In this document: piece after piece, positions 1 to 64,000 of the stretch
Position numbering within the stretch: the first letter of the stretch is position 1
How the letters are laid out: the number at the start of each line of letters is the position of its first letter
Translations under genes and position numbers: made by a program
Origin: an uncultured Hormoscilla sp.
Lineage (GTDB): Bacteria; Cyanobacteriota; Cyanobacteriia; Cyanobacteriales; Desertifilaceae
Direction: 5' to 3'
DNA: 64,000 bases
Assembly: GCA_963921275.4 (NCBI GenBank)
Contig: OZ001293.3
Location: 2,560,001 to 2,624,000, forward strand
The notes under the pieces: generated by a model
Database searches by the model: none
The model's input: only the letters and a program-made list of their open reading frames with translations
What the model was told of the DNA's origin: nothing

Positions 1-353
1 AGGACAAGCGGGTGGAAATAGGTCTGACATACATCTATGGAATAGGGCTGACGCGGTCTCAAGAAATTCTGGCAACAACGGGGGTCAATCCTGATACTCG
101 GGTCAAGGAGTTAAGTGACGCAGATGTAGCCGCACTGCGACAAGCGGTGGAAAGCAACTATCAGGTAGAAGGAGACCTGCGCCGTTGGGAAGCGATGAAC
201 ATCAAGCGGCTGATGGACATAGGCACATACCGTGGCAGGCGTCATCGGATGGGATTGCCAGTAAGAGGTCAGCGAACCAGAACTAACGCTCGCACAAGGC
301 GTGGATCTCGTCGCACGGTAGCAGGAAAGAAAAAGGCCAGCTCGAAGAAGTAA
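1..353 (+). CDS. rpsM: 30S ribosomal protein S13 (5' truncated by window edge)
   Basis: Motifs LTYIYGIG...[20 protein letters not shown]; upstream of rpsK. Confidence 0.98.
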
Positions 354-539
354 AGCAGGTCCAAGGGTAGGACGGGCGGGACAGTCAGATCCAAGCGCAG
401 GAATATCCTCGATAGCAGGTGATTCGGTCTGAGAAGAAAAATACTTATTTACAACTATAGACAGACTGCCAATAAAACCACCTAGGGTGAGCGTCGGGGA
501 AAACAAAAATCAATCATTGAGGCAAAAAAGCAGAAGATT

Positions 540-932
540 ATGGCGCGACAAACAAAGAAAACAGGAGCGAAAAAGCAGAAAAAGAATATCCCCAATGGGG
601 TAGGGCACATCCAGTCTACATTTAACAACACGATCATATCGATAACGGCTCCCAATGGAGAAGTGGTTTCCTGGGCATCAGCAGGGTCGAGTGGGTTTAA
701 GGGAGCCAAGAAAGGAACTCCGTTTGCAGCCCAAACAGCGGCGGAAAATGCGGCCCGCAGAGCAATGGACCAGGGAATGCGGCAGATAGAAGTGATGGTA
801 TCAGGACCAGGATCGGGTAGAGAAACAGCAATTAGAGCCTTACAAGGGGCGGGACTGGAAATAACGCTGATTCGGGATGTAACGCCAATCCCCCACAATG
901 GCTGTCGTCCGCCAAAGCGGCGTCGAGTCTAG
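540..932 (+). CDS. rpsK: 30S ribosomal protein S11
   Basis: Motifs [39 protein letters not shown]. Confidence 0.99.
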
Positions 933-1129
933 AAAAAAATGCTCAGAGGCAGGCGATGGGTTGTTGTTGGTGTGGGGAAAGTTAATCGGAAAATCGAGCC
1001 AGGGGGAGGGGAAAGAACAGTAGCAGCGATCGATAAACTAAATGGCAGGCGGGGACGCCGACCCTACGAGAGTTAGAACTGGCAAAGTAATGCTGACTTC
1101 AGAGAATTCAGGCGAAGGGAGGACGAGGG

Positions 1130-2074
1130 ATGACACAATTTCAGATAGAGTGTGTACAGTCGTATAGAGAAAAAGATCAAAGTCAGTACAGCAGATTTGT
1201 ATTAGAACCCCTAGAAAGAGGTCAAGGAACGACAGTTGGGAATGCTCTGAGACGAGTGTTGCTGTCAAATTTGTCAGGAGCAGCAGTGACAGCAGTCAGA
1301 ATCGCAGGGGTAAACCACGAGTTTGCGACAATTCCAGGTGTCCGAGAGGATGTGCTGGATATATTGCTAAATATGAAGGAAATATGGCTTTTCAGCCATT
1401 CAAGTCAGCCTCAGATTGGTCGTTTGCTGGCCACTGGGCCAGCAACGGTGAGGGCGGATAAGTTTGATATTCCGGCAGATGTGGAACTGGTTAACCCCAG
1501 TCAATACATTGCTAGTCTATCGCCAGGCTCGACTCTGGAAATGGAGTTTCGCATCGAAACAGGGAAGGGATATAGAACAGTAGAACGGGGTCGTGACGAA
1601 ACGACGGCTTTAGACTTCCTCCAGATTGATGCGATTTTTATGCCCGTGCGGAAGGTAAACTACATGGTGGAAAGCGCTAGAGTAGGGGGAAACCTGGAGA
1701 AAGACAGGTTAATAATGGAAATCACGACCAATGGGAGCATAAACCCGCAAGAGGCATTGTCTCAAGCGGCTAGTATCCTAGTGGAACTGTTCAATCCGCT
1801 CAAAGGTATCACATTTGAGCCTGTCAAAGATGAAGTATCAGATACGGGAGATCCAACTAGCAAGATGCCCATAGAAGAATTGCATCTGTCAGTGCGGGCA
1901 TATAATTGTCTGAAACGAGCACAGATTAACTCAGTATCAGACTTGCTGGACTATACTCAAGAGGATCTGCTGGAAATCAAAAACTTTGGTCAGAAATCAG
2001 CGGAAGAGGTGATAGAAGCTTTGCAGGTCCGATTGGGGATTACCCTGCCCCACGAAAAACAAACAAAAACATAG
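1130..2074 (+). CDS. rpoA: RNA polymerase alpha subunit
   Basis: Motifs EPLERGQGTTVGNALRRVLL and alpha-CTD LSVRAYNCLKRA. Confidence 0.99.
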   Translation: MTQFQIECVQSYREKDQSQYSRFVLEPLERGQGTTVGNALRRVLLSNLSGAAVTAVRIAGVNHEFATIPGVREDVLDILLNMKEIWLFSHSSQPQIGRLLATGPATVRADKFDIPADVELVNPSQYIASLSPGSTLEMEFRIETGKGYRTVERGRDETTALDFLQIDAIFMPVRKVNYMVESARVGGNLEKDRLIMEITTNGSINPQEALSQAASILVELFNPLKGITFEPVKDEVSDTGDPTSKMPIEELHLSVRAYNCLKRAQINSVSDLLDYTQEDLLEIKNFGQKSAEEVIEALQVRLGITLPHEKQTKT

Positions 2075-2075
2075 C

Positions 2076-2229
2076 GGCATTGCACATTTTGGGGATGATA
2101 GCAGCCAATTGTTAAAAATTGCTAATAGAAAAGAGTAAATACATCTATTGATGAAAAAAATGACTACCGAGATTAACAATTGAAAATTAGCAATTAGCAA
2201 CCCTTATAATCCCGTCGTTGTGCAACGCA
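2076..2229. mobile_element. 154-bp MITE with IS1-type ends
   Basis: Ends ggcattgcacattttggggatga / aatcccgtcgttgtgcaacgca resemble the TIRs of the IS1 at 12548-13409; flanked by 8-bp direct repeat aacatagc (2068-2075, 2230-2237). Confidence 0.85.
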
Positions 2230-2337
2230 AACATAGCAAAAAAGGGGGTTAGCGGTTAGTAATGTGTTGAGAAATGACAACTGACAATTGACAACTGACA
2301 ATTGACAAGCAAGAATTAGCAAGTAAGGTAAGAGATC

Positions 2338-2727
2338 ATGCGTCACCGTCTTCGTGTTCCTAAACTAGGAAAGCCAGCAGATCAGCGAAAAGCGCTGCTG
2401 CGATCGCTGACAACAGAACTGATTCGTAATGGTCGGATTACAACAACGAAAGCTCGTGCCAAGGCGGTGCGATCGGCAGCCGAAAAAATGATCGCCTTGG
2501 CAAAGGATGGCTCTTTAGCAGCTCGTAGGCAAGCATTGGGCTATATTTACCTGACGGGAAGTCAGGATAAAAATGAGCATATGCGGCAAAAGAAACAACT
2601 GGTTCATTCTCTGTTCGATCAGGCCCAAGCAAGATATGGCGATCGCCAAGGTGGATACACCCGCATTTTGCCAACGGTGCGGCGTCGGGGCGATAATGCA
2701 GAAATGGCGATTATCGAGCTAGTTTGA
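2338..2727 (+). CDS. rplQ: 50S ribosomal protein L17 (with ~13-aa internal insertion)
   Basis: MRHR...[13 protein letters not shown]...GGYTRI...[14 protein letters not shown]. Confidence 0.98.
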
Positions 2728-2763
2728 AGCAATTGCCGGGTAGTTAATTGTCAAGTCCGCAAT

Positions 2764-3636
2764 ATGGACAACGGACAAAAGACGACAGACAGACAGCGAG
2801 TTGCCCTGGTCATCCAATACCTGGGCACTCATTTTCATGGCTGGCAGCGGCAGGGTCGTGGCGAACGGACAGTGCAGTCGGAAATAGAAACAGCCATCGA
2901 GACAATTCTGAAGCGACGAGTACCAGTAATAGCTTCAGGTAGAACTGATGCGGGAGTTCACGCTGCTGGGCAAGTAGCACATTTTGAAGCTACGGGGAAG
3001 ATACCAGCCAGTCGGTGGGCGACGGTGCTGAATTCGCGGCTGCCGAAAGATATTTTGATTCTGACTTCAGTAGCAGTACCGGAAAATTGGCACGCTCGCT
3101 TTTCAGCTAGCTTGCGCCGCTATCGCTATACTATTTATACAGACCCTCAACCAAACTTGTTTGTCCGCTCCTTGGCGTGGCATTATTATTATCAGCCTCT
3201 GGATGCATCATTAATTCAGGATGCCCTGAGTCCATTGATAGGTAAGCATCACCTAGCTGCCTTTCGCAGAGCGGGCTCGCAACGCAAACATTCCTGGGTA
3301 GAAGTCCAAGCGGCTTCCTGCGGACGGTCCGGACCCTTCATTTATATAGAAGTGCAAGCTAACGGGTTCCTATATGGTATGATGCGGTTGCTGGTGGGGT
3401 TACTGGTCTCGGTCGGGGACAAAGGGCGATCGCTTGAGGAGTTCGCGCACATCTGGAAAGCAGAACGCCGAGATTTAGTCAAGTACGCCGCCCCACCTCA
3501 GGGTCTATGCCTGCTGCGGGTAGGCTACCCAGACTCCCCCTTTCGGTCAGAAGTGTGGAATAATAGCCAACCAAAGTTTGTTATATCTCCAGATTATCTT
3601 ACTTTTAACAAAGAACAACTAACAACTGACAACTAA
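2764..3636 (+). CDS. truA: tRNA pseudouridine(38-40) synthase
   Basis: Motifs YLGTHFHGWQRQ, SGRTDAGVHAAGQVAHF, FLYGMMR; conserved position after rplQ. Confidence 0.97.
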   Translation: MDNGQKTTDRQRVALVIQYLGTHFHGWQRQGRGERTVQSEIETAIETILKRRVPVIASGRTDAGVHAAGQVAHFEATGKIPASRWATVLNSRLPKDILILTSVAVPENWHARFSASLRRYRYTIYTDPQPNLFVRSLAWHYYYQPLDASLIQDALSPLIGKHHLAAFRRAGSQRKHSWVEVQAASCGRSGPFIYIEVQANGFLYGMMRLLVGLLVSVGDKGRSLEEFAHIWKAERRDLVKYAAPPQGLCLLRVGYPDSPFRSEVWNNSQPKFVISPDYLTFNKEQLTTDN

Positions 3637-3645
3637 CAACTGACA

Positions 3646-4101
3646 ATGAACAAAACTTATCTTCCAGCCCAAGACTCTCTAGAGCGTAACTGGTATGTTG
3701 TTGATGCTGCTGGTGAACGGTTAGGTCGCCTTGCCAGTGAAATTGCTAGAGTGCTGCGGGGCAAAAATAAACCGACTTTCACTCCTCACATGGATGTAGG
3801 CGACTTTGTGATCGTGGTGAACGCTGAAAAAGTGGAAGTTACTGGCAAAAAACGCAGCCAAAAACTATATAGACGCCATTCGTGCCGTCCAGGGGGCATG
3901 AAAACGGAAACCTTTGCGAAACTGCAATCAAGAATACCAGAAAGAATTGTCGAGCAGGCTGTGCGGGGGATGTTGCCGAAAAATTCCCTCGGGCGCAAAC
4001 TATTCACTAAGCTGAAAGTTTACAGCGGACCGGACCATCCCCATCAAGCTCAAAAACCCCAGGTACTAGAAATTACCACAATTCCAGGAGAACAGAAATA
4101 A
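3646..4101 (+). CDS. rplM: 50S ribosomal protein L13
   Basis: WYVVDA...LGRLAS...[24 protein letters not shown]. Confidence 0.99.
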
Positions 4102-4517
4102 TGCAAGCAACAGAAAAAGAACAGGGTCGCGCCATGTATTGCGGCACAGGCCGCCGCAAGTCATCAGTGGCCAGAGTGCGTCTGGTGCCCGGCAGCGGTC
4201 AACTGACTATTAATGGCAAACCGGGAGACGAGTACCTCCAGTTTAATGCTAGCTACCTGGGAACGACAAAAGCTCCCTTAGAAACCCTAGGCTTAGAAAA
4301 TGAGTATGATATAATCGTTAAGGTCGTAGGCGGTGGCTTGACCGGACAGTCTGACTCGATTCGCCTAGGAATAGCTAGAACCCTCTGCGATCTGGATCCA
4401 GAGAACCGCAAACCTTTGAAAATTGAAGGCTACTTAACCCGCGACCCCCGTGCTAAAGAGCGCAAAAAGTACGGTTTGCGTAAAGCCCGGAAAGCCCCTC
4501 AATACTCCAAGCGCTGA
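4101..4517 (+). CDS. rpsI: 30S ribosomal protein S9
   Basis: [12 protein letters not shown]...[19 protein letters not shown]. Confidence 0.99.
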
Positions 4518-4625
4518 GGAAACTGGTATCAGACTACTCTTAAGAGTGCTGTGAGTTGGGAAGAGGTTGGCTCTTGCAGATACCAATCATTCCCAGGCAG
4601 ATTACAGCAAAAGCGGCAATAAATA

Positions 4626-4790
4626 TATATAACTCAAGTTGCTACCTATAAAAAATTCTACCTCTCAAACAGCCATTTTTGGTAAATATATCCGCAAAAA
4701 TGCCATTTGGGGGTAAATTATAAGGCGATTTTCGCCGATTTTGGCTAATTTTGGTGTTAAGTTTCTATAGGTAGCAACTTAGGTTATATA
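4626..4790. mobile_element. ~165-bp MITE-like element
   Basis: Terminal inverted repeats tatataactcaagttgctacctata / tataggtagcaacttaggttatata around an AT-rich non-coding core; a related solo end lies at ~8720-8740. Confidence 0.7.
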
Positions 4791-4863
4791 GCAATAAAAG
4801 ATATAATACACGAAACGATCGAATAAAGTTAAAATAGACTAAGCAAGTGAAAAGGAGAAAATA

Positions 4864-5112
4864 ATGTCAAAAAAAGACATTCATCCCCAGTGGTATCCAG
4901 AAGCGAAGGTTTATTGCAACGGGGAATATGTAATGACTGTGGGTTCGACTAAACCAGAACTGCATGTGGATGTATGGTCAGGCAATCATCCATTTTACAC
5001 GGGCACCCAGAAGATAATTGACACGGAAGGACGAGTTGAGCGCTTCCTACGGAAATATGGCATGATGTCACAAGGGGAGACGACAGCAGCAGCCTCAAAG
5101 GATAAGAAGTAG
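4864..5112 (+). CDS. rpmE: 50S ribosomal protein L31
   Basis: KKDIHPQWY...DVWSGNHPFYTG...EGRVERF. Confidence 0.98.
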   Translation: MSKKDIHPQWYPEAKVYCNGEYVMTVGSTKPELHVDVWSGNHPFYTGTQKIIDTEGRVERFLRKYGMMSQGETTAAASKDKK

Positions 5113-5232
5113 CGGCGATCGCACACCAGAAGGTTGTCAGTGGCCCGGGAGGGCGGAAAAAATCGGAAAACTGACCGCCGGTACCAAGGCATAAAATCGC
5201 ACATTGCTACAAGAGGGATTGAGGACAGTCCA

Positions 5233-6330
5233 ATGACTGAAACTTATCTGCTGTCAAAGCTAAAATCGGTTGAAGAAACTTTTAATGAATTGACGAAACG
5301 TCTGGCAGACCCGGATATCGCCACAGATCCAACAGAGGTGCAGCGGGTGGCAAAAGCCCGATCGTCCCTAGAGGAGGTGGTGAATACTTTCGATCTGTGG
5401 AAAGGGACAACTACAGAGTTGGAGGGAGCCAAAGAGGTACTCAAAGAAGCTAACGGCGACTCGGAAATGGAGTCAATGGCAGATGGAGAGGTGAAAGAAC
5501 TGGAAACAAAGCTCTCAGACCTGGAGCATCGCTTGAAGATTTTGCTCTTACCCCAGGATCCTCTAGATAAGAAAAACATCATGCTGGAAATTAGAGCAGG
5601 TACGGGCGGTGATGAAGCTAGTATCTGGGCAGGAGATTTGGTGCGGATGTACTCCCGCTATGCGGAAAGCCAAAAGTGGCAAGTGCAGCTATTGAGCGAG
5701 TCGCCAGCAGAAATGGGGGGCTTTAAGGAGGCAATTCTAGAAATCCAAGGCGATCGGGTATACAGTAAACTGAAGTTTGAAGCAGGAGTCCACCGAGTTC
5801 AGCGAGTGCCAGTGACGGAAGCGGGGGGAAGGGTTCACACTTCCACGGCAACGGTAGCGGTGATGCCAGAGGTGGATGATGTAGAAGTCGAAATTGACCA
5901 GAAGGATTTGGAAATATCGACAGCTCGCTCCGGTGGCGCAGGGGGACAAAATGTCAATAAGGTGGAAACGGCAGTTGACCTGTTTCATAAACCGACGGGG
6001 ATCCGGATTTTTTGTACAGAAGAACGCTCGCAGCTGCAAAACCGGGAGCGGGCTATGCAAATATTGCGGGCAAAGCTCTATGATATGAAGCTGCGAGAAC
6101 AGCAGGAAGCGGTTACGGATATGCGGCGATCGCAAGTAGGAACTGGTGCAAGATCGGAAAAAATCCGCACCTACAACTACAAAGATAACCGAGTGACGGA
6201 CCATCGCCTTTCTCAGAATTTCGTGCTCGCGCCGATGCTAGAAGGAAACCTGGAAAGCACAATTCAAGCATGCATTGCCCAAGATCAGCAGGAACGGCTA
6301 GTAGAACTGGCAACTCAAGGCTCTCCTTAG
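5233..6330 (+). CDS. prfA: peptide chain release factor 1
   Basis: GGQ motif ([10 protein letters not shown]) and RF1 PVT tripeptide (QRVPVTE); ATG at 5233 follows GAGG. Confidence 0.98.
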
Positions 6331-6641
6331 AGACAAAGAGGGTAGTGGTTTGGCAAAATACCAAGAGAGGGGAATCGGACTGCCTGCCTTGATCGCTGGC
6401 AATTCCCCAGTCAGATCGCCCAGATGTCGGCCAGGTCACAAGCTTACCAGCAGGCGTGGGAGACCTGGGCAGGGAAAAATTTTATGGTGTTGCACTTCGG
6501 ACGGGATGATAGACATAGTTGCAAGAGTTTAAAACCTAGACTACAAGCGACTTTCAGTAGCGTAGCCTGTGTAAAAAGAGTATCATCCCCAAAATGTGCA
6601 ACGCCAAATTTATATAGTTCCTCAGCGAATGGTGCCCCGTT

Positions 6642-7496
6642 ATGCCACAACCTAACCCACAATCGATCGCGCAGCTCCTGAACCAGTCCCTGGAACCCCT
6701 AGGCATTACTGCGAAAGCGGTGATTAAGCAAGATTGCTTACACATATTGCTGGAGTCAGATGAGGTCCCAGAGAAACAAGAGCTCGTGGGATTAGTCTCG
6801 GAAGAAATTTTCAGCCAGTCCATTGAAGGCATTCCCAAAATGTTGGTTTATGGACGGAGGGAGGGAATTAAGCAACCAGACTGGAGTGAGGAAGTAGACC
6901 TGTTAGCTGCTCCGCCTCCTGATGAGGAGGAATTTCCTGAGGAAGAGGAAAAAGAAGATGATGAAGGACCGTTGGATGATTATGATGAACCAACGGACAT
7001 GGAAGAGGAGTTGAGCGAAGATGACTCCCCAGGAGAAGAGTCCAAACCCAAGAGTGTCGACAAAATCAAAAAACTGCTTCCCATTGCTGCTATCATATTG
7101 GTGGTGTCGCTGCTGGGATCTGGGGTGTGGTGGTTCTTGAATCGAAATCTGGCACCGCAACAACCCCAGGTAAAGGAACCGGCACCTAAGCCATCGACAG
7201 TACCGGCGCAGCAGCTTCCTCAACCAGCAAATCAGACTTCCCCAGGGACTGGGGGGGTGGATCCGGCTCAAGGCTGGAGGTTGGCAATTAATAAAGCTAC
7301 TTCAGCAGCAGAGTTAACCCAAACGGCTCAAACAAAGGCTGATTGGGAAACGGTTGCTAGTCAGTGGACTGAGGCGATCAAACTGCTGAAAATTGTCCCG
7401 TCGGACCATCCAGAATATAACAGAGCGCAACAAAAAATAGTGGAGTATCAGAGAAATCTGGAATACGCTCAAAGGGTAGCTAATTCTCGCCCATAA
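6642..7496 (+). CDS. hypothetical single-pass membrane protein (acidic linker, TM helix, helical C-terminal domain)
   Basis: 284-aa ORF with D/E-rich stretch, hydrophobic LLPIAAIILVVSLLGSGVWWF and WETVASQWTEAI...AQQKIVEYQRN C-terminus. Confidence 0.8.
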   Translation: MPQPNPQSIAQLLNQSLEPLGITAKAVIKQDCLHILLESDEVPEKQELVGLVSEEIFSQSIEGIPKMLVYGRREGIKQPDWSEEVDLLAAPPPDEEEFPEEEEKEDDEGPLDDYDEPTDMEEELSEDDSPGEESKPKSVDKIKKLLPIAAIILVVSLLGSGVWWFLNRNLAPQQPQVKEPAPKPSTVPAQQLPQPANQTSPGTGGVDPAQGWRLAINKATSAAELTQTAQTKADWETVASQWTEAIKLLKIVPSDHPEYNRAQQKIVEYQRNLEYAQRVANSRP

Positions 7497-7665
7497 GTAT
7501 AAGTATATAGTTTCTCGGCAGGAAATTGTCAAGGGAAAACATCTGATCGCCCGTGGAGTCCCGATAGCCAACTGGGAGGCTGTGGGCTGATTTTATGATT
7601 TTTTAAGGCCATACTCTGATGCCCAGTCTAGAATGGAGATGCATCGGAGTTAGGCTGGAGCAAAT

Positions 7666-8724
7666 ATGATGGAAACTATTATCGGGACGGCTTTAGTTCT
7701 ATTCATCTGTCTGGGAGTTTCGGGGCTGAAAATAGATCGGGAATATCAGCGGGGGGTGATTTTTCGCCTCGGGAGGATGAAAAGTGTCAGGGGTCCGGGG
7801 ATGTATTGGATTATTCCCGTGCTCGACCAAAAAAAAAAAGTGGATATTCGCACCAAAACTGTAGATATCCAGCCACAAGAAACGATTACTGCTGATAGCG
7901 TTACGATCAAGGTAAATGCTGTCCTATACTATCGCTTAATTGACCCGGACAAAGCCATCAATAAGGTAGAAAACTACGAGAGGGCCGTATATCAAACGGC
8001 CCTGACTACTTTACGCAACGTGGTTGGTCAAAATATCCTGGATGACGTGCTGCAAAACCGCGATAAAATTAACAATACAATCCAAGAAATTGTCGATGAA
8101 GTTACGGGACCTTGGGGGGTGGTGATCGAACGGGTGGAAATGAAAGATGTGGAAATTCCTCCCAGTATGCAACGGGCGATGGCCAAAGAAGCGGAAGCGG
8201 TCCGGGAAAAACGCGCTCGCTTGATTAAAGCAGCAGCGGAACAGGAAGCTTCGATTAAATTAGCTGAAGCTTCTCAGAAGATTGTAGAAAACCCAGCGGC
8301 ATTAGAACTGCGACGCTTGCAAATGCTGACGGAAATTGGGGCGGAAAATAATACTACTACGGTGCTGATGATGCCTTCGGATTTTCTCATGATGGCAAAA
8401 AACTTATCAGATGCTGCGCAAGCACCGGATAAGTCACAAACTCAACCAGCAGAAAAGCAAGAAACGGTGATTTCAGAAACGGGATCCCCCCGATCGCTGC
8501 AAGAGTCGTCAAGTATAATGTTAAAACCTTTGCGAAAAAAGAACTCAAAAAGAAAAGAATCTTCTTGTTTTGAATATATACAAAAAGTAACAATAAAACA
8601 AGTTGAAACCTGTTTTAGTCGAATCACCAATTTGTTTCCCAAGTCAATTCATGCTGTTACATCTAAGGGATTAGAGTTGAAAATAATTCTCTTTATCATA
8701 GCTTTTTGTATCCAATTTTTATAG
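7666..8724 (+). CDS. SPFH/stomatin (slipin) family protein; last ~70 aa probably read-through into foreign sequence
   Basis: EYQRGVIFRLGR...QRAMAKEAEAVREKRA...ALELRRLQML; composition changes after ~8510 and a MITE-like end follows the stop. Confidence 0.88.
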   Translation: MMETIIGTALVLFICLGVSGLKIDREYQRGVIFRLGRMKSVRGPGMYWIIPVLDQKKKVDIRTKTVDIQPQETITADSVTIKVNAVLYYRLIDPDKAINKVENYERAVYQTALTTLRNVVGQNILDDVLQNRDKINNTIQEIVDEVTGPWGVVIERVEMKDVEIPPSMQRAMAKEAEAVREKRARLIKAAAEQEASIKLAEASQKIVENPAALELRRLQMLTEIGAENNTTTVLMMPSDFLMMAKNLSDAAQAPDKSQTQPAEKQETVISETGSPRSLQESSSIMLKPLRKKNSKRKESSCFEYIQKVTIKQVETCFSRITNLFPKSIHAVTSKGLELKIILFIIAFCIQFL

Positions 8725-9200
8725 GTCGCAACTTGAGTTAGAAAAATATGAAGATAAACACTATCCAATGGGCAACTCTAGCCCACTCTCAATGCTTCTC
8801 CATCTTCTGGAAGCTAGGGGTTTGGCAGGTGTTAATTGATGTTTTAGGTGATCAGTCCGTGACTGAAGAAATTATTAACGGCAAAACGGAAATTAGTAAA
8901 TAGAACGCTCATGCTTTAGGGAAATTTTTCCATGTGGAGCCAGACTTTTTTCTGCCAACTCCATAAATAGGTGGCTCCCCCTGGGGTAGGCACTTGCGCA
9001 CTGGTGACCTACGATATGATGGAATGCGCGATCGCAGGGACAGGTAGAAATTTACTGTTGTCCAATTCTGCGGAATTGTCGTTGATGTGTTACCGGGTTT
9101 GCGGTTGAATTTACGTCGGATATGGGGATTTGCCCTATAAATATACCGAAAGTAGATTGCGTTTTTGAGGGCGAACAGACTACATTTGAGGATAATCGTT

Positions 9201-9575
9201 ATGGCGACTGAAACCTGGATAGTTTACAAAACGGAGAGTATGAGCGCGAGCGGGTGGTCAGAGCGCATGTTGATGCCCGAGGAAAGTCTGACTAACATTC
9301 TAGAAGAAAACTGGAGTTCTGAGCAAACGCTGACCATTCCTCAATCGGGCGATCGCACCCGCGCTTACAAATATTCTGACATGGACGAGAACATTACCCA
9401 TGCTAGAGAAGGAGATTGGGTGGTCACGAGAGTCGAAAGATTCGCTAGCTTTGACACGGACAATTGCATCGTGGTATGTTATTGTAAGTATGACCTGATC
9501 GAGCCTGAATGGAGAGAAGTTCGTCGCGGTCCTAGTGTCAATGAATTATTGCAGAGGTCGCCAATTGCTTTTTGA
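9201..9575 (+). CDS. hypothetical protein
   Basis: ATG at 9201 preceded by GAGGA; 124-aa open frame. Confidence 0.65.
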   Translation: MATETWIVYKTESMSASGWSERMLMPEESLTNILEENWSSEQTLTIPQSGDRTRAYKYSDMDENITHAREGDWVVTRVERFASFDTDNCIVVCYCKYDLIEPEWREVRRGPSVNELLQRSPIAF

Positions 9576-9645
9576 CGGCAAAAAATATATCTCCTCCATC
9601 CGATAGGACCGATCGCATTTGTATATGATGCGATCGGTCCGCAAT

Positions 9646-10119
9646 TTACTCCAGTGCCGTAGTTAGAGCGTATTGGTAAAGTCGCAGACTGATGCGCATT
9701 CCCCGTACAATCAACTCATCAAGTATATCTTTGACATTAGGAATTAATCCTTGCTGTTTTGCCAGTAGCAGCGTTCCCACCATACCGATGACAGATAAGT
9801 TTCTCAATTTCGCCACCCGCCGTCCTGCACGTTCATCCATTAACAGATGATCTGCCCCTAACTCTTCAGCTAAGATAATCGCTCTTACTTCACCCAAGTC
9901 AAGACCTGTATCAGCTTGGAGCTGATTTATTTTTTCCTCATCACTGACAGAGTATACAGAAATCCAGGTTGCCGATCTAACTGCTGTAGCTGCCGTATTC
10001 CTCTTGTTAACTCATCATATACTTCTTGGGGAATAATGACCGATCCAAATACATCCCCTAACAAATTCATCTGTCCAACTTTTGCCAGTTCGCTCAGTCG
10101 TATTAGAAACAACAATCAC
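9646..10119 (-). pseudogene. DUF3368-type PIN-like toxin, frameshifted
   Basis: Fragments MIVVSN, IIPQEVYDEL and LDLGEVRAIILAEE...LLMDERAGR lie in different frames. Confidence 0.75.
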
Positions 10120-10392
10120 TGCTTGTCTTGCTCCAGCTTGCGAGCAGCAAGGGCCACCTCTGCCTGGAATTCTTCCAATGTCATGCTATCATCAAAGGGT
10201 GAAATGTCATACTTGCTCATTAAGTCCAACACCTGTAAGCGGGAAATCGAGAGCAATCTTGCTGCTCGTCCGCTACTGATATCCCCTTGTTCTAACAGCG
10301 ACATAATTAAGGCTTCTTTGGCTTTGCGATATGCCTCTAACCGATGCGCTTCTAGTATGCCTGTCACGGGAATGAGCTCATTCAACTTGCAT
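10116..10392 (-). pseudogene. UPF0175-type antitoxin, 5' end apparently frameshifted
   Basis: ISSGRAARLLSISRLQVLDLMSKYDI motif; its stop overlaps the toxin start; the ATG at 10392 runs into TGA. Confidence 0.65.
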
Positions 10393-11604
10393 CGGTGATT
10401 CTTTCCTTTCCATAGTTTTCGGTCTCCTCTCTGATATGGTAGCTCATATCCTTTCGGGTAGGGGCTCAGGGTCGCGCCTATCGATCGCATTTGGATATGA
10501 TGCCGTGCCGTGCCCGCCCCGGATGGACTTTTTTGATATGATGCCAAAGATCGATCGTCCCTTCCCCCGACAGGATATTCCCTCACCCATGGCATCAGGG
10601 CACCGGTCATAGAAGGAGGCGATCGCCCTTCGGTAGGGGCACTGTGTAAGCACATGGTCGCCCCTGTCGGTAAGATCGAAAGGCGATCGCATGGCATTAC
10701 GCGATCGGGAACGGGGCGCAAGCAAGGATAATGTAGGAGCAGGGCATCCATAACATTTGGATATGAAGCGAAATATTTATCATGTGGTCCCTGAGCGCAG
10801 TCGAAGGGCCGTGCCCGCCCCGAATGGACTTTTTTGAATCCAACTTTCCAATGCCCGATCGTCCGCACCCACCCTTGCGCCCGGCCCCACCAGTAAACTG
10901 GGGGATGAACGGACGCTCTCCAAACCCATCCGGGCAGTTCGACTGCGCTCACCGCAAGCCGAGGGCAATAAGATATCTTGGCGGCAGAAGTGCATAAATC
11001 CCTTTGGCAAGCTCGAATACATGGTAACAGCGAATTCCCCCAAACTACGGTACTCAGATATGGACAAACAACGCTTTGATGCCTATTACAATCTAATTGA
11101 CGCCCTGCTCGAATGCCCAGAGGGGCAGGAAAACGAGATATTGCAAGCACGCCCAGACTTAGTGGATCGGGAGTTGGTGCAGGTGATGGAGCAGGTAGCG
11201 GCACCCATGCCTGCCCGGAGGAGGGAGATGGCAATGCTCGTTGGTTGCGGAGATTGGCCGCACGCCTAGCAGTGGAGACTTCCTCGGCGTCAGCTACCTG
11301 GGAAGACTATTGGAATTTCTTGATAGAGGTGTTGGAGGTGGTTGCAGAAAACGATGCGCCAGAAGCGGTGTATCCCCTGCTGAAACAAAACCTGGACAAA
11401 CTGGATACTAACTTGTGGCGGGTATTGCAAGACTTCGGAGAATGGCTGCAACAGAGGGAACCGGAAAGAGCACGAAGCATAGCAGCTGATATTGGTAATT
11501 TCAGTATCCAGATGTGGGAGTTTCCCCTGGGCGATCAGGCGATAAATCTAGAGATTGCCATAGCTGGTTATGAAATTTGCCTGACTGTTTTTCCTCCAGA
11601 AGAA

Positions 11605-12146
11605 TTTCCCCAAGAATGGGCAACGACTCAGAATAATCTGGGGAATGCTTACAGTGACCGGATAGCAGGAGAGCGCAGCGAGAATCTAGAAAGGGCGATC
11701 GCCTGTTACCATGATGCCCTGAAAGTCTACACCCCCACAGCCTTTCCCGTCGATTGGGCAACGACTCAGAATAATCTGGGGAATGCTTACAGTGACCGGA
11801 TAGCAGGAGAGCGCAGCGAGAATATAGAAAGGGCGATCGCCTGTTACCATGGTGCCCTGAAAGTCTACACCCCCACAGCCTTTCCCGTCGATTGGGCTAT
11901 GACTCAGAATAATCTGGGTACTGCTTACAAAGACCGGATAGCAGGAGAGCGCTCCGAGAATATAGAAAGGGCGATCGCCTGTTACCATGATGCCCTGAAA
12001 GTCTACACCCCCACAGCCTTTCCCGTCGATTGGGCTATGACTCAGAATAATCTGGGTACTGCTTACAAAGACCGGATAGCAGGAGAGCGCTCCGAGAATA
12101 TAGAAAGGGCGATCGCCTGTTACCATGATGCCCTGAAAGTCTACAC
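11605..12146 (+). repeat. 120-bp tandem coding repeats (TPR units, ~4.5 copies)
   Basis: gactcagaataatctggg...gaaagggcgatcgcctgttaccat recurs with a 120-nt period. Confidence 0.95.
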
Positions 12147-12547
12147 TGCAACAACTATTTCGCTAGAATGCTTCCAAACTGGACGCAACTTAGGCAACAC
12201 AGCTTTTACAGCGGGGTTGTGGGAAACAGCGATCGAAGGATACGCCCTTGCCATCGAAGCCGTAGAAAAGAGTCGTGCTTGGGCGACCACAGAAGAACGC
12301 CGCCAGGAAATCTTAGAACAATCGATCGGGGTTTTCGAAAACATGGTACAGTCCTGCGTCAATACCGGGCAGCTTGACAAAGCCTTAGAATATGTCGAAC
12401 GTTCCTGTTCCAAACGCCTCGCCGACCTCATCGCCCACAACGACCTGTATGCTAAAGGAGAGATTCCCCCAGAAATCCAGCAGATTATCGGCAAGATTAA
12501 CCACCTGCAACAACAAATAGACGGAATGCGGTCTGAGGAAACTCCTC

Positions 12548-13409
12548 GGCGTTGCACATTTTCGGGATGATGGGTTAATGCAGATTATGATAATCTGCAA
12601 TTTTACAGGAAGAATTTATGATTGATATGATTAATTTTTTCTCAGTAGTCATAATTAGTGTTATCATGGAGCGTAAGGGTAACTAATTAGCTAAAGGAGT
12701 TGAACATGAAATGTCCCCGATGTGGTTCTGAAAAAATCAATAAAAATGGTCACCGACGCAGCAAACATAATTTAATTTGTAAGGCTTGTCGCCGTCAGTT
12801 TCTCGAACATTATTATCCGCGCCGTTCCATAGGAAGATGTCAAGAAAAATTGTTTAAAGATGTACGTTAATGGCAAGGGATTTCGAGGTATTGAAAGGAG
12901 CGTCAACCATAATACTCAAATTAATTGGGTAAAACAAGCAGCTAAAGAATTACCGTCAATCCCTGAAAACTACGAGATTCCGGAGGTTGTAGAGATTGAC
13001 GAGTTGCATACTTATGTAAATGAAAAAAAGAATAAAAGTGGCTATGGACAGTCGTAAATCATTTTAAGCCAGGGATTATAACATGGGTATTAGGTGATCG
13101 AGAGCGCCGAAACTTTTAAGCCGGGATATTATAAAATGTTGACAATGCTTTTTCTACGTTACTGATGGATGGCCTGTCTATCAAATGTTTATTGAAGATC
13201 TTGACCATATAGTCAGCAAAACCTACATGACCCGTGTTGAAGGTGAAAATTGTCGATTAAGACATTATCTAGCTCGATTAAAAAGAAAAACATTATGTTA
13301 CTCAAAGTCCGAAGAAATGTTAAGGCTTTCAATTAAGTTATTATTGCACTATCTACGTTATAATTCTGTACCTGTTTCTAGTTAAATCATCCCGTAATTG
13401 TGCAACGCC
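12548..13409 (+). mobile_element. IS1-family element, degenerate transposase
   Basis: TIRs ggcgttgcacattttcgggatga / tcatcccgtaattgtgcaacgcc; 8-bp TSD aactcctc; InsA-like MKCPRCGS and InsB-like VEIDELHTYV, SKTYMTRVEGENCRLRHYLARL fragments. Confidence 0.95.
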
Positions 13410-14105
13410 AACTCCTCAAAGGGACAAAGAACTCGTAGGAACTAGCAAGCTAAGGTGCGACAAGGCAGCTTTAACAGCCCTCAATGAAGAGATTGCCGCC
13501 TTAGAAGCCGAGAAACTGCAACAGCGGCAAAAACTCTACAAACTCGACCCCGCCATAGCAGGACTTCACCTCAACTTTACCCAACTGCAAAAACTCATCG
13601 ACCAACCTACCACTGCCATTCTCAGTTTCTACACGACAGACGACCACACCCACATCTTCATCCTGCGCCAAAACCAGATTACCCTCCACACCTGCCCCGG
13701 ACAAAGACTAGAGACATTGCAAATCTGGATCGGCAAGAACTGGTTGCGATCCTATATAAACATCAGTAGAGCTGCAATATTCGCAGCCGCTAAGATTCTG
13801 CGATGCCGACTCCAAGCGGTTAATTCCGTGAATATAGCAGATGACCCAGTAGTCGTAAAACTCAATGATGGTTCCGAACAGTTCATTGCCAAGCCCGAGT
13901 TTGAGGAAATGCGCAAACAAGAAAAAGCCAGACTGCACGCCATATGGATGAAAAAGATGCACCCCATTCTCAGGAAACTTGCCCAGCGCTTGCGCCTCAA
14001 CGACTTAATCGCCCAGCACCTATAAGGAATCAGCGAACTCATCCTCATTCCTCACCTGTTACTGCACCAGATTCCCCTCGCCGCCTTACCCCTCGGCAAA
14101 TCCAT

Positions 14106-14229
14106 GTCATTGCGAGCGGAAGGCACTGGAGCGAAGCAATCCCCTGGTGATGTGGGTGAGATTGCTTCGGGGGGCGCATCAAGTTGCCAAACTTCAGACA
14201 GATCTAAACACGCCCCCCTCGCAATGACA
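14106..14229. repeat. REP-like palindromic insertion within the CHAT pseudogene
   Basis: tgtcattgcgag...gaagcaatc...gattgcttc...ctcgcaatgaca. Confidence 0.75.
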
Positions 14230-14312
14230 GACAATCGAGTTCAATACCTCGGCGATAAATTCCTTATCCGCACCCTTGCCAGTTGCCAAATCCTCGACTT
14301 TTGCCACCAAAC

Positions 14313-15122
14313 CCCAGCTCTTGATGGTAACCTGACAATGGGCACCGTAGAAGATACTAAAGACAACCTCCCCTTCAGCAACTGGGAAGCGCAAACCGTA
14401 GCGGAACAGTACAACATCCCAGACAGGCTGCGACTCAAAAAGGAAAAAGCCAAGGTCAGCGAATACCAGAAGCTATTGCAGCAGGTTAACAGTCTCCTAT
14501 CTACCCACTACGCCCAATCTCGCCTCGATAATCCCCTGGAATCAGCGAAAGATGCGCTACGCGCTTCTTTCGCAGCCCGTCGTTCCTGTCAACTGGCGGT
14601 ATAAGTGGTTATGGCTTTATGGTGCAAGTCCATCCCCAGTCTGGGGAAACATATTGGTGGATCCTCCCTTATGTGCGGATTGACTTGTTTAATAGAGTCC
14701 TGGCCGACTTCGCTCAACCCAGCTCTTGATGGTAACCTGACAATGGGCATTGTAGAAGATACCAAGGACAACCTCCTTTTCAGCAACTGGGAAGCGCAAA
14801 CCGTAGCGGAACTGTACAACATCCCAGACAGGCTGCGACTCAAAAAGGAAATAGCCAAGGTCAGCGAATATCAGAAGCTTTTGCAGCAGGTTAACAGTCT
14901 CCTATCTACCCACCACGCCCAATCTCGCCTCGATAATCCCCTGGAATCAGCGAAAGGTGCGCGTAGCGCTTCTTTCGCAGCCCGTCGTTCCTGTCAACTG
15001 GCGGTATAAGTGGTTATGGCTTTATGGTGCAAGTCCATCCCCAGTCTGGAGAAACATTTTGGTGGATCCTCCCTTATGTGCGGATTGACTTGTTTAATAG
15101 AGTCCTGGCCGACTTCGCTCAA
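14313..15122 (+). repeat. 405-bp tandem duplication covering CHAT fragment plus IS630 fragment
   Basis: 14313-14717 is nearly identical to 14718-15122. Confidence 0.92.
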
Positions 15123-15350
15123 CCTAAAGGTATTGGCAAACAAAAACGGGTAATTCTGGTATGGGATCAGGCTGGATGGCATACTAGCTCTCAAGTAGAA
15201 ATCCCAGAGGGCATGCACATCATGTTCGTGCTCTCTCACTGTCGGGAAATGCAGCCAGCCGAACGCTTATGGCTCCTGACTAATGAAGTGATCGCCAATC
15301 GGTGTTTTGAAACACTAGGACAATTGGAGGAGTTGTTATTTCAGCGTTGC
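14575..15350 (+). mobile_element. IS630-family transposase remnant (partly duplicated)
   Basis: WRYKWLWLYG, VHPQSGETFWWILP, ILVWDQAGWH and EMQPAERLW motifs. Confidence 0.85.
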
Positions 15351-15532
15351 CATTCTCTTCTACTCTCTACTCCCTACTCCCTAACCGAGAAGTATTGGGG
15401 GCAGGGCATCAGTTAATTTATTCTTTTACCTGATGGTTGACTGAGGCTGTGCCCCTACCGGTACCCGATGGTTGACAAATGCTGTGCTCCCAAGGTGAAG
15501 GCCGCACGCTGTAGACCTTAATTCTGAGAGAA

Positions 15533-15742
15533 TTAATTTTTTTCTGTTTCGTCAATTATCCGCTTGAACAATTCAAGTTGTTGTTGTTCTTCTTCTCTAG
15601 TCTGGGGCGGATGGAACCATATGGCTTCTGAGTCAGGAGTACGACGACTATAGAGAATTCGCAAAGGTTCAACCTCCTCCCGATGCGCAAGTGCATAGGC
15701 GATCAGTTCTTTATTCGTCATTACTTCAAAATTATGTTGCAT
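15533..15742 (-). CDS. small cyanobacterial protein (DUF6887-like)
   Basis: NFEVMTNKELIAYALAHREE; overlaps its upstream partner. Confidence 0.7.
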   Translation of the reverse strand: MQHNFEVMTNKELIAYALAHREEVEPLRILYSRRTPDSEAIWFHPPQTREEEQQQLELFKRIIDETEKN

Positions 15743-15915
15743 TTAAAAACCTCCACAGTCCGTTAGGTGGTACGATGATTTGCAAGTCTTCCTCTGCTAA
15801 AATGAAGACAATTCCCGTTTGATCGTCAAAACGGAATAGCTGGATGTCCCGGTAACAATTGGACAACATCTGACAGACTCGCATACATGCTATGGCTTGT
15901 TCTGCTGTTGGGTAA
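15732..15915 (-). pseudogene. small partner protein (DUF6888-like) without a standard start codon
   Basis: Manual translation PTAEQAIACMRVCQMLSNCYRDIQLFRFDDQTGIVFILAEEDLQIIVPPNGLWRF; AGGAG upstream but no in-frame ATG/GTG/TTG at the expected start. Confidence 0.6.
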
Positions 15916-16232
15916 GTGGTCGGATCTCCTTAATTATGACACAGATACTATAATACTATCGCTATTCGAGCATTGCAGGCATAGTTTTTAGGAACGAGGG
16001 AAAAAATATTACTTCGAGATTTATCACCAATACATTGCCTGATCGTTTGTCTGATATCATGTCCATGATCCTTGGCATTCTCACATAGCTCCAGCAACGG
16101 GCGATCGCGTGCCGGTGCATTCCGGGGTAGGGCATGAAAAGTAGGGAGTGGGGAGTTCCGAGTGGGGAGTGAAAAACCCCAACGCCATTCTCCTCTACTC
16201 TCTACTCCCCACTCCCTAACCGAGAAGTATTG

Positions 16233-16840
16233 GGGTTTCTTTGACTATCTCGGTGGAGATGCGAAAATCACCTCCCAGAAACCCGGTTTCTGGTCTGCTC
16301 GCGATCGGGGAGCGTTCCGATGGGAGCTGAGAAACCGGGTTTCTTTGACTATCTCAGTGGGAATGCGAAAATCATCGTAGAAACCCGGTTTTTGGCCCGC
16401 TCGCGTCCGCGCTGCGTGCGCGCAGCGCATTCGTGTTCTGATGGGAGCTGAGAAACCGGGTTTCTTTGACCATCTTGGTGGGGATACGAAAATCATCGCA
16501 GAAACCGGGTTTCTGGTCTTGCCGCGATCGTGTTCCGGTGCCAGTTGAGAAACCGGGTTTCTTTGACTATCTCGGTAGGGATGCAAAAATCACCTCCCAG
16601 AAACCCGGTTTCTGGTCTGCTCGCGATCGGGGGGCGTTCCGGTGGGACTTGAGAAACCGGGTTTCTTTGAATATCTCGGTGGGAATGCGAAAATCACCTC
16701 CCAGAAACCGGGTTTCTGGTCTGACCGCGATCGGGGGGCGATCCGATGCCAGCTGAGAAACCGGGTTTCTTTGAATATCTCGGTGGGGATACGAAAATCA
16801 CCTCCCAGAAACCCGGTTTCTGACCTGCTCGCGATCGCCC
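16233..16840. repeat. tandem array of ~100-bp units (~6), each with two GAAACC(C/G)GGTTTC palindromes
   Basis: About 12 palindromes alternate with two classes of similar (non-unique) spacers; most units contain CGCGATCG. Confidence 0.92.
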
Positions 16841-17050
16841 ATCGCATGGGACTATCCAAAGGCGCAGTTCCTGACGGTTCGGAGTATACCTGACATGTCA
16901 AGGAGCTAGGGGGTTGACAATCAAAAATCAATCAGCTACTCTAAATAGAGTGCGATCGCGATCGTCGTCAGCATATCCACCAGATCGAATTTAGACTCTA
17001 TGAGTATCAATGTAGCGGGTGCATCTGGTGAGAAGCAAAAATATTAATGT

Positions 17051-17153
17051 CGTAGGTTGGGTCTCCGCACGAAACCCAACCCGCGAGATGTTGTTAGCGT
17101 AGCGAAGCGTGTGTCGCGCTTGTTGGGTTTCAAGAGCGTCAACCCAACCTACG
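17051..17153. repeat. REP-like element (gtaggttgggt...acccaacctac); relatives at ~26562-26597 and ~51767-51841
   Basis: Terminal inverted GTAG-type palindromes. Confidence 0.8.
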
Positions 17154-17543
17154 AATGAACAACGCTTTCTTTAGAAGATGAAGAAAAAGCTCAGGAATTT
17201 TTGAGAGGCATTATTCAACTTATTGAATTCTCCGAACCTTACGATCGCGCAGCGTGCGCGCAGCGCATTCTTGATTAGTGCTGCATGTTACAAGTGAAAT
17301 TTCACCTCTTTCACCTATTCCGGGTTCTGCGCTTCCAGCTAGCTTCGCCAAGAGACCGGTTATCAGGGGCGATCGCCCGGCGAAAAAACACTTGACAAGT
17401 ATGAGATATTTGTGCTATAGAGTATGGGAGGAGATGATGGCGCGGGTTGGATTGAAATAAATGTATTATATTTGTGGTATGATTGCCCCAAAGCAAGTAA
17501 AATAGACTCAATTGCAAGACCAGGTAACTGGGGAGGTACGCCT

Positions 17544-19268
17544 ATCGAAACTATCTACGGAAATCTTCAGGGTCTCAAACCAAGTCAACTGAAGCAGTTA
17601 CAACGACTTTATCATCAGCGCCTTCCGGGCGATCGCCTGACAACGGCAGAATTTGCCCAGCGACTGGCGGCGATCGGCACGGAAATCAACCAACCCCTCT
17701 GTAGCTACATTAATCGCCGGGGACAGGTAATTCGTGTCGGGGTGGGGACTCCCCGCCAAACCCAAATACCGCCTTTGGAGTTACCTCGCTACGGTGCGGA
17801 ACGACTCTGCGGTATTCGCTGCATTGCTACCCAGTTGAAGTCTCACCCTCCGAGTGAAGATACTTTGACAGCAATGGCCATCCAGCGTTTAGATGCATTG
17901 GTCGTTCTCACTCTCACGGGGGGTGGGTTTACTCGCCGAGGTGGTGGGGCGACGGGTTACGTAAAAGAAGCATATTTAGCCCATCTCGTCCCCTATCCCG
18001 TCCGCGTAGCGTGCGCGCAGCGCATAGCAACCTGGACTCTTTCCCCTGTCCTGAGTCTGGACGAACTGGGCGATCGGGATTTTCTGGACTTAGTGTCCGG
18101 ACTGGAAGAGGAGTTCCGCCGGGAATATGTGGCCCAAAAGGGGCGACTCGTGGACCGCGATCGGGTGCTGCTAGTGGGTCTGAGGACGGATGATATCGGG
18201 TCCAGTCGGTTTGAAAATGGTTTAGCAGAATTGACGCGGTTGGTGGAAACTGCTGGTGGCGATGTGTTGGAGGTGATGCGCCAAAGGCGATCGCGCCCCC
18301 ATCCCCAAACCGTAGTCGGTGCAGGGAAGGTGCAAGAAATAGCCTTAACAGTGCAAACAATAGGGGCGAATTTAGTGGCCTTTGACCGAGACCTCTCCCC
18401 GGCCCAAGTCCGGAACCTGGAAGTGCAGACAGGGGTGCGAGTGGTAGACCGAACAGAGGTAATTTTGGATATTTTTGCCCAACGGGCTCAATCTCGGGCT
18501 GGTAAATTACAGGTGGAACTTGCCCAACTGGAGTATACCCTACCCCGTTTGACAGGACGCGGTCAAGCTATGTCCCGACTGGGGGGCGGTATCGGGACTA
18601 GGGGTCCGGGAGAAACTAAGTTGGAAACGGAACGCCGCGCGATCGGGCGGCGCATTTCCCGACTGCAACAGGAAGTTAATCAACTGCAAGCACATCGATC
18701 GCGACTGCGGAGTCAGCGACAGCATCGGGAAGTTCCCAGTATAGCAGTGGTGGGCTATACAAATGCGGGCAAGTCTACCCTGCTGAATACATTAACTAAT
18801 GCGGAAGTTTACACCGCAGACCAGCTATTTGCGACCCTGGACCCCACTACCCGACGGTTGGTAGTGAACGATGGGGAAACGGGGGAGGCGCGGACAATTT
18901 TGCTGACAGATACGGTAGGGTTTATTCACGAACTGCCACCACCATTGATCGATGCTTTTCGTGCCACCTTGGAGGAAGTAACGGAAGCTGACGCCTTGCT
19001 GCATCTGGTGGATCTCTCCCATCCCGCTTGGCAGAGTCACATCCGATCGGTGATGAGTCTGCTATCGGAAATGCCAGTCACTCCCGGACCAGCATTGGTA
19101 GTATTTAATAAGATTGACGAGGTAGATGGAGATACGCTGGCATTGGCCCAAGAGGAGTTTCCCCAAGCGCTATTTATTTCCGCTAGTCAGCGCTTGGGAC
19201 TGAAAACCCTCCGTCAGAAACTCGCCCAGCTAGTTCAATATGCTGTTGCTTCTATACCCCCACCCTAA
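17544..19268 (+). CDS. hflX: GTPase HflX, long cyanobacterial form; probable ATC start
   Basis: VILDIFAQRA, GGGIGTRGPGETKLE, GYTNAGKSTL, LFATLDPT, DTVGF; GGAGG lies 7 nt before ATC GAA ACT ATC. Confidence 0.95.
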   Translation: METIYGNLQGLKPSQLKQLQRLYHQRLPGDRLTTAEFAQRLAAIGTEINQPLCSYINRRGQVIRVGVGTPRQTQIPPLELPRYGAERLCGIRCIATQLKSHPPSEDTLTAMAIQRLDALVVLTLTGGGFTRRGGGATGYVKEAYLAHLVPYPVRVACAQRIATWTLSPVLSLDELGDRDFLDLVSGLEEEFRREYVAQKGRLVDRDRVLLVGLRTDDIGSSRFENGLAELTRLVETAGGDVLEVMRQRRSRPHPQTVVGAGKVQEIALTVQTIGANLVAFDRDLSPAQVRNLEVQTGVRVVDRTEVILDIFAQRAQSRAGKLQVELAQLEYTLPRLTGRGQAMSRLGGGIGTRGPGETKLETERRAIGRRISRLQQEVNQLQAHRSRLRSQRQHREVPSIAVVGYTNAGKSTLLNTLTNAEVYTADQLFATLDPTTRRLVVNDGETGEARTILLTDTVGFIHELPPPLIDAFRATLEEVTEADALLHLVDLSHPAWQSHIRSVMSLLSEMPVTPGPALVVFNKIDEVDGDTLALAQEEFPQALFISASQRLGLKTLRQKLAQLVQYAVASIPPP

Positions 19269-19345
19269 AGGGTGGAGCTACAGGAACAAAGTCCGCCAGC
19301 GCGGGCTTCAGAATATTGGTATAATATCGGAGAGATGCAAAAAAT

Positions 19346-19628
19346 ATGACCAGTATCACTATCAGTAACGTTGATGACAACCTCTTATCCCGCTTACAAA
19401 AGCGAGCAGAAGATCGCGGACTTTCCCTGGAAGAAGAGGTCAAAGAAATACTCCGGGCCGCCGTATTAACAGAAAACAACTCTAAACCATTAAATCTTGC
19501 CGTTCGCGCAGCGTGGCGCAGCCATAGCCATTGAGCGACGTTTTGCCCATTTTGGGGATTTTGAAATACCCACGATCGTCAGAGAACTCATGCGCGAACA
19601 TCCTAATTTTGAGGATTTACATGATTAT
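19346..19628 (+). pseudogene. FitA-like ribbon-helix-helix antitoxin, frameshifted by a small repeat insertion at 19501-19528
   Basis: MTSITISNVDD...RGLSLEEEVKEIL; the C-terminal IERRFAHFGDFEIP continues in another frame. Confidence 0.8.
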
Positions 19629-20033
19629 ACTTGACACAAATGTATTATCAGAACTGATGAATTTAACAGGATCTAAAGTTGTTCGTCAATGGGTGGCAGC
19701 ACAAGCAATAATGAATCTTTTTACAACCACCATAACTCAAGTTGAAATTCTCTATGGCATTGCTTTATTACCCTCTGAAAAACGTAAAAATGAACTCAGC
19801 AAAACGGCGGAACGGATGTTTTATCAAGATTTGGCAGGGCGGATTTTATCCTTTGATGAAAAAGCGGTGATCGCTTTTGCTATGATAGCTAGTAAAAGAA
19901 GACGAACAGGTTCCCCTATCTCCCCAGATGATGCTCAAATAGCAAGTATTTGTTATACCCATCAAGCAACGATCGCCACTGGCAATGTTTCTGATGCGGT
20001 ATTTTAATCATTAATCCTTGGGAACCTGACTAA
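19621..20033 (+). pseudogene. VapC/FitB PIN toxin with C-terminal frameshift
   Basis: MIILDTNVLSELM...DAQIASIC; the terminal CGILIINPWEPD is out of frame after ATGNVSD. Confidence 0.8.
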
Positions 20034-20125
20034 CAAGCTTTGTTAACTATTTTATGCTGTGAGGGGCAATTAACCGGATTTGTTATAATAGTATAGAGGC
20101 GATCGCCAGGAGAAAGTAAAAAGCC

Positions 20126-20749
20126 ATGACTCAAGCAATAGCAAAATCTGAACTAATGACCCTAGAGGAATTTCTGGAATGGGTTCCCGATGACGGTCAG
20201 CGCCGTTACGAACTACATAAAGGAGATATTATAGAAATGCAACCCACAGGCCCCCACGAACAAGTAATTGGTTGGTTAGTCGTTAAATTGGGAGTACAAA
20301 TAGAAAGTCGAGAACTTCCCTACTTGCTTGCTACTAGATGCATCATCAAGTCAATTAATTCAGATTATTCGGGATTTAATCCAGATCTGACAATTATCGA
20401 TATAAAAGCTTTAGAAAACGAGCCCCTGTGGAAAAAGCGATCGACCATTACCAAGAGAGAAACTGTCAAGTTAGCCATAGAAGTAGTCAGCACAAATTGG
20501 CAAGATGATTATTTAATGAAGGTTTTTGAATATGAAACAATGGGAATAGGAAAATATTGGATAATTGATTATTTAGGTTTAGGTGGCAAACGATTTATCG
20601 GCAACCCCAAACAGCCTACTTTTTTTGTTTATCAAATGGTAGAGGGTGAATATGAGGTAAAAATGTTTAGAGAGAACGATCGCATTGAATCGACAATATT
20701 TCCAGATTTAAATTTAACTGCCGATCTGGTGTTTGAGGCTGGCCGATAA
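20126..20749 (+). CDS. Uma2 (DUF820) family endonuclease-like protein
   Basis: MTLEEFLEW...YELHKGDIIEM...AIEVVSTNW...YWIID. Confidence 0.9.
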   Translation: MTQAIAKSELMTLEEFLEWVPDDGQRRYELHKGDIIEMQPTGPHEQVIGWLVVKLGVQIESRELPYLLATRCIIKSINSDYSGFNPDLTIIDIKALENEPLWKKRSTITKRETVKLAIEVVSTNWQDDYLMKVFEYETMGIGKYWIIDYLGLGGKRFIGNPKQPTFFVYQMVEGEYEVKMFRENDRIESTIFPDLNLTADLVFEAGR

Positions 20750-20941
20750 AACCGTGGTAGAGGGAGAGAGGGGTGCGGTCGAATCTATGATTTGCAGTCG
20801 ATACACCGAGAAGTAAATTTGTCAAGTGCGATCGCCAGACCGATGTCATGGGTAAAACACCGCCAAAAAAGCTGTAATTGAGGGACTAATAGATATAGAA
20901 TAGAAAGGAAAGCTATGGCTGTGTCCGAGGAGAGTAGTAGA

Positions 20942-21196
20942 ATGTCGAAGATCGAAATATACACGTGGAGCACTTGTCCCTTTTGCATTCGTGCCAAAGG
21001 TTTGCTCAATAAGAAAGGGGTCGAGTACACGGAATACTGCATTGATGGCGATCGGGAGGCCAGGAAGAAAATGGCCGATCGTGCCAATGGACGCACCTCT
21101 TTGCCTCAGATTTTTATCAATGACCAGCATATCGGCGGTTGCGACGATATCTACGAGTTAGAGTTTCAGGGTGAACTCGACCCCCTGCTAAAATAA
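20942..21196 (+). CDS. grxC: glutaredoxin 3
   Basis: CPFC active site, LPQIFIN...IGGCDD; upstream of gshB. Confidence 0.95.
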   Translation: MSKIEIYTWSTCPFCIRAKGLLNKKGVEYTEYCIDGDREARKKMADRANGRTSLPQIFINDQHIGGCDDIYELEFQGELDPLLK

Positions 21197-21273
21197 TCAT
21201 TGGTCAGCTCAATGGTATAGACGCCCCCACTCTCAAGGATGGGGCCTTATGTTCAAAGCCCGCCTGGGGGGGC

Positions 21274-21422
21274 TAATACCATCTTTTAAAAGATATGATA
21301 GACTGACTTGATTAGGCACTCCTGACAAGGAGGCGGGAGCCTCAGAGGACCGTTACCAGGTTCTACCTGGTAACGAGAGAGTCGCCGTTTTTCTCTATCA
21401 TAACTTTAGCAAATTGGTATAA
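21274..21422. mobile_element. ~150-bp MITE; second copy at 49498-49647
   Basis: Imperfect TIRs taatacca...tgataga / tctatca...ttggtataa with an internal ccaggttctacctgg hairpin in both copies. Confidence 0.7.
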
Positions 21423-21446
21423 GATAAAGAGAAGCGTAAGAAAATT

Positions 21447-22415
21447 ATGAAATTTGCCTTTATTATTGACCCTATCTCGCATCTGGATCCAACTCACGAC
21501 ACGAGTGTGGCGATGATGGAAGCTGCACAAATTCTAGGTCATCAGGTCTGGATTACTGAGGCGAATCAACTGCATGTTATTGATGGTAAGGCGTGGGCGC
21601 TTTTGCAGTCGGTGCAGCTAACACCTGTGCAGTTGGCAGAGGGACGCTGGGTGGCCCAGTCCCCTTGGTTTCAGGTGGGCGATCGCACATTACAATGCCT
21701 TGAGGAGATGGACGCGGTGTTCGTGCGCACTGACCCACCTGTGACCATTGCTTATCTCTATGCTACCTATATTCTAGATTACATTGACCCTGCCAAAACC
21801 TTAGTACTTAATTCACCCAAGGGGTTGCGGAATGCTAATGAGAAAATGTATGCTCTCCAGTTTACAGAGGCAATTCCCGAAACGATCGTCAGTGCGGATA
21901 AGCAGGTAATCCGAGATTTTATGGAGCAGAAAGGCCAGGTCGTGCTCAAACCTCTGGGAGGGAAAGCGGGTGAGGGTATTTTATTGCTAGAAGAGGGCGA
22001 TCGCAATTTCAATTCTCTGGTCGAAATCAGCACTCAGCAAGGCATAAATCCGGTAATGGTGCAGACTTTCTTGCCTGCTGCCAAAGATGGAGATAAGCGA
22101 ATTATTCTCCTGAATGGCGAACCTATAGGGGCAGTAAATCGCATTCCGACTGAGGCAGAATTTCGGGGGAATATGGCAGTTGGGGGCCGGGTTGCTAAGG
22201 TAGAAATTACGGAACGAGAGCGAGAAATTTGCGCTCAGTTGGCACCTGTGCTGCAACGGGATGGTTTATATTTTGTTGGCATTGACGTAATTGGTGGCTA
22301 TCTGACAGAGGTGAATGTTACCAGTCCCACGGGCGTGCGGGAAGTTGACCGCTTGGATGGCGTGCAGTTGGGACAAAAGGTGATTGCATGGGCAGTTGAG
22401 AAACAAGGGGGATGA
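21447..22415 (+). CDS. gshB: glutathione synthase
   Basis: FIIDPI...RTDPP...NEKM...FRGNMAVGG...LTEVNVTSPTG. Confidence 0.97.
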   Translation: MKFAFIIDPISHLDPTHDTSVAMMEAAQILGHQVWITEANQLHVIDGKAWALLQSVQLTPVQLAEGRWVAQSPWFQVGDRTLQCLEEMDAVFVRTDPPVTIAYLYATYILDYIDPAKTLVLNSPKGLRNANEKMYALQFTEAIPETIVSADKQVIRDFMEQKGQVVLKPLGGKAGEGILLLEEGDRNFNSLVEISTQQGINPVMVQTFLPAAKDGDKRIILLNGEPIGAVNRIPTEAEFRGNMAVGGRVAKVEITEREREICAQLAPVLQRDGLYFVGIDVIGGYLTEVNVTSPTGVREVDRLDGVQLGQKVIAWAVEKQGG

Positions 22416-23162
22416 GGGGCAGGGAAAACCCACGCTTCGCTAAATTTTATTTACAAAAACGATAAATTATGATCCGTACCAATAGATCATAAAATTTGAC
22501 AAAAAATTTGCCCTATGGTAGAAGACTTCAAAGTGGCCTAAAAATTTGGTATACTTTGTGTGATGCAATATATAGCTCCCCAGCCATCAAAAGTGGAGAC
22601 ATCCTGGGGAAAAAATCGCCCAAACCATTGCCGGGTAATGATTTGGGGGTGTGGTCAATATGTAGCGATTTGACTACGGTCCTGTGTCCCCCCTTTTGTG
22701 CTCCTAGTGCTCCGGAGGGACAGAGCCCGCCCTGGATTTCAGGCGCTAAAATTACTACTCGTGACCCACTACCCATCGCTCCCTTTCTGCATTACTTGAG
22801 TTTGTGGACTTTATGAGCTTCCACTATACTTCTTTAACCAAGCGACGATGCGGGTGGCAACCGTAGTATCATCAGGCTGGTAAATATTTTTCGCCACAGT
22901 TGCTACTTGATAGAGTACTTAGAACAGACAGTAATATTGGAAATGTTGAGCTTTTCCGGTACTAAATCGATGCTCCATATATCTACCTTAGCAAGTCCCC
23001 CAGCCAAGTTGCAGCTCCTGTTAATAATTCTTTACATGGCGTTGCACAATGACGGGATGATGGTAATAGTAGAGGCAGAGTCGAGGCGTAAATCCTTCCC
23101 AGGCTGAGCTTGGGAACGAGGGTAAGCTAGAAACAAGGGTAGAGGAATCATTAATCAGAAAT

Positions 23163-24530
23163 ATGGCTAATGCTCATGTGATCGGACTGGGAAAATCGGG
23201 AATAGCAGCAGCAAGACTGCTAAAACGGGAAGGGTGGCGGGTGACGGTGAGCGATCGGGCCACGTCAGACAGCCTGCGCCAACAGCAGCAGCAACTCCAG
23301 AGTGAAGGAATAGCAGTACAACTGAATTATGCCTTCGATCTGGCAGTCCTGGAAAAACCTCAGCTAATTGTTGTCAGTCCCGGCGTCCCTTGGGATGCGC
23401 CTGTATTAGTCGCAGCTAGAGATCGAGGAATTGAGACAATAGGAGAAATGGAACTGGCGTGGCGACATCTGAAATCTTGCCCCTGGGTTGCCATCACTGG
23501 CACGAACGGCAAAACTACTACGACATTTTTAATTGCTGCCATCTTTCAAGCAGCAGGTTTGCAGGCACCCGCCTGTGGTAATATCGGTTATGCTGCCTGT
23601 GAGTTGGCCTTAAGACCGGGTAAATCTCCAGATTGGATAATTGCCGAACTCAGCAGCTATCAAATCGAATCATCCCCAGGAGTTACACCTATAATTGGCG
23701 TCTGGACGACCTTTACTCCCGACCATCTCAGTCGCCATAAAACCCTGGAAAATTACTACGATATTAAGGCAAGTCTGCTACGGAGATCGCAGCTACAAGT
23801 TATAAATGGGGACGATGGCTATTTGCGCCAGATGGGTTTGACTCAATGGCGTTCTGCTTGCTGGACGACGGTGAAAGGTAAAGGACAGTTGTTGGGCGAT
23901 CGCGCCCAAGGGGTCTATATTCAGGATAGATGGGTGATAGCCCAGGGCGAACCCATTGTCCCCGCTGCGGCGCTACGGATGCCAGGTATGCACAATCAGC
24001 AAAATATGTTGATGGCGATCGCGGCGGCAAGATTTGCGGGAATAGAGAAAGAGGCGATCGCCCGGGCCATTAGGGAATTTCCAGGAGTACCTTATCGGTT
24101 AGAACTAATTAGAACCTACCAGAAGATTGACTTGATTAACGATAGCAAAGCGACTAATTACGACGCGGCCCAAGTAGGATTATCCTCTGTAAATAGTCCG
24201 GCAATTTTGATTGCTGGGGGCCAAGCAAAGGAGGGAGACGATATCCTCTGGATGCAAACCATTAAAGGGAAGGCCGCAGCAGTGTTACTCATTGGCGATG
24301 CTGCGGAACAGTTTGCTAAACGCTTGCAACAGATTGGTTACGAATCTTATGTAATTGTCGAAACTCTGGATAAAGCGGTACTCAAAGCAGTAGAATTAGC
24401 GCAACAATATCGGGCCAAAGTAGTCCTGCTTTCTCCCGCTTGCGCTAGTTTTGACCAGTATCGCAACTTTGAAGAACGGGGGGAACATTTCCGTCAGCTT
24501 TGTCAGCAACTAGAGAGTTTATGCATTTAA
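23163..24530 (+). CDS. murD: UDP-N-acetylmuramoyl-L-alanine--D-glutamate ligase
   Basis: [41 protein letters not shown]. Confidence 0.97.
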
Positions 24531-24913
24531 TTGATTACATTATTGTCGGGTTCTACCTGTTGGAGATCGTCCTGTTTGGCATTTTAATCCAGCGAAAATT
24601 TTCCGCTGGAAGAGAATCTTACTTCCTGGACGATCGCAAAATACCTTGGTGGATATTGGGGGCTTCCGAGATGGCTTCCAATACCGACATTGCGGGGACA
24701 ATGTTGATAACATCCTTAATCTACGCCTTGGGAACGAAGGGATTTTTTATCGAGATCCGGGGTGGCATTGTCTTAATTATGGCAATGTTCATGATTTTTT
24801 TTATGGGCAAGTGGGGGTGCGATTCGTTGGCTCGAAACTTCGCCGGGCAACCGGTGATAGGGGATGAGCCACACAGGTCTTCTTTCCTAGAGACCGTGAT
24901 AACTCATAGATGA
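24521..24913 (+). pseudogene. truncated sodium:solute symporter N-terminus
   Basis: [11 protein letters not shown]...SYFL..RKIPWWILGASEMASNTDIAGTM; the resemblance ends after ~100 aa. Confidence 0.75.
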
Positions 24914-25082
24914 TGGCGGTGACGCCTGCCGAGCCAACTGGCGAAGACAGCAATTGGTCCTTAAAGAAGCCCGAGAAACTGTCAAGTAGATTGCCATTAA
25001 TCACGGAGCGCAGCCAGGAAAAAGTGGGGCTTAAAAAGCACGATAAACAGTGAAATCACATTACCACTGCTCTACAATATAC

Positions 25083-26207
25083 TCAATCGGTAACTCGCCA
25101 AATTTTCACGCTTTTCTTGTGAACACTGGCCAAAAATCGACCATCAGGACTAAAGGCGATTCTTTTGGGTTCATCGATTAGGGGGAAAACTAAAGTACGA
25201 ATGACTCGTTGCGTCTCCACATCCCAAACCACGATCGTCTCGTTGTAAACAACCGCCAATTCCCATCCGGGCTGAATAGGTTTGCAGAGCGAAAACCCGA
25301 AAAAGTGCAAGCCTTACTCAAGGTTGCGATTTCGAGACCTGTTTTTGTACTCCAAAGCTGCACTCCACTCATCCCATGGCCGCAATCATTTGTCACCAGT
25401 CGTTCTTGCTCCAGAGAGAAGGCCGTCGCGGGTTTTTCCCGTTCGCAGTGACTGGAACTACAACTGGAAAAAGGAATCAGCTCGATCGCAAACCGTTTCG
25501 AGAGTTGTCCTGTAGTCAGATTCCATTTTTCCAGTGACAGGGAATTTTCATGGCGGGTATGCTGTAAGTTAGTCGTCAAGAGCAAGAATTGGTTATCGGG
25601 GCTAAAGGCGATCGCGTCTACCCATTTTAAATCCTGCAAGTGCAACACCCGTTCCCCTGTAGTCATCCTCCAAACAGCAACTTCTTTCTCTTTAACTAAA
25701 GTCAATAATTTATTGTCCCCACTGAACGCGATCGTTTCCCAATCTTTACCTACCTTCAACCAACCTTGACTATTTTCCCAGTCTGTATTTAATTTTCTCG
25801 TCTCCCAAATATAGCCACAACCCACTAATATCTTACCATCAGGACTAAATTGAAGGGGACATGAATAGGAGAATTTTTGAAATTTTATTTCCTGCCGTAT
25901 CTCCCGACTTTTAACATCCCAAAGTACAACTTTAGGATCTTTTATTCCGGAAGAATAAGAATCTTTCCATCCGGCGATCGCCAAAGTATTCTTCTCCCAT
26001 GCTAATCGACGGGGGAGAAGGCAAATTTGCGAGTTTAATCTCCGACACCAGAAACCGCCTCGAAATTAATACCAAAGAATTTGCATACCCAATGAAGCTG
26101 AAAAAAACAGCAAAAATACCAATGATAGGCATTACTGGAGCTAAAGGTATTATAAATCGATAGTGTGGGATTTGAGAGATTTCTTTGAATCTCGCAAAAA
26201 CCCACAT
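25083..26207 (-). pseudogene. WD40-repeat protein in three frames
   Basis: FSPDG/FSPDN...LWD/VWD repeats are split over three overlapping ORFs. Confidence 0.8.
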
Positions 26208-26750
26208 TAAAATTTAATTTTTCGCTCTAAGTTAAGTGGATCAAAATGTCTTTTAAATGGCAAGAGAATAATCTAAATCACTGACCAAATGCAAGCAGAT
26301 AATAAAAACATGCCCGAACAATTTGTCCCCCTTGAATCGCCCTCCAGCAACGCTTTAGTGGTCTCATCACTTCCTCTCTGTATTGCTACAACACCCTAAT
26401 GCTAGCACAAAAGGGCTATTACCGCAACCTCTCCCACGCTGTTCTAGATGCTCTAGGGCTTCATCTACTGCGTTCTTTAGCTTTACTTTCCCTCTTACTT
26501 TACCCATAATTTCACCTTCACATTAATATTATCATAATCTTAATCGGCGATTCTGGTACTTGGTAGGTTGGGTAAAGCATAGTTACCCAACCTACCAAGC
26601 TAGCTGTAACCGTAATTGTAGGGTAATTTAACGCCCGATAGGTCAATAATAGCCCAATGAATGGATGGAGTATAGCGGTCTATATCTAAACGAAATATCC
26701 AGTTATTCTCGACAGTTTCTCCATTTTATGGCAGGTATTGGTAGTGGCTG

Positions 26751-27182
26751 CTAACATAAAATCATCTTAGAGGTAGGGTCGTTCATCCACGATCGCACCT
26801 CTTGGGTAGCAGCAGGGGCAATTTTAGCATCGTAGGGTAAATCCGCCTTTGAGTCATGCATCCAGTCACGAATTAGATCGCTAGCATTACTGTTATCTGG
26901 AACGTCAGGCAAATCAAATGCCTCCGGATCTGCGAGGATAGTTCCCACAGGAGAATCATAGTTTCTGCCATCTTCCAGAAAGCTTTGTATCCCCCGCTTC
27001 AGGGCCTCAAGAAAACTCATCTTGCCGCCGAGGGCCGTCTGCGCTTCAAGAGCAGTTGGGTCGGCCTCAACTACCAATTGGGGTACGCCGAAAGCAGCTT
27101 TGATATCTGATATTGTTTCCATTGCTTGTCCGATCTGTGGTATTCTATAATCAAACTCCTTCATCGGCGCCATTTCCGTCAT
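26751..27182 (-). CDS. hypothetical protein
   Basis: 143-aa ORF immediately downstream of the Hsp70-like gene. Confidence 0.55.
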   Translation of the reverse strand: MTEMAPMKEFDYRIPQIGQAMETISDIKAAFGVPQLVVEADPTALEAQTALGGKMSFLEALKRGIQSFLEDGRNYDSPVGTILADPEAFDLPDVPDNSNASDLIRDWMHDSKADLPYDAKIAPAATQEVRSWMNDPTSKMILC

Positions 27183-27219
27183 CTTTGCCTGCCAAAAATG
27201 AGATGCACCCTGCCTTGTT

Positions 27220-28800
27220 TTAATTAAGTTGTACGACCGGTTGATCTTCTAACAAAGTTTGATGGGTCAGCAAGTCCTCTACTGTCATCCGCAGGAAACG
27301 CCGATCGTCCACCCGAAACAGCACTTTGACCCGATCGCTGCCGGGATGTCCTGGTGGCCTCAACTGGGCGATCGTCCGGGCCCCATCCCGATCGTTCAAG
27401 GGTTGCACGTTCTGCTCGTCGCTAGCGAGAATGCGGGTAATCAGGCGATCGCCATCAAAATAGACCTCAGTGCCGCCGGTTTGGGCCCCCAATTCTCCGA
27501 GAATCAATTCAATTTGGGGCTGATTTTCCACCGAAGCACCCAGAGTTAATTCTACAGCTTCGATCATGGGATAGGGCTGTCCCTCTTTCACGATCGGATG
27601 CCAACTGTGGCGTTTATTGCGCCGGCTCCAGTAGCGAATGCCGTAACTGTGATAGAGAAAATCCTTCAGTTCGATGCCTTGCACTAATTGTAATGCCCCT
27701 TGGGCGATCGCTTCAAAAGGTTTTTCGCATCGGACTTTATCTCTGTCAAAATACTGCTGTATCCAACTTTGGACTGCGGGAATTTGCACCGTCCCCCCCA
27801 CCAGCAACACCCCATCGATATCCGCCACCTCCAACCCTTGTCGCCTTGCTTGCTGCAAGACCCGATTCATGGCCTCATCCAGTTGCTCAAAAAACTGGTG
27901 CCGTGCTAGAATCTCATGGAAGCGACTGCGGTTGAGTGCCAACTCATAACTTTCCATATGTTCGGCATCAAAGTAAACCTCACTGGCCTCCGAAGTCAGA
28001 GACAACTGAATCTTCAACTTTTCTGCCAAGCGAGTAGTCAAAGGCGATTTCACCAAACCCCGAGTTTCAGCAAAATAATCCACCAACCAATTATCGATAT
28101 CAGAACCGCCCAAATTTTGTCCCGCCTTTGCTAACACCCGGGCCGTTTTCAGTTTTTGTCCCGACCTTTCCGCGAAGGACTTCTCGCCCCACTTGAGAAT
28201 AAACCCCAAGGGATTTTTCTCCAGACTGCCATCCAACCGCACCAGGGACAAGTCCAGGGTGCCGCCGCCGAAATCAACCACTAGCAAAATTTCCTGGTTT
28301 GCCATCCCGTAACCCAAAGCAGCAGCAGTAGGTTCGTCCAACATCCGCACCCGTTCGACGGATAACCCTTGACAAACCTTGCCCAACCAATGGCGGTAAG
28401 CTTCAAAACTATCCACGGGCACCGTTAACACCAGTTCATCTTCCGTGCTGAGTTGCTGTAGGATCTGGGAGAGGAACCACTCTCCCACTTGCTCGAAGCT
28501 GAGGGTGACCCCATCGAGTTCTGGCATAAATCCCTGGATATGGGCACCTATGCCCCGCTTGAAGTTGCGGAAAAATCGGGCATCCGAACTGATGTCTAAA
28601 CCCTTGTCCCGTACTTGCTGCCCCACCAATACTTTACCCTGGGAGGCATCTTCGATGTAGACTAAACTGGGAATCAGCGGCGGATTTTGCCCCTGCATCA
28701 GGGAAAATCTCGGTAATTTCAGGGTTTCCGGCTGTAGGGTGACCGGGTTCCAGCGGGTAATTACCGTGTTACTCGTACCAAAATCAATCGCGATCGCCAT
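27220..28800 (-). CDS. Hsp70-family (atypical DnaK-like) protein
   Basis: AIDFGTSNT, DEPTAAALGY, VDFGGGTLD, LLVGG. Confidence 0.93.
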   Translation of the reverse strand: MAIAIDFGTSNTVITRWNPVTLQPETLKLPRFSLMQGQNPPLIPSLVYIEDASQGKVLVGQQVRDKGLDISSDARFFRNFKRGIGAHIQGFMPELDGVTLSFEQVGEWFLSQILQQLSTEDELVLTVPVDSFEAYRHWLGKVCQGLSVERVRMLDEPTAAALGYGMANQEILLVVDFGGGTLDLSLVRLDGSLEKNPLGFILKWGEKSFAERSGQKLKTARVLAKAGQNLGGSDIDNWLVDYFAETRGLVKSPLTTRLAEKLKIQLSLTSEASEVYFDAEHMESYELALNRSRFHEILARHQFFEQLDEAMNRVLQQARRQGLEVADIDGVLLVGGTVQIPAVQSWIQQYFDRDKVRCEKPFEAIAQGALQLVQGIELKDFLYHSYGIRYWSRRNKRHSWHPIVKEGQPYPMIEAVELTLGASVENQPQIELILGELGAQTGGTEVYFDGDRLITRILASDEQNVQPLNDRDGARTIAQLRPPGHPGSDRVKVLFRVDDRRFLRMTVEDLLTHQTLLEDQPVVQLN

Positions 28801-28841
28801 GCCATGTTTCCGATAAGCAGCTACCGGACAATATCTTAGCA

Positions 28842-28898
28842 GTTTGTAGTAAGCACTTTAGTGCTTCCCGTTTGTAGTAAGCACTTTAGTGCTTCCCA
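28842..28898. repeat. 28-bp tandem repeat containing a palindrome
   Basis: gtttgtagtaagcactttagtgcttccc x2. Confidence 0.85.
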
Positions 28899-29107
28899 GG
28901 CGCGAAAGCGCCTAGATGACAGATGCTGTTTGTACAGATAATGGATTAATGGATTATAATGATGAGCGATCAGGCATTACCACCGACGTTTCGCCGGGGC
29001 ACTGCCGATCGAATAGAAGCTGTCCAGAAAATCTTTGACCAAAACCTACCTACAGGTTAAAGTCTTTCTATCCACTTTTGAGGAGATACTCAAACTATAG
29101 TCGCACC

Positions 29108-29581
29108 ATGCTAAAGCAAATCGTTAGTTCGATCAAAACCTACTTCCCGGCGTCCGAAGTCCACGCCCACTGCGATGGCCCCTGTGGTGTCTACGACCCA
29201 AGTTCCGCTCGCATTGCAGTTGAGGCCGTGGTATCCATGACCAAAAAGATCGTCGAACTGCAACCTCCAGCTGGCAACGATCCACAGGCAACAGTAACCT
29301 ACAACAACACCCTGTCCCGCTACATCCAGATTAAGGAAGAGCAGGCACAAATTGCCAAAGAGGAGTTGCTGATTCTGTGGACAGACTATTTCAAACCGCC
29401 CCATTTAGAGGCGTATCCCGACCTGCATGATACCTTCTGGAAAGCGGCAAAACTCTGCTCTGCTTGCAAAGTGGAAGTAAGCCAGCAACATGCTGATGAA
29501 CTGATGGCAGCCATTGAGAAGATCCACAAGATCTTCTGGGCAACGAAGAATCGCGACATTACCTGGTACAAAGCAAGTTGA
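29108..29581 (+). CDS. sodN: nickel superoxide dismutase
   Basis: Ni-hook HCDGPCGVYDP after the leader; LWTDYFK. Confidence 0.97.
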   Translation: MLKQIVSSIKTYFPASEVHAHCDGPCGVYDPSSARIAVEAVVSMTKKIVELQPPAGNDPQATVTYNNTLSRYIQIKEEQAQIAKEELLILWTDYFKPPHLEAYPDLHDTFWKAAKLCSACKVEVSQQHADELMAAIEKIHKIFWATKNRDITWYKAS

Positions 29582-29602
29582 ACCCCAGATAGTCAACCCT
29601 TA

Positions 29603-29941
29603 GTGGATAGCGGCATTGGCGAATTATTGCTGTGGTTGCTGCGTCAGCGTCGCAGATTTCGGGTCACTGGCCTCTCAATGCTGCCACTTTTGCTTCCAGG
29701 TGATGAAGTGCTGGTCAACCCTCGGGCCTATCGTCGCAGATTGCCCCGGCCCGGAGAGATTGTGGTCGCTTGCCACCCCGCCCGGCCTGCCTTGCGTTTG
29801 ATTAAGCGAGTGGCCGCCGTGTCGGGCGATCGATACTGCCACCTGATGGGAGATAATCCTGCCCAGAGTACGGATAGTCGAGCGTTTGGTGCTGTATCCA
29901 TCGATAATATACTGGGTCGGGTGACCAGTGTTTTTAAGTAG
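29603..29941 (+). CDS. sodX: Ni-SOD maturation peptidase (S26)
   Basis: VTGLSMLPLL...IKRV...GDN..STDSRAFG; adjacent to sodN. Confidence 0.93.
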   Translation: MDSGIGELLLWLLRQRRRFRVTGLSMLPLLLPGDEVLVNPRAYRRRLPRPGEIVVACHPARPALRLIKRVAAVSGDRYCHLMGDNPAQSTDSRAFGAVSIDNILGRVTSVFK

Positions 29942-29956
29942 CTGAGTAGCGATTGC

Positions 29957-30095
29957 CTCGTGACCAGGGTCTCCCTGGTCACGCTTCTTTGAGGCAGAGC
30001 CTCCTGTCCTGCACTGCTCACTCACATGAGTCAAAGGCAGCTCACTTGAGGCTCTGCCTCAGACGGCTCGTTCCCAGGGAGACCCTGGGAACGAG
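29957..30095. repeat. composite palindromic REP-like element
   Basis: cgtgaccagggtctccctggtcacg...gaggcagagcctc...gaggctctgcctc...ctcgttcccagggagaccctgggaacgag. Confidence 0.75.
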
Positions 30096-30169
30096 GGAAC
30101 TGATGGGGAACAAGGGAACTGATGAATGAAATGCTATAGTATTGATTAAAGTGCCGATGCCAAAAGAAG

Positions 30170-31501
30170 ATGATGAACCAAGAAACCTCGGACAACAGTC
30201 AGTCAAAAGAACCCACGCAAGGCATCACGAAAATTTCAGTACGGGGTTATAAATCTATCTACGAAGAATGTAGCATTGAAGTGCGTCCTCTGACAATTCT
30301 TGCTGGTGCCAACAGTTCCGGCAAGTCTAGTATGATGCAACCCTTACTGCTGCTCAAGCAAACCCTGGAAGCACCTTATGACCCCGGACCGCTCAAGATT
30401 GACGGTCCTAATGTTCGCTTTACTTCTTTTCGGCAATTATTTTCTCATATTGACGAAAAGAAATCGAGCGATATCTGGTCGATCGGGATAGAAATAAATG
30501 GAGATTGGGGATTAACAAATATATTCAAATTGCATCCAGAACGAGGGATAGACATTTTGGAAATGTTGCTTAATGAAAAAGAAGAAAAATGGCGTTTTGC
30601 CTATGAATTAAGTTCAAAAGAAATGCTGGATTTAATTCCTAAAGGACTGCGTCAAATGTTTTCTGATGCTCTATTAAAAATTTTTCGCAACCGTTGCTTC
30701 CTAAATCTTGATATCCTAAACAAATACTCTCACCAAACAAAGATAAAAATAAATAGGGGATCGATTGATATAATAGAGCGTTATATTCGTACTTCAATTC
30801 ACGTACCTGGATGGCGAGGAAATCCAGCGCCTACCTATAAGACTACAGCCATTGGCAGCAACTTCCTCGGTCATTTTCAAGATTACGTCGCCAGTGTAGT
30901 CAAGCACTGGCAAGAAACTAAAGACAAGCGCCTGGATGAATTAGAGAAAGCGCTGGAAACTCTTGGTCTAACTTGGAAAGTCGATGCCAAAAAGATTGAC
31001 GATACCCAGGTGGAACTGCGAGTAGGTCGTTTACCTCGCAGCGGTCAGACAACAGATACGATCAATATTGCTGATGTAGGTTTTGGAGTCTCCCAAGTTT
31101 TACCCGTACTTGTTGCCCTGATATTAGCAGAACCCGAACAATTAGTTTATCTAGAACAGCCAGAACTTCACCTCCATCCCCGCGCTCAAGCAGGTTTGGC
31201 ACAGATATTAGCTGATGCTGCCGATCGCGGCGTGGTTGTCATTGCGGAAACTCACAGCGAATTGCTACTATTGGCCGTTCAATCCCTAGTTGCTGAAGGT
31301 AAACTATCCCCAGACAAGGTAAAGCTTCATTGGTTTACTAGGCGAGAAGATGGCGTTACAGAAGTTAGCAGTGCCGATCTAGATGAAGCGGGAGCTTTTG
31401 GAGATTGGCCGGAAGACTTTGATGATGTATCCTTGAAATTAGAAAACCGCTATTTGAATGCTGCTGAATCTCGTCTGTGGGAGCGATCGCATGGCAGCTA
31501 A
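30170..31501 (+). CDS. ABC-type AAA ATPase (AAA_15/21-like with DUF3696-like tail)
   Basis: Walker A GANSSGKSS, DVGFGVSQVLP, Walker B LEQPELHLHP, ETHSE, C-terminal GDWPEDF. Confidence 0.9.
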   Translation: MMNQETSDNSQSKEPTQGITKISVRGYKSIYEECSIEVRPLTILAGANSSGKSSMMQPLLLLKQTLEAPYDPGPLKIDGPNVRFTSFRQLFSHIDEKKSSDIWSIGIEINGDWGLTNIFKLHPERGIDILEMLLNEKEEKWRFAYELSSKEMLDLIPKGLRQMFSDALLKIFRNRCFLNLDILNKYSHQTKIKINRGSIDIIERYIRTSIHVPGWRGNPAPTYKTTAIGSNFLGHFQDYVASVVKHWQETKDKRLDELEKALETLGLTWKVDAKKIDDTQVELRVGRLPRSGQTTDTINIADVGFGVSQVLPVLVALILAEPEQLVYLEQPELHLHPRAQAGLAQILADAADRGVVVIAETHSELLLLAVQSLVAEGKLSPDKVKLHWFTRREDGVTEVSSADLDEAGAFGDWPEDFDDVSLKLENRYLNAAESRLWERSHGS

Positions 31502-32033
31502 GGTTTCTAAATTACGAGTAATCGATACTTCCGTAGTGGGTGCTGCGGGCGGACCAGATGCAACCTATCCCACATCGGTGCATTGCCGAGATTTTCTCCA
31601 AGCGGTCTTGGATATCTGCCACCGAGTTGTTATCACCCCGGATATCCGCGAGGAATGGAATAGGCATTCTTCAACGTTTGCGAGAAAATGGCGCAAGACA
31701 ATGGTAGCAAAGAAGAAGCTAGTATACCGCGCTGATATCTCAGCAGATGAGGAGTTATGCCAGAAAATCTCTGGGGCGATCGCTAGCGACACAGATCTTG
31801 AGGCCATGCTGAAAGATTTCCGGTTAATTGAAGCCGCGATCGTCACGGACAACACAGTGATTTCTCTCGATGATAAAGTAAGGATTATATTTGATAAAGC
31901 AGCCAAACGGGTGGGCGAACTGCGAAATGTGGTATGGGTAAACCCAGATGACACAGAAGCTAAACCCATTGGGTGGCTGGAAAATGGTGCTCAACCGGAA
32001 AAGGATCTACGACTTGGAGCCAGATCGCTATGA
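31491..32033 (+). CDS. PIN-like protein coupled to the ATPase
   Basis: VIDTSV...EEW...KDFRLIEAA...ISLDD...WVNP acidic pattern; start overlaps the ATPase stop. Confidence 0.75.
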   Translation: MAAKVSKLRVIDTSVVGAAGGPDATYPTSVHCRDFLQAVLDICHRVVITPDIREEWNRHSSTFARKWRKTMVAKKKLVYRADISADEELCQKISGAIASDTDLEAMLKDFRLIEAAIVTDNTVISLDDKVRIIFDKAAKRVGELRNVVWVNPDDTEAKPIGWLENGAQPEKDLRLGARSL

Positions 32034-32081
32034 TCCTTTAGTATGGTATCATTCTGGAAATTAAAACAAGGATTAAATGTA

Positions 32082-33026
32082 ATGACTCAAATTAAGATTC
32101 GCTTGCTTAAAGAACAGGAATTGCCAGAAGCAAATAAAATATTTCGATTAGCTTTTGGCACATTTATCGGTCTGCCAGACCCCATGTAATTTTCTGGTGA
32201 TACTAACCTATGTGATGCGTTGGTATGCCTATCCTGAAGCTGCTTTGGCCGTCGAAATAGAAGGTAAATTAGTCGGTTCCAATTTTCTATCTAAATGGGG
32301 CAGCTTTGGAACCTTTGGCCCTTTATCAGTGCATCCAGACTTTTGGGATCGAGGAGTAGGTAAGAAACTGATGGCAGCGACAATGGCATGCTTCCAAAAT
32401 TGGCAAACTCAACAGATTTGTTTATTTACTTTTGCCAATAGTTTTAAGCATTTATGTTTCTATCAAAAATTTGGATTTGCCCCCCGCTTTCTGACTGCTA
32501 TCTGCTCGAAGTCTGTTACAGATATGCAAGATGAATTAGAAAGTATTAGGTACTCACAAATTTTCCAAGAACAGCAAGGAGAATATTTACAAGCGACGCG
32601 GGAATTAACTAATAGTCTTTATCCAGGACTAGACTTGCAGGGAAAAATATTAGCGGTAAAAAATCAAAGATTAGGAGATACTCTATTTCTTTGGGAAGAT
32701 GGGAGCTTAACAGAATTTGCTGTCTGTCATTATGATGCCGGTTCAGAAGCAGGCAGCGATACTTGTTATATTAAGTTTGGCGCAGTTATTGCTGGGAAAA
32801 ATAGCAGCGCTCATCGCTTGGCAAAATTATTGAAGGAATGTGAAATATTTAGCCAGATTATTGGGATGTCTAAACTGATAGCTGGAGTCAATACCAGTCG
32901 TCAGCAAGCTACCTGCAAATGCTAAATCTAGGGTTTAAGATTGACATATTAGGAATAGCAATGCACAATCCCAATGAACCAGGTTATAACTGTCCCGATA
33001 TTTATGTTATCGATGATTTTCGGTAG
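32082..33026 (+). pseudogene. GNAT acetyltransferase, with nonsense and frameshift lesions
   Basis: GPLSVHPDFWDRGVGKKLM; in-frame TAA after DPM; C-terminus in another frame. Confidence 0.82.
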
Positions 33027-33058
33027 ACAAATTCAATTTTATTCATTTAATACATATC

Positions 33059-35024
33059 TCAAGCAAAGGCTGTATAAACTCTTCTTTCTCCAGTAAAAGG
33101 AAGTCTACCATGCCCCATGCGATAATTATCTAGAATTAGTATATCTCCCTCTTGCCAGTTAAATCGTTCTGCGTTTTGCCAATAACTTTTGACAATATGA
33201 TATACATCCCAAAATGCTAAATTAGCACGATCCTCAAAAGCTACATCCATATATCGATATTTGCGATAACCGGGAATTAGGGTGTGTCATCAATCAAATT
33301 GCTTGACAGAAGTAGATGGATACGGTATGGAGTCCTTATCCAGCAATAACAATCAAGAGGGCATGATATGAGACGCTATGGCTTGCGAGACGACCAGTGG
33401 GAACGGATCGAACACCTTTTACCTGGTAAAGAGGGTGACCCAGGCGCTACAGCCAAGAACAATAGATTATTCGTGTTCTGCCGTGTTATATCGATATCGT
33501 GCTGGCATTCCCTGGCGGGATTTACCGGAGTGTTTTGGGGATTTTCGGGTTGTTCATACCCGCCATACCCGTTGGTCTGAAAAGGGAGTTTGGAAGCAGG
33601 TATTCGATGTCTTGGCCTCAGACGCCGATAACGAATACGCCGCGATTGATGCCACCATCCTGCGTGCCCATCAACGAGCGTGCGGGTGCAAAAAAAAACA
33701 CCCTCAGATACGTGCGAAACCCAAGCCATAGGCCGTAGTAAAGGGGGACTATCGACAAAGATTCATGCCACTTGCGATTGCCCAAGGCAATCCCACAGGA
33801 TTTCATCTTACCCCTGGCCAAGCCCACGACGGGAAAGGCGCTGACGTGCTATTGGATAAAATCGGTGAGATTGGCGCGCTGCTTGCAGATAAAGCCTATG
33901 ATGCGGAACAACGTGTGCTCGAGCGCCTGAAAGAGGCGGATTGGATGGCTGTCATTCCTCCAAAAAGTAACCGCACAGAACACAGAGAAGACGATGAAGA
34001 AATGTACAAGTGGCGGCATCTAATTGAAAATCTATTCCAAAAACTCAAGCAATACAGGGCTCTGGCGACACGCTACGATAAAACGGCTCGCAATTTCTTG
34101 GGTGCCATCTACCTCGCGGCAGCTGTAATATGGCTTAATTGATGACACTCCCTAGTTTTTCCCGATAAATTTGCACAAATGTCAGTAAGAATAAGATAAA
34201 AAATACTAACAAACTCCTGAATTTCCTTTGATACTTAGCAACAAACCACGCCTCAATACAAATACCCCAGATGTGAAACACAGGGAGCCGTCCTGTCCAG
34301 ACAATTTCCTTGGCGATCGGATGAGAGTTAATTGTCGGCATCGGACAAGAAACAATTAATTCACCGTTAGTAAGCTACTCGATCTGTCGCCCGACATCAC
34401 GACATTTTGCCTCTATTAAATCCCGATCATCAGTATTGAATACATCTGGCCAAGATTTAGCATAACGAAACCAAGGCCACTTCCATAATCTCACGTCAAA
34501 TAATCTTTTCTGTGTACTTAAAAGTTTTGTGACCAAACGGCGGTGAAAACACTTCTGCTGTAACTGTTCCGGTAAATCTGATAAAACTGATTTCATTCAT
34601 ATTAATGACAGGAGTTTCACCATCGCTGGCAGCAACTTGAGGGCAAAAAAACAATATATAAGCAGGTTTATCTAATGGGGAGTAAGATAATTCTGTATGA
34701 CTCAGGAATTGGCACATAACTTGGTAATTCAGAAGCATTCCAGATATATTCAGTAACCTTTTGACGGGGTGCCCCACCTGGATATTGATTTTGCAGATTC
34801 GGGAAAATACTTAATCCCACTTGTTGAAATTGCTTGGGAGTTTTCACTTCATATCCTCGAATAGCGATCGCCCCATGATTGGTTATAGTCTCCTTGAGTT
34901 CGTGTTGATGATTGTTGAGATAATCAAGTAGGGACTGCAAATCTGTAGCATTTTGTTTAGCCGTTATTATGGGAAGGCTTTTTGTCAATTGTCGATCTTG
35001 TCGATCGTCTTGATTAGGCTTCAT
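33059..35024 (-). pseudogene. TauD/TfdA-family Fe(II)/2-oxoglutarate dioxygenase, split by IS5 and frameshifted
   Basis: HGAIAIRGY, SHTELSY, FFC...GETP, WQEGDILILDNYRMGHGRLPF; removing the IS and one TA rejoins YREKL-IPGYRKYRYMD in frame. Confidence 0.88.
33280..34152 (+). mobile_element. IS5-family element, copy 1 (873 bp)
   Basis: TIR gggtgtgtcatcaat / attgatgacactccc, TA duplication; [46 protein letters not shown]. Confidence 0.95.
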
Positions 35025-37240
35025 TTTTGTTAACCTCCTTATTATCAACTCTTGTGGAAGTGAAAAGTTGAGCAATTAAATAAACTGCCATTCCCGCCGC
35101 CATACCGGGAAGCGTTTCGTTAACCCCATCGGACAGCTTCAATTCTATCCAGGTCAAAGCTGTACCGATGCCCACTAGCATCATGGCGATCGCCACGGGC
35201 GCACTTACGTTTTTCTGCCAAACCCGCAGGACCAATAACGGACCCAGACCAGATGCTAGGGCCGACCAGGAGAAAATTACCAACGCAAATATGTTGTCTG
35301 GAGCCAATATGGCGATCGCCACAACCAGTATTGTCACTAACAGAGTCCATAGCTTTGCCAGAGTATAAGAATTGACAGCGGCAGAAAAAATATCTCGACC
35401 CAGGGTAGCAGAACAAGAGAGAATCTGAGAGTCAGCAGTGAAAATGTGCGATGAGTTCTAGCCTAACGTAGTCAAACACGGAACGCTAGCCTAGGAAACT
35501 AGGAACTCTGATATTCATGGGGGTTCAATTCCTCTCCCCCAGGTACGGGGGTGACACCGGTCCTCAGTGCTGCGGAGCAACATCACCGTGGTGCCAAGCG
35601 AGGACTTAAATGTAGGATAGCTGGCAGCCTAAGCCGGTGACGCCGCTAGGAAAGATGGCCAAGGTTAGAGCAAGCGAACCCATGCAAGCCTCGTAAAGCT
35701 AAACCAGCGAAATAAGGCTTTATGCGCTGGCCCAAAAGGGGAAGTAGTTAGTATTGGTTATATTTTCTGGCCAATATCGTATTCAAAGAACTACCGGGGT
35801 ATAGTGGGGACCTAAAGTCATCGTGAAATGGTATCAGGGAACGAAGTAACCCCTCGTGTGCTGTCCATCGGGACAAGTCAGATGTGGAGCGAATGCCACG
35901 GGTGGGAAAGATGGCCCGAGAAGCTAATGCCTGGAGTAATGTCCACGGATAGGGATACGGATACGTATCCGCAGACGCGGGTCGGTGATAGTTGGAAACC
36001 TTCGGTAAAAGTAACCTTAAATACGCAGCGGTACTGAGTCCGGCGCTAGCTGGGCGACAGTTTGGATAAGTCCTCTGGACAAAGGGGTGAAGTAGCAGGA
36101 GGCAAGGGATAACAGGAGCAATCCTCAGTAAACCTACCCGTGACAAGGGCCAACTACCCAGTAGCCGTGTGCGGCTCCAGTCGCATGCACGGTTCCTCAA
36201 GGGAGGGTTGGGGAGCGATTCCCAGCGAGACCCCTAATAGTTCCCGCAAACAGTCCTGCCAACATCACTCCCACCAAGCCAACTGGTAATAATTCTAGTG
36301 CTAAATAGGGCAGGGTCAATTCCGGACCCCCTCCACTCATCAACTCTGGCATCAAGACTCTGCCTGTCAGTCCGATCGTCGTCGCCGTCAAGGAATTAAC
36401 CAGAAAGCAGATGCTTCTCACGTTGTTAGCCAAATCCATGTTATCTTCAGAATCGATCGCCATTGCCCGCACCATAATGTGAGGTTGACCGACTACGCCC
36501 AAACCGCTAACCAACCACCCGATCGCAAAAGGCAATACACCCCAGGCTAGATTTGGTGGATTCAAACTGACCAATGCCGGGTCAATAACGCCAAGTTTTC
36601 GACTCAATTCCATCACGCCACCGCAACTAGCAACCGCCACCACTGACAGCAGCAGTAAGGAACCAACCATCAAGATACCCTGGGCCGCATCGGTCCAGAT
36701 GGAGGCGCGGATACCCCCAGAAAAACAGTAGATGATAACGATGAAGGCTCCCAGTACGATACCAAAATAATAGTTCCAACCAAAGATCGCATTCAGGGCC
36801 TTGCTGCCAGCTACCAGTTGGGCGGCGGCATAAGCACCCAGAAACGCTATAGTAATTATCCCCGAGAGTGCGGCGATCGCCCGACCTGATTTTGCGGCCA
36901 GGAAAGAGGAGAAAGTCTCCGCATCCCTTTGGGCAGATATTTTTCTTAACCGCTTGCCCACCAACCACCAAGAGATATGCTGTCCCACCGTCGCGCTAAC
37001 AATACACCATATAGAAGCCAATACTAGTTTGTAGCTAAAACCGACCACACCTGCAAATAGAAAGCCACTCTGAGTGGTTGCCATCGCCGATAGCCTCGTC
37101 AGCCAGGGATTTACATTTCTGCTAGCTAGCAGGTAATCTGTAGTGGTCTTTTGCTTGCGCAACAGCGCCAATGTTCCCACCAATACAAATAATAGGAGAA
37201 AGGCGACGAAAGTAACCGCAATAGATGTTCTATCGTTCAT
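35014..37240 (-). pseudogene. Na+/proline-type symporter (SSS) interrupted by an antisense group II intron
   Basis: Joining 37240-36239 to 35445-35014 gives a 477-aa frame (...GLFAGT-IFTADSQILS...) paralogous to 45772-47193. Confidence 0.9.
35446..36238 (+). mobile_element. ORF-less group II intron, type B (793 nt)
   Basis: 5' GTGCG; D5 agccgtgtgcggctccagtcgcatgcacggttc; D6 ending gacccctaat; EBS1 ATTTTC (35762-35767) is complementary to the 5' flank GAAAAT. Confidence 0.92.
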
Positions 37241-37346
37241 CGGGGATGTTTTATTTGGTTTTCATTGACGGACTTCGCTCACCTGTGATTATACGGTGAA
37301 GATAATTTTACCAAGCTAGCCAACAGGCAATTTATTTTCCATCTGT

Positions 37347-38283
37347 TTACACATTGATAGCCGACTTACTCGATAAAGCAAGATAAGCCCCGAGCAAAAT
37401 TACTACAAAACTCACCAAAGTAGAGCCGCCGATGGTTTCCGAGAAAATTGCCCAAGCTTCCAAGGAGCTAAGGACGGGAACCAGCAGACTGCATAAGGAG
37501 GTTAATCCTGAAGATAATCGCTTGAGGCTATAAGCAAAAAGTCCCAGACCTAGCACTTGGCAGATCAAGGCTAGACCCATTACCGAAACCCACCCACTTA
37601 GGGAATAGGGAAAAAGCATATCTTCGGTGAAGATAACAACGGGTAAAACCAACACCGAAGCGATCGCAGAAACCCAAGTTATAATAATTATATAGTTCTC
37701 TTTAGTTCGCAGTTTTTCTACCAACGTATAAAGCAAAAAACAATGCTGATAGTAATGCTGCTAGATCGCCTGTAATCTTGTCACTGGCGGATTCAAAATC
37801 GTTTACTACTAGGAGACCAGCGCCAGCTATTGCTATAACCATGCCGAGAATAAATCTCTTGTCAAAGCGCCTAACCACCCCCCTAAGATGACGAACGTCA
37901 AATAATGCATGAAGGTAGAGTTGGCAACGCTAGTTTTAATTAGGGACCATGCCCACAGTATGAGAGCTACAGATATAACAATTCCTGCTGCTAGCAATAG
38001 CCCCAGTGGCTCAATGCTGTAGGGCTGCGGTTTGATTGGTTGCTTGTCAAAAAGTCGCCCTCGAACGACCAATACTCCATTCCACAATCCCAAGGTGACA
38101 GTAGCCACCCAAAAGCGATTAAAGATGGTAGCATTGGGAACTAGTTCCCCTTCGCTTAAGCTGATAAAAATGGGGGCGAAAGATATGGCTATTACGCCGA
38201 CCCCTAATGCCGCGATCGCCCACATAGTTTCTGTATCGATTTGCTGTTGCACGTACTAATTTAATTCGTAGGGTTGCGAACAT
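37347..38283 (-). pseudogene. EamA/DMT transporter, frameshifted paralogue of 41556-42506
   Basis: Same protein recognisable in three or more frames. Confidence 0.85.
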
Positions 38284-38370
38284 TGATTATCTCCAGTGAC
38301 TGATACAGATCCCTTGACAATTGCTTTATTATCTTCAGAAGATTTGTCATCTCTGATAAAAATCTGCTTT

Positions 38371-40285
38371 TCACAGATTGGTATACTTAAACTTAGAGCC
38401 ACAAGCTACAGGAATCCGTCTCGCTGCCCCACGCCATAACTCCAATGCCACATCGGACAAATTTTGACCATCCGCCTGGAGCATCCGCGAGATCATGCTA
38501 ATATTGCCAAAAGACCAAAACAAGCCCGCCTCCAGCAGATACGGCTCGTTGGTTTCGGCATGCACTCTGAAGTCATACAGGGAGTAATCGCGACCGCCCA
38601 AAGCTATATGTGCCCGCTTGGCTGCATCAGAGATTTTCTCCCATAAAGAAGGCGTGACATTCCCCGGACAGACGGGTTTCACTGCTGGCTTGTCAGGTTG
38701 TTTCCTGGGCAGTCCGTCCCCTTGCAGGTCATACTTATCACGTACAGTTCTAATGGGATTGTCCTTGGTGACTAAATACTCGATCGTCGGCAGCACCCAT
38801 AACTTCCCCTCACGTTCGACTACCCCCACGCGCAGTTCCCGTCCGGGGATGTAATCTTCTACCAACAAGGTCTCGTCATGTTCAAACCCCACCCGCAATG
38901 CTTCAACTATTTGATCTTCTTCCCAAACCAAAGTCAAGCCCAAAGAATTATCTTCCGAGTTCGGCTTCACCATAAATGGGGGCTGCATGGTCACGGTATC
39001 CCCCTGGCGCACAACTTGGGCCTTGGCCACCGGGACACCAGATGCTGACACGACGCTTCTGGTTTGAGCTTTGTTAGTTGCCAGGGCAGTACAACTAGGT
39101 GGCGACCCCACTACTGGTAGCCCGAGGATGTCCTCGAAGAATCCACGGAAACTAATCATCCCTGGGACACAGAACATATGCGGCACTACTACATCCACCT
39201 CCGGTAGCCCCGCGATCGCCTCTTGGAGGGGCATCTTCTCTGATGGATGGGGTCGAGCCGGGAATCGCTTCCCGACCCTCCCTTGAGGAACCGGACTTGC
39301 GATTTTCACCGCATCCGGCTACTGGGTACTAGGCCCTTTTCATAGGTAGACTTAATAGGAATTACTTCCGTTAGCCCTTGCCGCCTGTCTTTTCTTCCCT
39401 TTCCTGGTTTAGCGAGTGGTTGTTCTGATAACCGTTAGTATCACCATTTTCAAGTCAGTTTTACCAGTTATCCATACCTTATCCTCCACTTGCGTTTCGG
39501 ATTAGTTCCGTGGCTTTTTAGGATTACTCATTCCAGCAGCTTCCTAGTATCACCGACCCACGTCAGCGCTGGCTACCCAGCATCATCTACATTACTGTAG
39601 ATGTTATCCCAGGAATTACCCCGGGCATTCGCTTCTTGGGCCATCCCTCCCCCCGTGGCTTGCGCTTAACATCTAACTTGTCCTGATGGACAGCACACGA
39701 GAGGTTACTTCGTTCCCTAACAACATTTCGCGATACCTTTAGGTCCACACTATACCCCGGGAGCTATTTGAGTACTATATTAGCCAGAGTCTAAAACTAA
39801 TACTAGCTACCATTTCCTTTTTAGGCCAGCGCATATAGCCTTATTTCGCTGGTTCCTTATAACGAGGCTTGCACATGTTTGCCTGCTCTAACCTTGGATA
39901 TCTTTCCTAGCGGCGTCACCGGCTTAGGCTGCCAGTTATCCTACATTTGAGTCCTCGCTTAGCACCACGATGATGTCGCTTCGTAGCACCGAGGACCGGT
40001 GTCACCCCCGTACCTGGGGGGAGGGGAATTTAACCCCCATGCGGTCAGAGTTCCCGGCTAATGAAACCGGGCTAGCGTTCCGTGTTTGACCACGTTAGGC
40101 TAGAACGAATCGCACAGACTGTCTAAGGATGCACCTAGCTGCCAAAGACCATCCGGGTGTACCACGGCGTAGTAGCTACTGACACCAATTGGTTGCACTA
40201 CTTCCCTTGCGTAGATTACCGACAGGTTGTAGTAGAAGTCGGATACGCGAGAACCTGCTAGGTGCAAAACTCGCAAGCAAGGCAT
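38371..40285 (-). CDS. mysD: MysD-type D-Ala-D-Ala-ligase-like ATP-grasp enzyme, copy 1 (exons 40285-40116 and 39244-38371; 347 aa if spliced)
   Basis: MPCLRVLHLAGS..DFYYNLS..YA, PHMFCVPGM, VKP..EDNSLG, YSLYDFRV, LEAGL; MAA cluster context. Confidence 0.85.
39245..40115 (-). mobile_element. ORF-less group II intron, type A copy 1 (871 nt), sense orientation in mysD
   Basis: 5' GTGCGATTCG; D5 agccggatgcggtgaaaatcgcaagtccggttc; D6 gggtcgggaagcgattcccggctcgaccccatcc; no long ORF. Confidence 0.95.
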
Positions 40286-40342
40286 TGTGTCTGATATCAT
40301 CACCAATTTTTCTGTTGTACTTGAGTTTGCTCACATATCATA

Positions 40343-40425
40343 TTAAGGGAAGATGTTTGTTTATCTTTGCTGAAAAGCATTGCCACTCCATCAACAATCA
40401 TATTAGCAGCCATGACAGGAAGCAG
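40343..40425 (-). pseudogene. vestige of the SSS symporter 3' end
   Basis: tttgtttatctttgctgaaaa...tccat.aacaatcata matches ~45783-45830. Confidence 0.65.
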
Positions 40426-40498
40426 AACCCACCTGCGGTGAAACCCTTGCCTGGCAATTATTTTTATCTGTACGCGACCAGAAAAATTTCACGCTACT

Positions 40499-41551
40499 CT
40501 AGGGTACCATACTAAATTCCATTGCCGACAGGTTAGTTTTCGTGTGAACCACCTTTTCTAGCTGAAAACCACTAGCCTTAAACAAATCCTTAAATTCTTG
40601 TTCCGTGCGCCAGTTGCCTCCCGGGTTGGCAACCATCAACTGCACTGCAAAAAGAGCTGGTATTGTCCCATCCGGACATTCTACTGGATCTCCTAAATCT
40701 GGCACTAAGGTTTGTAGAAGTAATATTTTCCCATCTTTGGGGAGAGCTTCTTTACACCGACTCAGAACTTTCAGAGCATTTTCTTTATCCCACAGGGAGA
40801 GGAAATGTTTCATGACGATCGCATCTGCCCCCTTTGGCAATTCACCAAACACATCTCCACCTACTACTTCCAATGCATCACTGGCAATTCCCTGGCTTGA
40901 CAAAAACTCCAGGGCCTTCTCTACCACGTGAGGCAGGTCAAACAATATGCCCTTGATGCCACATTTTTTGATAATCCTGGAGAGCAGTACCCCCAGACCA
41001 CCGCCAACATCCATGACTTTATTAAAGCAGCTAAAATCATATACTTCAAGTAATGAATCTGTCAGTTCTAAAGTAAAAGCCGTCAAAGCCTTATTGAACA
41101 GATCCTTCATCTCGGGGTTATCCTTAGTAAACTGGTAGACCGTCTTACCATTGACCCGTTCAAAAGGCACTTCCCCTGTGTGCAAACAATCTTCCAGTTC
41201 CTGCCATGGCTGCCACATGCTGGGGACAATAAAATGCATGCCAAAATGTCCTAGAGAAGGTCCCTCATCAGTAACCAGCAAAGCCGACATTTCCGTTTGG
41301 CCAAACACCCGTCCTGGTTTTTCCTCAAGCACTCCTAAATGAGCTAGAGCCCTGAGAATAACGTAGATAATTTCTACATTGGTAGCAGTTTTTTCAGCGA
41401 TCTTCTCCACCGGATGCGGTCCCGACTTTAACAGGTTAGGGATTCCCAATCGCGTGAGGATATAAACGCACATGCTCTGCTGGTAAGCGTAGAACATTCG
41501 GTACAGCTTCTTCTTCGACTCCATTGTGGTATCCCCTGATTTATTTTCCAT
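40499..41551 (-). CDS. SAM-dependent methyltransferase (O-/N-methyltransferase type with dimerisation domain)
   Basis: VMDVGGGLG, LFDLPHVV, GGDVF, RTEQEFKDLF. Confidence 0.9.
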   Translation of the reverse strand: MENKSGDTTMESKKKLYRMFYAYQQSMCVYILTRLGIPNLLKSGPHPVEKIAEKTATNVEIIYVILRALAHLGVLEEKPGRVFGQTEMSALLVTDEGPSLGHFGMHFIVPSMWQPWQELEDCLHTGEVPFERVNGKTVYQFTKDNPEMKDLFNKALTAFTLELTDSLLEVYDFSCFNKVMDVGGGLGVLLSRIIKKCGIKGILFDLPHVVEKALEFLSSQGIASDALEVVGGDVFGELPKGADAIVMKHFLSLWDKENALKVLSRCKEALPKDGKILLLQTLVPDLGDPVECPDGTIPALFAVQLMVANPGGNWRTEQEFKDLFKASGFQLEKVVHTKTNLSAMEFSMVP

Positions 41552-41555
41552 ATGC

Positions 41556-42506
41556 TTACACCTTGATAGCAGATTTGCTCGATAAACCCAGATACGCCCC
41601 TAGCAATATTACCACAAAACTGAGTAAGGTAGCCCCCTTGATATTTTCTGAGAAAATTGCCCAAGCTTCCAGAGCGCTGAGGACTGGAACCAGCAGATCG
41701 CATAAGGAGACAAACCCTGAAGATAATTTATTGAGGCAATAGCTGTAAAGTCCCAGACCTATAGTTTGGCAGATTAGGGCTAGACAAATTACCGAAAGCC
41801 ACCCATTAATCGAATAGGGGAAAAGTCTCTCTTCGGTGAGCATAACGATCGGCAACAGTAAGATAGAGGCGATCGCCTCAGCCCAAGTCATAATAATTAT
41901 CGAGGTCAGTTCCCTGCGCAGTTCTTCTACCAGCAGGGTGTATAAGGAAAAAAACAATGCTGATAGTAATGCTGCTAGATCGCCAATAAGTTGGCCATTG
42001 GCCTCTGAGATATCGCTGACTCCCAGGATCCCAGCCCCTGCCATTGCGATCGCCATACCGAGAATAAATCTCTTGTCAAAGCGCCTACCCCAGATCCACC
42101 AGCCCCCGAGGACGACGAATAAAGGCATCAAATAATGCATCAGAGTAGAGTTGGCGACGCTGGTTTTGGTCAGAGACCATGCCCAGAGGATGAGACCAGC
42201 AGATAAAGCAATTCCTACTGCTAGCAATAGCCCTACTATTCTCATGCTGTAGAGCTGTGGTTTTATGGTATGGTTCTGTTCGGGACGTGCAGCCAAGAGG
42301 ATATTCCATAGCCCAAAGGCGACAGTGGCCAACCAGAAGCGATTAAAGATTGTGGCATTGGCACCGAGTTCCCCTTCACCTAAGCGGATAAAAATGGGTA
42401 CAAAAGATATGGCAATCATGCCCCCGACTAATGCGGCGATCGCCCACATAGTTTCTGTGGCTAAAAGCTGTTGCTGTGGTAATTTCAGTCGCAGGCTTGT
42501 GAACAT
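41556..42506 (-). CDS. EamA/DMT family transporter
   Basis: About 10 hydrophobic helices; ISFVPIFIR, SLTKTSVANST, GDLAALLSA. Confidence 0.9.
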   Translation of the reverse strand: MFTSLRLKLPQQQLLATETMWAIAALVGGMIAISFVPIFIRLGEGELGANATIFNRFWLATVAFGLWNILLAARPEQNHTIKPQLYSMRIVGLLLAVGIALSAGLILWAWSLTKTSVANSTLMHYLMPLFVVLGGWWIWGRRFDKRFILGMAIAMAGAGILGVSDISEANGQLIGDLAALLSALFFSLYTLLVEELRRELTSIIIMTWAEAIASILLLPIVMLTEERLFPYSINGWLSVICLALICQTIGLGLYSYCLNKLSSGFVSLCDLLVPVLSALEAWAIFSENIKGATLLSFVVILLGAYLGLSSKSAIKV

Positions 42507-42637
42507 TGATTATCTCCAGTAACTTATACAGAGCTTTTGCCTATTATCTTCTCTGGTGGCAGTAAAAAGTTGGGTAATTAAATCAACTACCATCACCAGC
42601 AGTAACCATCACGATCGCCTGCTTGGATCGATCAAAA

Positions 42638-43774
42638 TTAACTATGGCTGTGGAGCAGCCAGTGTAATCCTAATTGAAAAAGATTGCTGAAGAGCACTAT
42701 CATCAACACGGTATACAGGGAGAATCTATCTTTCCCGATCGGAGAATCCTCTATCCCTGTGGGGGTAGACTGAGGCTGTCTTTGGGTGGAACTGGAGATT
42801 ACGGGTAGATCGGCTTTAGCAATTACGGAGGCTCGCTCCTCTTGCAGGCAGCAGACTTTGGTGGTGGAATAGTGAGACCAGCCCCGTTGCTCGGCTTCTT
42901 CATAGTCTTTGACTGTCAAGCTTAAATGGGGAACCTCGATGTTGCCCTGACTGGCCATAGCCAGAGCCAGCCGCAAATCTTTATGCAGCAATTTGACAGT
43001 AAAGGCAGGGCGTGCAGAGATGTCATCAAAGCGTCGTGAGAACCAATAGTTAGGCAGGCCGTGAATGTCCCCGGCGTTCTGACCAAACGAGCCGAAGTGC
43101 AGGGCATCCCAAATGGTTTGTAGCGGCAGTCCTTGGGCTAAACCCAAGGTAATTCCTTCACTCGCGGCTTGGACTGCGATCGCATTGACAGCATTGTGGA
43201 TGAGTTTGCATCGAGTTCCGCTGCTAATCTCTCCACAGTAGAGAACCCGATCGGCCATCAGTTGGAGGATGGGCTGGACTCGCTCGAAGGTTTCCTTCGA
43301 GCCGCTGGCCAGAACGGCTAAACCCATGCCCTTCTGGCTTTGGGCACCTACAGGGCAATCATTAAAGGGGGCATCTAACATCTCAACCCCTAGTTGATCC
43401 ATGGCTTGATGAAGTCTGAGTATTGTTTCTGGAGAGTTAGTGGTAATGTCTACATAGACACTGCCCGATCGCAATCCTTGAGAGAGGTTCTTTTCGCCAT
43501 CCAGCACGGCTGTTATCACGTCCGCTGGAGTAGGTAGGGCGGTAAAGATTACCTCCGCACAACTCGCAAGTTCGGCACAACTTTGGGTGATGCGGGCACC
43601 TATAGACTGCAACTGGACCATGGAATCTGGATTGATGTCATAGACATAGACCGAGTAGCCAAGGGCTAGAAAATTAGCGGCTTGTCGTCCTCCAATATTA
43701 CCGCAACCGACGATCCCAAGGGTGGGATAATTGAGGGGCGAATCAGTCTCTGAACTGTTGTTGCTTGGTGACAT
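42638..43774 (-). CDS. beta-hydroxyacid dehydrogenase family NAD(P)-dependent oxidoreductase with a C-terminal hydrophobic tail
   Basis: GIVGCGNIG, DITTNSP, LDAP, CKLIHN, HKDLRLA. Confidence 0.88.
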   Translation of the reverse strand: MSPSNNSSETDSPLNYPTLGIVGCGNIGGRQAANFLALGYSVYVYDINPDSMVQLQSIGARITQSCAELASCAEVIFTALPTPADVITAVLDGEKNLSQGLRSGSVYVDITTNSPETILRLHQAMDQLGVEMLDAPFNDCPVGAQSQKGMGLAVLASGSKETFERVQPILQLMADRVLYCGEISSGTRCKLIHNAVNAIAVQAASEGITLGLAQGLPLQTIWDALHFGSFGQNAGDIHGLPNYWFSRRFDDISARPAFTVKLLHKDLRLALAMASQGNIEVPHLSLTVKDYEEAEQRGWSHYSTTKVCCLQEERASVIAKADLPVISSSTQRQPQSTPTGIEDSPIGKDRFSLYTVLMIVLFSNLFQLGLHWLLHSHS

Positions 43775-43790
43775 ATTGAGAACTTATCAT

Positions 43791-45720
43791 TTACGTTTTC
43801 TCTGCTTTCGCAGCGTACTTAAACTTGGCACCACAAGCTACACGAGTACGCCGAAGAGCCGCCGCACTCCACAACTCCCATGCCAGATCGGACAAACTTT
43901 GGCCATCCGCCTGCAGCATCCGCGAGATCATGCCAATTTTGCTGAAAGATCCATACAAACTCGCCTCCAGCATATAGGGCTCATCTGTCTCGGCATGCAC
44001 TCGGAAGTCATACAGGGAGCATTCGCGACAGCCCAAAGCTATATGTGCCCGCTTCACTGCATCAGAGATTTTCTCCCATAAAGAAGGCGTGACCTTAGCC
44101 GGACACACTGGCTTCACTGCTGGCTTGTCAGGTTGTTTCCTCGGCAGTCCGTCCCCTTGCAGGTCATACTTATCACGTAAAGTTCTAATGGGATTGTCGG
44201 AGGTGACTAAATACTCGATCGCTGGCAGCACCCATAACTTCCCCTCACGCTCGACTACTGCCACCCGCAGTTCCCGTCCGGGGATGTAATCTTCTACCAA
44301 CAAGGTTTCGTCATGTTCAAACCCCACCCGCAATGCTTCAACTATTTGATCTTCTTCCCAAACCAAAGTCAAGCCCAAAGAATTATCTTCCGAGTTCGGC
44401 TTAACTATAAATGGGGGCTGCATGGTCACGCTATCCCCTCGGCGCACAACTTGGGCCTTGGCGATCGGGACACCATAGGCTGATACTACGCTTCTGGTTT
44501 GAGCTTTGTTAGTTGCTAGGGCCGTACAACTAGGTGGCGACCCCACTACCGGTAGCCCGAGGATGTCCTCGAAGAGCCCACGGAAACTGGTCATCCCTGG
44601 GACACAGAACATATGCGGCACTACTACATCCACCTCCGGTAGCCCCGCGATCGCCTCTTGGAGGGGCATCTTCTCTGATGGATGGGGTCGAGCCGGGAAT
44701 CGCTTCCCGACCCTCCCTTGAGGAACCGGACTTGCGATTTTCACCGCATCCGGCTACTGGGTACTAGGCCCTTTTCATAGGTAGACTTAATAGGAATTAC
44801 TTCCGTTAGCCCTTGCCGCCTGTCTTTTCTTCCCTTTCCTGGTTTAGCGAGTGGTTGTTCTGATAACCGTTAGTATCACCATTTTCAAGTCAGTTTTACC
44901 AGTTATCCATACCTTATCCTCCACTTGCGTTTCGGATTAGTTCCGTGGCTTTTTAGGATTACTCATTCCAGCAGCTTCCTAGTATCACCGACCCACGTCA
45001 GCGCTGGCTACCCAGCATCATCTACATTACTGTAGATGTTATCCCAGGAATTACCCCGGGCATTCGCTTCTTGGGCCATCCCTCCCCCCGTGGCTTGCGC
45101 TTAACATCTAACTTGTCCTGATGGACAGCACACGAGAGGTTACTTCGTTCCCTAACAACATTTCGCGATACCTTTAGGTCCACACTATACCCCGGGAGCT
45201 ATTTGAGTACTATATTAGCCAGAGTCTAAAACTAATACTAGCTACCATTTCCTTTTTAGGCCAGCGCATATAGCCTTATTTCGCTGGTTCCTTATAACGA
45301 GGCTTGCACATGTTTGCCTGCTCTAACCTTGGATATCTTTCCTAGCGGCGTCACCGGCTTAGGCTGCCAGTTATCCTACATTTGAGTCCTCGCTTAGCAC
45401 CACGATGATGTCGCTTCGTAGCACCGAGGACCGGTGTCACCCCCGTACCTGGGGGGAGGGGAATTTAACCCCCATGCGGTCAGAGTTCCCGGCTAATGAA
45501 ACCGGGCTAGCGTTCCGTGTTTGACCACGTTAGGCTAGAACGAATCGCACAGACTATCTAAGGATGTGCCTAGCTGCCAAAGGCCATCGGGGTGTACCAC
45601 GGCGTAGTAGCTACTGACACCAACTGGTTGCACTACTTCCCTTGCGTAGATTACCGACAGGTTGTAGTAGAAGTCGGATACGCGAGAACCTGCTAGGTGC
45701 AAAACTCGCAAGCAAGGCAT
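43791..45720 (-). CDS. mysD: MysD-type ATP-grasp ligase, copy 2 (exons 45720-45551 and 44679-43791; 352 aa if spliced)
   Basis: Close paralogue of copy 1, with the intron at the same position. Confidence 0.85.
44680..45550 (-). mobile_element. ORF-less group II intron, type A copy 2 (871 nt), sense orientation in mysD
   Basis: Sequence appears identical to 39245-40115. Confidence 0.95.
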
Positions 45721-45771
45721 TGTTTCTGATATCATCCCCAATCTACTGTTGTACTTAATTTTTCTCAAATG

Positions 45772-47193
45772 TTAGGAATATTTTTGTTTATCTTTGCTGA
45801 AAAACTGAGCAATTCCATAAACAATCATACCTGTAGTCATTCCCGGAAGCACTTCGTACAGTATACCAGACAAGTTTAGTCCTAATTTCCATGTCAAAGC
45901 TGCCCCTATGCCCGCCACCATCATGGCGATCACCACTGGTGCCGTTACAGGTTTTTGCCAAACCCGGACTAGCAATAGCGGACCGAGACCAGAAGCTAGG
46001 GCTGACCAAGCAAAAATTACCAATGCGAATACATTATCATCTCCTGCCAACGCCATACTCAAAATTATCATTGTTACCGTCAGGGTTCCCAGTTTTGCCC
46101 ACTTGTAAGACTGGGCAATTTGAGGAAACAAATCCTGGGTTAGAGCTGCCGAACTTGACAGGATCTGAGAGTCAGCCGTAGATATCGTCGCAGCAAACAG
46201 TCCCGCTAGCATCAATCCTACCAAGATCGCTGGCAACAATTCTAGGGATAAATAGGGCAGTGCTAACTCCGGATCCCCATTAGACATTAATTCTGGTAGC
46301 ATCACTCTCGCTGTTAGTCCTACACCTATTGCACAAAAAGATGCCATCAGACCGCAGATTATTTTGATGTTGCGAGCTTTAGCTATACTATCGGCAGAGT
46401 CGATCGCCATACCTCGCACCAGGATATGAGGTTGACCTACCACCCCAAACCCTGCTGCTATCCAACCGATGAAAAAAGGCAACAGTCCTAACTGAAGGTT
46501 TTGCGGACTTAAGGAAACCAGTGCCGGGTCTATCTCGCCCAGTTTTCTCCATATTTGGACTACGCCACCGCTGCCAGCAACTGCAACTACCAGCAGCAGC
46601 AGCAAGGAACCGATCATCACCACTGATTGCGCTGCATCCGTCCAGATGGAGGCGCGGATACCTCCAGAAAAACAATAGATGACCACAATGACCGCCCCTA
46701 CTATTATACCCAAGTTGTAGTTCCACCCGAACACCGCATTTAGTGCCTTGCTACCTGCCACCAGTTGTGCTGCCGCATAGGTTCCCATCAAGGTAATAAT
46801 AATTAAAGCTGAGACCTTTGTAATCGGGCGAAACCCCTTTGTTTCTTGACCGAGTAAGGATGAGACTGTCTCGGAAGCAGTTAACTCCGATATTTGCCTT
46901 AACCGTTTGAAAACCAACCACCAAGCAATATAATCTCCTATAGCCCAGCCGATTGTCAACCATAGGGCCGAAATTCCTGCCTGGTAAGCGAAGCCTACCT
47001 CCCCGATAAACAAAAAGCCGCTTTGACCTGATGCCTGAGCCGATAGGGCCGTCAGCCAGGGATTGACATTTCTGCTAGCCAGCAGGTAATCACTCGTCGT
47101 ATTTTGCTTGCGGGTCGCAGAATATATTCCTACCATAGTAAATAATAGCAGAAAGGCGATGAATGTCACTGCGATCCCAAATTTATTATCCAT
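45772..47193 (-). CDS. Na+/proline-type symporter (SSS/PutP-like)
   Basis: DYLLASR, SGGIRASIWTD, GQPHILVR, AATISTADSQIL. Confidence 0.92.
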   Translation of the reverse strand: MDNKFGIAVTFIAFLLLFTMVGIYSATRKQNTTSDYLLASRNVNPWLTALSAQASGQSGFLFIGEVGFAYQAGISALWLTIGWAIGDYIAWWLVFKRLRQISELTASETVSSLLGQETKGFRPITKVSALIIITLMGTYAAAQLVAGSKALNAVFGWNYNLGIIVGAVIVVIYCFSGGIRASIWTDAAQSVVMIGSLLLLLVVAVAGSGGVVQIWRKLGEIDPALVSLSPQNLQLGLLPFFIGWIAAGFGVVGQPHILVRGMAIDSADSIAKARNIKIICGLMASFCAIGVGLTARVMLPELMSNGDPELALPYLSLELLPAILVGLMLAGLFAATISTADSQILSSSAALTQDLFPQIAQSYKWAKLGTLTVTMIILSMALAGDDNVFALVIFAWSALASGLGPLLLVRVWQKPVTAPVVIAMMVAGIGAALTWKLGLNLSGILYEVLPGMTTGMIVYGIAQFFSKDKQKYS

Positions 47194-47279
47194 TGTCAGT
47201 TTGTAGGGTGGGCATTGCCCACCAAGTTAGATGGCACTGACTTAAGGTTGGTGGGCGGTGCCCACCAACCTTCTGCGCC

Positions 47280-48493
47280 CTAGTCTCCGCCCAATTCTAC
47301 TAGCTTACCTATATTAAAATCAATCTTCACCCAACCTTTCAATTTTCTCATATTATTCAGCAGGAGTAATGGTATTTGCCAGTGGTGGACCATCAAAAAC
47401 GGCAAGGGGTCATTCACCTGGAAGATCCCATCCGTTCCCTTGATTATCTTATTAAACCACCCCTTGAGTTGCCCCCAAGATCTAATTCCCGTCAGTCGCC
47501 AGAGTTCGTGATATGTCCAATAGGTAGGTTTACTCTCAGGAAGTGGCTCAATGGGCGGTTTCCGATCGTCCTTGCTATCCTGAATATATGCATCCGCGAC
47601 CCCAGGATGATTGTAAAACATGGTGATTGCCGTGTGGGTGCGCGGGTTACATTCTACTGGATAAACTTTCCCATCTTTCGTCTGAATAACATCTAAAGAA
47701 ATTTGTCCTGTCAGGTTTAATGCCTTGACAAACTGCTGCACCCATTGGAAAATATCCTGGTTATCCACTTGCTCGTAATTTACCTGAAAGGGAGAAGACC
47801 GCGAACAGCATGCAGTCTGACGATCCCCTTCCTGACCGTACTGTGGGTACAATATTCTTGTCCGCGAATAAATTCCTGCATGATCCAAGGTTGGGACTCG
47901 CTGATGGGCAATCCCTTGACAAAACTTGCCATTTCCTCTAGGCTACTCATGGGCAGTTTCGTCAGATCCAAGCGGTAAACTGAGTTATAGGCGATACTCT
48001 TAATAATGTACTGACTGCCATCGGCGGTAAAGTCAAAGTTCAGCACTTGTTCGGGGTCTGTAATCAAAAATGCTTTTGGCGCAGTTAAACCAAACTCCCT
48101 CGCCTTTTGACAAAATGTAAACTTGTTATCTAACATCTCGGTAATCTCAGCATCAAAGGTTAACGCCTCGCAGTGAGGTGATAACAATGATTTCGCGATC
48201 GAGTCGTAGTAACTGGCAACGGGACTGGATACGGGAATAAAGACATCAATCTTTTCCTGCTTGACAATATCCAATAATCCCTGACAATAGCTGTTCGGGT
48301 CAATTTCGGGTGCTGGCACGGTGAAAAATCCCTTGACCGCCCGAGAAAAGCGATGTCCTGATAACCAGTATTTATGAGTTTCTACCAGAAACACTGTATG
48401 TCCGGCTGCGTGAAAGCAACGGGCCAGTTGCAGCGCTTTTGTCATCTTACCACCCGTAATCAAGATATTTTTGGGATTTGCCGCAACCACCTT
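47280..48493 (-). pseudogene. mysC: MysC ATP-grasp (mycosporine-glycine synthase), lacking its N-terminus and frameshifted near 47810
   Basis: ILITGGKMTKALQLAR, ETHKYWLSGHRFS, ECNPRTH, IDFNIGKLVELGGD. Confidence 0.92.
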
Positions 48494-49113
48494 TTTCTTA
48501 TCGGCATCGATAAACACCAAGTCAAAGGACTCCGAAGCATTTGCCAATTGGCGCAGGGTCTCTAAAGCCGGTGCTACCTTGACAGTAATTTTACTTCCGT
48601 GGGGGGACTCTTGGAAACAGTTTTGGCAAAGTTAGCCACATATTCATCCACCTCACAGGCAACCAGGAGTCCATCTTCTGGCAGGGCCTCTGCCATGGCC
48701 AGGGCCGAATATCCGGTGAACATGCCGATTTCCAAGATCCGTTTTGCCCCCGTCATGTGGACAAACATCTTCAGAGTTTGTCCCTCGACATGTCCCGAAA
48801 GCATCTCCTGTTCTAACTGTCGCACTAGCTCCCCATCTGAGAACCTTTTGCTCCAATCTTCTGAGGCCGTTTTGAGTGCCAATGCTGTCAAGGCGGGGGA
48901 CTCGGCAGTACTGCACTTATTCAGATAAGGTTCTATTCCTGCTGCCAGATCGTAGGCTTTTTGAACAGCAGCGGCCAGTTCTGCTGGCACCTTGGCGTCA
49001 GAGAGCATCTGCACTGCGCTGGCCAGATCTTCTACCAAGATACCCAAGGGGGTGACAGGTCTGGCTGTCTTTTCTTTCACAACCGTCGCGATCGTCATGC
49101 ACTCTTCTCCCAA
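48494..49113 (-). pseudogene. mysB: MysB O-methyltransferase, frameshifted near 48620 and C-terminally deleted
   Basis: TARPVTPLGIL, LEQEMLSGHVEGQTLKM, LEIGMFTGYSAL, FDLVFIDADK. Confidence 0.92.
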
Positions 49114-49732
49114 ATTTGTTCAAAAATAGACATAAATCCTGAAATATTGAAACTACCTCTAGCTCTGACAGTCTTGACTCTCACGCTTCTTAACCCTGTT
49201 TAGAGCGGTTGGAACTCGTCTGCCCACCGGTTATAGATGACGATCGCCGGATAGAAACGGAACACGGAAGCTTTTCCCTTCTATAATTATTTCCTGGGAG
49301 TGTGGTCAAAAGTAGTTGGTTTAGTATATAATGGATATTTTCAGCGTCCAGTTGTCAAGAGGTTCTCATTAATGATATTTATTAATATTATTAAATTATT
49401 CCCAGTTATCCCTAGGCAAGATCAGTAAAAATACTCAGAAAAATATCTGGACATGGTCCCCAGGGATGTGATAGGGTTTGGCTGTTAAGCAATTGTCTAA
49501 TACCATTTTGTTAAACATCTGATAGACTTGACCGTAGCATAGATTAGAGACGGGAGCCTCCGAATAGCGCAGCGTGTTCCCAGGTTCTACCTGGGAACGA
49601 GAGAGTAGGGGTTTCTTCTCTATCAATTGTTTATGAAATTGGTATAACGTTTTTCATAGCTCTGGCGCGAGCGCGTTTTCAAGCGTGACAGCAGATTGTG
49701 ACTGAAATCTAAAGAGGAAATTTTCCGATCCG

Positions 49733-50731
49733 ATGGCAAAAGAAACATTCGACTTTGTTATTCCACTCTACCGGTTGCGTTGGAACACGCGAGCTGTTCT
49801 GGAAGGACTGACTCACCACTACAAGCCCCGGGCAATTCACATAATTGCCCCGGAAACAGAAGTGCGATCGCTCGATCCCAAGGTTAAGGAATGGCAAGTT
49901 GCTCCAGTCTATACCCACGAGGAGGAAGACTTTTTTCACAAGAGTGGTCTGACAAAGGACGCGATTTGCTCGGAACTGGATTTAGGCAAATCCCTTTATA
50001 CCTCTGGGTGGTTCTATCAGCAGCTATTAAAACTCGGTGCTTCTGAGGGCATTGATGACCTGAGTGAATGGTTCTTTGTCTGGGATAGTGACCTACTGCC
50101 AGTAGATACTTGGCCACTCATCCTCGAACATCAGCAAACTATAAAGCACGCATTTGCACTTCTTCAACACAATAAATGGGGTAATGCTCATATCGTGTCA
50201 AAGTGGGCTGAGTGGATTCGATCAGTGCTTGGGGTTGAGCCAGTTACAGACCAGGAAGGAACCTTGATTCCACATCACATGTGGTTTAAGCAGGAGTATC
50301 TGGCATCATTTAAGCAGCAAGTAAAAAACTACTTTCAATCAGACGATAGCTGGCTGCTGTTGATGATGCGCTCTGCCAATAAGTTTGAAACCTTTAGTGA
50401 ATATTGGTCCTACGTTTCCTGGGTGGCGGCGAAAGCTCCTGCTGACCTAGCCTTTCACCCCTACGAACAATACGGGGCTACCACCGAGCGATTTTTTGAT
50501 GACGGCACTGGTCTGTTTTCCACTACCCTTAAGAGCAAGCGATCGATAGAATCGGACTCAGAGTTCTTTTCTCCGACCTATGCAGAGATAGAATCGTTTA
50601 TTCAAGGAGAATACGAAGCAGATGCGCTGCCGTCATCTTTATCTTTTGAAAGTAGCCCACGACACCTTAAGAAGGACAAAAAGAACATGCATATTGAAGA
50701 GCTACGTTCTCGTTGGAACCCCCGCCAGTAG
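49733..50731 (+). CDS. hypothetical protein with a GT-A-like DxD motif (DUF6492-like)
   Basis: FDFVIP, GWFYQQLLKL, FVWDSDLL, FSEYWSY. Confidence 0.7.
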   Translation: MAKETFDFVIPLYRLRWNTRAVLEGLTHHYKPRAIHIIAPETEVRSLDPKVKEWQVAPVYTHEEEDFFHKSGLTKDAICSELDLGKSLYTSGWFYQQLLKLGASEGIDDLSEWFFVWDSDLLPVDTWPLILEHQQTIKHAFALLQHNKWGNAHIVSKWAEWIRSVLGVEPVTDQEGTLIPHHMWFKQEYLASFKQQVKNYFQSDDSWLLLMMRSANKFETFSEYWSYVSWVAAKAPADLAFHPYEQYGATTERFFDDGTGLFSTTLKSKRSIESDSEFFSPTYAEIESFIQGEYEADALPSSLSFESSPRHLKKDKKNMHIEELRSRWNPRQ

Positions 50732-50863
50732 GACGGGCGTCTCCTCTGTCCATCCCTAGGACGGGCGTCCCGCCTGTCCGGATGTGGTCAGTGGTCAGTG
50801 GCCAATGCAAGAATTTTGAATTGTTTAATAGGTGTTGTGTCAATTAGCGAGGAGGTTACTCAT

Positions 50864-51742
50864 ATGCCAGTAAAAAAACTACAGGCATTTGCCAAGTCTA
50901 TCTATCTGGAGAGGGTCTATCGTTCTATTATCAGAGAGCGGATAAAACAAATGCCGATAATTCAGGAAATGGATCGGATTAGGGAAAGTTCTCGATATCA
51001 AGACCCAAAAAGTTTAATTCCTTTTGGGTATAAGATATATTCGCAAACTGATGAAGACGGAATGATCGCAGAAATCTTCAGAAGGATTGGCTCAACAAAT
51101 AAAGTCTTTGTCGAATTTGGCATTGGGAATGGTTTGGAAAACAATACTATTTCTCTTCTATTTGATGATTGGCAAGGTTTATGGATTGAAGCCTCTTCAC
51201 GTTATGTAAAGGCAATCCGCAAGTATTTTGATCAAATCATAGAAAATGGGCAATTAAAAGTTGTGCAATCATTTATTACCAAGGATAATATCAATGACTT
51301 GATTTACGCCCAGATAAAAGATAAGGAAATCGACCTATTATCGGTTGATATTGATGGCAATGACTATCACGTTCTGAATGCAATAACCTGTATTAGACCA
51401 AGAGTAATCGCGATCGAATATAACGCCAAGTTTCGACCGCCAATTTTATATTGTATGGATTACGATGAATCATATACTTGGGAAAAAGATGATTGCGGTG
51501 GAGCTTCATTGAAGTTTCTGGAGGTAAATTTAGATAAAAAAGGTTATTGCCTTGTGGGTTGTAATATATCTGGTGTCAACGCATTTTTTGTGAGAAAAGA
51601 GCTAGTCGATGATAAATTTTTGGCTCCTTTTACTGCTGAAAATCATTATGAACCCCCAAGGTATTATTTTTCAGGATATTTCGCGGGCCATCGTTCTGCA
51701 TATAAAACCTTGGCAAAATCGCTAACCATGCGCTCCAGTTAA
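50864..51742 (+). CDS. FkbM-like methyltransferase-fold protein
   Basis: YSQTDEDGMI, FVEFGIG, LLSVDIDGNDY, IEYN, GVNAFFV; GAGGAGG RBS. Confidence 0.8.
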   Translation: MPVKKLQAFAKSIYLERVYRSIIRERIKQMPIIQEMDRIRESSRYQDPKSLIPFGYKIYSQTDEDGMIAEIFRRIGSTNKVFVEFGIGNGLENNTISLLFDDWQGLWIEASSRYVKAIRKYFDQIIENGQLKVVQSFITKDNINDLIYAQIKDKEIDLLSVDIDGNDYHVLNAITCIRPRVIAIEYNAKFRPPILYCMDYDESYTWEKDDCGGASLKFLEVNLDKKGYCLVGCNISGVNAFFVRKELVDDKFLAPFTAENHYEPPRYYFSGYFAGHRSAYKTLAKSLTMRSS

Positions 51743-51859
51743 CTTCATTCGCTACCATTGAATACTGTAGGTTGGGTAGAGGGCCAGCGAAACCCAACAG
51801 GGCTTGCTGGTGTTGGGTTTCATGCCCAAACCCAACCTACAACTTAGCGATCGGTCTTT

Positions 51860-53224
51860 TTATTCCAGACCCAGATCGCTGAGGTACATTTCCACTCCTG
51901 CCCCACCATCGGGGAAGTTAGCACATAATGCCTTATGTTCGGATATAGCAGCTTCGAGCAATTCCTGCGGCACTTCTCGGGCATAGTCGCAGTTGCCAAT
52001 GCCGCCCCGAGGTAGGGGTGCCCACAGTCCGCCATCTCCCCGTTTGCGATTCATATTCTTCTGTCCGGAAATCATTAAATCAATGTCTTCCAGGATCGGA
52101 TGATAGACTGCCAAATCGAGGGTGCGAATCAGGGCAATGATCCGATCGCGTTCCGCAGCGGAGATCCAACCCATCATCGTGGCCAAAGTTGCCCCGAAGG
52201 CCATGCCGATGCTCACCGCGTGACCGTGCATCAGCCTCGCCGCGGGTTCATAACGGGGACTCCAAGTGTGACCGTAGGCGTGAGGCCGATCCTGATAGGT
52301 CTCGAACATGTTCGTCCCTTCGTGCTTCATATAGGAGAACAGTTCCCGGTAGATCACCTCATCGGCGATTTCCCCTAACTCTTCGTCTTCTTCAGTGGTA
52401 GCAAAGTGGGTTTCGATCAAGCGCTGACCGTATTTCTCCAGCAACTCAAAGAGAACTTTGTCATCTGTCACCGCCATCTTGATAATTTCGGCCATGCCAT
52501 TGCGGACGTGACCGGTGGGGAGGGTGCGGAATACACTCCGATCGACCAGAGTTAGCACCGGGGGATGATAAGCACCGATGCTGTTCTTGAATTGCTTGCC
52601 GTTGGTACAGGTGCGCGGTGACGGACCTGCATCAATCGCCGCGATCACCGTTGTCGGCACCATCACATAAGGAGTGCGGCGATGCTGTAAAGAACAGGCT
52701 AACCCCGCCACATCGGTGAGGACGCCACCGCCGATCACCAGCACTGGTTCGTTGCGAGACACGTCACAACCATCCTTGCCCAGGAATCCCAAAATACGGT
52801 GGACTGTTTCCGGAGTTTTGTCCGCTTCCCAGGCCCGGATCACCTGCATTTCCAGAGTAATTTCGTTGGTGTCAAAATAGCGACGCACCGACTCTCCGTA
52901 CAGCTCGTTCACGGTTTCGTCGATGACGGCAACACAGCGACCCCGACTATTATAGATTTCCGCCAGGGTGGGGTTTGACGGGTCAAATACCCCATCGACC
53001 AGCTTCACCTTGGCCGTCAGACTGTAGGTTGCAGAGACCTCGAACGATCGACCGTCCTTTCCTGGGAAGATCTGCCCTGAGCCAGTGTACCACTCTGAGG
53101 TACGATATATAGGGTCATGCTTTACCCCAATGTCCTTGTTTTCTGAGCGCTCGAACTGCTCTCTCAACTCTTCCTTGATCTTCTCTGTCAGTTCTGTTTG
53201 AGCGATTGCAGTTTGTAGACTCAT
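51860..53224 (-). CDS. mysA: sedoheptulose-7-phosphate cyclase (DDGS/MysA-like, divergent)
   Basis: IGGGVLTDVAG, RNGMAEIIK, AYGHTWSP, HGHAVSIGM; upstream of mysB/C. Confidence 0.88.
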   Translation of the reverse strand: MSLQTAIAQTELTEKIKEELREQFERSENKDIGVKHDPIYRTSEWYTGSGQIFPGKDGRSFEVSATYSLTAKVKLVDGVFDPSNPTLAEIYNSRGRCVAVIDETVNELYGESVRRYFDTNEITLEMQVIRAWEADKTPETVHRILGFLGKDGCDVSRNEPVLVIGGGVLTDVAGLACSLQHRRTPYVMVPTTVIAAIDAGPSPRTCTNGKQFKNSIGAYHPPVLTLVDRSVFRTLPTGHVRNGMAEIIKMAVTDDKVLFELLEKYGQRLIETHFATTEEDEELGEIADEVIYRELFSYMKHEGTNMFETYQDRPHAYGHTWSPRYEPAARLMHGHAVSIGMAFGATLATMMGWISAAERDRIIALIRTLDLAVYHPILEDIDLMISGQKNMNRKRGDGGLWAPLPRGGIGNCDYAREVPQELLEAAISEHKALCANFPDGGAGVEMYLSDLGLE

Positions 53225-53903
53225 TATCTTTCTCTCTTTTTATTTGACACAACTGCCCGGTTCTGCCGCTTTTCGACGAACAGTGCGGCAGATTTTTGGC
53301 ATGCTTAATGGGCGATCTTCATCGCCTGAAGTAGTTGCTTTTCTGCCTCCTGTCATCCTTAGCTCATCTGACAGGGTTGACATAGCACTACCTCACGATC
53401 TACTCTCGAAGAGCGATCGCCTCAAACTTGTCTAAGTGTATCCGTCAATACACTTCCGTTGCTCGGTCTTTCTCCTGTAAGTTCTCTGTGCGAGCAACCG
53501 AGTTCTGGATACTCCTATATAGGTGTTTTACCTCTCAATATTGCTGTTGTGACTGAAAACAACTCGTCATTGTTCATCTTTGAGAGCTTCCACAACAGTA
53601 AATAGCCAGCATTTATATTTCGATCGGGGGTTAAACCTTTTTCTTTGCCAGGAACGAGCATGTCTTTCCTCTCTTTACTTTTCACCGGTTCTTGGTTTTG
53701 TTTAATCGTTATCATCCCGCATTTGGCGAGCCTTGAGCTGTCCCTATGGCAGGTCACCGTTCTCTCTCTTGTCAACCACCATTCGATCCCTCTGTATTCT
53801 TCCTACTTCTACTATAGCATATCTTGCTGCCGTTATCTACTCATCTCCAGAGAGCTCTGATTTTTTCCCTCTAGTACCTTTGGTCAGAACCCTTATCTAG
53901 TTT

Positions 53904-54774
53904 GTGCGATTCGTTCTAGCCTAACGTGGTCAAACACGGAACTCTAGCCCGGTTTCATTAGCCGGGAACTCTGACCGCATGGGGGTTAAATTCCCCTCCC
54001 CCCAGGTACGGGGGTGACACCGGTCCTCGGTGCTACGAAGCGACATCATCGTGGTGCTAAGCGAGGACTCAAATGTAGGATAACTGGCAGCCTAAGCCGG
54101 TGACGCCGCTAGGAAAGATATCCAAGGTTAGAGCAGGCAAACATGTGCAAGCCTCGTTATAAGGAACCAGCGAAATAAGGCTATATGCGCTGGCCTAAAA
54201 AGGAAATGGTAGCTAGTATTAGTTTTAGACTCTGGCTAATATAGTACTCAAATAGCTCCCGGGGTATAGTGTGGACCTAAAGGTATCGCGAAATGTTGTT
54301 AGGGAACGAAGTAACCTCTCGTGTGCTGTCCATCAGGACAAGTTAGATGTTAAGCGCAAGCCACGGGGGGAGGGATGGCCCAAGAAGCGAATGCCCGGGG
54401 TAATTCCTGGGATAACATCTACAGTAATGTAGATGATGCTGGGTAGCCAGCGCTGACGTGGGTCGGTGATACTAGGAAGCTGCTGGAATGAGTAATCCTA
54501 AAAAGCCACGGAACTAATCCGAAACGCAAGTGGAGGATAAGGTATGGATAACTGGTAAAACTGACTTGAAAATGGTGATACTAACGGTTATCAGAACAAC
54601 CACTCGCTAAACCAGGAAAGGGAAGAAAAGACAGGCGGCAAGGGCTAACGGAAGTAATTCCTATTAAGTCTACCTATGAAAAGGGCCTAGTACCCAGTAG
54701 CCGGATGCGGTGAAAATCGCAAGTCCGGTTCCTCAAGGGAGGGTCGGGAAGCGATTCCCGGCTCGACCCCATCC
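53904..54774 (+). mobile_element. ORF-less group II intron, type A copy 3 (871 nt), intergenic
   Basis: Same sequence as the other copies (one substitution seen near 53943); EBS2 ATAAGG at 54175-54180, EBS1 AGACTC at 54227-54232. Confidence 0.95.
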
Positions 54775-54869
54775 AGCACATCTGCCTCGATTTTTAGCTT
54801 ACCTCATCTACTTTCATTTTACCACCTATTAGGCCGCACAGATCCTCACCTCAGTCAGTTTATTAAGCT

Positions 54870-56019
54870 ATCACATAAGCTTGGATAATGCAAGGGTATA
54901 TCTCCCCTGTTTACAACATTCCTTACTCTGCCGATCGCCGCCGGCGTGCGCGCAGCGCAATCCCGAGCCTATCAGCAAGAGGTTGGCGCAGCATCTACCG
55001 TAAACTAGGGTGTGTCATCAATCAAATTGCTTGACAGAAGTAGATGGATACGGTATGGAGTCCTTATCCAGCAATAACAATCAAGAGGGCATGATATGAG
55101 ACGCTATGGCTTGCGAGACGACCAGTGGGAACGGATCGAACACCTTTTACCTGGTAAAGAGGGTGACCCAGGCGCTACAGCCAAGAACAATAGATTATTC
55201 GTGTTCTGCCGTGTTATATCGATATCGTGCTGGCATTCCCTGGCGGGATTTACCGGAGTGTTTTGGGGATTTTCGGGTTGTTCATACCCGCCATACCCGT
55301 TGGTCTGAAAAGGGAGTTTGGAAGCAGGTATTCGATGTCTTGGCCTCAGACGCCGATAACGAATACGCCGCGATTGATGCCACCATCCTGCGTGCCCATC
55401 AACGAGCGTGCGGGTGCAAAAAAAAACACCCTCAGATACGTGCGAAACCCAAGCCATAGGCCGTAGTAAAGGGGGACTATCGACAAAGATTCATGCCACT
55501 TGCGATTGCCCAAGGCAATCCCACAGGATTTCATCTTACCCCTGGCCAAGCCCACGACGGGAAAGGCGCTGACGTGCTATTGGATAAAATCGGTGAGATT
55601 GGCGCGCTGCTTGCAGATAAAGCCTATGATGCGGAACAACGTGTGCTCGAGCGCCTGAAAGAGGCGGATTGGATGGCTGTCATTCCTCCAAAAAGTAACC
55701 GCACAGAACACAGAGAAGACGATGAAGAAATGTACAAGTGGCGGCATCTAATTGAAAATCTATTCCAAAAACTCAAGCAATACAGGGCTCTGGCGACACG
55801 CTACGATAAAACGGCTCGCAATTTCTTGGGTGCCATCTACCTCGCGGCAGCTGTAATATGGCTTAATTGATGACACGCCCTAATCAATTTATCACATAAG
55901 CTTGGATAATGCAAGGGTAGATCTCCCCTGTTTAAAACCTTCCCTACTCCGCCGATTGCCGCCGGCGTGCGCGCAGCGCAATCCCGATACTGTCAGCAAG
56001 GGGTTGCCGCAGCATCTAC
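54870..56019 (+). repeat. two diverged ~130-bp direct repeats (54870-54998, 55891-56019) separated by IS5
   Basis: atcacataagcttggataatgcaagggta...gcagcatctac occurs on both sides of the IS. Confidence 0.85.
55008..55880 (+). mobile_element. IS5-family element, copy 2 (873 bp)
   Basis: Same translations as 33280-34152; TA duplication. Confidence 0.95.
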
Positions 56020-56483
56020 AGACCCTTTACTAACACTGGAACTATTGATTCCTACTAACTTGATGATGTATACTATTATTTTTTGCCTTTTCCTCCTCAT
56101 CGTCCCGTTATTGTGCAACGCCTGCAAATCTAAGATGCACCCTTGTTCTCTGACTCTGGCATGTCCTCAAAGCGGCAGCTTTGCCAACGGGCGATCGCCT
56201 CTCGTGATTAAAAGTATCTTACAGGTTTAAGGATATAGCTCTTTTTTGCCTGGAAGCGGTTCTTGTAGTGATTCTTGGGTTTGGTCTTTGACTCAAGCTA
56301 GGGTCGCTAACTATGATATACTGCACAATGACAAGCTACAGGCTACAAGCTACAGGCTATGCTAATTTTTGCTACATTAGGAGGATGATTATTCTTGCAT
56401 CATCGCTTTTGGTGAATGGCGAATGGTCCAAACCTGTCAGAATGGCGAATGGGACAATTATCAATTAACAATTGCTCAATTCT

Positions 56484-57578
56484 ATGAATCAATCTCCTAT
56501 TGGTGTGGCCGTCGTCGGCACGGGATTCGGTCAAAGAGTCCATATACCCGGATTACAAGCTCATCATCGCACTGAGGTGGTGGCAGTTTATCATCGGGAT
56601 ATAGACAAAGCAAGCTCGATCGCGTCTGCTCACAATATCCCCTACTCTGCTGACACCCTGACAGATATCGTCTCTATACCGGAAGTTGCCGCTGTCAGCA
56701 TCTGTACACCGCCATTCCTCCATTACGAGATGGCAAAGATCGTCCTGGAAGCAGGCAAACATCTGTTACTGGAAAAACCCACCACTCTCTCGGCACAGGA
56801 GGCGAAATCACTATACCATCTCGCACAAGCAAAAGGCGTAGTGGCGGCGATGGACTTTGAATTTCGCTTCGTACCGGCATGGCAGCGGTTCGGTGAAATG
56901 TTAACAGAGGGTTATGTGGGAAACAAGCGTTTGGTGAAAATTGAGTGCCTGGTTGCCAGTCGTGCGGATGGGAATCGCCCTTGGAACTGGTATGCTCAGA
57001 AAGAGAAAGGCGGTGGGATGCTGGGGGCTATGGGTTCCCATGTGTTTGATTACATCCGCTGGTTATTTGGGGATATTCAGCGACTGTCGGCCCGGTTGAT
57101 TACGGGCATTCCCCACAGACCTGACCCGAATGATGGTAAACTCAAACCTGTAGATGCTGATGATACCTGTCTGTTGATGCTGGAATTGGCAGATGGTACG
57201 CCAGTTCAGGTTTGTCTTAGTTCCGTCACCTATCAAGGCAAGGGACATTGGGTAGAAGTGTATGGCGATCGGGGTACGATGGTCCTAGGCAGCAGCAACC
57301 TGAAAGACTACGTACATGGTTTTCAGCTGCTGGCAGCACCGGCGGGGGAGTCTCTCCAGGAAGTAGAAATTCCCCAAGGTCTAGAATTTCCCCAAACCTA
57401 CAGCGACGGACGCATTGCCCCCTTTATTCGGGTAGTAGACGCCTGGGTAGAAAGCATCTCACAGGGAGTTCCCATGACTCCTTCGTTGCGGGAAGGGGTG
57501 TATTCTCAGCTGTTGATGGATTTAATCCATCAATCTCATGCTACTAACAGTTGGGTAGTAGTCCCAGACTTCTTGTAG
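56484..57578 (+). CDS. Gfo/Idh/MocA oxidoreductase
   Basis: VVGTGFG, GKHLLLEKP, GGGMLGAMGSH. Confidence 0.92.
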   Translation: MNQSPIGVAVVGTGFGQRVHIPGLQAHHRTEVVAVYHRDIDKASSIASAHNIPYSADTLTDIVSIPEVAAVSICTPPFLHYEMAKIVLEAGKHLLLEKPTTLSAQEAKSLYHLAQAKGVVAAMDFEFRFVPAWQRFGEMLTEGYVGNKRLVKIECLVASRADGNRPWNWYAQKEKGGGMLGAMGSHVFDYIRWLFGDIQRLSARLITGIPHRPDPNDGKLKPVDADDTCLLMLELADGTPVQVCLSSVTYQGKGHWVEVYGDRGTMVLGSSNLKDYVHGFQLLAAPAGESLQEVEIPQGLEFPQTYSDGRIAPFIRVVDAWVESISQGVPMTPSLREGVYSQLLMDLIHQSHATNSWVVVPDFL

Positions 57579-57639
57579 GGAAGGAGAGAGGCGATCGGGT
57601 TGTTAATTTGTCAAGTTTTATTAATGGACCGATAATGCT

Positions 57640-57742
57640 GTAGTGAAAGACTAAAGTCTTTCACTACGAAGCCTGAAAGACTTTAGTCCTTACTACGAAG
57701 CTTGAAAGACTAAAGTATTTACTACGAAGCTTGAAAGACTAA
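57640..57742. repeat. short palindromic tandem repeats between convergent genes
   Basis: gaaagactaaagtctt.cactacgaagc units x3-4. Confidence 0.8.
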
Positions 57743-57748
57743 TAACTG

Positions 57749-58378
57749 TCAGATTTCGTTCCTTTTTGCTAAAGCATTCACAGCCGCTGCGGCGATCGCA
57801 CTTCCTCCCCGTCGTCCATGGAGGGTGATAAAAGGAACTCCTCGGCTATTAGCTGCCAGTTCGGCTTTCGATTCGGCGGCACCCACAAACCCAACGGGAA
57901 AGCCCAAAATCAAGGCAGGTTTGGCGATTCTGGAATCCAGCAGTTCCAGTAAGTGAAAAAGTGCTGTTGGTGCATTGCCAATTGCGACTACAGCACCATA
58001 CAAATGGGATTTCCAGAATTCTATAGCTGCCGCCGATCGCGTATTTTGTATTTGTCGGGCCATTTCTAGCACTTCTGGATATTTGAGAGTGCAAATCACT
58101 TCATTATTCGCACTTAACCGATCGCGGATAATCCCATTTGCTACCATTTGAGAATCACAAAGAATTGGCGCACCCTTGGTTAAGGCGGCGCGTCCCGCTG
58201 CGACTGCATCGGGTGAAGCGGCTAAATCTTCTATAATATCTGTCATGCCGCAGGCGTGAATCAGCCTTACTGCTACAGGGGCTAAATCGGCAGATAAATT
58301 TTCTAGTTTCGCTTCCGCACGGATAATAGCAAAGGATTTAAGGGTTATGTCATCGCCATTGCGAATATAATCAATCAT
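57749..58378 (-). CDS. cobH: precorrin-8X methylmutase
   Basis: SFAIIRAE, RLIHACG, TRSAAA, IGNAPTAL, PVGFVGAAESK, GRRGGS. Confidence 0.96.
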   Translation of the reverse strand: MIDYIRNGDDITLKSFAIIRAEAKLENLSADLAPVAVRLIHACGMTDIIEDLAASPDAVAAGRAALTKGAPILCDSQMVANGIIRDRLSANNEVICTLKYPEVLEMARQIQNTRSAAAIEFWKSHLYGAVVAIGNAPTALFHLLELLDSRIAKPALILGFPVGFVGAAESKAELAANSRGVPFITLHGRRGGSAIAAAAVNALAKRNEI

Positions 58379-58429
58379 GGTTCAATTGTGAATTGAGAAT
58401 TGCTTTTTGAGATAAAGAAAAAGAGAAAG

Positions 58430-59641
58430 ATGCACAAGTGGCTGTCGATTGTGGGTATTGGCGAAGAGGGATTGCTAGGGGTTAACCCGGTAGGGCGATC
58501 GCTGATTGACCAAGCAGAGGTCTTAATTGGTGGAGAACGTCACTTAGCCATGCTACCCTCAGAGGATATACGGGAAAAACTCCTCTGGACTTCTCCTATT
58601 GCAGATTCGGTGCAGGAAATCATCCGTCGTCGCGGGCAAGCTGTCTGTGTTCTGGCCAGTGGGGATCCAATGTGCTATGGTATTGGAGTCACCCTCACCC
58701 GCCGCATCGCGATCGCCGAAATGACGATCGTGCCGTCTCCCTCAGTCTTCAGTCTAGCCTGTAGTCGTTTGGGTTGGTCCTTAACGGATGTGGAAACCTT
58801 GAGTTTGTGCGGTCGTGACCCGGCTTTATTGAATGGGGTTGTTTATCCAGAGGCGAGATTATTACTGTTGAGTGCCGACGGACGGACCTCTGCAACAGTG
58901 GCTAAACTCTTGACTTCCAAAGGATTTGGTGATAGTAAAATGGTGGTTTTAGAACGGATGGGCGGCCCCAAGGAACGATCAATCTCCGACATTGCTTCAT
59001 CCTGGAATGCCACAGATATAGCTGACTTGAATGCGATCGCGATTACCTGCATTTCCTGTAATCCCTTAATCCCCGCATCTCGCGTTCCCGGACTCCCCGA
59101 TACTGCTTACCACCATGACGGACAGTTGACAAAACGGGAAGTTCGTGCAATGACTCTGTCGGCCCTGGCACCCTCACCAGGACAACTGTTGTGGGATGTG
59201 GGGGCAGGTTGTGGTTCTATTGGGATTGAATGGATGCGGTGCGATCGCCGCTGTCAAGCTGTGACGATCGAACGGCATCCCACGCGCTTACAATATATAG
59301 CAGATAATGCGATCGGCCTCGGAACGCCGGATCTGAAAATCATCCCAGGATCTGCCCCAGAGGCGTTAACAGATTTACCGGAACCAGATGCTATTTTCAT
59401 CGGTGGAGGATTAACTGTTCCAGGGCTATTGGAAACCTGTTGGCAGGCCCTGCCTGTGGTCGGCAGGTTGGTGGCCAATGCTGTCACGGTAGAAGGGGAA
59501 CAAAAACTGTTTGAGTACCAAGGTAAGTGGGGCGGTGAATTAACTCGAATTGCCATCCAACGGGCCGAACCAGTGGGCAAATTCATGGGTTGGAAGACAA
59601 TGGCCCCGGTAACGCAGTGGGTTGTAGTTAAGGGTTGTTAG
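58430..59641 (+). CDS. cobL: precorrin-6Y C5,15-methyltransferase (CbiE/CbiT fusion)
   Basis: IVGIG, LASGDPMCYGIG, GQLTKREVR, WDVGAGCGS, PDAIFIGGG. Confidence 0.95.
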   Translation: MHKWLSIVGIGEEGLLGVNPVGRSLIDQAEVLIGGERHLAMLPSEDIREKLLWTSPIADSVQEIIRRRGQAVCVLASGDPMCYGIGVTLTRRIAIAEMTIVPSPSVFSLACSRLGWSLTDVETLSLCGRDPALLNGVVYPEARLLLLSADGRTSATVAKLLTSKGFGDSKMVVLERMGGPKERSISDIASSWNATDIADLNAIAITCISCNPLIPASRVPGLPDTAYHHDGQLTKREVRAMTLSALAPSPGQLLWDVGAGCGSIGIEWMRCDRRCQAVTIERHPTRLQYIADNAIGLGTPDLKIIPGSAPEALTDLPEPDAIFIGGGLTVPGLLETCWQALPVVGRLVANAVTVEGEQKLFEYQGKWGGELTRIAIQRAEPVGKFMGWKTMAPVTQWVVVKGC

Positions 59642-59922
59642 TTGTTAGTTGTTAGTTGTTAGTTGTTAGTTGTCAGCATTATCCCTTGATAAGTCCTGAC
59701 CAGGGTTTTAACCCACCATATGGGCCAGTCATACCATCAGGCATGTCTATTATCAACGGGAGCATCTCACTTTTTTATTTGCGAATGGGAAATAGCTAAT
59801 TGCGTATACTAAGTGCGCGCAGCGCTATGGAAAATGGCTAATGGACATAAATAAATAAATCTACCTTTCTCAATTCTCAATTCTCAAACTTGAAGGGAAC
59901 ATTACTCAGACAACAATCTAGC

Positions 59923-59975
59923 GCTACGGGCTACGCCGATTGCTGAGCAGAGATCGGCGTAGCCCGCAGTTTTTG
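59923..59975 (+). terminator. GC-rich hairpin followed by a T run
   Basis: cgggctacgccgat-loop-atcggcgtagcccg then cagttttt. Confidence 0.6.
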
Positions 59976-60275
59976 ACTCTTGCTGGTGAGGCAGTTCAGC
60001 TACCAATTCTATGGTCCCGTCCGGATGTATGACTCAACCCGTTGCTTCCACAAAGCATACCTGATCACGGGAAATAAGGAATTAGGGAAAAGAATCAGAC
60101 TCAGAACCTCTCGACGCATTCCTGTCTACAATGGTTCTTTACCCTGCACTTTACTGAAGTACGAATTATATTGATAAAGTGAGTATTGATAACATGAGAG
60201 GATCATAGAGTGAATCCCTTCAGGGATTTGGTAAAGTAGCCCGCAATTTATTCGCGGGCTAGATTTAGATTAGAT

Positions 60276-63200
60276 CTACACGAAGACGAAATTATCTGCT
60301 GTGAGAGCCGTAGCAGTGGATGGGGTCGAGCCGGGAATCGCTTCCCGACCCTCCCTTGAGGAACCGGACTTGCGATTTTCACCGCATCCGGCTACTGGGT
60401 ACTAGGCCCTTTTCATAGGTAGACTTAATAGGAATTACTTCCGTTAGCCCTTGCCGCCTGTCTTTTCTTCCCTTTCCTGGTTTAGCGAGTGGTTGTTCTG
60501 ATAACCGTTAGTATCACCATTTTCAAGTCAGTTTTACCAGTTATCCATACCTTATCCTCCACTTGCGTTTCGGATTAGTTCCGTGGCTTTTTAGGATTAC
60601 TCATTCCAGCAGCTTCCTAGTATCACCGACCCACGTCAGCGCTGGCTACCCAGCATCATCTACATTACTGTAGATGTTATCCCAGGAATTACCCCGGGCA
60701 TTCGCTTCTTGGGCCATCCCTCCCCCCGTGGCTTGCGCTTAACATCTAACTTGTCCTGATGGACAGCACACGAGAGGTTACTTCGTTCCCTAACAACATT
60801 TCGCGATACCTTTAGGTCCACACTATACCCCGGGAGCTATTTGAGTACTATATTAGCCAGAGTCTAAAACTAATACTAGCTACCATTTCCTTTTTAGGCC
60901 AGCGCATATAGCCTTATTTCGCTGGTTCCTTATAACGAGGCTTGCACATGTTTGCCTGCTCTAACCTTGGATATCTTTCCTAGCGGCGTCACCGGCTTAG
61001 GCTGCCAGTTATCCTACATTTGAGTCCTCGCTTAGCACCACGATGATGTCGCTTCGTAGCACCGAGGACCGGTGTCACCCCCGTACCTGGGGGGAGGGGA
61101 ATTTAACCCCCATGCGGTCAGAGTTCCCGGCTAATGAAACCGGGCTAGCGTTCCGTGTTTGACCACGTTAGGCTAGAACGAATCGCACAACCCCAATAAG
61201 GGTTAGAGAGTCATCATCATCGAAAGTGATGACTGTATTAGATCCATTTTGGGTAGTTGCCCCTAAAACCGCTGTTAAATCAGGGAATCAAAAAGCGCTA
61301 ACGTCAATAGCATCCTCAGAGATGTCGAAGTCGGTAATAGCATCCGCACTACCACTATCGGTAGCGACGAAAGTATCTGCTGCTGCTCCCAGACTCACCG
61401 TAACGGCTGTACCGGAGTTTTGGGTGAAACTGTCACTCCCACCTCCAAGTAAAACATCACCGTTGAGAGTACCATTATTGACAACATTGATGCTACCAAG
61501 AGAGCCACTAGCATGAATAGCAGCGTTCCCGTTACCACCTGTAATAGTACCCCCAGCTTCGTTGGTGATGGTGCCGTTAAACGCTACACCTGCCTGAATG
61601 AGGATACCAGCACTTTCCTCAGAAGCAATGGTACCGGAGTTAGTGATGGAACCTGTTACCGTAGCTCCTGCTGTACCGCTGAAGAAGCGAATCCCAGCGG
61701 GAACATTATCAGCACCCCGCCCTCGAATTGAACCCTGGTTTGAGATGACAATATTCTCAGAAGTTGCATCCTCATCAACTTCGCCAATTTCAGCTGAGAT
61801 CCCGCTACCGGAATTCCCGGCTCCTGCATCGATAGTACCACTACTATTGATAGTAATGCCATCTGCTGTGCCATCTAAGTAAATAGTACCATTGCGCTGA
61901 TCTCCTGTTTTCAGAATCTGCCCGGTGTTAATTAGGGTGACGCCATTACCGTCCAAGTTCACTGCACGACTGTCGGAGGATATGGTTCCTGCATTTAATA
62001 TGGTCAAATCATGGTCAGCATTACCAATATAAAGACTATTATTTGGTCCTTCAATCTCACCACTGTTGGTGATCGTGCCATCGAAAGCCACTCCATCTTC
62101 TACCAAAATCCCGCCCACAGTGCCAGTTTCTGCTTCGGTTGAGATGATATTGAAGTTGGTAATATAAGCTGTTACAGTGGCTTCTCCTTCAGCAGCAGTC
62201 AAACCGCTGAAGAAGCGGATCCCAGCGGGAACATTATCAGCACCCCGCCCTCGAATTGAACCCCGGTTTGAGATGACAATATTCTCAGAAGTTGCATCCT
62301 CATCAACTTCGCCAATTTCAGCTGAGATCCCGCTACCGGAATTCCCTGCTCCTGCATCGATGGTACCACTACTATTGATAGTAATGCCATCTGCTGTGCC
62401 ATCTAGGTAAATATTACCATTGCGCTGATCCCCCGTTCCCAGAATCTGCCCACTGTTATTCAGGGTGACATTATCCCCGTCCAAGTTGACTGCACGACTG
62501 TCGGAGGATATGGTTCCTGCATTTAATATGGTCAAATCATGGTCAGCATTAACAATATAAAGACCATTATTTGGTCCTTCAATCTCGCCACCATATCTGT
62601 TAGCGATCGTGCCATCGAAAGCCACTCCATCTTCTACCAAAATCCTGCCCACAGTGCCAGTTTCTGCTTCGGTTGAGATGATATTGAAGTTGGTAATATA
62701 AGCTGTTACAGTGGCTTCTCCTTCAGCAGCAGTCAAACCGCTGAAGAAGCGGATCCCAGCGGGAACATTATCAGCACCCCGCCCTCGAATTGAACCCCGG
62801 TTTGAGATGACAATATTCTCAGAAGTTGCATCCTCATCAACTTCGCCAATTTCAGCTGAGATCCCGCTACCGGAATTCCCTGCTCCTGCATCGATGGTAC
62901 CACTACTATTGATAGTAATGCCATCTGCTGTGCCATCTAGGTAAATAGTACCATTGCGCTGATCTCCTGTTCCCAGAATCTGCCCACTGTTATTCAGGGT
63001 GACATTATCCCCGTCCAAGTTGACTGCACGGCTATCTGAAGATATCTCCCCTGAATTTTTAATCCTGAGATTGTGGCGAGCATTACCAACGTAAATACCA
63101 TTGATATCTCCTTCAATCTCACCCCACAAACGGTTGTTGATAATACCATTGAAAGCGACCCCATCTTGAACCACAATTGCACCGCCAGCGTCTATCTCAG

Positions 63201-63527
63201 CTGAAATGGTGCCATAGTTAAAGATTGAACCAGTTACAGTCGCTTCCCCTTCATCTAAACCATTGGAGAAGCCGATACCATTTCCTGTACCTCGACCTGC
63301 TATAGTGCCATAGTTGGTGATTTCGATTTTCCGAGAATTGGCGTCTTCACTCCCAGAGCCAACTTCTTCGTAAATTCCAGCTCCGGAGTTACCAACACCT
63401 GCATCGATGATTCCGGAACTTAGATTTTCGATAGCGACGTTATCGGCGGCACCTGTTATCGTAACCACCGCAGTAGCTTCACCTTCCAGTCCCAGATTTT
63501 CATCATTAGTGAAAATCTGATTATCAT
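60276..63527 (-). pseudogene. Gly/Asn-rich repeat (beta-helix/RTX-like) secreted protein with T1SS-type C-terminus; in-frame TGA at 61288, intron, lost N-terminus
   Basis: N.G.I repeats with a 534-bp tandem period; the frame continues past TGA as FPDLTAV...SLTLIGV|TATALTADNFVFV*. Confidence 0.82.
60318..61188 (-). mobile_element. ORF-less group II intron, type A copy 4 (871 nt)
   Basis: Same sequence; 5' flank CCTTATTGGGGTT matches EBS2/EBS1. Confidence 0.95.
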
Positions 63528-63624
63528 CCACGCTGCGCGATCGGGGGAGTTCGATGCCATGGCTGCGCCACGCTGCGCGATCGGGGGAGTTCGATGCCAT
63601 GGCTGCGCCACGCTGCGCGATCGG
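63528..63624. repeat. 41-bp tandem repeat of the small HIP1-associated element
   Basis: ccacgctgcgcgatcgggggagttcgatgccatggctgcg x2.4. Confidence 0.85.
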
Positions 63625-63780
63625 GGGAGTTCGAGATTGCTTCGTACCTCGCAATGCTGCGCGGTTCGGAGTTCGGAGTTCGGATACTTCTGATGAAATC
63701 ATGCAGGCTCACATCTGCGCGAATGCGCTGCGCGTCCCGTAAGGGATACGCAACGACAGGAACGGCGATCGCGCCCTAAA

Positions 63781-64000
63781 TCAATCGAGAGAGTCTGGGT
63801 CGATATTCAGCTCGCGCAGTTTTTCTGCTAGCCGTTCGGCTCGTTGCTCGGCTTCTTGAAGTCGCTGTTGAGCTGCCGCTGCTTCCTCATCAGGAGTCAA
63901 AATCAATTCACCCTCCGATGTAAACCACCGCAACCACAGACGATTAACACCTTTATAACTTCCCCGCCACAAGCCTAAACTTAACTCCAGCCTTTTAATC
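63781..64000 (-). CDS. Uma2/DUF820-type protein C-terminus (partial)
   Basis: LWRGSYKG..RLWLRWF...AERLAEKLRELNIDPD. Confidence 0.85.
   Translation of the reverse strand, partial: IKRLELSLGLWRGSYKGVNRLWLRWFTSEGELILTPDEEAAAAQQRLQEAEQRAERLAEKLRELNIDPDSLD

Follow-up and report, generated by a model that had tools for sequence, protein, structure and literature searches.

A mycosporine (MAA) gene cluster of conserved marine type, probably eroding in a Hormoscilla-like cyanobacterium

The genes described here very probably represent an eroding copy of an MAA (mycosporine) cluster of a conserved marine filamentous type, carried by a Hormoscilla-like sponge-symbiont cyanobacterium. The window, that is, the whole stretch of 64,000 nucleotides analysed, contains all eleven genes named in the original prediction; Pfam and tblastn searches with intact relatives place them on the minus strand at 33059-53224, in the order and at the coordinates claimed. 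Five members of the named set are broken (mysB, mysC, EamA2, SSS2 and TauD), five are intact (mysA, SSS1, DH, EamA1 and MT), and both copies of mysD are split by introns. The prediction that the cluster works as drawn in this genome is contradicted by the state of mysB and mysC. The features are as follows.

55008..55880, plus strand: second IS5-family copy, upstream of mysA (repeat family D1, 99%)
53904..54774, plus strand: third 871-nt intron copy, upstream of mysA (Rfam, sequence identity)
51860..53224, minus strand: mysA, sugar-phosphate cyclase of the DDGS/EVS type, intact, 454 aa (Pfam DHQ_synthase and DHQS_C)
50798..51742, plus strand: FkbM-like methyltransferase, intact, 314 aa (weak Pfam Methyltransf_21, 23.2 bits)
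49733..50731, plus strand: DUF6492 protein, intact, 332 aa (Pfam DUF6492)
48497..49113, minus strand: mysB pseudogene, 5' two thirds left (Methyltransf_3, tblastn)
47280..48496, minus strand: mysC pseudogene (ATP-grasp, tblastn)
45772..47193, minus strand: SSS1, PutP-like sodium:solute symporter, intact, 473 aa (Pfam SSF, 210 bits)
43791-45768, minus strand: mysD1 as a whole, intron included (Pfam Dala_Dala_lig_C)
45551..45768, minus strand: mysD1 exon 1 (tblastn with MysD of relatives, aa 2-77)
44680..45550, minus strand: ORF-less group II intron in mysD1, 871 nt, sense strand (Rfam RF00029)
43791..44679, minus strand: mysD1 exon 2 (Pfam Dala_Dala_lig_C, tblastn)
42638..43774, minus strand: DH, beta-hydroxyacid-dehydrogenase-like protein, intact, 378 aa (Pfam NAD_binding_2 and NAD_binding_11)
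41556..42506, minus strand: EamA1, DMT-family transporter, intact, 316 aa (Pfam EamA, 115 bits)
40499..41551, minus strand: MT, methyltransferase fitting the MysF type, intact, 350 aa (Pfam Methyltransf_2 and Dimerisation)
40348..40424, minus strand: SSS 3'-end remnant (78% identical to 45775-45851, repeat family D14)
38371-40306, minus strand: mysD2 as a whole, intron included (tblastn)
40116..40306, minus strand: mysD2 exon 1 (tblastn, in-silico splice)
39245..40115, minus strand: second 871-nt group II intron, in mysD2 (Rfam, sequence identity)
38371..39244, minus strand: mysD2 exon 2 (in-silico splice)
37347..38252, minus strand: EamA2 pseudogene (six in-frame stop codons)
35029..37240, minus strand (lower end also given as 35014): SSS2, split (tblastn, two pieces)
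35446..36235, plus strand: diverged group II intron copy, antisense to SSS2 (repeat of 53904-54774)
33059..35024, minus strand: TauD/TfdA dioxygenase pseudogene (tblastn; orthologue in locus L016)
33280..34152, plus strand: IS5-family element inside TauD, 873 nt (Pfam DUF4096 and DDE_Tnp_1)

The mysD-EamA-SSS set occurs twice: the second is a duplicate that has diverged to 68-88% nucleotide identity with the first, and the SSS 3'-end remnant marks the duplication. Over the cluster, the DNA matches a contig of the MAG Hormoscilla sp. SP12CHS1 at 92-96% identity, and the DH proteins of the two are 99% identical. A match to the Rfam family MIR474 at 51753-51850 scored below the gathering score and was put down to chance.

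Two of the three core genes carry lesions. The DDGS/EVS-type cyclase expected of an MAA cluster is present as mysA, the product of which is 69% identical to MysA of Trichodesmium erythraeum (tblastn); the only other DHQS-like match in the genome is 31% identical. Intact MysB and intact MysC are both missing. In tblastn alignments, amino acids 1-169 of MysB are encoded in one frame and 156-203 in another, and the last 73 codons (204-276) are gone. Relative to the sister Hormoscilla MAG contig L014, mysB carries a 1-nt deletion near 48620, and a 426-nt deletion fuses it to mysC, removing the first 49 codons of the latter. mysC additionally displays a frameshifting 1-nt deletion at 47809 and a 24-nt in-frame deletion at 47568. 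Searches with Trichodesmium proteins at E 1e-10 found neither a second mysC nor a second mysB in the genome, the best match to MysB being a 36% identical O-methyltransferase. As both genes are dead and single-copy, de novo MAA synthesis has most likely been lost in this strain.

We compared the region with four sequencing runs, all in the form of contigs. The contigs of runs X1 and X2 equal the window, with zero differences over 45694-49200, and since these runs may represent the window's own source sample, their agreement would not independently confirm the lesions. Run X4, a sponge metagenome, contains undeleted and unshifted mysB and mysC, and its mysD1 has no intron. Assembly error was considered as the source of the frameshifts and rejected, given the agreement of the X1 and X2 contigs and a loss of 426 nt that no homopolymer error would explain.

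Decay extends to the distal part of the cluster. EamA2 contains six stops in the middle of its frame. SSS2 is interrupted at 36236/35445 and aligns as two pieces, amino acids 1-341 and 338-468 (tblastn), while it is contiguous in locus L016 of Hormoscilla GUM202. The same locus encodes an intact TauD orthologue of 363 aa; in the window, three indels (+1, +4 and -6 nt) and an IS insertion have left no intact MysI-type protein of ~363 aa. The IS5-family element is represented by 60 near-full-length copies in the genome. The copy within TauD is missing from the GUM202 locus, and the copy at 55008..55880 from L014. We considered whether the directly oriented IS pair flanking most of the cluster could be a composite transposon. 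The idea was rejected: the pair is two of 60 copies, one of them sits inside TauD, and both are missing in sister strains. Nothing was found to indicate mobility of the cluster as a unit.

Both mysD copies are interrupted at a homologous site by the same 871-nt intron. The two introns are 100% identical, against about 88% identity of the exons. In-silico removal of the intron from mysD1 leaves an open frame of 368 aa, and from mysD2 a 354-aa product 89% identical to MysD1; both are collinear with relatives, and the splice junction reads SLDSLSEKM, as in relatives. Sequence hallmarks of a group II intron are present: a domain V/VI match (RF00029, 44.4 bits against a gathering score of 40), a 5' end, GTGCG, that fits GUGYG, and in-silico excision that restores the frame. 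The 3' end lies 2 nt past the end of the Rfam model. The insertion site agrees with 11 of the 12 positions of a consensus built from 138 copies, and an intron-less mysD1 allele with the same junction is found in L014 and in run X4. Both mysD genes would be intact only provided that the predicted splicing occurs. Paired MysD paralogues are also described, in the accessible text of PMC11378024, for Nostoc sp. UHCC 0302, where MysD1 and MysD2 prefer Thr and Ser, respectively; the window pair differs from that description in being 89% identical and in each member being split by an intron.

The intron is abundant, with 140 near-identical copies (blastn) and 75 maturase-domain matches in the genome. 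The copy upstream of mysA has one difference from the mysD copies and is not found in L014. The diverged copy at 35446..36235 is a direct repeat of 53904-54774 with 76-85% identity (blastn aligns it in two pieces at 78-84%) and has no Rfam match of its own; being antisense to SSS2, it cannot be excised from the SSS2 mRNA. A literature search for group II introns in Hormoscilla found no paper. Mobile ORF-less introns reside here in biosynthetic genes, with reading frames that in-silico splicing can restore.

Judged from sequence comparison, the gene layout is of a conserved marine type. Orthologues of DH (at least 68% identity) define a set of 39 loci in Trichodesmium, Moorena, Okeania, Lyngbya, Coleofasciculus and others, all named hosts being marine or saline filamentous forms. 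A core mys gene is present in 35 of these loci, and a core mys gene or an NRPS/MT pair in 36. A MysD-like gene or an NRPS occurs in 34/39, SSS in 24/39 and EamA in 21/39, and in 23 the MysD-like gene lies within 700 nt of DH. The loci with several kb of flank and no mys gene are L048 (flank on one side only) and L051. Among 401 sampled cyanobacterial genomes, this one included, 56 have MysC, 12 the MT group and three a close DH orthologue, all three of which also have MysC. The original expectation that the accessory genes accompany mys genes elsewhere is therefore borne out, by 36/39 loci for DH and 9/11 genomes for MT. An apparent occurrence of DH without mysD in Moorena, Coleofasciculus and Microseira proved to be an artefact of a 45% identity threshold: a genome search, together with a tabulation at a relaxed threshold, found MysD-like genes, 38-42% identical, in or near the DH loci concerned.

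The closest described layout is the mys locus of T. erythraeum IMS101 (NC_008312.1, about 4.612-4.633 Mb; loci L012, L013 and L038), which contains mysA, mysB, mysC, SSS, EamA, TauD, two mysD and DH, then MT, in nearly the same order as the window and with 59-77% amino acid identity. That locus is intact and its mysD genes have no introns, in contrast to the broken, intron-bearing copy of the window. It also differs in having a 1331-aa C-A-T-TE NRPS between DH and MT, and in a DH that lacks the hydrophobic tail present in the window. No NRPS orthologue was found in the Hormoscilla genome, where the best match is 46% identical.

By its motifs and Pfam domains, DH belongs to the beta-hydroxyacid dehydrogenase (HIBADH/6PGDH-like) family, with an N-terminal dinucleotide fold and the catalytic Lys and Asn of the helical domain. 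The family Lys in the CKLIHN motif, previously noted as retained, is invariant in all 38 aligned orthologues; GCGNIG (GxGxxG), K190 and N194 are invariant in 37-38 of the 38, and an invariant Asp closes strand 2. The best PDB relative is HIBADH (E 4e-35). HIBADH-type enzymes (PDB 5je8, 3cky, 3obb/3q3c) share the two-domain architecture, GxGxxG, Lys and the following Asn with DH at ~30% identity, but DH has an extra hydrophobic tail, seen at the C-terminus in 22 of the 36 orthologues whose 3' end is complete. Its substrate loop is an invariant DAPFND in place of the family Ser motif APVSGG, so that DH may have a very different substrate. Among NCBIfam models, DH scores 142.7 bits at best (cut-off 348) and stays under every equivalog cut-off; the top models, sulfolactaldehyde reductase and HIBADH, are among these. 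Action on a Ser/Thr beta-hydroxyacid arm would be chemically reasonable and would fit the position beside mysD. The role proposed for DH draws on the chemistry of its family, its place in the cluster and two chemotypes from the literature.

SSS1 passes the SSS superfamily model (191, cut-off 184). Its score with the NCBIfam PutP model is 285.8 bits, under the equivalog cut-off of 515.5; this proline symporter model scores highest, PutP and PanF being closest. None of the MAA papers searched names a transporter for MAAs, and our literature searches found no paper tying the DH, PutP-like symporter or EamA families to MAA clusters; in the available part of PMC10510106, the words 'transporter' and 'dehydrogenase' do not occur.

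The methyltransferase and the TauD enzyme of mys clusters are already known, as MysF and MysI, and are hence not new. According to the accessible parts of PMC10510106 and PMC10666671, MysF is a predicted N-methyltransferase of mys clusters and MysI a TauD/TfdA dioxygenase predicted to strip the glycine arm; the former paper, as far as available, presents these functions, N-methylation of a palythine-type MAA among them, as predictions with no assays. In the available part of PMC11888242, only HAD and TauD are reported. MT orthologues (at least 50% identity) occur in 11 of 400 other genomes, and in nine of the 11 a mys-associated gene lies within 1.5 kb. TauD follows the MT orthologue in two of the 11, and in locus L056 a mysC fragment precedes it, which resembles the mysF-mysI-mysE arrangement of Nostoc sp. 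UHCC 0926 as given in the accessible text of PMC10510106. The window MT is a methyltransferase of 350 aa, the size listed for MysF in Table S6 of that paper, and from synteny and size it fits the published MysF type. The intact GUM202 TauD shares just 25% identity with its Trichodesmium counterpart (E 3e-32), and the TauD of the window appears from such comparison to be no more than a distant relative of MysI.

Between mysA and mysB, on the plus strand, lie two genes missing from the earlier gene list, encoding DUF6492 and FkbM-like proteins. A WDSDLLP motif is invariant in all seven DUF6492 orthologues, and Atlas neighbours bear the name nucleotide-diphospho-sugar transferase. The AF2 model, built from a 7-row alignment, reaches a moderate mean pLDDT of 67.7, and its best PDB matches are GT-A enzymes (E about 1e-4, TM 0.3-0.4). 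The protein is probably a GT-A-fold nucleotide-sugar transferase, a lead taken from the motif and the Atlas names. The FkbM-like gene adjoins DUF6492 in three of six other genomes. Both genes accompany MysA-type cyclases elsewhere; at the corresponding site of L014, DUF6492 is not found.

In intact relatives, the products of mysA, mysB and mysC make mycosporine-glycine, to which one or two MysD add a second amino acid. The cluster type also has an NAD-type, tail-anchored DH, together with EamA as exporter and a Na+/solute symporter resembling PutP. A C-A-T-TE NRPS accompanied by a MysF-type methyltransferase is often part of it, a TauD dioxygenase sometimes. We infer that DH would oxidise the Ser/Thr arm of the MysD product, with subsequent loss of CO2, in a route towards asterina-330, palythinol and palythene/usujirene-type MAAs. 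As a guess, SSS and EamA would import and export MAAs or their precursors. The review PMC3083659, in its accessible part, lists asterina-330 and palythene for Trichodesmium, and usujirene and palythene for the sponge Dysidea herbacea with its symbiont Oscillatoria spongeliae. Coleofasciculus MysD produced mainly shinorine in yeast, as stated in the available text of PMC11983340.

The state of the cluster could be read in other ways than erosion. It is very improbable that an active expanded cluster yields novel MAAs of the amino-alcohol, enamine or methylated kind in this strain: every named gene family is present, the cluster type is conserved, six genes are intact and two mysD become so after in-silico splicing, but mysB and mysC are truncated and frameshifted with no replacement copy in the genome, and TauD, EamA2 and SSS2 are broken too. 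Improbable as well is a salvage route based on the retained SSS1, mysD1, mysD2, DH, EamA1 and MT: mycosporine-glycine or a finished MAA would be taken up from the holobiont, modified and then released. The retention of transporter, second-ligation and tailoring genes with core genes among the dead would suit such a route, and a lineage with an intact cluster does exist in the sponge metagenome of run X4. Yet mysA, useless in this scheme, is intact, and the lesions look recent, the sister lineage being 92-96% identical. Recent lesions together with 60 IS copies and 140 near-identical intron copies mean that random recent decay explains the pattern without selection.

The function of the accessory genes is a separate matter. 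We propose tentatively, as a possibility with the balance against it, that DH starts the decarboxylation of shinorine/porphyra-334, that the PutP-like symporter and EamA form a pair dedicated to MAA uptake and release, and that DUF6492, often with FkbM, is a module not described before that acts on the product of MysA-type cyclases, also in genomes with no mysC. Somewhat less probable still, DH, SSS and EamA would be a solute module outside MAA chemistry, for instance one that takes up and oxidises an osmolyte resembling proline or a small hydroxy acid, and would simply be co-regulated with the mys genes in marine species that form mats or blooms. The nearest models (PutP/PanF for SSS, sulfolactaldehyde reductase/HIBADH for DH, all below cut-off) and the marine or saline filamentous habit of all named hosts point in this direction. 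Against it, DH orthologues occur almost exclusively in mys clusters (36/39 loci), 23/39 directly beside a MysD-like gene, and in just 3/401 sampled genomes, with MysC in all three.

To our knowledge, the enzymes that convert shinorine or porphyra-334 to asterina-330, palythinol, palythene and usujirene are not known. The cluster type described here offers one clear candidate each for an enzyme of the decarboxylation route and for an MAA transporter, and it is common to the ecologically important Trichodesmium, Moorena, Okeania, Lyngbya and Coleofasciculus. With the cluster intact and intron-free in one Hormoscilla lineage and broken in the other, a difference in chemotype would be predicted between sponge holobionts.

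The mycosporine-like amino acid (MAA) cluster runs along the minus strand from 33059 to 53224, and ORF listing together with Pfam recovered every gene named in the original prediction, in the same order, strand and positions. Each piece was placed by tblastn with intact proteins from relatives. Besides mys genes, the cluster carries a beta-hydroxyacid-dehydrogenase-like gene (DH), sodium:solute symporters (SSS), DMT-family transporters (EamA), a Methyltransf_2-type methyltransferase (MT) and a TauD/TfdA gene. The cluster holds mysD-EamA-SSS twice, the second set being a diverged copy of the first (68-88% nucleotide identity), and mysD2 is preceded by a 77-nt leftover of an SSS 3' end. This locus belongs to a conserved, little-studied variant within a known kind of cluster, and it is broken.

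Features of the MAA locus and its mobile elements
33059-53224, minus strand: mysA, remains of mysB and mysC, SSS1, mysD1, DH, EamA1, MT, mysD2, EamA2, SSS2, remains of TauD/TfdA
49733-51742, plus strand: DUF6492 gene and FkbM-like methyltransferase gene, between mysA and mysB (Pfam)
45550..44680, mysD strand: 871-nt group II intron in mysD1 (Rfam domain V/VI model)
40115..39245, mysD strand: 871-nt group II intron in mysD2 (Rfam domain V/VI model)
53904-54774 and 60318-61188: further 871-nt intron copies
33280-34152 (inside TauD) and 55008-55880: IS5-family element, 873 nt (DUF4096, then DDE_Tnp_1)

A scan of genome_contigs with DH returned 39 loci. The top locus, L014 from the MAG Hormoscilla sp. 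SP12CHS1, has a DH identity of 99% and is 92-96% identical to the window in DNA from mysA to MT; L016, from the MAG Hormoscilla GUM202, is 84-97% identical across the shared parts. These matches place the window in a Hormoscilla-like cyanobacterium of the sponge-symbiont kind. The remaining loci belong to Moorena, Okeania, Trichodesmium, Lyngbya, Coleofasciculus, Calothrix/Rivularia, Dapis, Capilliphycus, Microseira, Scytonema and further MAGs. Gene content was counted in the fetched flanks: at least one of mysA-D is present at 35 of the 39 loci, and a core mys gene or the NRPS/MT pair at 36, the flanks of L042 (a 3.3-kb contig), L048 and L051 containing neither. A MysD-like gene occurs at 30 loci (at 23 no more than 700 nt from DH), MysD or an NRPS at 34, SSS at 24, EamA at 21, MT at 17 and TauD at 2. 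The accessory genes do co-occur with mys genes elsewhere, and therefore the objection foreseen in the original prediction, that they would not, fails. They are part of a conserved but uncommon cluster type. Among 401 evenly sampled cyanobacterial genomes, the window's own included, MysC is present in 56, the MT orthologue group (at least 50% identity) in 12, and close DH orthologues in three: the window's genome, T. erythraeum IMS101 (G274) and a Microcoleaceae MAG (G172). All three are also MysC-positive.

The proposal that the accessory genes encode poorly defined tailoring steps stood as to their association with mys genes, but not as to the novelty of MT and TauD: the methyltransferase is of an already named type, and TauD is a distant relative of another. 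MT encodes 350 aa with Methyltransf_2 and dimerisation domains (Pfam), and in 9 of the 11 other genomes with an orthologue, a mys-associated gene is found no more than 1.5 kb away. TauD follows the MT orthologue in two genomes (L055 and L056), with a mysC fragment preceding MT in L056; this order is the published mysF-mysI arrangement of Nostoc sp. UHCC 0926 (PMC10510106), in which MysF has 350 aa and MysI 363 aa (Table S6 of that paper). By synteny and size, MT is filed as MysF-type with predicted N-methylation, an activity that PMC10510106 likewise gives as a prediction. Trichodesmium TauD shares 58-65% identity with the genes in the MysI position of L055 and L056; since Hormoscilla TauD is only 25% identical to Trichodesmium TauD, it would be at best a distant relative of the MysI type.

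The window copy of the cluster is decayed. Compared with L014, mysB lacks 1 nt at 48620, a 426-nt deletion takes mysB codons 204-276, the spacer and mysC codons 1-49, and mysC has a further 1-nt deletion at 47809 and an in-frame 24-nt deletion. Logan contigs of two sequencing runs, X1 and X2, show zero differences from the window over 45694-49200, and both runs may be the window's source sample. A contig from a sponge metagenome (X4) keeps the 24 nt, the 426 nt and the extra base at each frameshift site. The search for a second MysC elsewhere in the genome found none, and the nearest MysB-like protein is an O-methyltransferase with 36% identity. Because mysB and mysC are dead, MAA synthesis is most likely absent from the window strain, but should take place in the intact sister lineage represented by L014 and X4.

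Downstream genes are affected as well. EamA2 contains six in-frame stop codons, SSS2 is interrupted by a 790-nt antisense, diverged intron copy, and TauD carries +1, +4 and -6 nt indels and the internal 873-nt IS5-family element; its orthologue in GUM202 has an intact frame of 363 aa. GUM202, Trichodesmium and others carry a C-A-T-TE NRPS between DH and MT, for which the window's genome has no orthologue. In L016 (14211-16991) TauD precedes SSS2 and both are intact, against SSS2 then TauD in the window (33059-37240), a switch of order that is a local rearrangement between Hormoscilla lineages. The EamA adjoining DH in GUM202 is interrupted by an insertion of about 1.5 kb. In the otherwise intact SP12CHS1 cluster, EamA (L014, 9091-10040) is spread over two frames; a T run there differs in length from that of the window by one T, which could be a real frameshift or a MAG error.

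Both mysD genes are interrupted by an 871-nt element that starts with GTGCG and scores above the Rfam gathering score for group II intron domain V/VI. Its sequence is the same in both genes, against about 88% identity in the surrounding exons, which points to probable recent separate insertions or gene conversion. L014 and the X4 contig have a junction without intron at exactly the same mysD site. Once the introns are removed in silico, each mysD reads as one open frame (368 aa and 354 aa), collinear with the MysD proteins of relatives, and both spliced junctions read ...SLDSLSEKM...; the 3' end that restores the frame lies 2 nt past the end of the Rfam model, and the diverged intron in SSS2 has the same 10-nt spacing at its 3' end. 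The genome contains 75 maturase-domain matches, many within frames of about 600 aa, and therefore splicing helpers are available. We infer that the mysD introns are spliced out.

This ORF-less intron is present genome-wide in 140 full-length copies of at least 98% identity and about 102 diverged full-length copies, and in X1 and X2 its word depth exceeds that of its flanks a few hundred-fold. The mysD site fits 11 of 12 positions of the target consensus derived from the flanks of 138 copies. The genome contains 60 near-full-length copies of the IS5-family element, whose transposase is spread over two frames; 31 of the 60 have at least 98% identity. The window's second copy of the element is found upstream of mysA, as is a further intron copy; L014 has neither. 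Contig C3 of the same assembly (31,420 nt) has 17.6% G+C against 42-49% in every other contig, and may be foreign or organellar DNA.

The DUF6492 and FkbM-like genes, unreported in the original prediction, lie within a 2.7-kb stretch absent from L014. Of 350 other sampled genomes, only 6 have a DUF6492 orthologue (64-77% identity; L090-L095). In four of these, DUF6492 directly follows a MysA-type cyclase 43-48% identical to MysA, the sole such cyclase of each genome, and in G172, one of the four, the FkbM-like gene comes after DUF6492; MysC was not found at E 1e-8 in three of the four. One of the six has DUF6492 adjoining mysB-mysC-mysD, with the FkbM-like gene also there. The Trichodesmium pair is 400 kb away from the mys locus. 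The WDSDLLP motif is invariant in the DUF6492 protein, its Atlas neighbours carry the name nucleotide-diphospho-sugar transferase, and a predicted model of moderate quality (pLDDT 67.7) is best matched by GT-A enzymes (E about 1e-4). The published MAA glycosyltransferases described in PMC11378024, MysG and MysJ, are of other families. The pair appears to be an undescribed module in its own right, linked to the MysA-type cyclase.

DH is about 30% identical to HIBADH-type enzymes and falls under every NCBIfam equivalog cut-off. Across 38 orthologues, GxGxxG, the Asp that closes the second strand, Lys190 and Asn194 show little or no variation; in Rossmann folds, an Asp in this position suggests NAD over NADP. 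A conserved hydrophobic C-terminal tail (...RFSLYTVL.LVL.SNLFQLGLHWL...; window codons 42638-42720) is present in the window DH and in 22 of the 36 orthologues whose 3' end is complete, and is lacking in the Trichodesmium, Coleofasciculus, Dapis and GUM202 forms. The conservation of its sequence hints at a specific membrane partner.

Mycosporine-glycine is the product of MysA-C, and MysD adds a second amino acid (PMC10666671). Nostoc sp. UHCC 0302 has paralogous MysDs preferring Thr and Ser (PMC11378024), and a MysD from Coleofasciculus produces chiefly shinorine when expressed in yeast (PMC11983340). As the original prediction proposed, DH might oxidise the Ser/Thr arm at its beta-hydroxyl group; loss of CO2 from the beta-keto acid so formed would lead towards asterina-330, palythinol and palythene/usujirene. 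This route fits the family chemistry, the adjacency to mysD and two chemotypes, asterina-330 and palythene reported from Trichodesmium, and usujirene and palythene from Dysidea herbacea with its Oscillatoria spongeliae symbiont (both PMC3083659). However, the substrate loop of DH reads DAPFND where the family has APVSGG, a main doubt, and we hold the route to be possible but rather unlikely. SSS is closest to the PutP and PanF models, under their NCBIfam cut-offs, and EamA is a generic DMT-family transporter; a pairing of the two for uptake and release of MAAs is a guess drawn from their constancy in a marine cluster type. The locus offers candidate enzymes and transporters, together with a natural contrast between intact and broken Hormoscilla lineages.

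Follow-up and report, generated by a model that had tools for sequence, protein, structure and literature searches.

A recently spread family of compact ORF-less introns of group II within a Hormoscilla chromosome

Closest described systems and the copies in the window

In the cyanobacterium Thermosynechococcus elongatus BP-1, it was demonstrated that the ORF-less introns of the TeI3 families are mobilized by "driver" intron-encoded proteins; one of the families described, F3, consists of seven identical introns (PMC2882425). Large group II expansions, from tens to about 100 introns and mostly chloroplast-like, are described for Arthrospira and Trichodesmium (PMC8919778; PMC4649490). A 64-kb window (the whole stretch of Hormoscilla DNA analyzed here) was found to contain several copies of an intron that compares well with the former system. 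As judged from the description in PMC2882425, the window family is like TeI3 in being cyanobacterial, in consisting of compact ORF-less derivatives that occur as sets of identical copies, in comprising subfamilies whose different EBS match their own sites, with good EBS/IBS pairing at most insertions, and in being located both within genes and in intergenic DNA. According to the same description, it is unlike TeI3 in that the T. elongatus introns keep discernible remnants of the ORF end and in that their driver proteins were identified and tested; furthermore, no twintron arrangement is present in the window and the host is from a different lineage. The Arthrospira and Trichodesmium counts, in the form in which those sources give them, are dominated by introns typed via the encoded protein, whereas the window family comprises at least 10 main-type copies (see below). 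The biology is not new: introns of this type had been described for other cyanobacteria before, and the family is a further, well-preserved example.

An earlier note on this DNA had described four near-identical 871-nt copies without an RT ORF and without target duplication (c1 to c4; Table 1). Coordinates, strands, and length were all confirmed: c1, c2, and c4 are identical over 871 nt and c3 differs once (G>T at intron position 40), which amounts to 0–1 differences per 871 nt across three unrelated sites. The longest stop-to-stop frame inside any copy encompasses 58 aa, no duplication is visible in the flanks of the four copies, and the 5′ flanks quoted in the note, as well as the A at position +1 of the 3′ flank, were exact to the letter. 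A fifth copy, c5, had been overlooked; it shares ∼84% identity with the main copies in D1. Like c1 to c4 and a relative from another Hormoscilla assembly (L001, see below), it starts with GTGCG.

MITEs derive from DNA transposons and are characterized by target duplications and by terminal inverted repeats. The window family is likewise short, non-autonomous, present in multiple copies, and presumably reliant on an enzyme made elsewhere; in contrast, its insertion is guided by RNA–DNA pairing, and its ends (GTGCG... and ...CATCC) do not form terminal inverted repeats. The proposal that the elements behave like MITEs holds as an analogy only, there being neither such repeats nor a target duplication.

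Table 1. Positions of the intron copies, of their parts, and of their host genes in the window
Feature	Position	Strand	Description
c1	39245..40115	-	871-nt ORF-less group II intron within mysD-1, sense
c2	44680..45550	-	sequence as c1; homologous site of paralogue mysD-2, sense
c3	53904..54774	+	one change compared with c1; intergenic, mysA (DHQ-synthase-like) on one side, IS on the other
c4	60318..61188	-	sequence as c1; 99 nt past the stop of a same-strand 804-aa ORF
c5	35446..36238	+	diverged 793-nt ORF-less subfamily member, antisense within symporter gene SSF-2
EBS1 of c1	39787..39792	-	intron nt 324-329, AGACUC, loop of a covarying hairpin
EBS2 of c1	39855..39860	-	intron nt 256-261, AUAAGG, unpaired internal D1 stretch
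IBS1 (CAGTCT), 1-nt spacer, IBS2 (CCTTAG)	40116..40128	-	5′ exon of mysD-1
Domain 5 of c1	39289..39320	-	AGC triad, 2-nt bulge, GAAA loop
Domain 6 of c1	39250..39282	-	bulged GA; candidate branch A at 39253 (A863)
mysD-1 (D-Ala-D-Ala-ligase-like)	38371..40300	-	exon 1 40116-40300, exon 2 38371-39244
mysD-2	43791..45735	-	exon 1 45551-45735, exon 2 43791-44679
SSF-2 (sodium:solute symporter paralogue)	35014..37240	-	split by c5 into 36239-37240 and 35014-35445

Exact boundaries, host genes, and target choice

When exactly 871 nt were taken out in silico, both mysD paralogues were rejoined, yielding a 352-codon CDS in the case of mysD-1; exact removal of c5 resulted in a 477-aa SSF-2 ORF. All three rejoined ORFs are colinear with intact homologues. 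Of five offsets tested, only the boundary ...CATCC/A kept the mysD frame, and the junction thus formed (SLDSL-SEKMPLQ) corresponds, residue for residue, to that of uninterrupted homologues. Other 3′ boundaries (the ...CAT end suggested by Rfam, at offset −2, and ±1, ±2, and ±3) were excluded by frame and homologue alignment; the Rfam alignment of the D5/D6 model ends 2 nt short of the intron 3′ end. At the intron site, 118 of 120 mysD homologues are uninterrupted, and, within the literature library searched, no report of introns in mysD was retrieved; searches on Hormoscilla group II introns and on the Hormoscilla spongeliae genome and transposases retrieved nothing, either. Joining the flanks of c3 in silico gave a longest junction-spanning ORF of 38 aa. 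As c5 is oriented antisense to SSF-2, it entered DNA, not mRNA.

Comparison of the mysD-1 and mysD-2 exons revealed 88 differences in 1056 nt (dN/dS 0.26), compared with 0 of 871 nt for their introns. Gene conversion, too, could account for c1 and c2 being identical if these two are considered by themselves, and a more general form of this argument holds that the introns splice but are immobile, their copies having resulted from segmental duplication and gene conversion rather than from retromobility. We consider this highly improbable, despite the fact that c1 and c2 reside in paralogous genes within a rearranged duplication, that mysD-1 and mysD-2 agree fully over the initial 62 nt of the 3′ exon, and that introns lacking an intron-encoded protein usually stop moving, as reviews have it (PMC4424553). 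The exon differences nearest to the intron are located at −5, −17, and −18, which means that conversion would require a tract ending at the intron edge. Moreover, the flanks of c3, c4, and the insertions in five further proteins of the contig (P0241 to P0245, see below) are unrelated, and a matching IBS motif was present at every site examined.

The earlier note had also assigned ATAAGG (EBS2) and AGACTC (EBS1) as the intron sequences that pair with the 5′ flanks. This pairing was found at all four occupied sites, with 10, 10, 11, and 11 of 12 possible EBS/IBS pairs; at least 10 pairs can be formed at 80 of the 127,972 positions of the window (both strands), four of which are the occupied sites. 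The "relaxed target rules" of the same note are unsupported because the four sites, with 10–11 of 12 pairs throughout, fit an ordinary IBS2-N-IBS1 arrangement plus pairing at +1. ATAAGG is present three times in the intron (at nt 256, 272, and 634), and only the one at nt 256 falls within an unpaired stretch that varies among the subfamilies. EBS1 pairs with its own flank at five of six positions in the main copies (AGACUC) and at six of six in both c5 (AUUUUC) and L001 (UGCACA). When the three EBS1 types were compared in an own-versus-foreign matrix, none paired with the flanks of the other two. EBS2/IBS2 pairing encompasses 5–6 of six positions in the main copies and five of six in L001. Recent and precise insertion at EBS-matched sites is supported by these observations.

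Ribozyme anatomy and relatives

Two checks against Rfam had been proposed in the earlier note. The Intron_gpII model (RF00029; D5/D6) matched each of c1 to c4 with 44.4 bits, above its gathering score of 40; c5 reached 27.2 bits, below that score, and the loop of its D5 is not GNRA. The group-II-D1D4 models stayed below threshold, the best of them (group-II-D1D4-2) scoring 22 bits (E 0.045; gathering score, 36 bits). The consensus fold of c1, c5, and L001 comprises six domains, with 95.8% of cells paired and a total of 217 pairs. Changes on both sides were observed for 51 of these pairs, compared with 2–6 when the partners were slid and 19.9 ± 3.5 in shuffled alignments (0 of 500 reaching 51), in a test on three sequences from which the fold itself had been derived.

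The D4 of the main intron is 231 nt long. The candidate branch A is located 9 nt from the 3′ end, the usual spacing in group II introns being 7–8 nt. The 3′ terminus, usually AY, is AU in c5 but an unusual CC in the main copies and in L001; J2/3 co-varies with it (AGGGAU with terminal C, AAAGAU with terminal U), which constitutes one event only. In subgroup IIB and chloroplast-like introns, it is EBS3 in D1, and not the nucleotide adjacent to EBS1, that reads the first nucleotide of the 3′ exon. Again one covariation event was observed in alignment column 369, the candidate EBS3, where U, U, and A in the main copies, c5, and L001 face A, A, and T at +1. An IIA-type delta–delta′ pairing was ruled out: it fails in L001 because the nucleotide 5′ of EBS1 is U in the main copies, c5, and L001 alike. 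Taken as a whole, the element of 871 nt is a compact group II ribozyme devoid of an ORF, and its anatomy appears IIB-like.

A scan of genome contigs with a 24-nt D1 pattern returned at least one locus, L001 being among the matches listed. This relative, from the MAG of Hormoscilla sp. GM7CHS1pb (L001:2808-3740), is ORF-less as well, has the same architecture at ∼78% identity, and its helices covary with those of the window copies; its EBS1 UGCACA fits its own flank TGTGCA. It is located 127 nt past a same-strand gene, as c4 also follows one. In contrast to the window copies, it encompasses 933 nt with a longer D4, has a different target, and its 3′ exon begins with T, with A in the candidate EBS3 column. 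When plasmids were searched with blastn, only two distant partial matches, from Nostoc and Acaryochloris, were retrieved. The first 12 nt of the intron on plasmid pn1 of Nostoc sp. UHCC 0926 (L003:3291 to about 5727) are the same as those of the window intron (GTGCGATTCGTT), and identity amounts to ∼70% in D1 (155 nt compared) and to 86% in D5, which places both in the same broad ribozyme lineage. Outside these stretches, the Nostoc ribozyme is too diverged for blastn and, unlike the window family, it encodes a 575-aa protein composed of RVT_N, RVT_1, GIIM, and HNH.

Spread along the chromosome and the trans-acting factor

A large genome-wide expansion had been predicted in the earlier note, and copies do occur outside the window. 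On the same 6,879,066-bp contig, six proteins start with MKIASPVPQGRVGKRFPARPHP, which is the translation of the 66 nt at the 3′ end of the intron, with one-residue variants in two of them (Q>K in P0244, P>S in P0242). The proteins that this peptide precedes are unrelated: an MscS-like channel, a TPR protein, a member of the Uma2 family, an RTX/haloperoxidase-like protein, one protein of unknown family, and mysD-1. One of the five further proteins also ends in an inverted intron copy. Thus, at least five sense insertions (P0241 to P0245) and one inverted copy are present elsewhere on the contig, and the number of main-type copies, which is a lower bound, is at least 10 (four in the window, six elsewhere). 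The intron-derived N-terminus accounts for the annotation of mysD and no fewer than five other genes as truncated, with a spurious common start. A phmmer search of 1.84 billion representatives, for which the query was the peptide obtained by antisense read-through at the intron 3′ end, gave four weak matches (47–70% identity), none of which belongs to the family. Three of them resemble spurious reading frames that overlie the D5/D6 of other introns, and the fourth is a repeat protein. The spread of an ORF-less intron family to many sites of one cyanobacterial chromosome is real and recent.

That assembly or polishing pasted one repeat consensus into several places is barely credible. Three copies are perfectly identical, as would be expected from such an artefact; however, each copy has unique flanks, removal restores the ORFs exactly, variants exist (one nucleotide in c3, one residue each in P0244 and P0242), and the independent assembly L001 carries a related element.

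Most probably, the element is a compact ORF-less IIB-like group II intron that forms a multi-copy family in the chromosome of one filamentous cyanobacterium and is spliced and mobilized in trans. It would be transcribed inside host RNA and fold into six domains, with EBS1, EBS2, and probably U at nt 364 (EBS3) holding IBS1, IBS2, and the A at +1. Its excision by splicing, presumably with A863 as the branch point of a lariat, would leave both mysD genes expressible, and splicing of mysD presumably takes place in vivo. An RT/maturase from another intron in the genome would then associate with the excised RNA, allowing its reverse splicing into IBS-bearing DNA and subsequent copying; the outcome would be precise, duplication-free, and near-identical insertions. 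The trans-acting RT is presumably encoded elsewhere in the genome. With two cyanobacterial intron RTs as tblastn queries, no RT was found in the introns, in the 64-kb window with its five copies, or in L001.

This lack of an RT in the window would also be compatible with an orphan state, in which no cognate intron-encoded protein is left and the copies either remain as stranded relics of an earlier burst or owe their movement to a non-cognate RT. D4 did not give a consistent match to an ORF remnant (best E 0.039–2 in tblastn with two heterologous RTs, which is a weak test), and the GNRA loop of D5 is lost in c5. When the Nostoc intron RT was the query, the best 120 of 8000 matches were all from other genomes, which fits an orphan state at first sight; however, these 120 could not show the source genome and have no bearing on it. 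The 0–1 differences among copies, and the fact that the disrupted SSF-2 is still open as an ORF, argue for very recent activity, and known bacterial cases have related RT-encoding introns in the same genome (PMC4424553), all of which renders stranded or adopted copies unlikely. Spread without a cognate intron-encoded protein, via a non-cognate or free-standing RT/maturase, is very unlikely in our estimation. If no cognate protein were left, the output of mycosporine-like amino acid sunscreens would hang on one trans-acting splicing factor, since mysD-1 and mysD-2 hold identical copies, and a selfish element would have turned into a host-level switch for sunscreen.

Irrespective of which protein acts on it, the intron hits both copies of the sunscreen-biosynthesis gene mysD. 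Few natural systems show such degenerate introns multiplying. The window family offers identical copies at no fewer than 10 sites, retargeted EBS (at least two subfamilies in one genome, a third in a relative), and insertions in sense orientation, which depend on splicing, as well as in antisense orientation, which kill the gene. A shared factor serving degenerate introns is a proposed route to spliceosomal introns, and the family lends itself to testing how many such introns can be served by one factor for splicing and mobility.

Intron copies in the window

When the four intervals proposed in the earlier note were aligned together with 50-nt flanks, identity began precisely at GTGCG and stopped 871 nt on, which bears out their coordinates, strands, length and near-identity (see the table). 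The count of four was, however, incomplete, because a fifth and diverged copy, c5, had been overlooked. It shares about 84% identity with the main type (c1 to c4) over domain D1 and carries deletions in D3 and D4. The Rfam model of group II intron domains D5 and D6 (RF00029) scored 44.4 bits in each of the four main copies, against a gathering score of 40, and had no other window match at that threshold; c5, the D5 loop of which is UCCA and not GNRA, reached 27 bits.

Coordinates of the intron copies and associated features in the window
Feature	Position	Strand	Description
c1	39245-40115	-	identical to c2 and c4; interrupts mysD
c2	44680-45550	-	identical to c1 and c4; interrupts paralogous mysD
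c3	53904-54774	+	one difference, at position 40; intergenic
c4	60318-61188	-	identical to c1 and c2; intergenic, 99 nt past the stop of a same-strand 804-aa ORF
c5	35446-36238	+	793 nt; found by repeat scan and blastn
SSF-2	35014-37240	-	sodium:solute symporter paralogue, split by c5
IS copies	33269-34154 and 54997-55882		886 bp each, 99.5% identical

The copies lack a reverse transcriptase (RT) ORF, as had been claimed: the longest frame within them is 58 aa, and tblastn with two cyanobacterial intron RTs as queries returned no RT similarity in the introns or in the 64-kb window, nor a detectable ORF remnant in D4 with the same two heterologous queries. Intron GC content is 50-53% (window, 47.7%). 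The cyanobacterial HIP1 palindrome, GCGATCGC, occurs 54 times in the window (0.84 per kb) and not once within the five copies.

Both IS copies encode DUF4096 and DDE_Tnp_1 across two ORFs and have terminal inverted repeats. Direct repeats of 137 nt with 90% identity, at 54862-54998 and 55883-56019, border the copy at 54997-55882. The 804-aa ORF (61288-63702, minus strand), with c4 just 3′ of it, contains repeats of about 528-534 nt (93-99% identity) and had no Pfam match. Further tandem repeats are 138-nt units within a TPR gene at 11545-12234, a 405-nt duplication at 14313-15017, units of about 104 nt at 16233-16904 and 40-nt units at 63528-63647. An EamA-family transporter paralogue at 37350-38252 (minus strand) has several in-frame stops and about 59% identity to the intact one at 41556-42506; it is probably a pseudogene.

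Boundaries, structure and exon recognition

The mysD genes, which encode D-Ala-D-Ala-ligase-like proteins, lie in a mycosporine-like amino acid cluster with a DHQ-synthase-like gene, O-methyltransferase genes and an ATP-grasp gene. Of five 3′ offsets tried, only that of the earlier note joined the exon frames, and only this boundary, compared with alternatives at ±3, reproduced the "SLDSL-SEKMPLQ" of 11 uninterrupted homologues. Thus, the intron ends in ...CAUCC. The Rfam model alignment stops two nt short of this terminus, an end that both the frame and the homologues oppose. Without the intron, the predicted mysD exon junction reads ...GACAGTCT joined to ATCAGAG.... Part of the cluster (47200-49113, minus strand) looks decayed: the frame of the mysB-like O-methyltransferase breaks after about 179 aa, the changed frame entering the ATP-grasp N-terminus directly, and the ATP-grasp (mysC-like) gene is divided by an apparent frameshift into 47780-48547 and 47280-47888. 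Sequencing error may be behind these breaks.

A scan of genome contigs with a 24-nt D1 pattern gave at least one further locus: among the matches listed was L001 (L001:2808-3740, Hormoscilla sp. GM7CHS1pb), an ORF-less relative of 933 nt and about 78% identity. The RNAalifold consensus of c1, c5 and L001 comprises D1 (nt 2-410), D2, D3, D4 (nt 562-792), D5 and D6, with 95.8% of cells paired. Both sides had changed in 51 pairs, compared with 2-6 when partners were slid and 19.9 ± 3.5 in shuffles (0 of 500 reached 51), in a sample of only three sequences, the same three from which the structure was derived. In their alignment, J2/3 is AGGGAU with a terminal C and AAAGAU with a terminal U; this covariation is consistent with a γ-γ′ pair and also with the unusual termini.

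The exon-binding site EBS1 occupies positions 3-8 in the loop of a covarying hairpin and reads AGACUC (main), AUUUUC (c5) or UGCACA (L001). Each pairs with the six nt 5′ of its own intron (5/6, 6/6 and 6/6, respectively), but forms just 0-5 of 6 pairs with the flanks of the other two subfamilies. EBS2, an unpaired D1 stretch (AUAAGG, AAGCUA and ACUGUA, respectively), pairs with positions -13 to -8 at 5-6/6, 3/6 and 5/6. The first 3′-exon nucleotide showed no complementarity to the nucleotide adjoining EBS1, whereas alignment column 369 (U, U, A) is complementary to it (A, A, T), a single covariation event that favours a putative IIB-type EBS3 at this column. The four main sites form 10, 10, 11 and 11 of 12 EBS1 plus EBS2 pairs. 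At least 10 pairs were possible at 80 of 127,972 window positions, and 13 empty positions combined at least 10 pairs with a following A. Given such good pairing, target choice is ordinary, and the "relaxed target rules" of the earlier note are not supported.

Insertion into paralogous genes and spread in the genome

The spliced coding sequences of the two mysD paralogues differ at 88 of 1056 nt (dS 0.21), and their dN/dS of 0.26 indicates that selection has acted on both since the duplication. Between the introns of the two genes, in contrast, 0 of 871 nt differ. Exon differences between the paralogues are already present 5, 17 and 18 nt upstream of the intron, so that independent homing into both paralogous sites fits better than a conversion tract. 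The site is spanned by one colinear alignment in 118 of 120 mysD homologues, the exceptions being the window's own mysD fragment and P0010 (Okeania sp. SIO2H7, 1200-nt contig). The latter begins four residues past the junction and could be another interrupted mysD, or mere contig end. In the mysD of the contig that encodes P0001, by comparison, the site is empty. Deleting c5 restores a stop-free 477-aa symporter ORF, SSF-2, colinear with an intact paralogue. Because gene and intron lie on opposite strands, c5 is antisense and not removable from the mRNA by splicing, yet the disrupted SSF-2 has no stops.

One frame of the last 66 nt of the intron has a GTG start, so gene callers stretch 3′-exon ORFs into the intron. 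A query of the intron-end peptide plus c3 flank against a 5.8-billion-protein collection yielded six proteins from 7 candidates, every one on the 6,879,066-bp contig, with the shared N-terminus MKIASPVPQGRVGKRFPARPHP (one-residue variants in P0242 and P0244). Their continuations are unrelated: mysD-1, part of an MscS-like channel, a TPR protein, a protein of unknown family, a Uma2-family protein and a haloperoxidase/RTX-like protein. Judged from these sequences, the N-terminus common to P0241-P0245 is spurious and intron-encoded. P0242, the TPR protein, ends in GWGRAGNRFPTLP, the intron 3′ end translated antisense, and an inverted copy is thus present there; P0242 sits between a sense and an inverted copy. 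The genome thus contains 10 or more copies of the main type in addition to c5. This is a lower bound: the peptide approach reveals a copy only if it lies within a gene, in sense orientation and in one particular phase out of three, and the mysD-2 fragment is missing from the collection. The genome-wide expansion proposed earlier therefore stands insofar as copies exist outside the window. The window density (5 in 64 kb), however, would extrapolate to about 540 copies, five times the record of 101 reported in PMC8919778, and more likely reflects a local hotspot, which would combine a homing site that has been duplicated with surroundings that are decaying and rich in IS elements.

Mobilization and related families

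No RT or maturase lies within the 64-kb window, and we infer that one acts in trans. PMC4424553 describes ORF-less introns as rare in bacteria and nearly always accompanied by related RT-encoding introns. Among those of Thermosynechococcus elongatus (PMC2882425), one family comprises seven identical copies. EBS sequences have diverged between the families, EBS/IBS pairing is good, and experiments showed that "driver" proteins from related introns mobilize them. The window family fits this pattern but differs in host, target genes and termini, and has no visible ORF remnants. It adds to an already known kind of element.

Follow-up and report, generated by a model that had tools for sequence, protein, structure and literature searches.

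Identical ORF-less group II introns in both mysD paralogues of an uncultured Hormoscilla sp. probably stem from a recent genome-wide burst of retrohoming

Introduction

The closest described system is that of the TeI3 introns of Thermosynechococcus elongatus, in which ORF-less group II introns are mobilised by the intron-encoded proteins (IEPs) of other introns; some outer introns there have diverged but contain inner introns that are identical, which was taken to mean that the inner ones were inserted recently and independently (PMC2882425). Group II introns, including twintrons, have also been described within host genes of Trichodesmium (PMC4649490). The largest group II intron count in a 2022 survey of prokaryotes was 101.

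MysD is a D-Ala-D-Ala-ligase-like enzyme of mycosporine-like amino acid synthesis, which adds an amino acid to mycosporine-glycine. The window analysed here is a 64,000-nt stretch of DNA from an uncultured Hormoscilla sp., in which two mysD paralogues carry the same 871-nt intron. This ORF-less intron has probably multiplied recently by retrohoming and hit each mysD separately after the paralogues diverged, in a selfish burst rather than as a device of the pathway.

Results

Both mysD genes are split at the same codon

Each mysD gene consists of two exons separated by an intron in sense orientation, and all six features lie on the minus strand of the window:
38371..39244, minus strand: mysD1 exon 2, 874 nt including the stop codon (Pfam PF07478, E 1.4e-20)
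39245..40115, minus strand: mysD1 intron, 871 nt, group II, ORF-less, GTGCG...CCCCATCC, domains V/VI at 39247-39323
40116..40285, minus strand: mysD1 exon 1, 170 nt, start codon ATG through 5' splice site, IBS2/IBS1 within its last 15 nt
43791..44679, minus strand: mysD2 exon 2, 889 nt including the stop codon (Pfam PF07478, E 2.8e-21)
44680..45550, minus strand: mysD2 intron, 871 nt, group II, with no difference from the mysD1 copy
45551..45720, minus strand: mysD2 exon 1, 170 nt, IBS2 = ATCCTT, IBS1 = TAGTCT

Joining the exons yields 1044 nt (347 aa) for mysD1 and 1059 nt (352 aa) for mysD2, both frames being open, with the intron in codon phase 2 (CT/A, the slash marking the junction) and the junction peptide ...SLDSL/SEKM... 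in both genes. The anatomy proposed in the initial annotation, with a 170-nt exon 1, a sense intron in phase 2 and joined frames of these lengths, was borne out, and the junction matches uninterrupted homologues of the same genus. SL(D/E)(S/N)LSEK is found at this position in four of four alignable uninterrupted homologues (L002, L003, L005, L008), and AGTCT/ATC at the insertion point in the uninterrupted genes of the same-genus genomes G004 and G003; with the intron removed, the joined mysD frames agree with uninterrupted homologues at both the protein and the DNA level. The mysD1 start codon coincides in alignment with that of the homologues in G001 and G004. As the same annotation had predicted, the mechanical ORF list contains two truncated mysD ORFs, 38371..39309 (312 aa) and 43791..44744 (317 aa), whose N-termini derive from the intron; the exon-1 ORFs in this list are short, with a stop four codons inside the intron.

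Exon 2 of mysD1 encodes a D-Ala-D-Ala-ligase-like ATP-grasp domain (PF07478), and mysD1 and mysD2 score far below the NCBIfam Ddl cut-offs (92 versus 243 bits). Both genes show the pattern that defines MysD, a Ddl-like ATP-grasp protein clustered with mysA, mysB and mysC; a sequence search found no solved MysD structure. The dN/dS between the paralogues is 0.26, which points to purifying selection on both in the past.

The intron belongs to group II and carries no IEP

On the minus strand, 39247-39323 and 44682-44758 match the full length (model positions 1-77) of RF00029, the Rfam model for domains V/VI of group II introns; the score of 44.4 bits exceeds the gathering score, which is 40. The AGC triad, a 2-nt bulge and a GAAA loop are recognisable in domain V, and domain VI contains an unpaired GA; the predicted domain V/VI fold has a free energy of -40.3 kcal/mol (z -4.48). 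For domains I-IV, the match to RF01999 (D1-D4-2) is weak, its 22 bits falling short of the gathering score (36). The 5' end, GTGCG at 40115 and 45550, agrees with GUGYG and is shared by all 139 copies of the intron in the genome, which align from position 1. A mobile unit of 869 nt was rejected, because the same CC comes next in 138 of the 139 genomic copies, which sets the unit at 871 nt.

EBS2 (AAGGTT) of the mysD1 copy lies at 39890-39895 (intron 221-226) and EBS1 (AGACTC) at 39787-39792 (intron 324-329), with the partner motifs in mysD1 exon 1 being IBS2 ATCCTT at 40125-40130 and IBS1 CAGTCT at 40116-40121; pairing at the mysD sites covers 5/6 and 5/6 positions. The mysD frames would be restorable by splicing because the introns are in sense orientation and the mobile unit of exactly 871 nt would be removed; the one RNA run found contributed no reads at the locus. 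In other hosts, Pfam profiles also run on across the junction (DUF3352, positions 4-188 and 189-489; PhyH, positions 1-137 and 140-211).

The sole wholly internal same-strand ORF of at least 50 aa in the intron is 53 aa long, and no IEP is encoded. For an intron without an ORF, splicing would have to be self-catalysed or trans-assisted, which agrees with the earlier claim that any MysD protein would depend on maturase-free or trans-assisted splicing; from the sequence, we infer that a trans-supplied maturase would be needed. The genome contains 75 matches to the maturase domain GIIM, of which 22 lie in open frames of at least 550 aa, and RT, maturase and HNH domains were present in all three of the frames of this size that were scanned. 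One IEP searched against the PDB gave as its best match the maturase/RT chain 6me0_C (1.4e-113), 6ME0 presumably being a T. elongatus intron particle. No ORF-containing intron more than ~80% identical in the 5' part was found that would point to the helper protein, nor any ORF remnant or parent intron.

The intron has spread through the genome by a target rule

The genome contains 139 full-length copies, with identities of 98.6-100%, at 121 distinct sites. All align across at least 869 of the 871 nt, 61 are identical across the 869 nt queried, and tandem and self-nested copies occur among them. Besides the mysD introns, the window contains two copies:
53904..54774, plus strand: third copy of the 871-nt intron, with no ORF >38 aa across the site
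60318..61188, minus strand: fourth copy of the 871-nt intron

The 121 sites give the target consensus AACCTT (-15 to -10)-N3-GAGTCT (-6 to -1)/A, complementary to EBS2 and EBS1, with A at +1 in 87 of the sites and no information past -15 or +1. Both mysD sites, with the target ATCCTT-AGA-YAGTCT/A, fit this rule and score 12.2 and 10.4 bits, on either side of the occupied-site median (11.5); they are ordinary targets of the intron. Occupancy is 6-10% for genomic sites scoring as well as the mysD sites, and 20-30% for some repeated targets. Within ORFs of at least 150 aa, 35-36 copies are sense and 41 antisense, and the sense orientation of the mysD copies cannot therefore be taken as evidence of selection.

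About 430 group II domain V/VI (intron 3') modules are present in the 7.03-Mb genome. The sense-interrupted ORFs that were examined (20/36) are all accessory genes, and none of them compels the view that splicing operates in vivo. Viewed against this background, the mysD insertions look like a by-product of a genome-wide selfish burst and not a device of the pathway.

The insertions postdate the divergence of the paralogues

The two mysD introns are identical (871/871), while the paralogues differ at 6/170 nt in exon 1 and by 75 mismatches and one gap over 864 aligned nt in exon 2; at the exon 2 rate, ~75 intron differences would be expected, and none is observed. Divergence is thus unequal, 0 in the intron versus ~8% in the exons, and the comparison upholds the claim of identical introns between differing exons.

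The locus of G003 is collinear with window positions 40504-48498 at 95-96% nucleotide identity, and its mysD site is empty. Its mysD2 orthologue, which lacks the intron, is closer to mysD2 (94.6% amino acid identity) than mysD1 is (89.0%). A relative of mysD1 in G002 (90.4% nucleotide identity) is contiguous and intron-free, and the mysD genes of G001 and G004 are uninterrupted. The empty site at the closest orthologous locus indicates that the insertions are later than the divergence of the paralogues. An intron ancestral to the mysD duplication, homogenised by concerted evolution and precisely lost in relatives, is barely credible: the 139 near-identical copies could have served as conversion donors, but with the orthologous or nearest genes intron-free in four of four same-genus genomes (G001, G002, G003, G004), several precise losses would be needed. 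Furthermore, the best match scored outside the genome analysed here (G000) reaches 91-92% (in G004), and the scoring of 16 candidates in each of 30 other genomes yielded no copy of at least 97%.

The sequence around the insertion site bears on whether each paralogue was hit separately. Directly 5' of the intron, 6/74 nt differ between the paralogues, with differences 6 (the nearest), 17, 18, 33 and 39 nt upstream of it. On the 3' side, exon 2 begins with 89 nt that show no difference (0/89), and 7/81 nt differ further downstream. A recombination tract including the intron is a possible reading of the 0/89 stretch. It would fit a single retrohoming into one paralogue, followed by spread to the other through DNA recombination between the two, either by gene conversion or in the repair of a break; cleavage of the empty site by the intron particle may have set this off. 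We regard this course of events as improbable. The tract would have to end no more than 5 nt from the insertion site on the upstream side, the same 89-nt stretch is little diverged between other lineages as well (2/53 to 4/89), which makes 0/89 weak evidence, and the 61 identical copies genome-wide make the identity of the introns explicable without conversion. In its favour, the scanned IEPs carry an HNH endonuclease domain, and with occupancy of comparable sites at only 6-10%, two independent hits on the paralogues are not the expected outcome. Where independent homing or gene conversion after duplication had been offered as alternatives, insertion after duplication is therefore the better-supported origin, since relatives are intron-free; a simple two-sided conversion is made less likely by the difference 6 nt upstream, and a one-sided conversion would be possible given the 0/89 stretch on the 3' side. 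If real, a recombination tract beginning exactly at the mysD homing site would suggest intron-linked exchange between paralogues. Separate insertion into each paralogue is the reading followed below.

The mys cluster is damaged

The neighbouring genes of the cluster, which is collinear with the intact G003 cluster, are the following:
47283..49104, minus strand: mysB and mysC remnants, recognised by alignment with the intact G001 and G004 genes
51860..53224, minus strand: mysA-like gene (dehydroquinate-synthase family), open frame of 454 aa (Pfam PF01761, PF24621)

mysB has a 1-nt deletion near 48621 and mysC a 1-nt deletion near 47811; one of the two adjoins an AAAA run, and both could be assembly errors. 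A 414-nt deletion at ~48499, which takes the 3' end of mysB, the spacer and the 5' end of mysC, is the sole robust lesion of these genes as they stand in the assembly. No second mysC was found in the genome. With mysB and mysC disrupted, MysD would probably lack its substrate in this genome, and the pathway may have been lost.

The suggestion that splicing acts as a control point in a sunscreen pathway fares poorly against these lesions and against the 139 near-identical copies at 121 sites picked by a 12-13-nt pairing motif. Co-option of the introns, with regulated splicing gating MysD and hence sunscreen output, is highly improbable. It could appeal to the sense orientation of both introns, the exact restoration of the frame, the dependence on a trans factor and the dN/dS of 0.26, which indicates that the paralogues were historically under purifying selection. 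Yet the disrupted mysB and mysC have no second copy, the intron occupies 119 further distinct sites with about half of the in-ORF copies antisense, the insertions are too young for any intron divergence, and the orthologues function without an intron.

Discussion

The account we favour remains recent retrohoming, with a separate hit on each mysD. In this mechanism, the excised intron RNA would sit in a particle with the reverse transcriptase/maturase of another intron, reverse-splice into DNA sites that pair with its EBS2 and EBS1 loops, and then be copied into DNA. Both paralogues would have retained the same good target, 170 nt into the gene, and each would have been hit after they diverged, which accounts for introns that are identical and share a codon position although the exons around them have diverged. 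Splicing would restore both MysD frames precisely, given a maturase supplied in trans.

A broader possibility is that dozens of intron-split genes, including both mysD and at least 34 other sense-interrupted ORFs, are kept working by shared trans splicing, with a few driver maturases serving ~430 mostly ORF-less introns. We hold this to be rather doubtful. If true, the intron load would be ~4x the maximum of the 2022 survey, and the strain would offer a living model of how introns proliferate when they share one splicing machinery.

The findings carry little weight for the sunscreen pathway, the insertions being recent and unspecific to mysD, in a cluster that already has a broken mysB and mysC. 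For annotation, the practical consequence is that gene callers will give truncated forms of both mysD genes, each starting with a false N-terminus, and will produce comparable artefacts at dozens of further loci in this genome. The context of intron spread is the interesting part, and it is of interest for mobile-element biology: 139 copies of one ORF-less intron and ~430 modules, many within protein-coding genes and in both orientations, offer a natural system for studying how much intron spread a bacterium can bear and whether maturases acting in trans maintain the function of split genes.

Like known MysD, both proteins are Ddl-like ATP-grasp enzymes (PF07478), with activity predicted from sequence; the differences are the presence of two paralogues, the intron in each, and the broken mysB and mysC alongside. 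The Trichodesmium group II intron study reportedly includes evidence of splicing, and the introns described here are known from DNA alone. Trichodesmium resembles the present strain in being a filamentous marine cyanobacterium that has many group II introns, with introns within introns among them (PMC4649490). The sequence features of the TeI3 type are found here, with no IEP in the intron, intact IEP genes elsewhere in the genome and many near-identical copies with good EBS/IBS pairing. Like the T. elongatus system (PMC2882425), the present one is cyanobacterial, comprises small ORF-less introns from one ancestor, selects sites mainly by EBS/IBS pairing, includes twintrons and would use the IEPs of other introns for mobilisation and splicing; in both, identical introns in diverged surroundings are interpreted as recent, independent arrivals. 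They differ in scale: T. elongatus has 28 introns in total (PMC2882425), and the genome described here has 139 copies of one family and ~430 domain V/VI modules.

An ORF-less group II intron splits both mysD genes

The two mysD paralogues of the sunscreen (MAA) pathway, mysD1 and mysD2, encode D-Ala-D-Ala-ligase-like proteins (Pfam PF07478, E = 1.4e-20 and 2.8e-21), and each gene is split by the same group II intron. The initial annotation had the anatomy fully right, down to the two truncated ORFs (312 and 317 aa) whose starts lie within the intron.

Exons and introns of the two mysD genes
40285..40116, minus strand: mysD1 exon 1, 170 coding nt before the split
40115..39245, minus strand: mysD1 intron, 871 nt
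39244..38371, minus strand: mysD1 exon 2
45720..45551, minus strand: mysD2 exon 1, 170 coding nt before the split
45550..44680, minus strand: mysD2 intron, 871 nt
43791..44679, minus strand: mysD2 exon 2

The intron begins with GTGCG and matches RF00029 (domain V/VI, Rfam) with 44.4 bits, above the gathering score of 40. The fold (-40.3 kcal/mol, z -4.48) gives a domain V hairpin that bears the AGC triad, has a 2-nt bulge and is closed by a GAAA loop; in the domain VI stem that comes after it, GA is unpaired. The sole wholly internal ORF of at least 50 aa on the intron's strand measures 53 aa, and the intron therefore encodes no protein. An end at ...CCCCAT (869 nt), as in the Rfam consensus, was rejected, since it would break the reading frame between the exons. 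The end was set two bases further, at ...CATCC (871 nt), because genomic copies, tandem abutments and sister families agree on it: CC directly follows ...CCCCAT in 138 of 139 genomic copies, with variable flanks thereafter; abutting tandem copies read ...CATCC/GTGCG (slash, boundary); and a tail of four nucleotides (GACT, GACC or TAAT) likewise follows CCCC in sister intron families of the source genome, G000.

Joining the exons in silico at the 871-nt boundary (...GAC AGT CT/A TCA GAG AAG...) gave proteins of 347 and 352 aa with the junction peptide ...SLDSL/SEKM.... Intronless mysD genes of two same-genus genomes, G003 and G004, read AGTCT/ATC at the corresponding place, where SL(D/E)(S/N)LSEK was found in the homologues L002, L003, L005 and L008. 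NCBIfam holds no MysD model, and a PDB search found no MysD structure.

The intron entered after the paralogues had diverged

Comparison of intron with exon divergence, as proposed in the initial annotation, showed the two introns to be identical at 871/871 positions, while exon 1 differs at 6/170 positions and exon 2, aligned over 864 nt, has 75 mismatches plus a single gap (dS 0.22 and dN/dS 0.26 for mysD1 versus mysD2). Had the intron travelled with the exons, it should show about 75 differences. Contig C268 of G003 is collinear with window positions 40504-44682 (96.4% nt) and 45551-48498 (95.2% nt), and the two blocks join at the mysD2 insertion site without an intron. The mysD2 protein is closer to that of the G003 gene (94.6% identity) than to mysD1 (89.0%); therefore, the paralogue split predates the split between G000 and G003, and the intron entered later. 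The relative of mysD1 in the same-genus genome G002 is contiguous too (90.4% nt over 1060 nt). In a search of 31 genomes including G000, with 16 candidates scored per genome, the best intron matches scored outside G000 reached 91-92% (G004) and ~82% or less in the other genomes. Identical introns between diverged exons, together with the empty G003 site, support the origin by insertion after duplication.

The intron is a high-copy mobile element with a defined target site

BLAST of the whole 7.03-Mb genome recovered 139 full-length copies of 98.6-100% identity, which occupy 121 distinct sites; 61 copies match the 869-nt query without a difference. Besides those in mysD, the window holds the following copies.

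Further intron copies in the window
53904-54774, plus strand
60318-61188, minus strand

Three copies lie directly head to tail at G000:C1:5447656-5450268, and two at each of C1:824934-826675 and C1:1325884-1327625. In five or six cases a copy has inserted into another at intron position 768, which makes a self-twintron; the intron sequence includes a target for its own homing, TTCCTATTAAGTCT/A. The logo of the 121 sites is informative only at positions -15..-10 (AACCTT), -6..-1 (GAGTCT) and +1 (negative positions, exon side 5' of the insertion; +1, first nucleotide 3' of the intron), with A at +1 in 87 sites. AACCTT and GAGTCT are the exact complements of AAGGTT (EBS2, intron 221-226) and AGACTC (EBS1, intron 324-329), the loops that pair with IBS2 and IBS1 of the target. 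The mysD targets, ATCCTT-AGA-CAGTCT/A and ATCCTT-AGA-TAGTCT/A, pair at 5/6 and 5/6 positions and score 12.2 and 10.4 bits with a matrix trained without them, versus a median of 11.5 at occupied sites. The site rule, the arrays and the nested copies are a signature of retrohoming by reverse splicing. Because the mobile unit in this established mechanism is the excised intron RNA, we infer that some copies at least must release the 871-nt unit in vivo.

Domain V/VI modules in G000 gave 440-457 hits with an nhmmer profile built from the genome, 411-429 of them near full length, or ~430 modules in all. BLAST hits to the mysD intron span 300.5 kb, with at least 349 including domains V-VI, and an Rfam screen returned 867 first-look candidates, 150 of which were scored, nearly all passing. 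The highest number of group II introns for a prokaryote given in a 2022 survey is 101 (PMC8919778), and the load in G000 is notable for its scale. A 753-nt contig of run X6 (organism B) matches 686 nt of the intron without a difference beside a flank with a different target site, which places the same intron family outside the source assembly as well.

Two homing events probably account for the paired insertions, and the identical introns may afterwards have seeded a short exchange. It is rather improbable that the intron homed once and was then carried between the paralogues by recombination. Such a transfer would fit the start of exon 2, where the paralogues show 0/89 differences, with 7/81 in the next stretch; the low divergence of these 89 nt recurs in other lineages, however (2/53 to 4/89). 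Occupancy among genomic sites scoring as high as the mysD sites is just 6-10%, a further point in favour of a single homing, and reaches 20-30% at some repeated targets. On the upstream side of the intron, the paralogues differ at 6/74 positions (at distances of 6, 17, 18, 33, 39 and 74 nt), which argues against a conversion tract that included the intron.

Between mysD2 and its G003 counterpart (C268; L004/L031), 24/170 differences fall at coding positions 171-340 and 16/885 elsewhere, a strong mosaic signal that stems mainly from G003 being an outlier there to every other sequence. The outlier tract starts no more than ~10 nt from the empty homing site and may be the footprint of past intron-linked recombination. 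In the same genome, a mysD-like fragment (L028; contig C520, 1586 nt) ends ~38 nt into exon 2, and the break adjoins an apparent group II intron 5' end on the opposite strand (GTGCGAC...); this second mysD copy may also have been hit by an intron, in antisense.

Host genes and pathway state do not indicate a sunscreen control point

The suggestion that splicing might be a control point of the sunscreen pathway is not borne out: the intron's insertions are not confined to mysD, its orientation looks unselected, the sense hosts examined (20 of 36) are accessory genes, and the pathway is damaged. After in silico intron removal, sense-spanning ORFs of at least 150 aa were found at 35-36 copies and antisense-spanning ones at 41 copies (29 distinct sites), similar counts from which the orientation appears unselected; the antisense copies simply break genes. 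Pfam profiles run through the junction in the examined sense hosts, which include DUF3352, PhyH, dihaem cytochrome c, mechanosensitive channel, response regulator and pentapeptide-repeat proteins, defence genes and the RT of another intron. Among the 20 of 36 sense sites searched for an essential gene (39 exon pieces), none was found, all hosts being accessory genes or repeat proteins, so that the hosts do not prove splicing in vivo. Four sense copies (L033, L039, L043 and L048) lie in a pPIWI_RE island protein, an Eco57I-like methylase and two GmrSD-like nucleases.

Damage to the pathway was located by comparison with the mysB and mysC genes of the same-genus genomes G001-G004, intact in 4/4.

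Features of the mys region and its flanks
47283-49104, minus strand: disrupted mysB and mysC
49105-51800, plus strand: DUF6492 gene and FkbM-type methyltransferase gene, between mysB and mysA
35446-36234 (plus), 36197-37240 (minus) and 37347-38252 (minus): symporter/EamA flank of mysD1
33269-34154 and 54997-55882, plus strand: DDE-transposase element, present in two 886-nt copies with 99.5% identity

mysB and mysC each carry a 1-nt deletion (near 48621 and 47811, respectively), and at ~48499 a 414-nt deletion takes away the 3' end of mysB along with the 5' end of mysC, fusing the two. The 1-nt deletions could be assembly errors; such an error is improbable for the 414-nt deletion. A tblastn search of G000 found no second mysC, only a 38%-identical methyltransferase elsewhere.

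The flank of mysD1 looks decayed. Where a truncated sodium:solute symporter paralogue ends, there is an antisense intron relative (~84% identity in its 5' part), and the EamA paralogue beside it is broken into several ORFs. The two mys genes that border the 49105-51800 segment are ~180 nt apart in G003, which marks the segment as an insertion or rearrangement. The DDE-transposase copies flank the entire mys region on both sides in direct orientation, and G000 contains 39 matches to the ORF of the element.

Possible splicing helpers and relation to known systems

The maturase domain PF08388 has 75 matches in G000, 22 of them within open frames of at least 550 aa. All three frames scanned contain RVT_N, RVT_1, GIIM and HNH domains, and the best solved-structure match of one searched maturase was the maturase/RT chain 6me0_C (1.4e-113). 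In a search for an ORF-containing parent intron, no match exceeded 79.8% identity in the 5' part. The single RNA run retrieved, a coral metatranscriptome, gave no match at the mysD locus (38300-42600), which speaks neither for nor against splicing. No exon-exon joint there appeared among the DNA contigs checked, an assembly product that drops rare variants; a 198-nt contig reaching 25 nt into the intron, short of the 31-nt bridging rule, was left out of the count.

Judged by titles and the starts of abstracts, the literature yielded no link between group II introns and mysD or mycosporines, and no publication on the G000 genome was found. The interest of the mysD introns is moderate and lies mainly in their genome-wide context. 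In T. elongatus, intron-encoded proteins of other introns splice and mobilise ORF-less introns, according to PMC2882425, and the introns described here belong to that type of proliferation, in a new genome and with a new host gene.

Follow-up and report, generated by a model that had tools for sequence, protein, structure and literature searches.

An 871-nt group II intron without an open reading frame (ORF) is present in four copies in the window, that is, the whole 64,000-nucleotide stretch of DNA analysed; three of the copies are identical and one carries a single base change. The true ends of the intron are very probably 5'-GUGCG...GACCCCAUCC-3', as part of the best overall explanation of these copies, namely a recently mobile, ORF-less and apparently chloroplast-like (IIB2-type) intron family. 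Judged from the sequences, excision of GTGCG...ATCC fits both the intron-free MysD homologues and the C-termini of secretion-type homologues, and these alignments support the proposal of the first-pass annotation that the 3' boundary lies after ATCC, not at the AU where the Rfam model stops. The intron of the main lineage ends in CC and so departs from the AY consensus.

Copies and boundaries of the intron

Copies A (39245..40115, minus strand) and B (44680..45550, minus strand) lie in sense orientation at the same site of mysD paralogues 1 and 2 respectively, copy C (53904..54774, plus strand) in non-coding DNA adjoining an IS element, and copy D (60318..61188, minus strand; GTGCG...GACCCCATCC, 871 nt) in a gene for a secretion-type protein. 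Copies A, B and D do not differ from one another, and in copy C solely intron nt 40 deviates, being T, not G. It had been noticed earlier that all copies end alike and are followed by A, and indeed all four consist of a common block that runs from GTGCG, preceded by T, to ATCC, with GACCCCATCC directly before the following A. The flanks diverge outside this block and are unrelated at three independent sites. Exact matches to GACCCCATCC were found four times in the window (39245-39254 minus, 44680-44689 minus, 54765-54774 plus and 60318-60327 minus), each being the 3' end of an 871-nt repeat; with up to one mismatch there are 13 matches in the window against 3.8 expected, a number reached in none of 100 shuffles. 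The interval originally singled out, 60276-60335, begins with the final base of the host TAG (60276), crosses the boundary between exon 2 and the intron (60317/60318) and reaches into domain 6 (D6) of copy D.

GTGCG follows the common T in all four copies as well as in a diverged sister intron, in agreement with a GUGYG start, and the 5' end of the main intron, GUGCGAUUC, is the IIB2/chloroplast-like 5' consensus (PMC4649490). The 5' splice site would be set by this canonical GUGCG together with pairing of EBS1 (AGACU) and EBS2 (UAAGG) with the 5' exon. EBS1 (intron A324-U328; 60861..60865, minus strand; preceded by the putative delta, U323) pairs with IBS1 sequences AGUCU at the sites of copies A and B, AGUUU at copy C and GGGUU at copy D. 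In the sister intron EBS1 is AUUUUC and IBS1 is GAAAAU; EBS1 and IBS1 thus covary between the two introns, which fixes the 5' end at GUGCG. EBS2 (intron U256-G260; 60929..60933, minus strand) is unpaired in the predicted fold, and its partner IBS2, CCUUA, is present in the 5' exon at all four main sites.

Host genes and the sister intron

Exon 1 of mysD paralogue 1 (40116..40300, minus strand, its start approximated by the first in-frame ATG) ends in GAC AGT CT, and the first base of exon 2 (38371..39244, minus strand), an A, completes the junction codon CTA. Open, homologue-like exons lie on either side of the intron in both paralogues. The introns of the two paralogues are 100% identical, compared with 88% identity over a 300-nt exon stretch of the same genes. 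The alignment to intron-free relatives that had been proposed as a check was run on MysD proteins (39 homologues, of 120 listed and 343 hits), and it fits excision of GTGCG...ATCC: 38 of the 39 aligned homologues span the junction without an indel, with L at the junction residue in 33 of these, M in five and P in none. Excision of GTGCG...ATCC gives L, identical to the SLDSLSEK of the best homologue among those aligned. No text combining mysD with a group II intron was found in a literature search.

The host of copy D comprises exon 1 (61189..63702, minus strand), which encodes a repeat-rich calcium-binding/secretion-type protein, and a short exon 2 (TATALTADNFVFV and a TAG stop; 60276..60317, minus strand). 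Its description as a secreted protein with a restored frame held for the frame, which the cut after ATCC does restore, but an in-frame TGA (61288-61290) lies 33 codons upstream of the intron. A C-terminal motif of the type L..GV....L..NF.F was found in 44 of 119 homologues of this host, and its spacing matches that of the spliced product, LIGV-TATA-LTADNFVFV. The dipeptide aligned to the G-V of the host is GV in 21 and NV in 10 of these motif-bearing homologues, and GA in none.

The effect of the two possible cuts on both hosts was as the first-pass annotation had described. With the 5' end kept at GTGCG, cutting after AT shifts the frame in MysD (DSLHQRRCPS..., followed by two stops) and in the copy-D host (LIGVPLLRLSQQ...), whereas cutting after ATCC restores DSLSEKM... 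and LIGVTATALTADNFVFV with its stop. The AU-joined mysD product runs into stops within ~20 codons, and the AU-joined product of the other host loses its C-terminal motif. Shifts of both boundaries by -2 or -1 conflict with the mysD homologues and are rejected. With both boundaries moved by +1 or +2, the mysD junction residue is still L and the copy-D host is still in frame; the grounds for rejecting these shifts are solely that the intron would start with UGCG or GCGA instead of GUGCG and, in the case of +2, that the copies would no longer share the same last base.

The sister intron (35446-36238, plus strand; 793 nt, GTGCG...GACCCCTAAT followed by A) shows ~79% column identity when aligned, flanks included, to the main intron, and lies antisense within a sodium:solute symporter gene. 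Its 3' end (...TAAT, that is, AU) aligns with the position of the CC end of the main intron, the boundary being ambiguous by an AAT repeat, and it scores 27.2 bits with the Rfam model of group II intron domains 5 and 6 (RF00029), below the gathering score of 40. Removal of 35446-36238 gives a symporter ORF of 477 aa that is collinear with the intact 473-aa paralogue (45772-47193), with no indel at the junction. The earlier statement that this end is also verified by reading frame therefore stands for the insertion, which the intact paralogue delimits, but the intron is antisense to its host and so cannot be spliced from that mRNA. Given this orientation, the TGA in the copy-D host and the intergenic position of copy C, evidence for selection on accurate splicing comes, among the sites surveyed, from the two mysD copies only. 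Both mysD paralogues of the sunscreen (mycosporine-like amino acid) cluster would depend on splicing at the CC end.

The 3' splice site and its definition

The textbook 3' end of group II introns is AY, and a final C is canonical. The claim that this family does not end in AY consequently holds for the penultimate position, where C replaces A, but not for the last C, which is a normal Y and apparently pairs with a G at gamma. In copy D the last two bases, CC (intron nt 870-871; 60318..60319, minus strand), are this penultimate C and the putative gamma' C, both beyond the end of the Rfam model. RF00029 matches each of the four copies with 44.4 bits against the gathering score of 40 (60320-60396 for copy D); its consensus closes with ...CUACCCcAu and has the branch A at -7, and the match here stops at AU, leaving CC outside, and flags the first D6 pair as non-canonical.

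The fold of domains 5 and 6 has z = -4.4, and none of 200 shuffles folds as well. Domain 5 (D5; intron nt 795-828; 60361..60394, minus strand) has the AGC triad, a 2-nt bulge and a GAAA loop, and D6 has three GGG/CCC base pairs and A837 opposite G862 and A863, followed by an unpaired 5-nt tail, CAUCC. The candidate branch A (A863; 60326, minus strand) is located in this 1x2 internal loop of D6. As proposed earlier, it is 9 nt from the end in both introns (A863 of the 871-nt main intron and A785 of the 793-nt sister), and it is the only A near the D6 bulge. The spacer between branch and 3' site in the main intron would be 8 nt, compared with the usual 6 or 7 (as described in part of PMC9294222). 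An altered 3' geometry had been suggested on these grounds; the distance is 1-2 nt above the usual one, but similar deviations have already been published. The sole real departures from a textbook intron appear to be the penultimate C for A and the spacer longer by 1-2 nt.

J2/3 (A468 G G G A U473; 60716..60721, minus strand) reads ..GGGAU in the main intron and ..AAGAU in the sister, so that the base before the conserved GA is G in the intron ending in C and A in the intron ending in U. In the portion of PMC6224600 that deals with P.li.LSUI2, A420 serves as gamma and A422 belongs to J2/3; by the same x-G-A pattern, gamma would be G470 here. The putative EBS3 (U364; 60825, minus strand) is in an internal loop between stems 239-243/366-370 and 248-253/357-362, the outer of which shows covariation between main intron and sister, and the first base of the 3' exon is A at all five sites (four main copies and the sister). 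Gamma, EBS3 and delta were placed by analogy rather than by a class-specific model, and the covariation between main and sister is that of two sequences, of which the sister looks decayed (UCCA loop in D5, mismatches in D6). On these assignments, the 3' splice site would lie 8 nt downstream of the D6 branch adenosine and be set by a gamma-gamma' pair between G470 and the last base, C871, and by a second pair, EBS3-IBS3 (or delta-delta'), between an intron U and the A that is invariant as the +1 base of the exon. The competing cryptic AU site that had been postulated two bases upstream finds no support, since it would need a G-U pair at gamma and a U-C mismatch at EBS3; it seems to resemble a splice site to consensus models alone.

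Three other readings of the CC end were weighed. That CC belongs to the 3' exon of a canonical intron (...CCCCAU), the frame being kept by a 5' site that precedes GUGCG by 2 nt (or 1 nt), agrees with the end of the Rfam model; an equal shift of both ends keeps the frame, and the -1 shift even leaves the copy-D host protein the same. Both shifts, however, would put P at the mysD junction, a residue seen in none of the spanning homologues, the -2 shift would give the copy-D host a GA absent from all motif-bearing homologues, and the intron would not start at G1 of GUGCG, the start that fits the EBS1-IBS1 pairing and its covariation in the sister. This reading is already contradicted by the mysD alignment and is extremely improbable. 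It is also highly unlikely that the copies no longer splice and are mere insertions in pseudogenes, with the CC end only a record of insertion, although no reverse transcriptase/maturase gene was found among the 39 window ORFs scanned, the copy-D host has its premature TGA, copy C lies between genes, the sister runs antisense to its host gene and the EamA and symporter genes of the second cluster copy are broken. An inserted group II intron has the ends of the RNA that was excised, so that cutting after CC must have happened in a donor in any case; furthermore, the copies are identical or one base apart, the D5 triad, GNRA loop and D6 bulge are intact, the mysD exons in both paralogues are open and homologue-like, and ORF-less cyanobacterial introns are known to be spliced in trans (described in part of PMC2882425).

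Use of both 3' sites, after AU and after AUCC, as in B.a.I2, with AU use leading to truncated or altered host proteins, is unlikely, though less so than the two preceding readings. The AU lies at the consensus distance from the branch A (6-nt spacer), G470 could form a wobble pair with U869, nearby pairs of 3' sites have precedents (in the sections available of PMC9294222 and PMC4424553), and the C-run of RmInt1 is described as lowering 3' fidelity (part of PMC4238363). The B.a.I2 sites nevertheless each have gamma-gamma' and EBS3-IBS3 pairs of their own according to those sections, whereas the AU site here would place C870 as IBS3 opposite the putative U, a mismatch, with only a wobble at gamma. 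The AU product also disrupts both hosts as described above, and all mobile copies carry CC, so the reverse-spliced RNA was cut after CC.

Within the preferred reading of a single site after CC, it is possible, if rather doubtful, that the 3' site of the main lineage is chosen by an extended helix in place of the single gamma-gamma' pair that is usual. The terminal hexamer, CCAUCC, matches GGAUGG (470-475) at J2/3 and the first bases of D3 as a perfect complement in register with gamma; GGAUGG occurs nowhere else in the intron, and the minimum free energy fold of the whole intron pairs it with the 3' end. The terminal four bases are all changed between sister (UAAU) and main intron (AUCC), three of the changed bases being complementary to the unchanged G471, A472 and U473 and the fourth matched by the change of gamma from A to G. 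Should such a helix exist, the 3' site would have been re-specified, with the CC end and the 8-nt spacer among its components, and would transiently engage J2/3 nucleotides that normally build the catalytic triplex.

Related introns, mobility and distribution

The interpretation of the CC end is only partly new, as the end of RmInt1 and flexible spacing have already been published. RmInt1 of Sinorhizobium meliloti (class D/IIB3) likewise ends in CC instead of AY, its last C pairing with a J2/3 purine (gamma-gamma' G-C) and its penultimate pyrimidine deviating; its EBS3, in the ID(iii)-ID(iv) loop, recognises the first base of the 3' exon (from part of PMC4238363). Unlike the present intron, RmInt1 carries its own intron-encoded protein (IEP), and the exon after its CC also starts with CC, giving a CCCC run blamed for poor 3' fidelity (same source); here the exon starts with A, so the 3' site is not ambiguous in that way. 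The two have only the CC end in common, a comparison made from described features and not from direct sequence comparison, and in contrast to the class of RmInt1, D5 and the 5' end here look chloroplast-like/IIB2. Among the IIB2 features, EBS2 is unpaired in the fold, EBS3 is putative and the spacer is 8 nt where 7 would be expected. The plastid ndhA/ndhB and petD D5 models gave 30.8 and 21.6 bits, both below threshold, and Rfam D1-D4 models reached just 22 bits (gathering score 36), insufficient for class assignment.

Deviations from the 6/7-nt spacer are described for B.a.I2 (Bacillus anthracis) and the B.c.I4 type (PMC9294222, PMC4424553, in part). These are natural IIB introns which, like the present one, have a 3' site off the usual distance, set by gamma-gamma' and EBS3-IBS3 and not by distance alone. 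According to the same parts of these papers, B.a.I2 has two 3' sites 4 nt apart, compared with a single predicted site and a shift of 1-2 nt here, and B.c.I4 has a structured extension of 53-56 nt (domain VII), whereas only five unpaired nucleotides follow D6 here, with no extra domain of ~53-56 nt. The TeI3-type ORF-less introns of Thermosynechococcus elongatus are also cyanobacterial IIB introns that have lost their ORF and multiplied in one genome; in the accessible text on them no unusual 3' end is described, unlike the CC end here.

The intron showed no similarity by blastn (distant mode) to any of 72,556 plasmid records, which presumably include the megaplasmids bearing RmInt1. It would be a second natural example of a CC end after RmInt1, in a lineage with no similarity to those plasmid records, no ambiguous C-run and successful multiplication, and for these reasons it offers a clean natural test of the weight of the penultimate A and the 6/7-nt spacer in the second splicing step.

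The 871 nt contain no stop-to-stop frame longer than 58 aa, indicating an ORF-less derivative, and the window ORFs scanned include no driver IEP. As the copies lack a reverse transcriptase, they presumably depend for splicing and mobilisation on a protein whose gene lies elsewhere in the genome, as in Thermosynechococcus; such mobilisation in trans is known for ORF-less cyanobacterial introns (part of PMC2882425). A search with a 43-aa stretch from the window found proteins of the same genome only. An 18-nt D5/J5-6/D6 pattern was found in genome contigs at 10 or more loci from unrelated phyla; none of the matches listed has a group II D5-D6, and they were dismissed as chance matches.

Consensus models such as RF00029 set the 3' end of this intron two bases early, so automated annotation would shift the frame of every interrupted gene or give exon 2 a spurious leader, and the intron-derived MKIASPVP... 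opens six proteins of the public set. The suggestion of a mobile ribozyme lineage is borne out by near-identical copies at three or more independent sites in the window and by five more intron-led proteins of the same genome. These five further proteins begin with MKIASPVP(Q/K)GRVGKRFPARPH, the translation of the intron 3' end. For one of these, P0244, comparison with the Uma2-family ORF of the window, made to test another junction, gave no significant alignment. In four of the five the leader is followed by P (from CC) and then by unrelated sequence; the remaining one, P0242, has S instead of P at the junction codon and hence a different 3' end.

The 3' boundary of the main intron family

Four copies of an 871-nt group II intron were recognized: A (40115..39245), B (45550..44680) and D (61188..60318), identical to one another and all on the minus strand, and C (53904..54774, plus strand), with a single difference at nt 40. 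The block they have in common reads T|GTGCG...GACCCCATCC|A, beyond which the flanks are unrelated. The exact 10-mer GACCCCATCC occurs four times in the window, once in each copy, and the D5-D6 region of every copy scored 44.4 bits against the Rfam model (gathering score 40). The interval marked in the first-pass annotation spans the boundary between copy D and its 3' exon and continues to the stop codon of the host. The window also contains an IS element encoding a DDE_Tnp_1 transposase, in two copies (33269-34142 and 54997-55870, plus strand; 99% identity over the repeated 300 nt), the second starting about 220 nt downstream of the end of copy C.

The Rfam alignment ends at AU and leaves the CC outside. 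If the intron starts at GTGCG, ending it at AU produces a frameshift in both coding hosts, whereas an ATCC end restores the frame, and this earlier claim was borne out by junction translation and homologue alignments. For mysD, interrupted by copies A and B, 38 of 39 aligned homologues (from 120 listed among 343 matches) cross the junction without an indel; at the junction itself 33 of these have L, five have M and none has P, and the ATCC model gives SLDS-L-SEKM, the same as the best homologue. In the repeat-rich calcium-binding/secretion-type gene interrupted by copy D (host D), the predicted C-terminus LIGV-TATA-LTADNFVFV* matches the spacing of an L..GV....L..NF.F-type C-terminal motif found in 44 of 119 homologues, amongst which the junction dipeptide is GV in 21, NV in 10 and GA in none. 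Alignment to intron-free orthologues had been proposed as a check, and the comparisons fit an ATCC end for mysD and host D and, with the symporter paralogue, an end at the aligned position for the sister intron.

Equal shifts of both ends were also tested, because frame alone cannot tell them apart. Shifts of -1 or -2 were rejected, as they put P into mysD. Shifts of +1 or +2 keep L in mysD and are compatible with the protein data; they were rejected since the intron would start with UGCG or GCGA, and a +2 shift would further make the last base vary among otherwise identical copies.

Exon pairings, gamma and D6 geometry

The loop UUAGACUCU (intron nt 322-330) presents EBS1 AGACU to the 5' exon ends AGUCU (A and B), AGUUU (C) and GGGUU (D), and EBS2 UAAGG pairs with CCUUA at all four main-family sites. 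These pairings place |GUGCG at the 5' splice site, which in turn puts the 3' site after AUCC. In the sister, a diverged 793-nt intron in the same window, AUUUUC occupies the position aligned to EBS1 and the exon ends in GAAAAU. The main intron has the stretch A468-G-G-G-A-U473, flanked by the hairpin at 412-467 and the stem at 474-561; the sister has A-A-A-G-A-U at the aligned position. In ai5gamma the sequence is A587-G-A. For P.li.LSUI2, gamma is given as A420 and the J2/3 residue as A422 (PMC6224600). By analogy, gamma would be G470 in the main intron (C end) and an A in the sister (U end), a difference which, judged from two sequences only, is probably a compensatory change. The first-pass annotation had described the 3' end as not AY. 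This stands for the penultimate base, C instead of A, which is the true deviation, but not for the final C, which is ordinary with a gamma G; in RmInt1, the wild-type G-C gamma pair is reported to be as frequent in nature as A-U (PMC4238363).

The exon +1 base is A at all five sites. One candidate reader, U364, lies in an internal loop (GCAA on the 5' strand, AUA on the 3' strand) flanked by stems 239-243/366-370 and 248-253/357-362, the former covarying between main intron and sister; the other, U323, is directly 5' of EBS1. We infer that U364 is EBS3 and U323 delta. Splicing at the upstream AU would then leave only a G-U at gamma and place C870 opposite the putative U reader.

The last six bases, CCAUCC (nt 866-871; copy D 60318-60323), have a sole complement in the whole intron, GGAUGG, spanning J2/3 and the beginning of D3 (nt 470-475; copy D 60714-60719). 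The match is perfect and in register with gamma, and the whole-intron fold pairs this segment with the 3' end. Compared with the sister, which lacks this complementarity except for the terminal pair and two C-G pairs, three of the four changed terminal bases are now complementary to unchanged J2/3 bases, and gaining three more in-register pairs by chance has a probability of about 1 in 64. The two outermost pairs would form in competition with D3 and D6, and it is rather unlikely that the two segments pair as an extended helix.

In the local D6 fold, the upper helix has 10 bp and is capped by a GCGA loop; beneath it A837 faces G862-A863, and then come three G-C pairs and the 5-nt tail CAUCC. 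The joint D5-D6 fold gave z = -4.4, with none of 200 shuffles as stable. A863, the sole adenosine near the bulge, is the candidate branch point in this model. It lies 9 nt from the end and the spacer is therefore 8 nt, against a typical 6 or 7 nt (PMC9294222) and 6 in the Rfam consensus. With four Cs available to three Gs, the basal helix can shift its register by one base; this appeared as an equal-energy alternative fold only, and is not taken as a sign of the published D6 strand shift. The folds agree with the earlier placement of the candidate branch A 9 nt from the end in both introns, although the sister has a canonical AU end.

The sister intron and the duplicated cluster

The sister (35446..36238, plus strand) shows about 79% column identity to the main intron in a flank-inclusive alignment and ends in GACCCCTAAT|A at the position aligned with the main-family end. 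Its D5-D6 reached only 27.2 bits (Rfam), and it looks like a decaying copy because its D5 loop is UCCA, not GNRA, and its D6 carries mismatches. Excision of 35446-36238 fuses two ORFs (36197-37261 and 35014-35457, minus strand) into one of 477 aa, a sodium:solute symporter that is collinear with its intact paralogue (45772-47193, 473 aa) and free of junction indels. The sister is antisense within this gene and therefore unspliceable from its mRNA, leaving the gene split. Thus the claim that its end was frame-verified holds only in part: the insertion fits the intact paralogue, but lies antisense to its host with a boundary made ambiguous by an AAT repeat.

A mycosporine-type cluster segment (symporter, mysD and EamA transporter) is duplicated at 36200-47200 (minus strand; 68-88% identity), with the identical intron at the same site in both mysD paralogues; one copy has an EamA gene broken into pieces (37347-37736 and 37833-38252) and a split symporter. 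In the region 47280-49113 (minus strand), neither of the overlapping ORFs 47280-47888 and 47780-48547 has a Pfam match, and a 179-aa ORF aligns to an O-methyltransferase profile over positions 21-95 only; frameshifted or truncated cluster genes may account for them.

Class, spread and known parallels

The 5' end GUGCGAUUC, which is quoted as a IIB2 criterion (PMC4649490), an EBS2 unpaired in the predicted whole-intron fold and a D5 similar to the plastid ndhA/ndhB and petD models suggest that the main intron is of the chloroplast-like IIB2 type. Open frames in the main intron do not exceed 58 aa, and no reverse transcriptase or maturase was found among the 39 window ORFs scanned. Biologically, the main intron comes closest to the TeI3 introns of Thermosynechococcus, an ORF-less family mobilised in trans by IEPs (PMC2882425). 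Unusually spaced 3' splice sites have been described for B.a.I2 (a pair of sites separated by 4 nt) and B.c.I4 (at +53/56 nt) (PMC9294222, PMC4424553). A CC terminus is already published for RmInt1 (PMC4238363). The main family adds a second natural intron that ends in CC, with a spacer slightly above the usual length, and is apparently unrelated to RmInt1; further documented non-AY classes may exist. Among the papers searched, none mentions both 'mysD' and 'group II intron'.

The two mysD paralogues share an identical intron but are 88% identical over a 300-nt exon stretch, indicating recent spread or conversion of the intron. Searching with the peptide translated from the intron 3' end recovered five further proteins (P0241-P0245), all on one 6.88-Mb contig of the same genome. 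Each starts with MKIASPVP(Q/K)GRVGKRFPARPH, a leader of 21-22 aa translated from intron D5-D6, followed by unrelated sequence. The leader of P0244 has K for Q, and the residue after it is P in four of the five and S in P0242, whose intron end therefore differs. These leaders are a gene-calling artefact that marks further intron copies, and the family is thus more numerous in the genome; gene callers place the exon 2 start inside the intron. No relatives were found in other genomes, the 10 genome-scan matches listed being chance loci, or on plasmids in a plasmid record search.

Host D has an in-frame TGA at 61288-61290 (minus strand), 33 codons upstream of the intron (..DVSAF*FPDL..), a region through which its homologues read on; this could reflect a pseudogene, a sequencing error or read-through. 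The same gene contains tandem units of 528-534 nt (61535-63036, minus strand), and further long tandem repeats occur at 11545-12234, 14313-15017 and 16233-16904, comprising repeats of a 138-nt unit within a gene for a TPR protein, plus 405-nt and 104-nt arrays.
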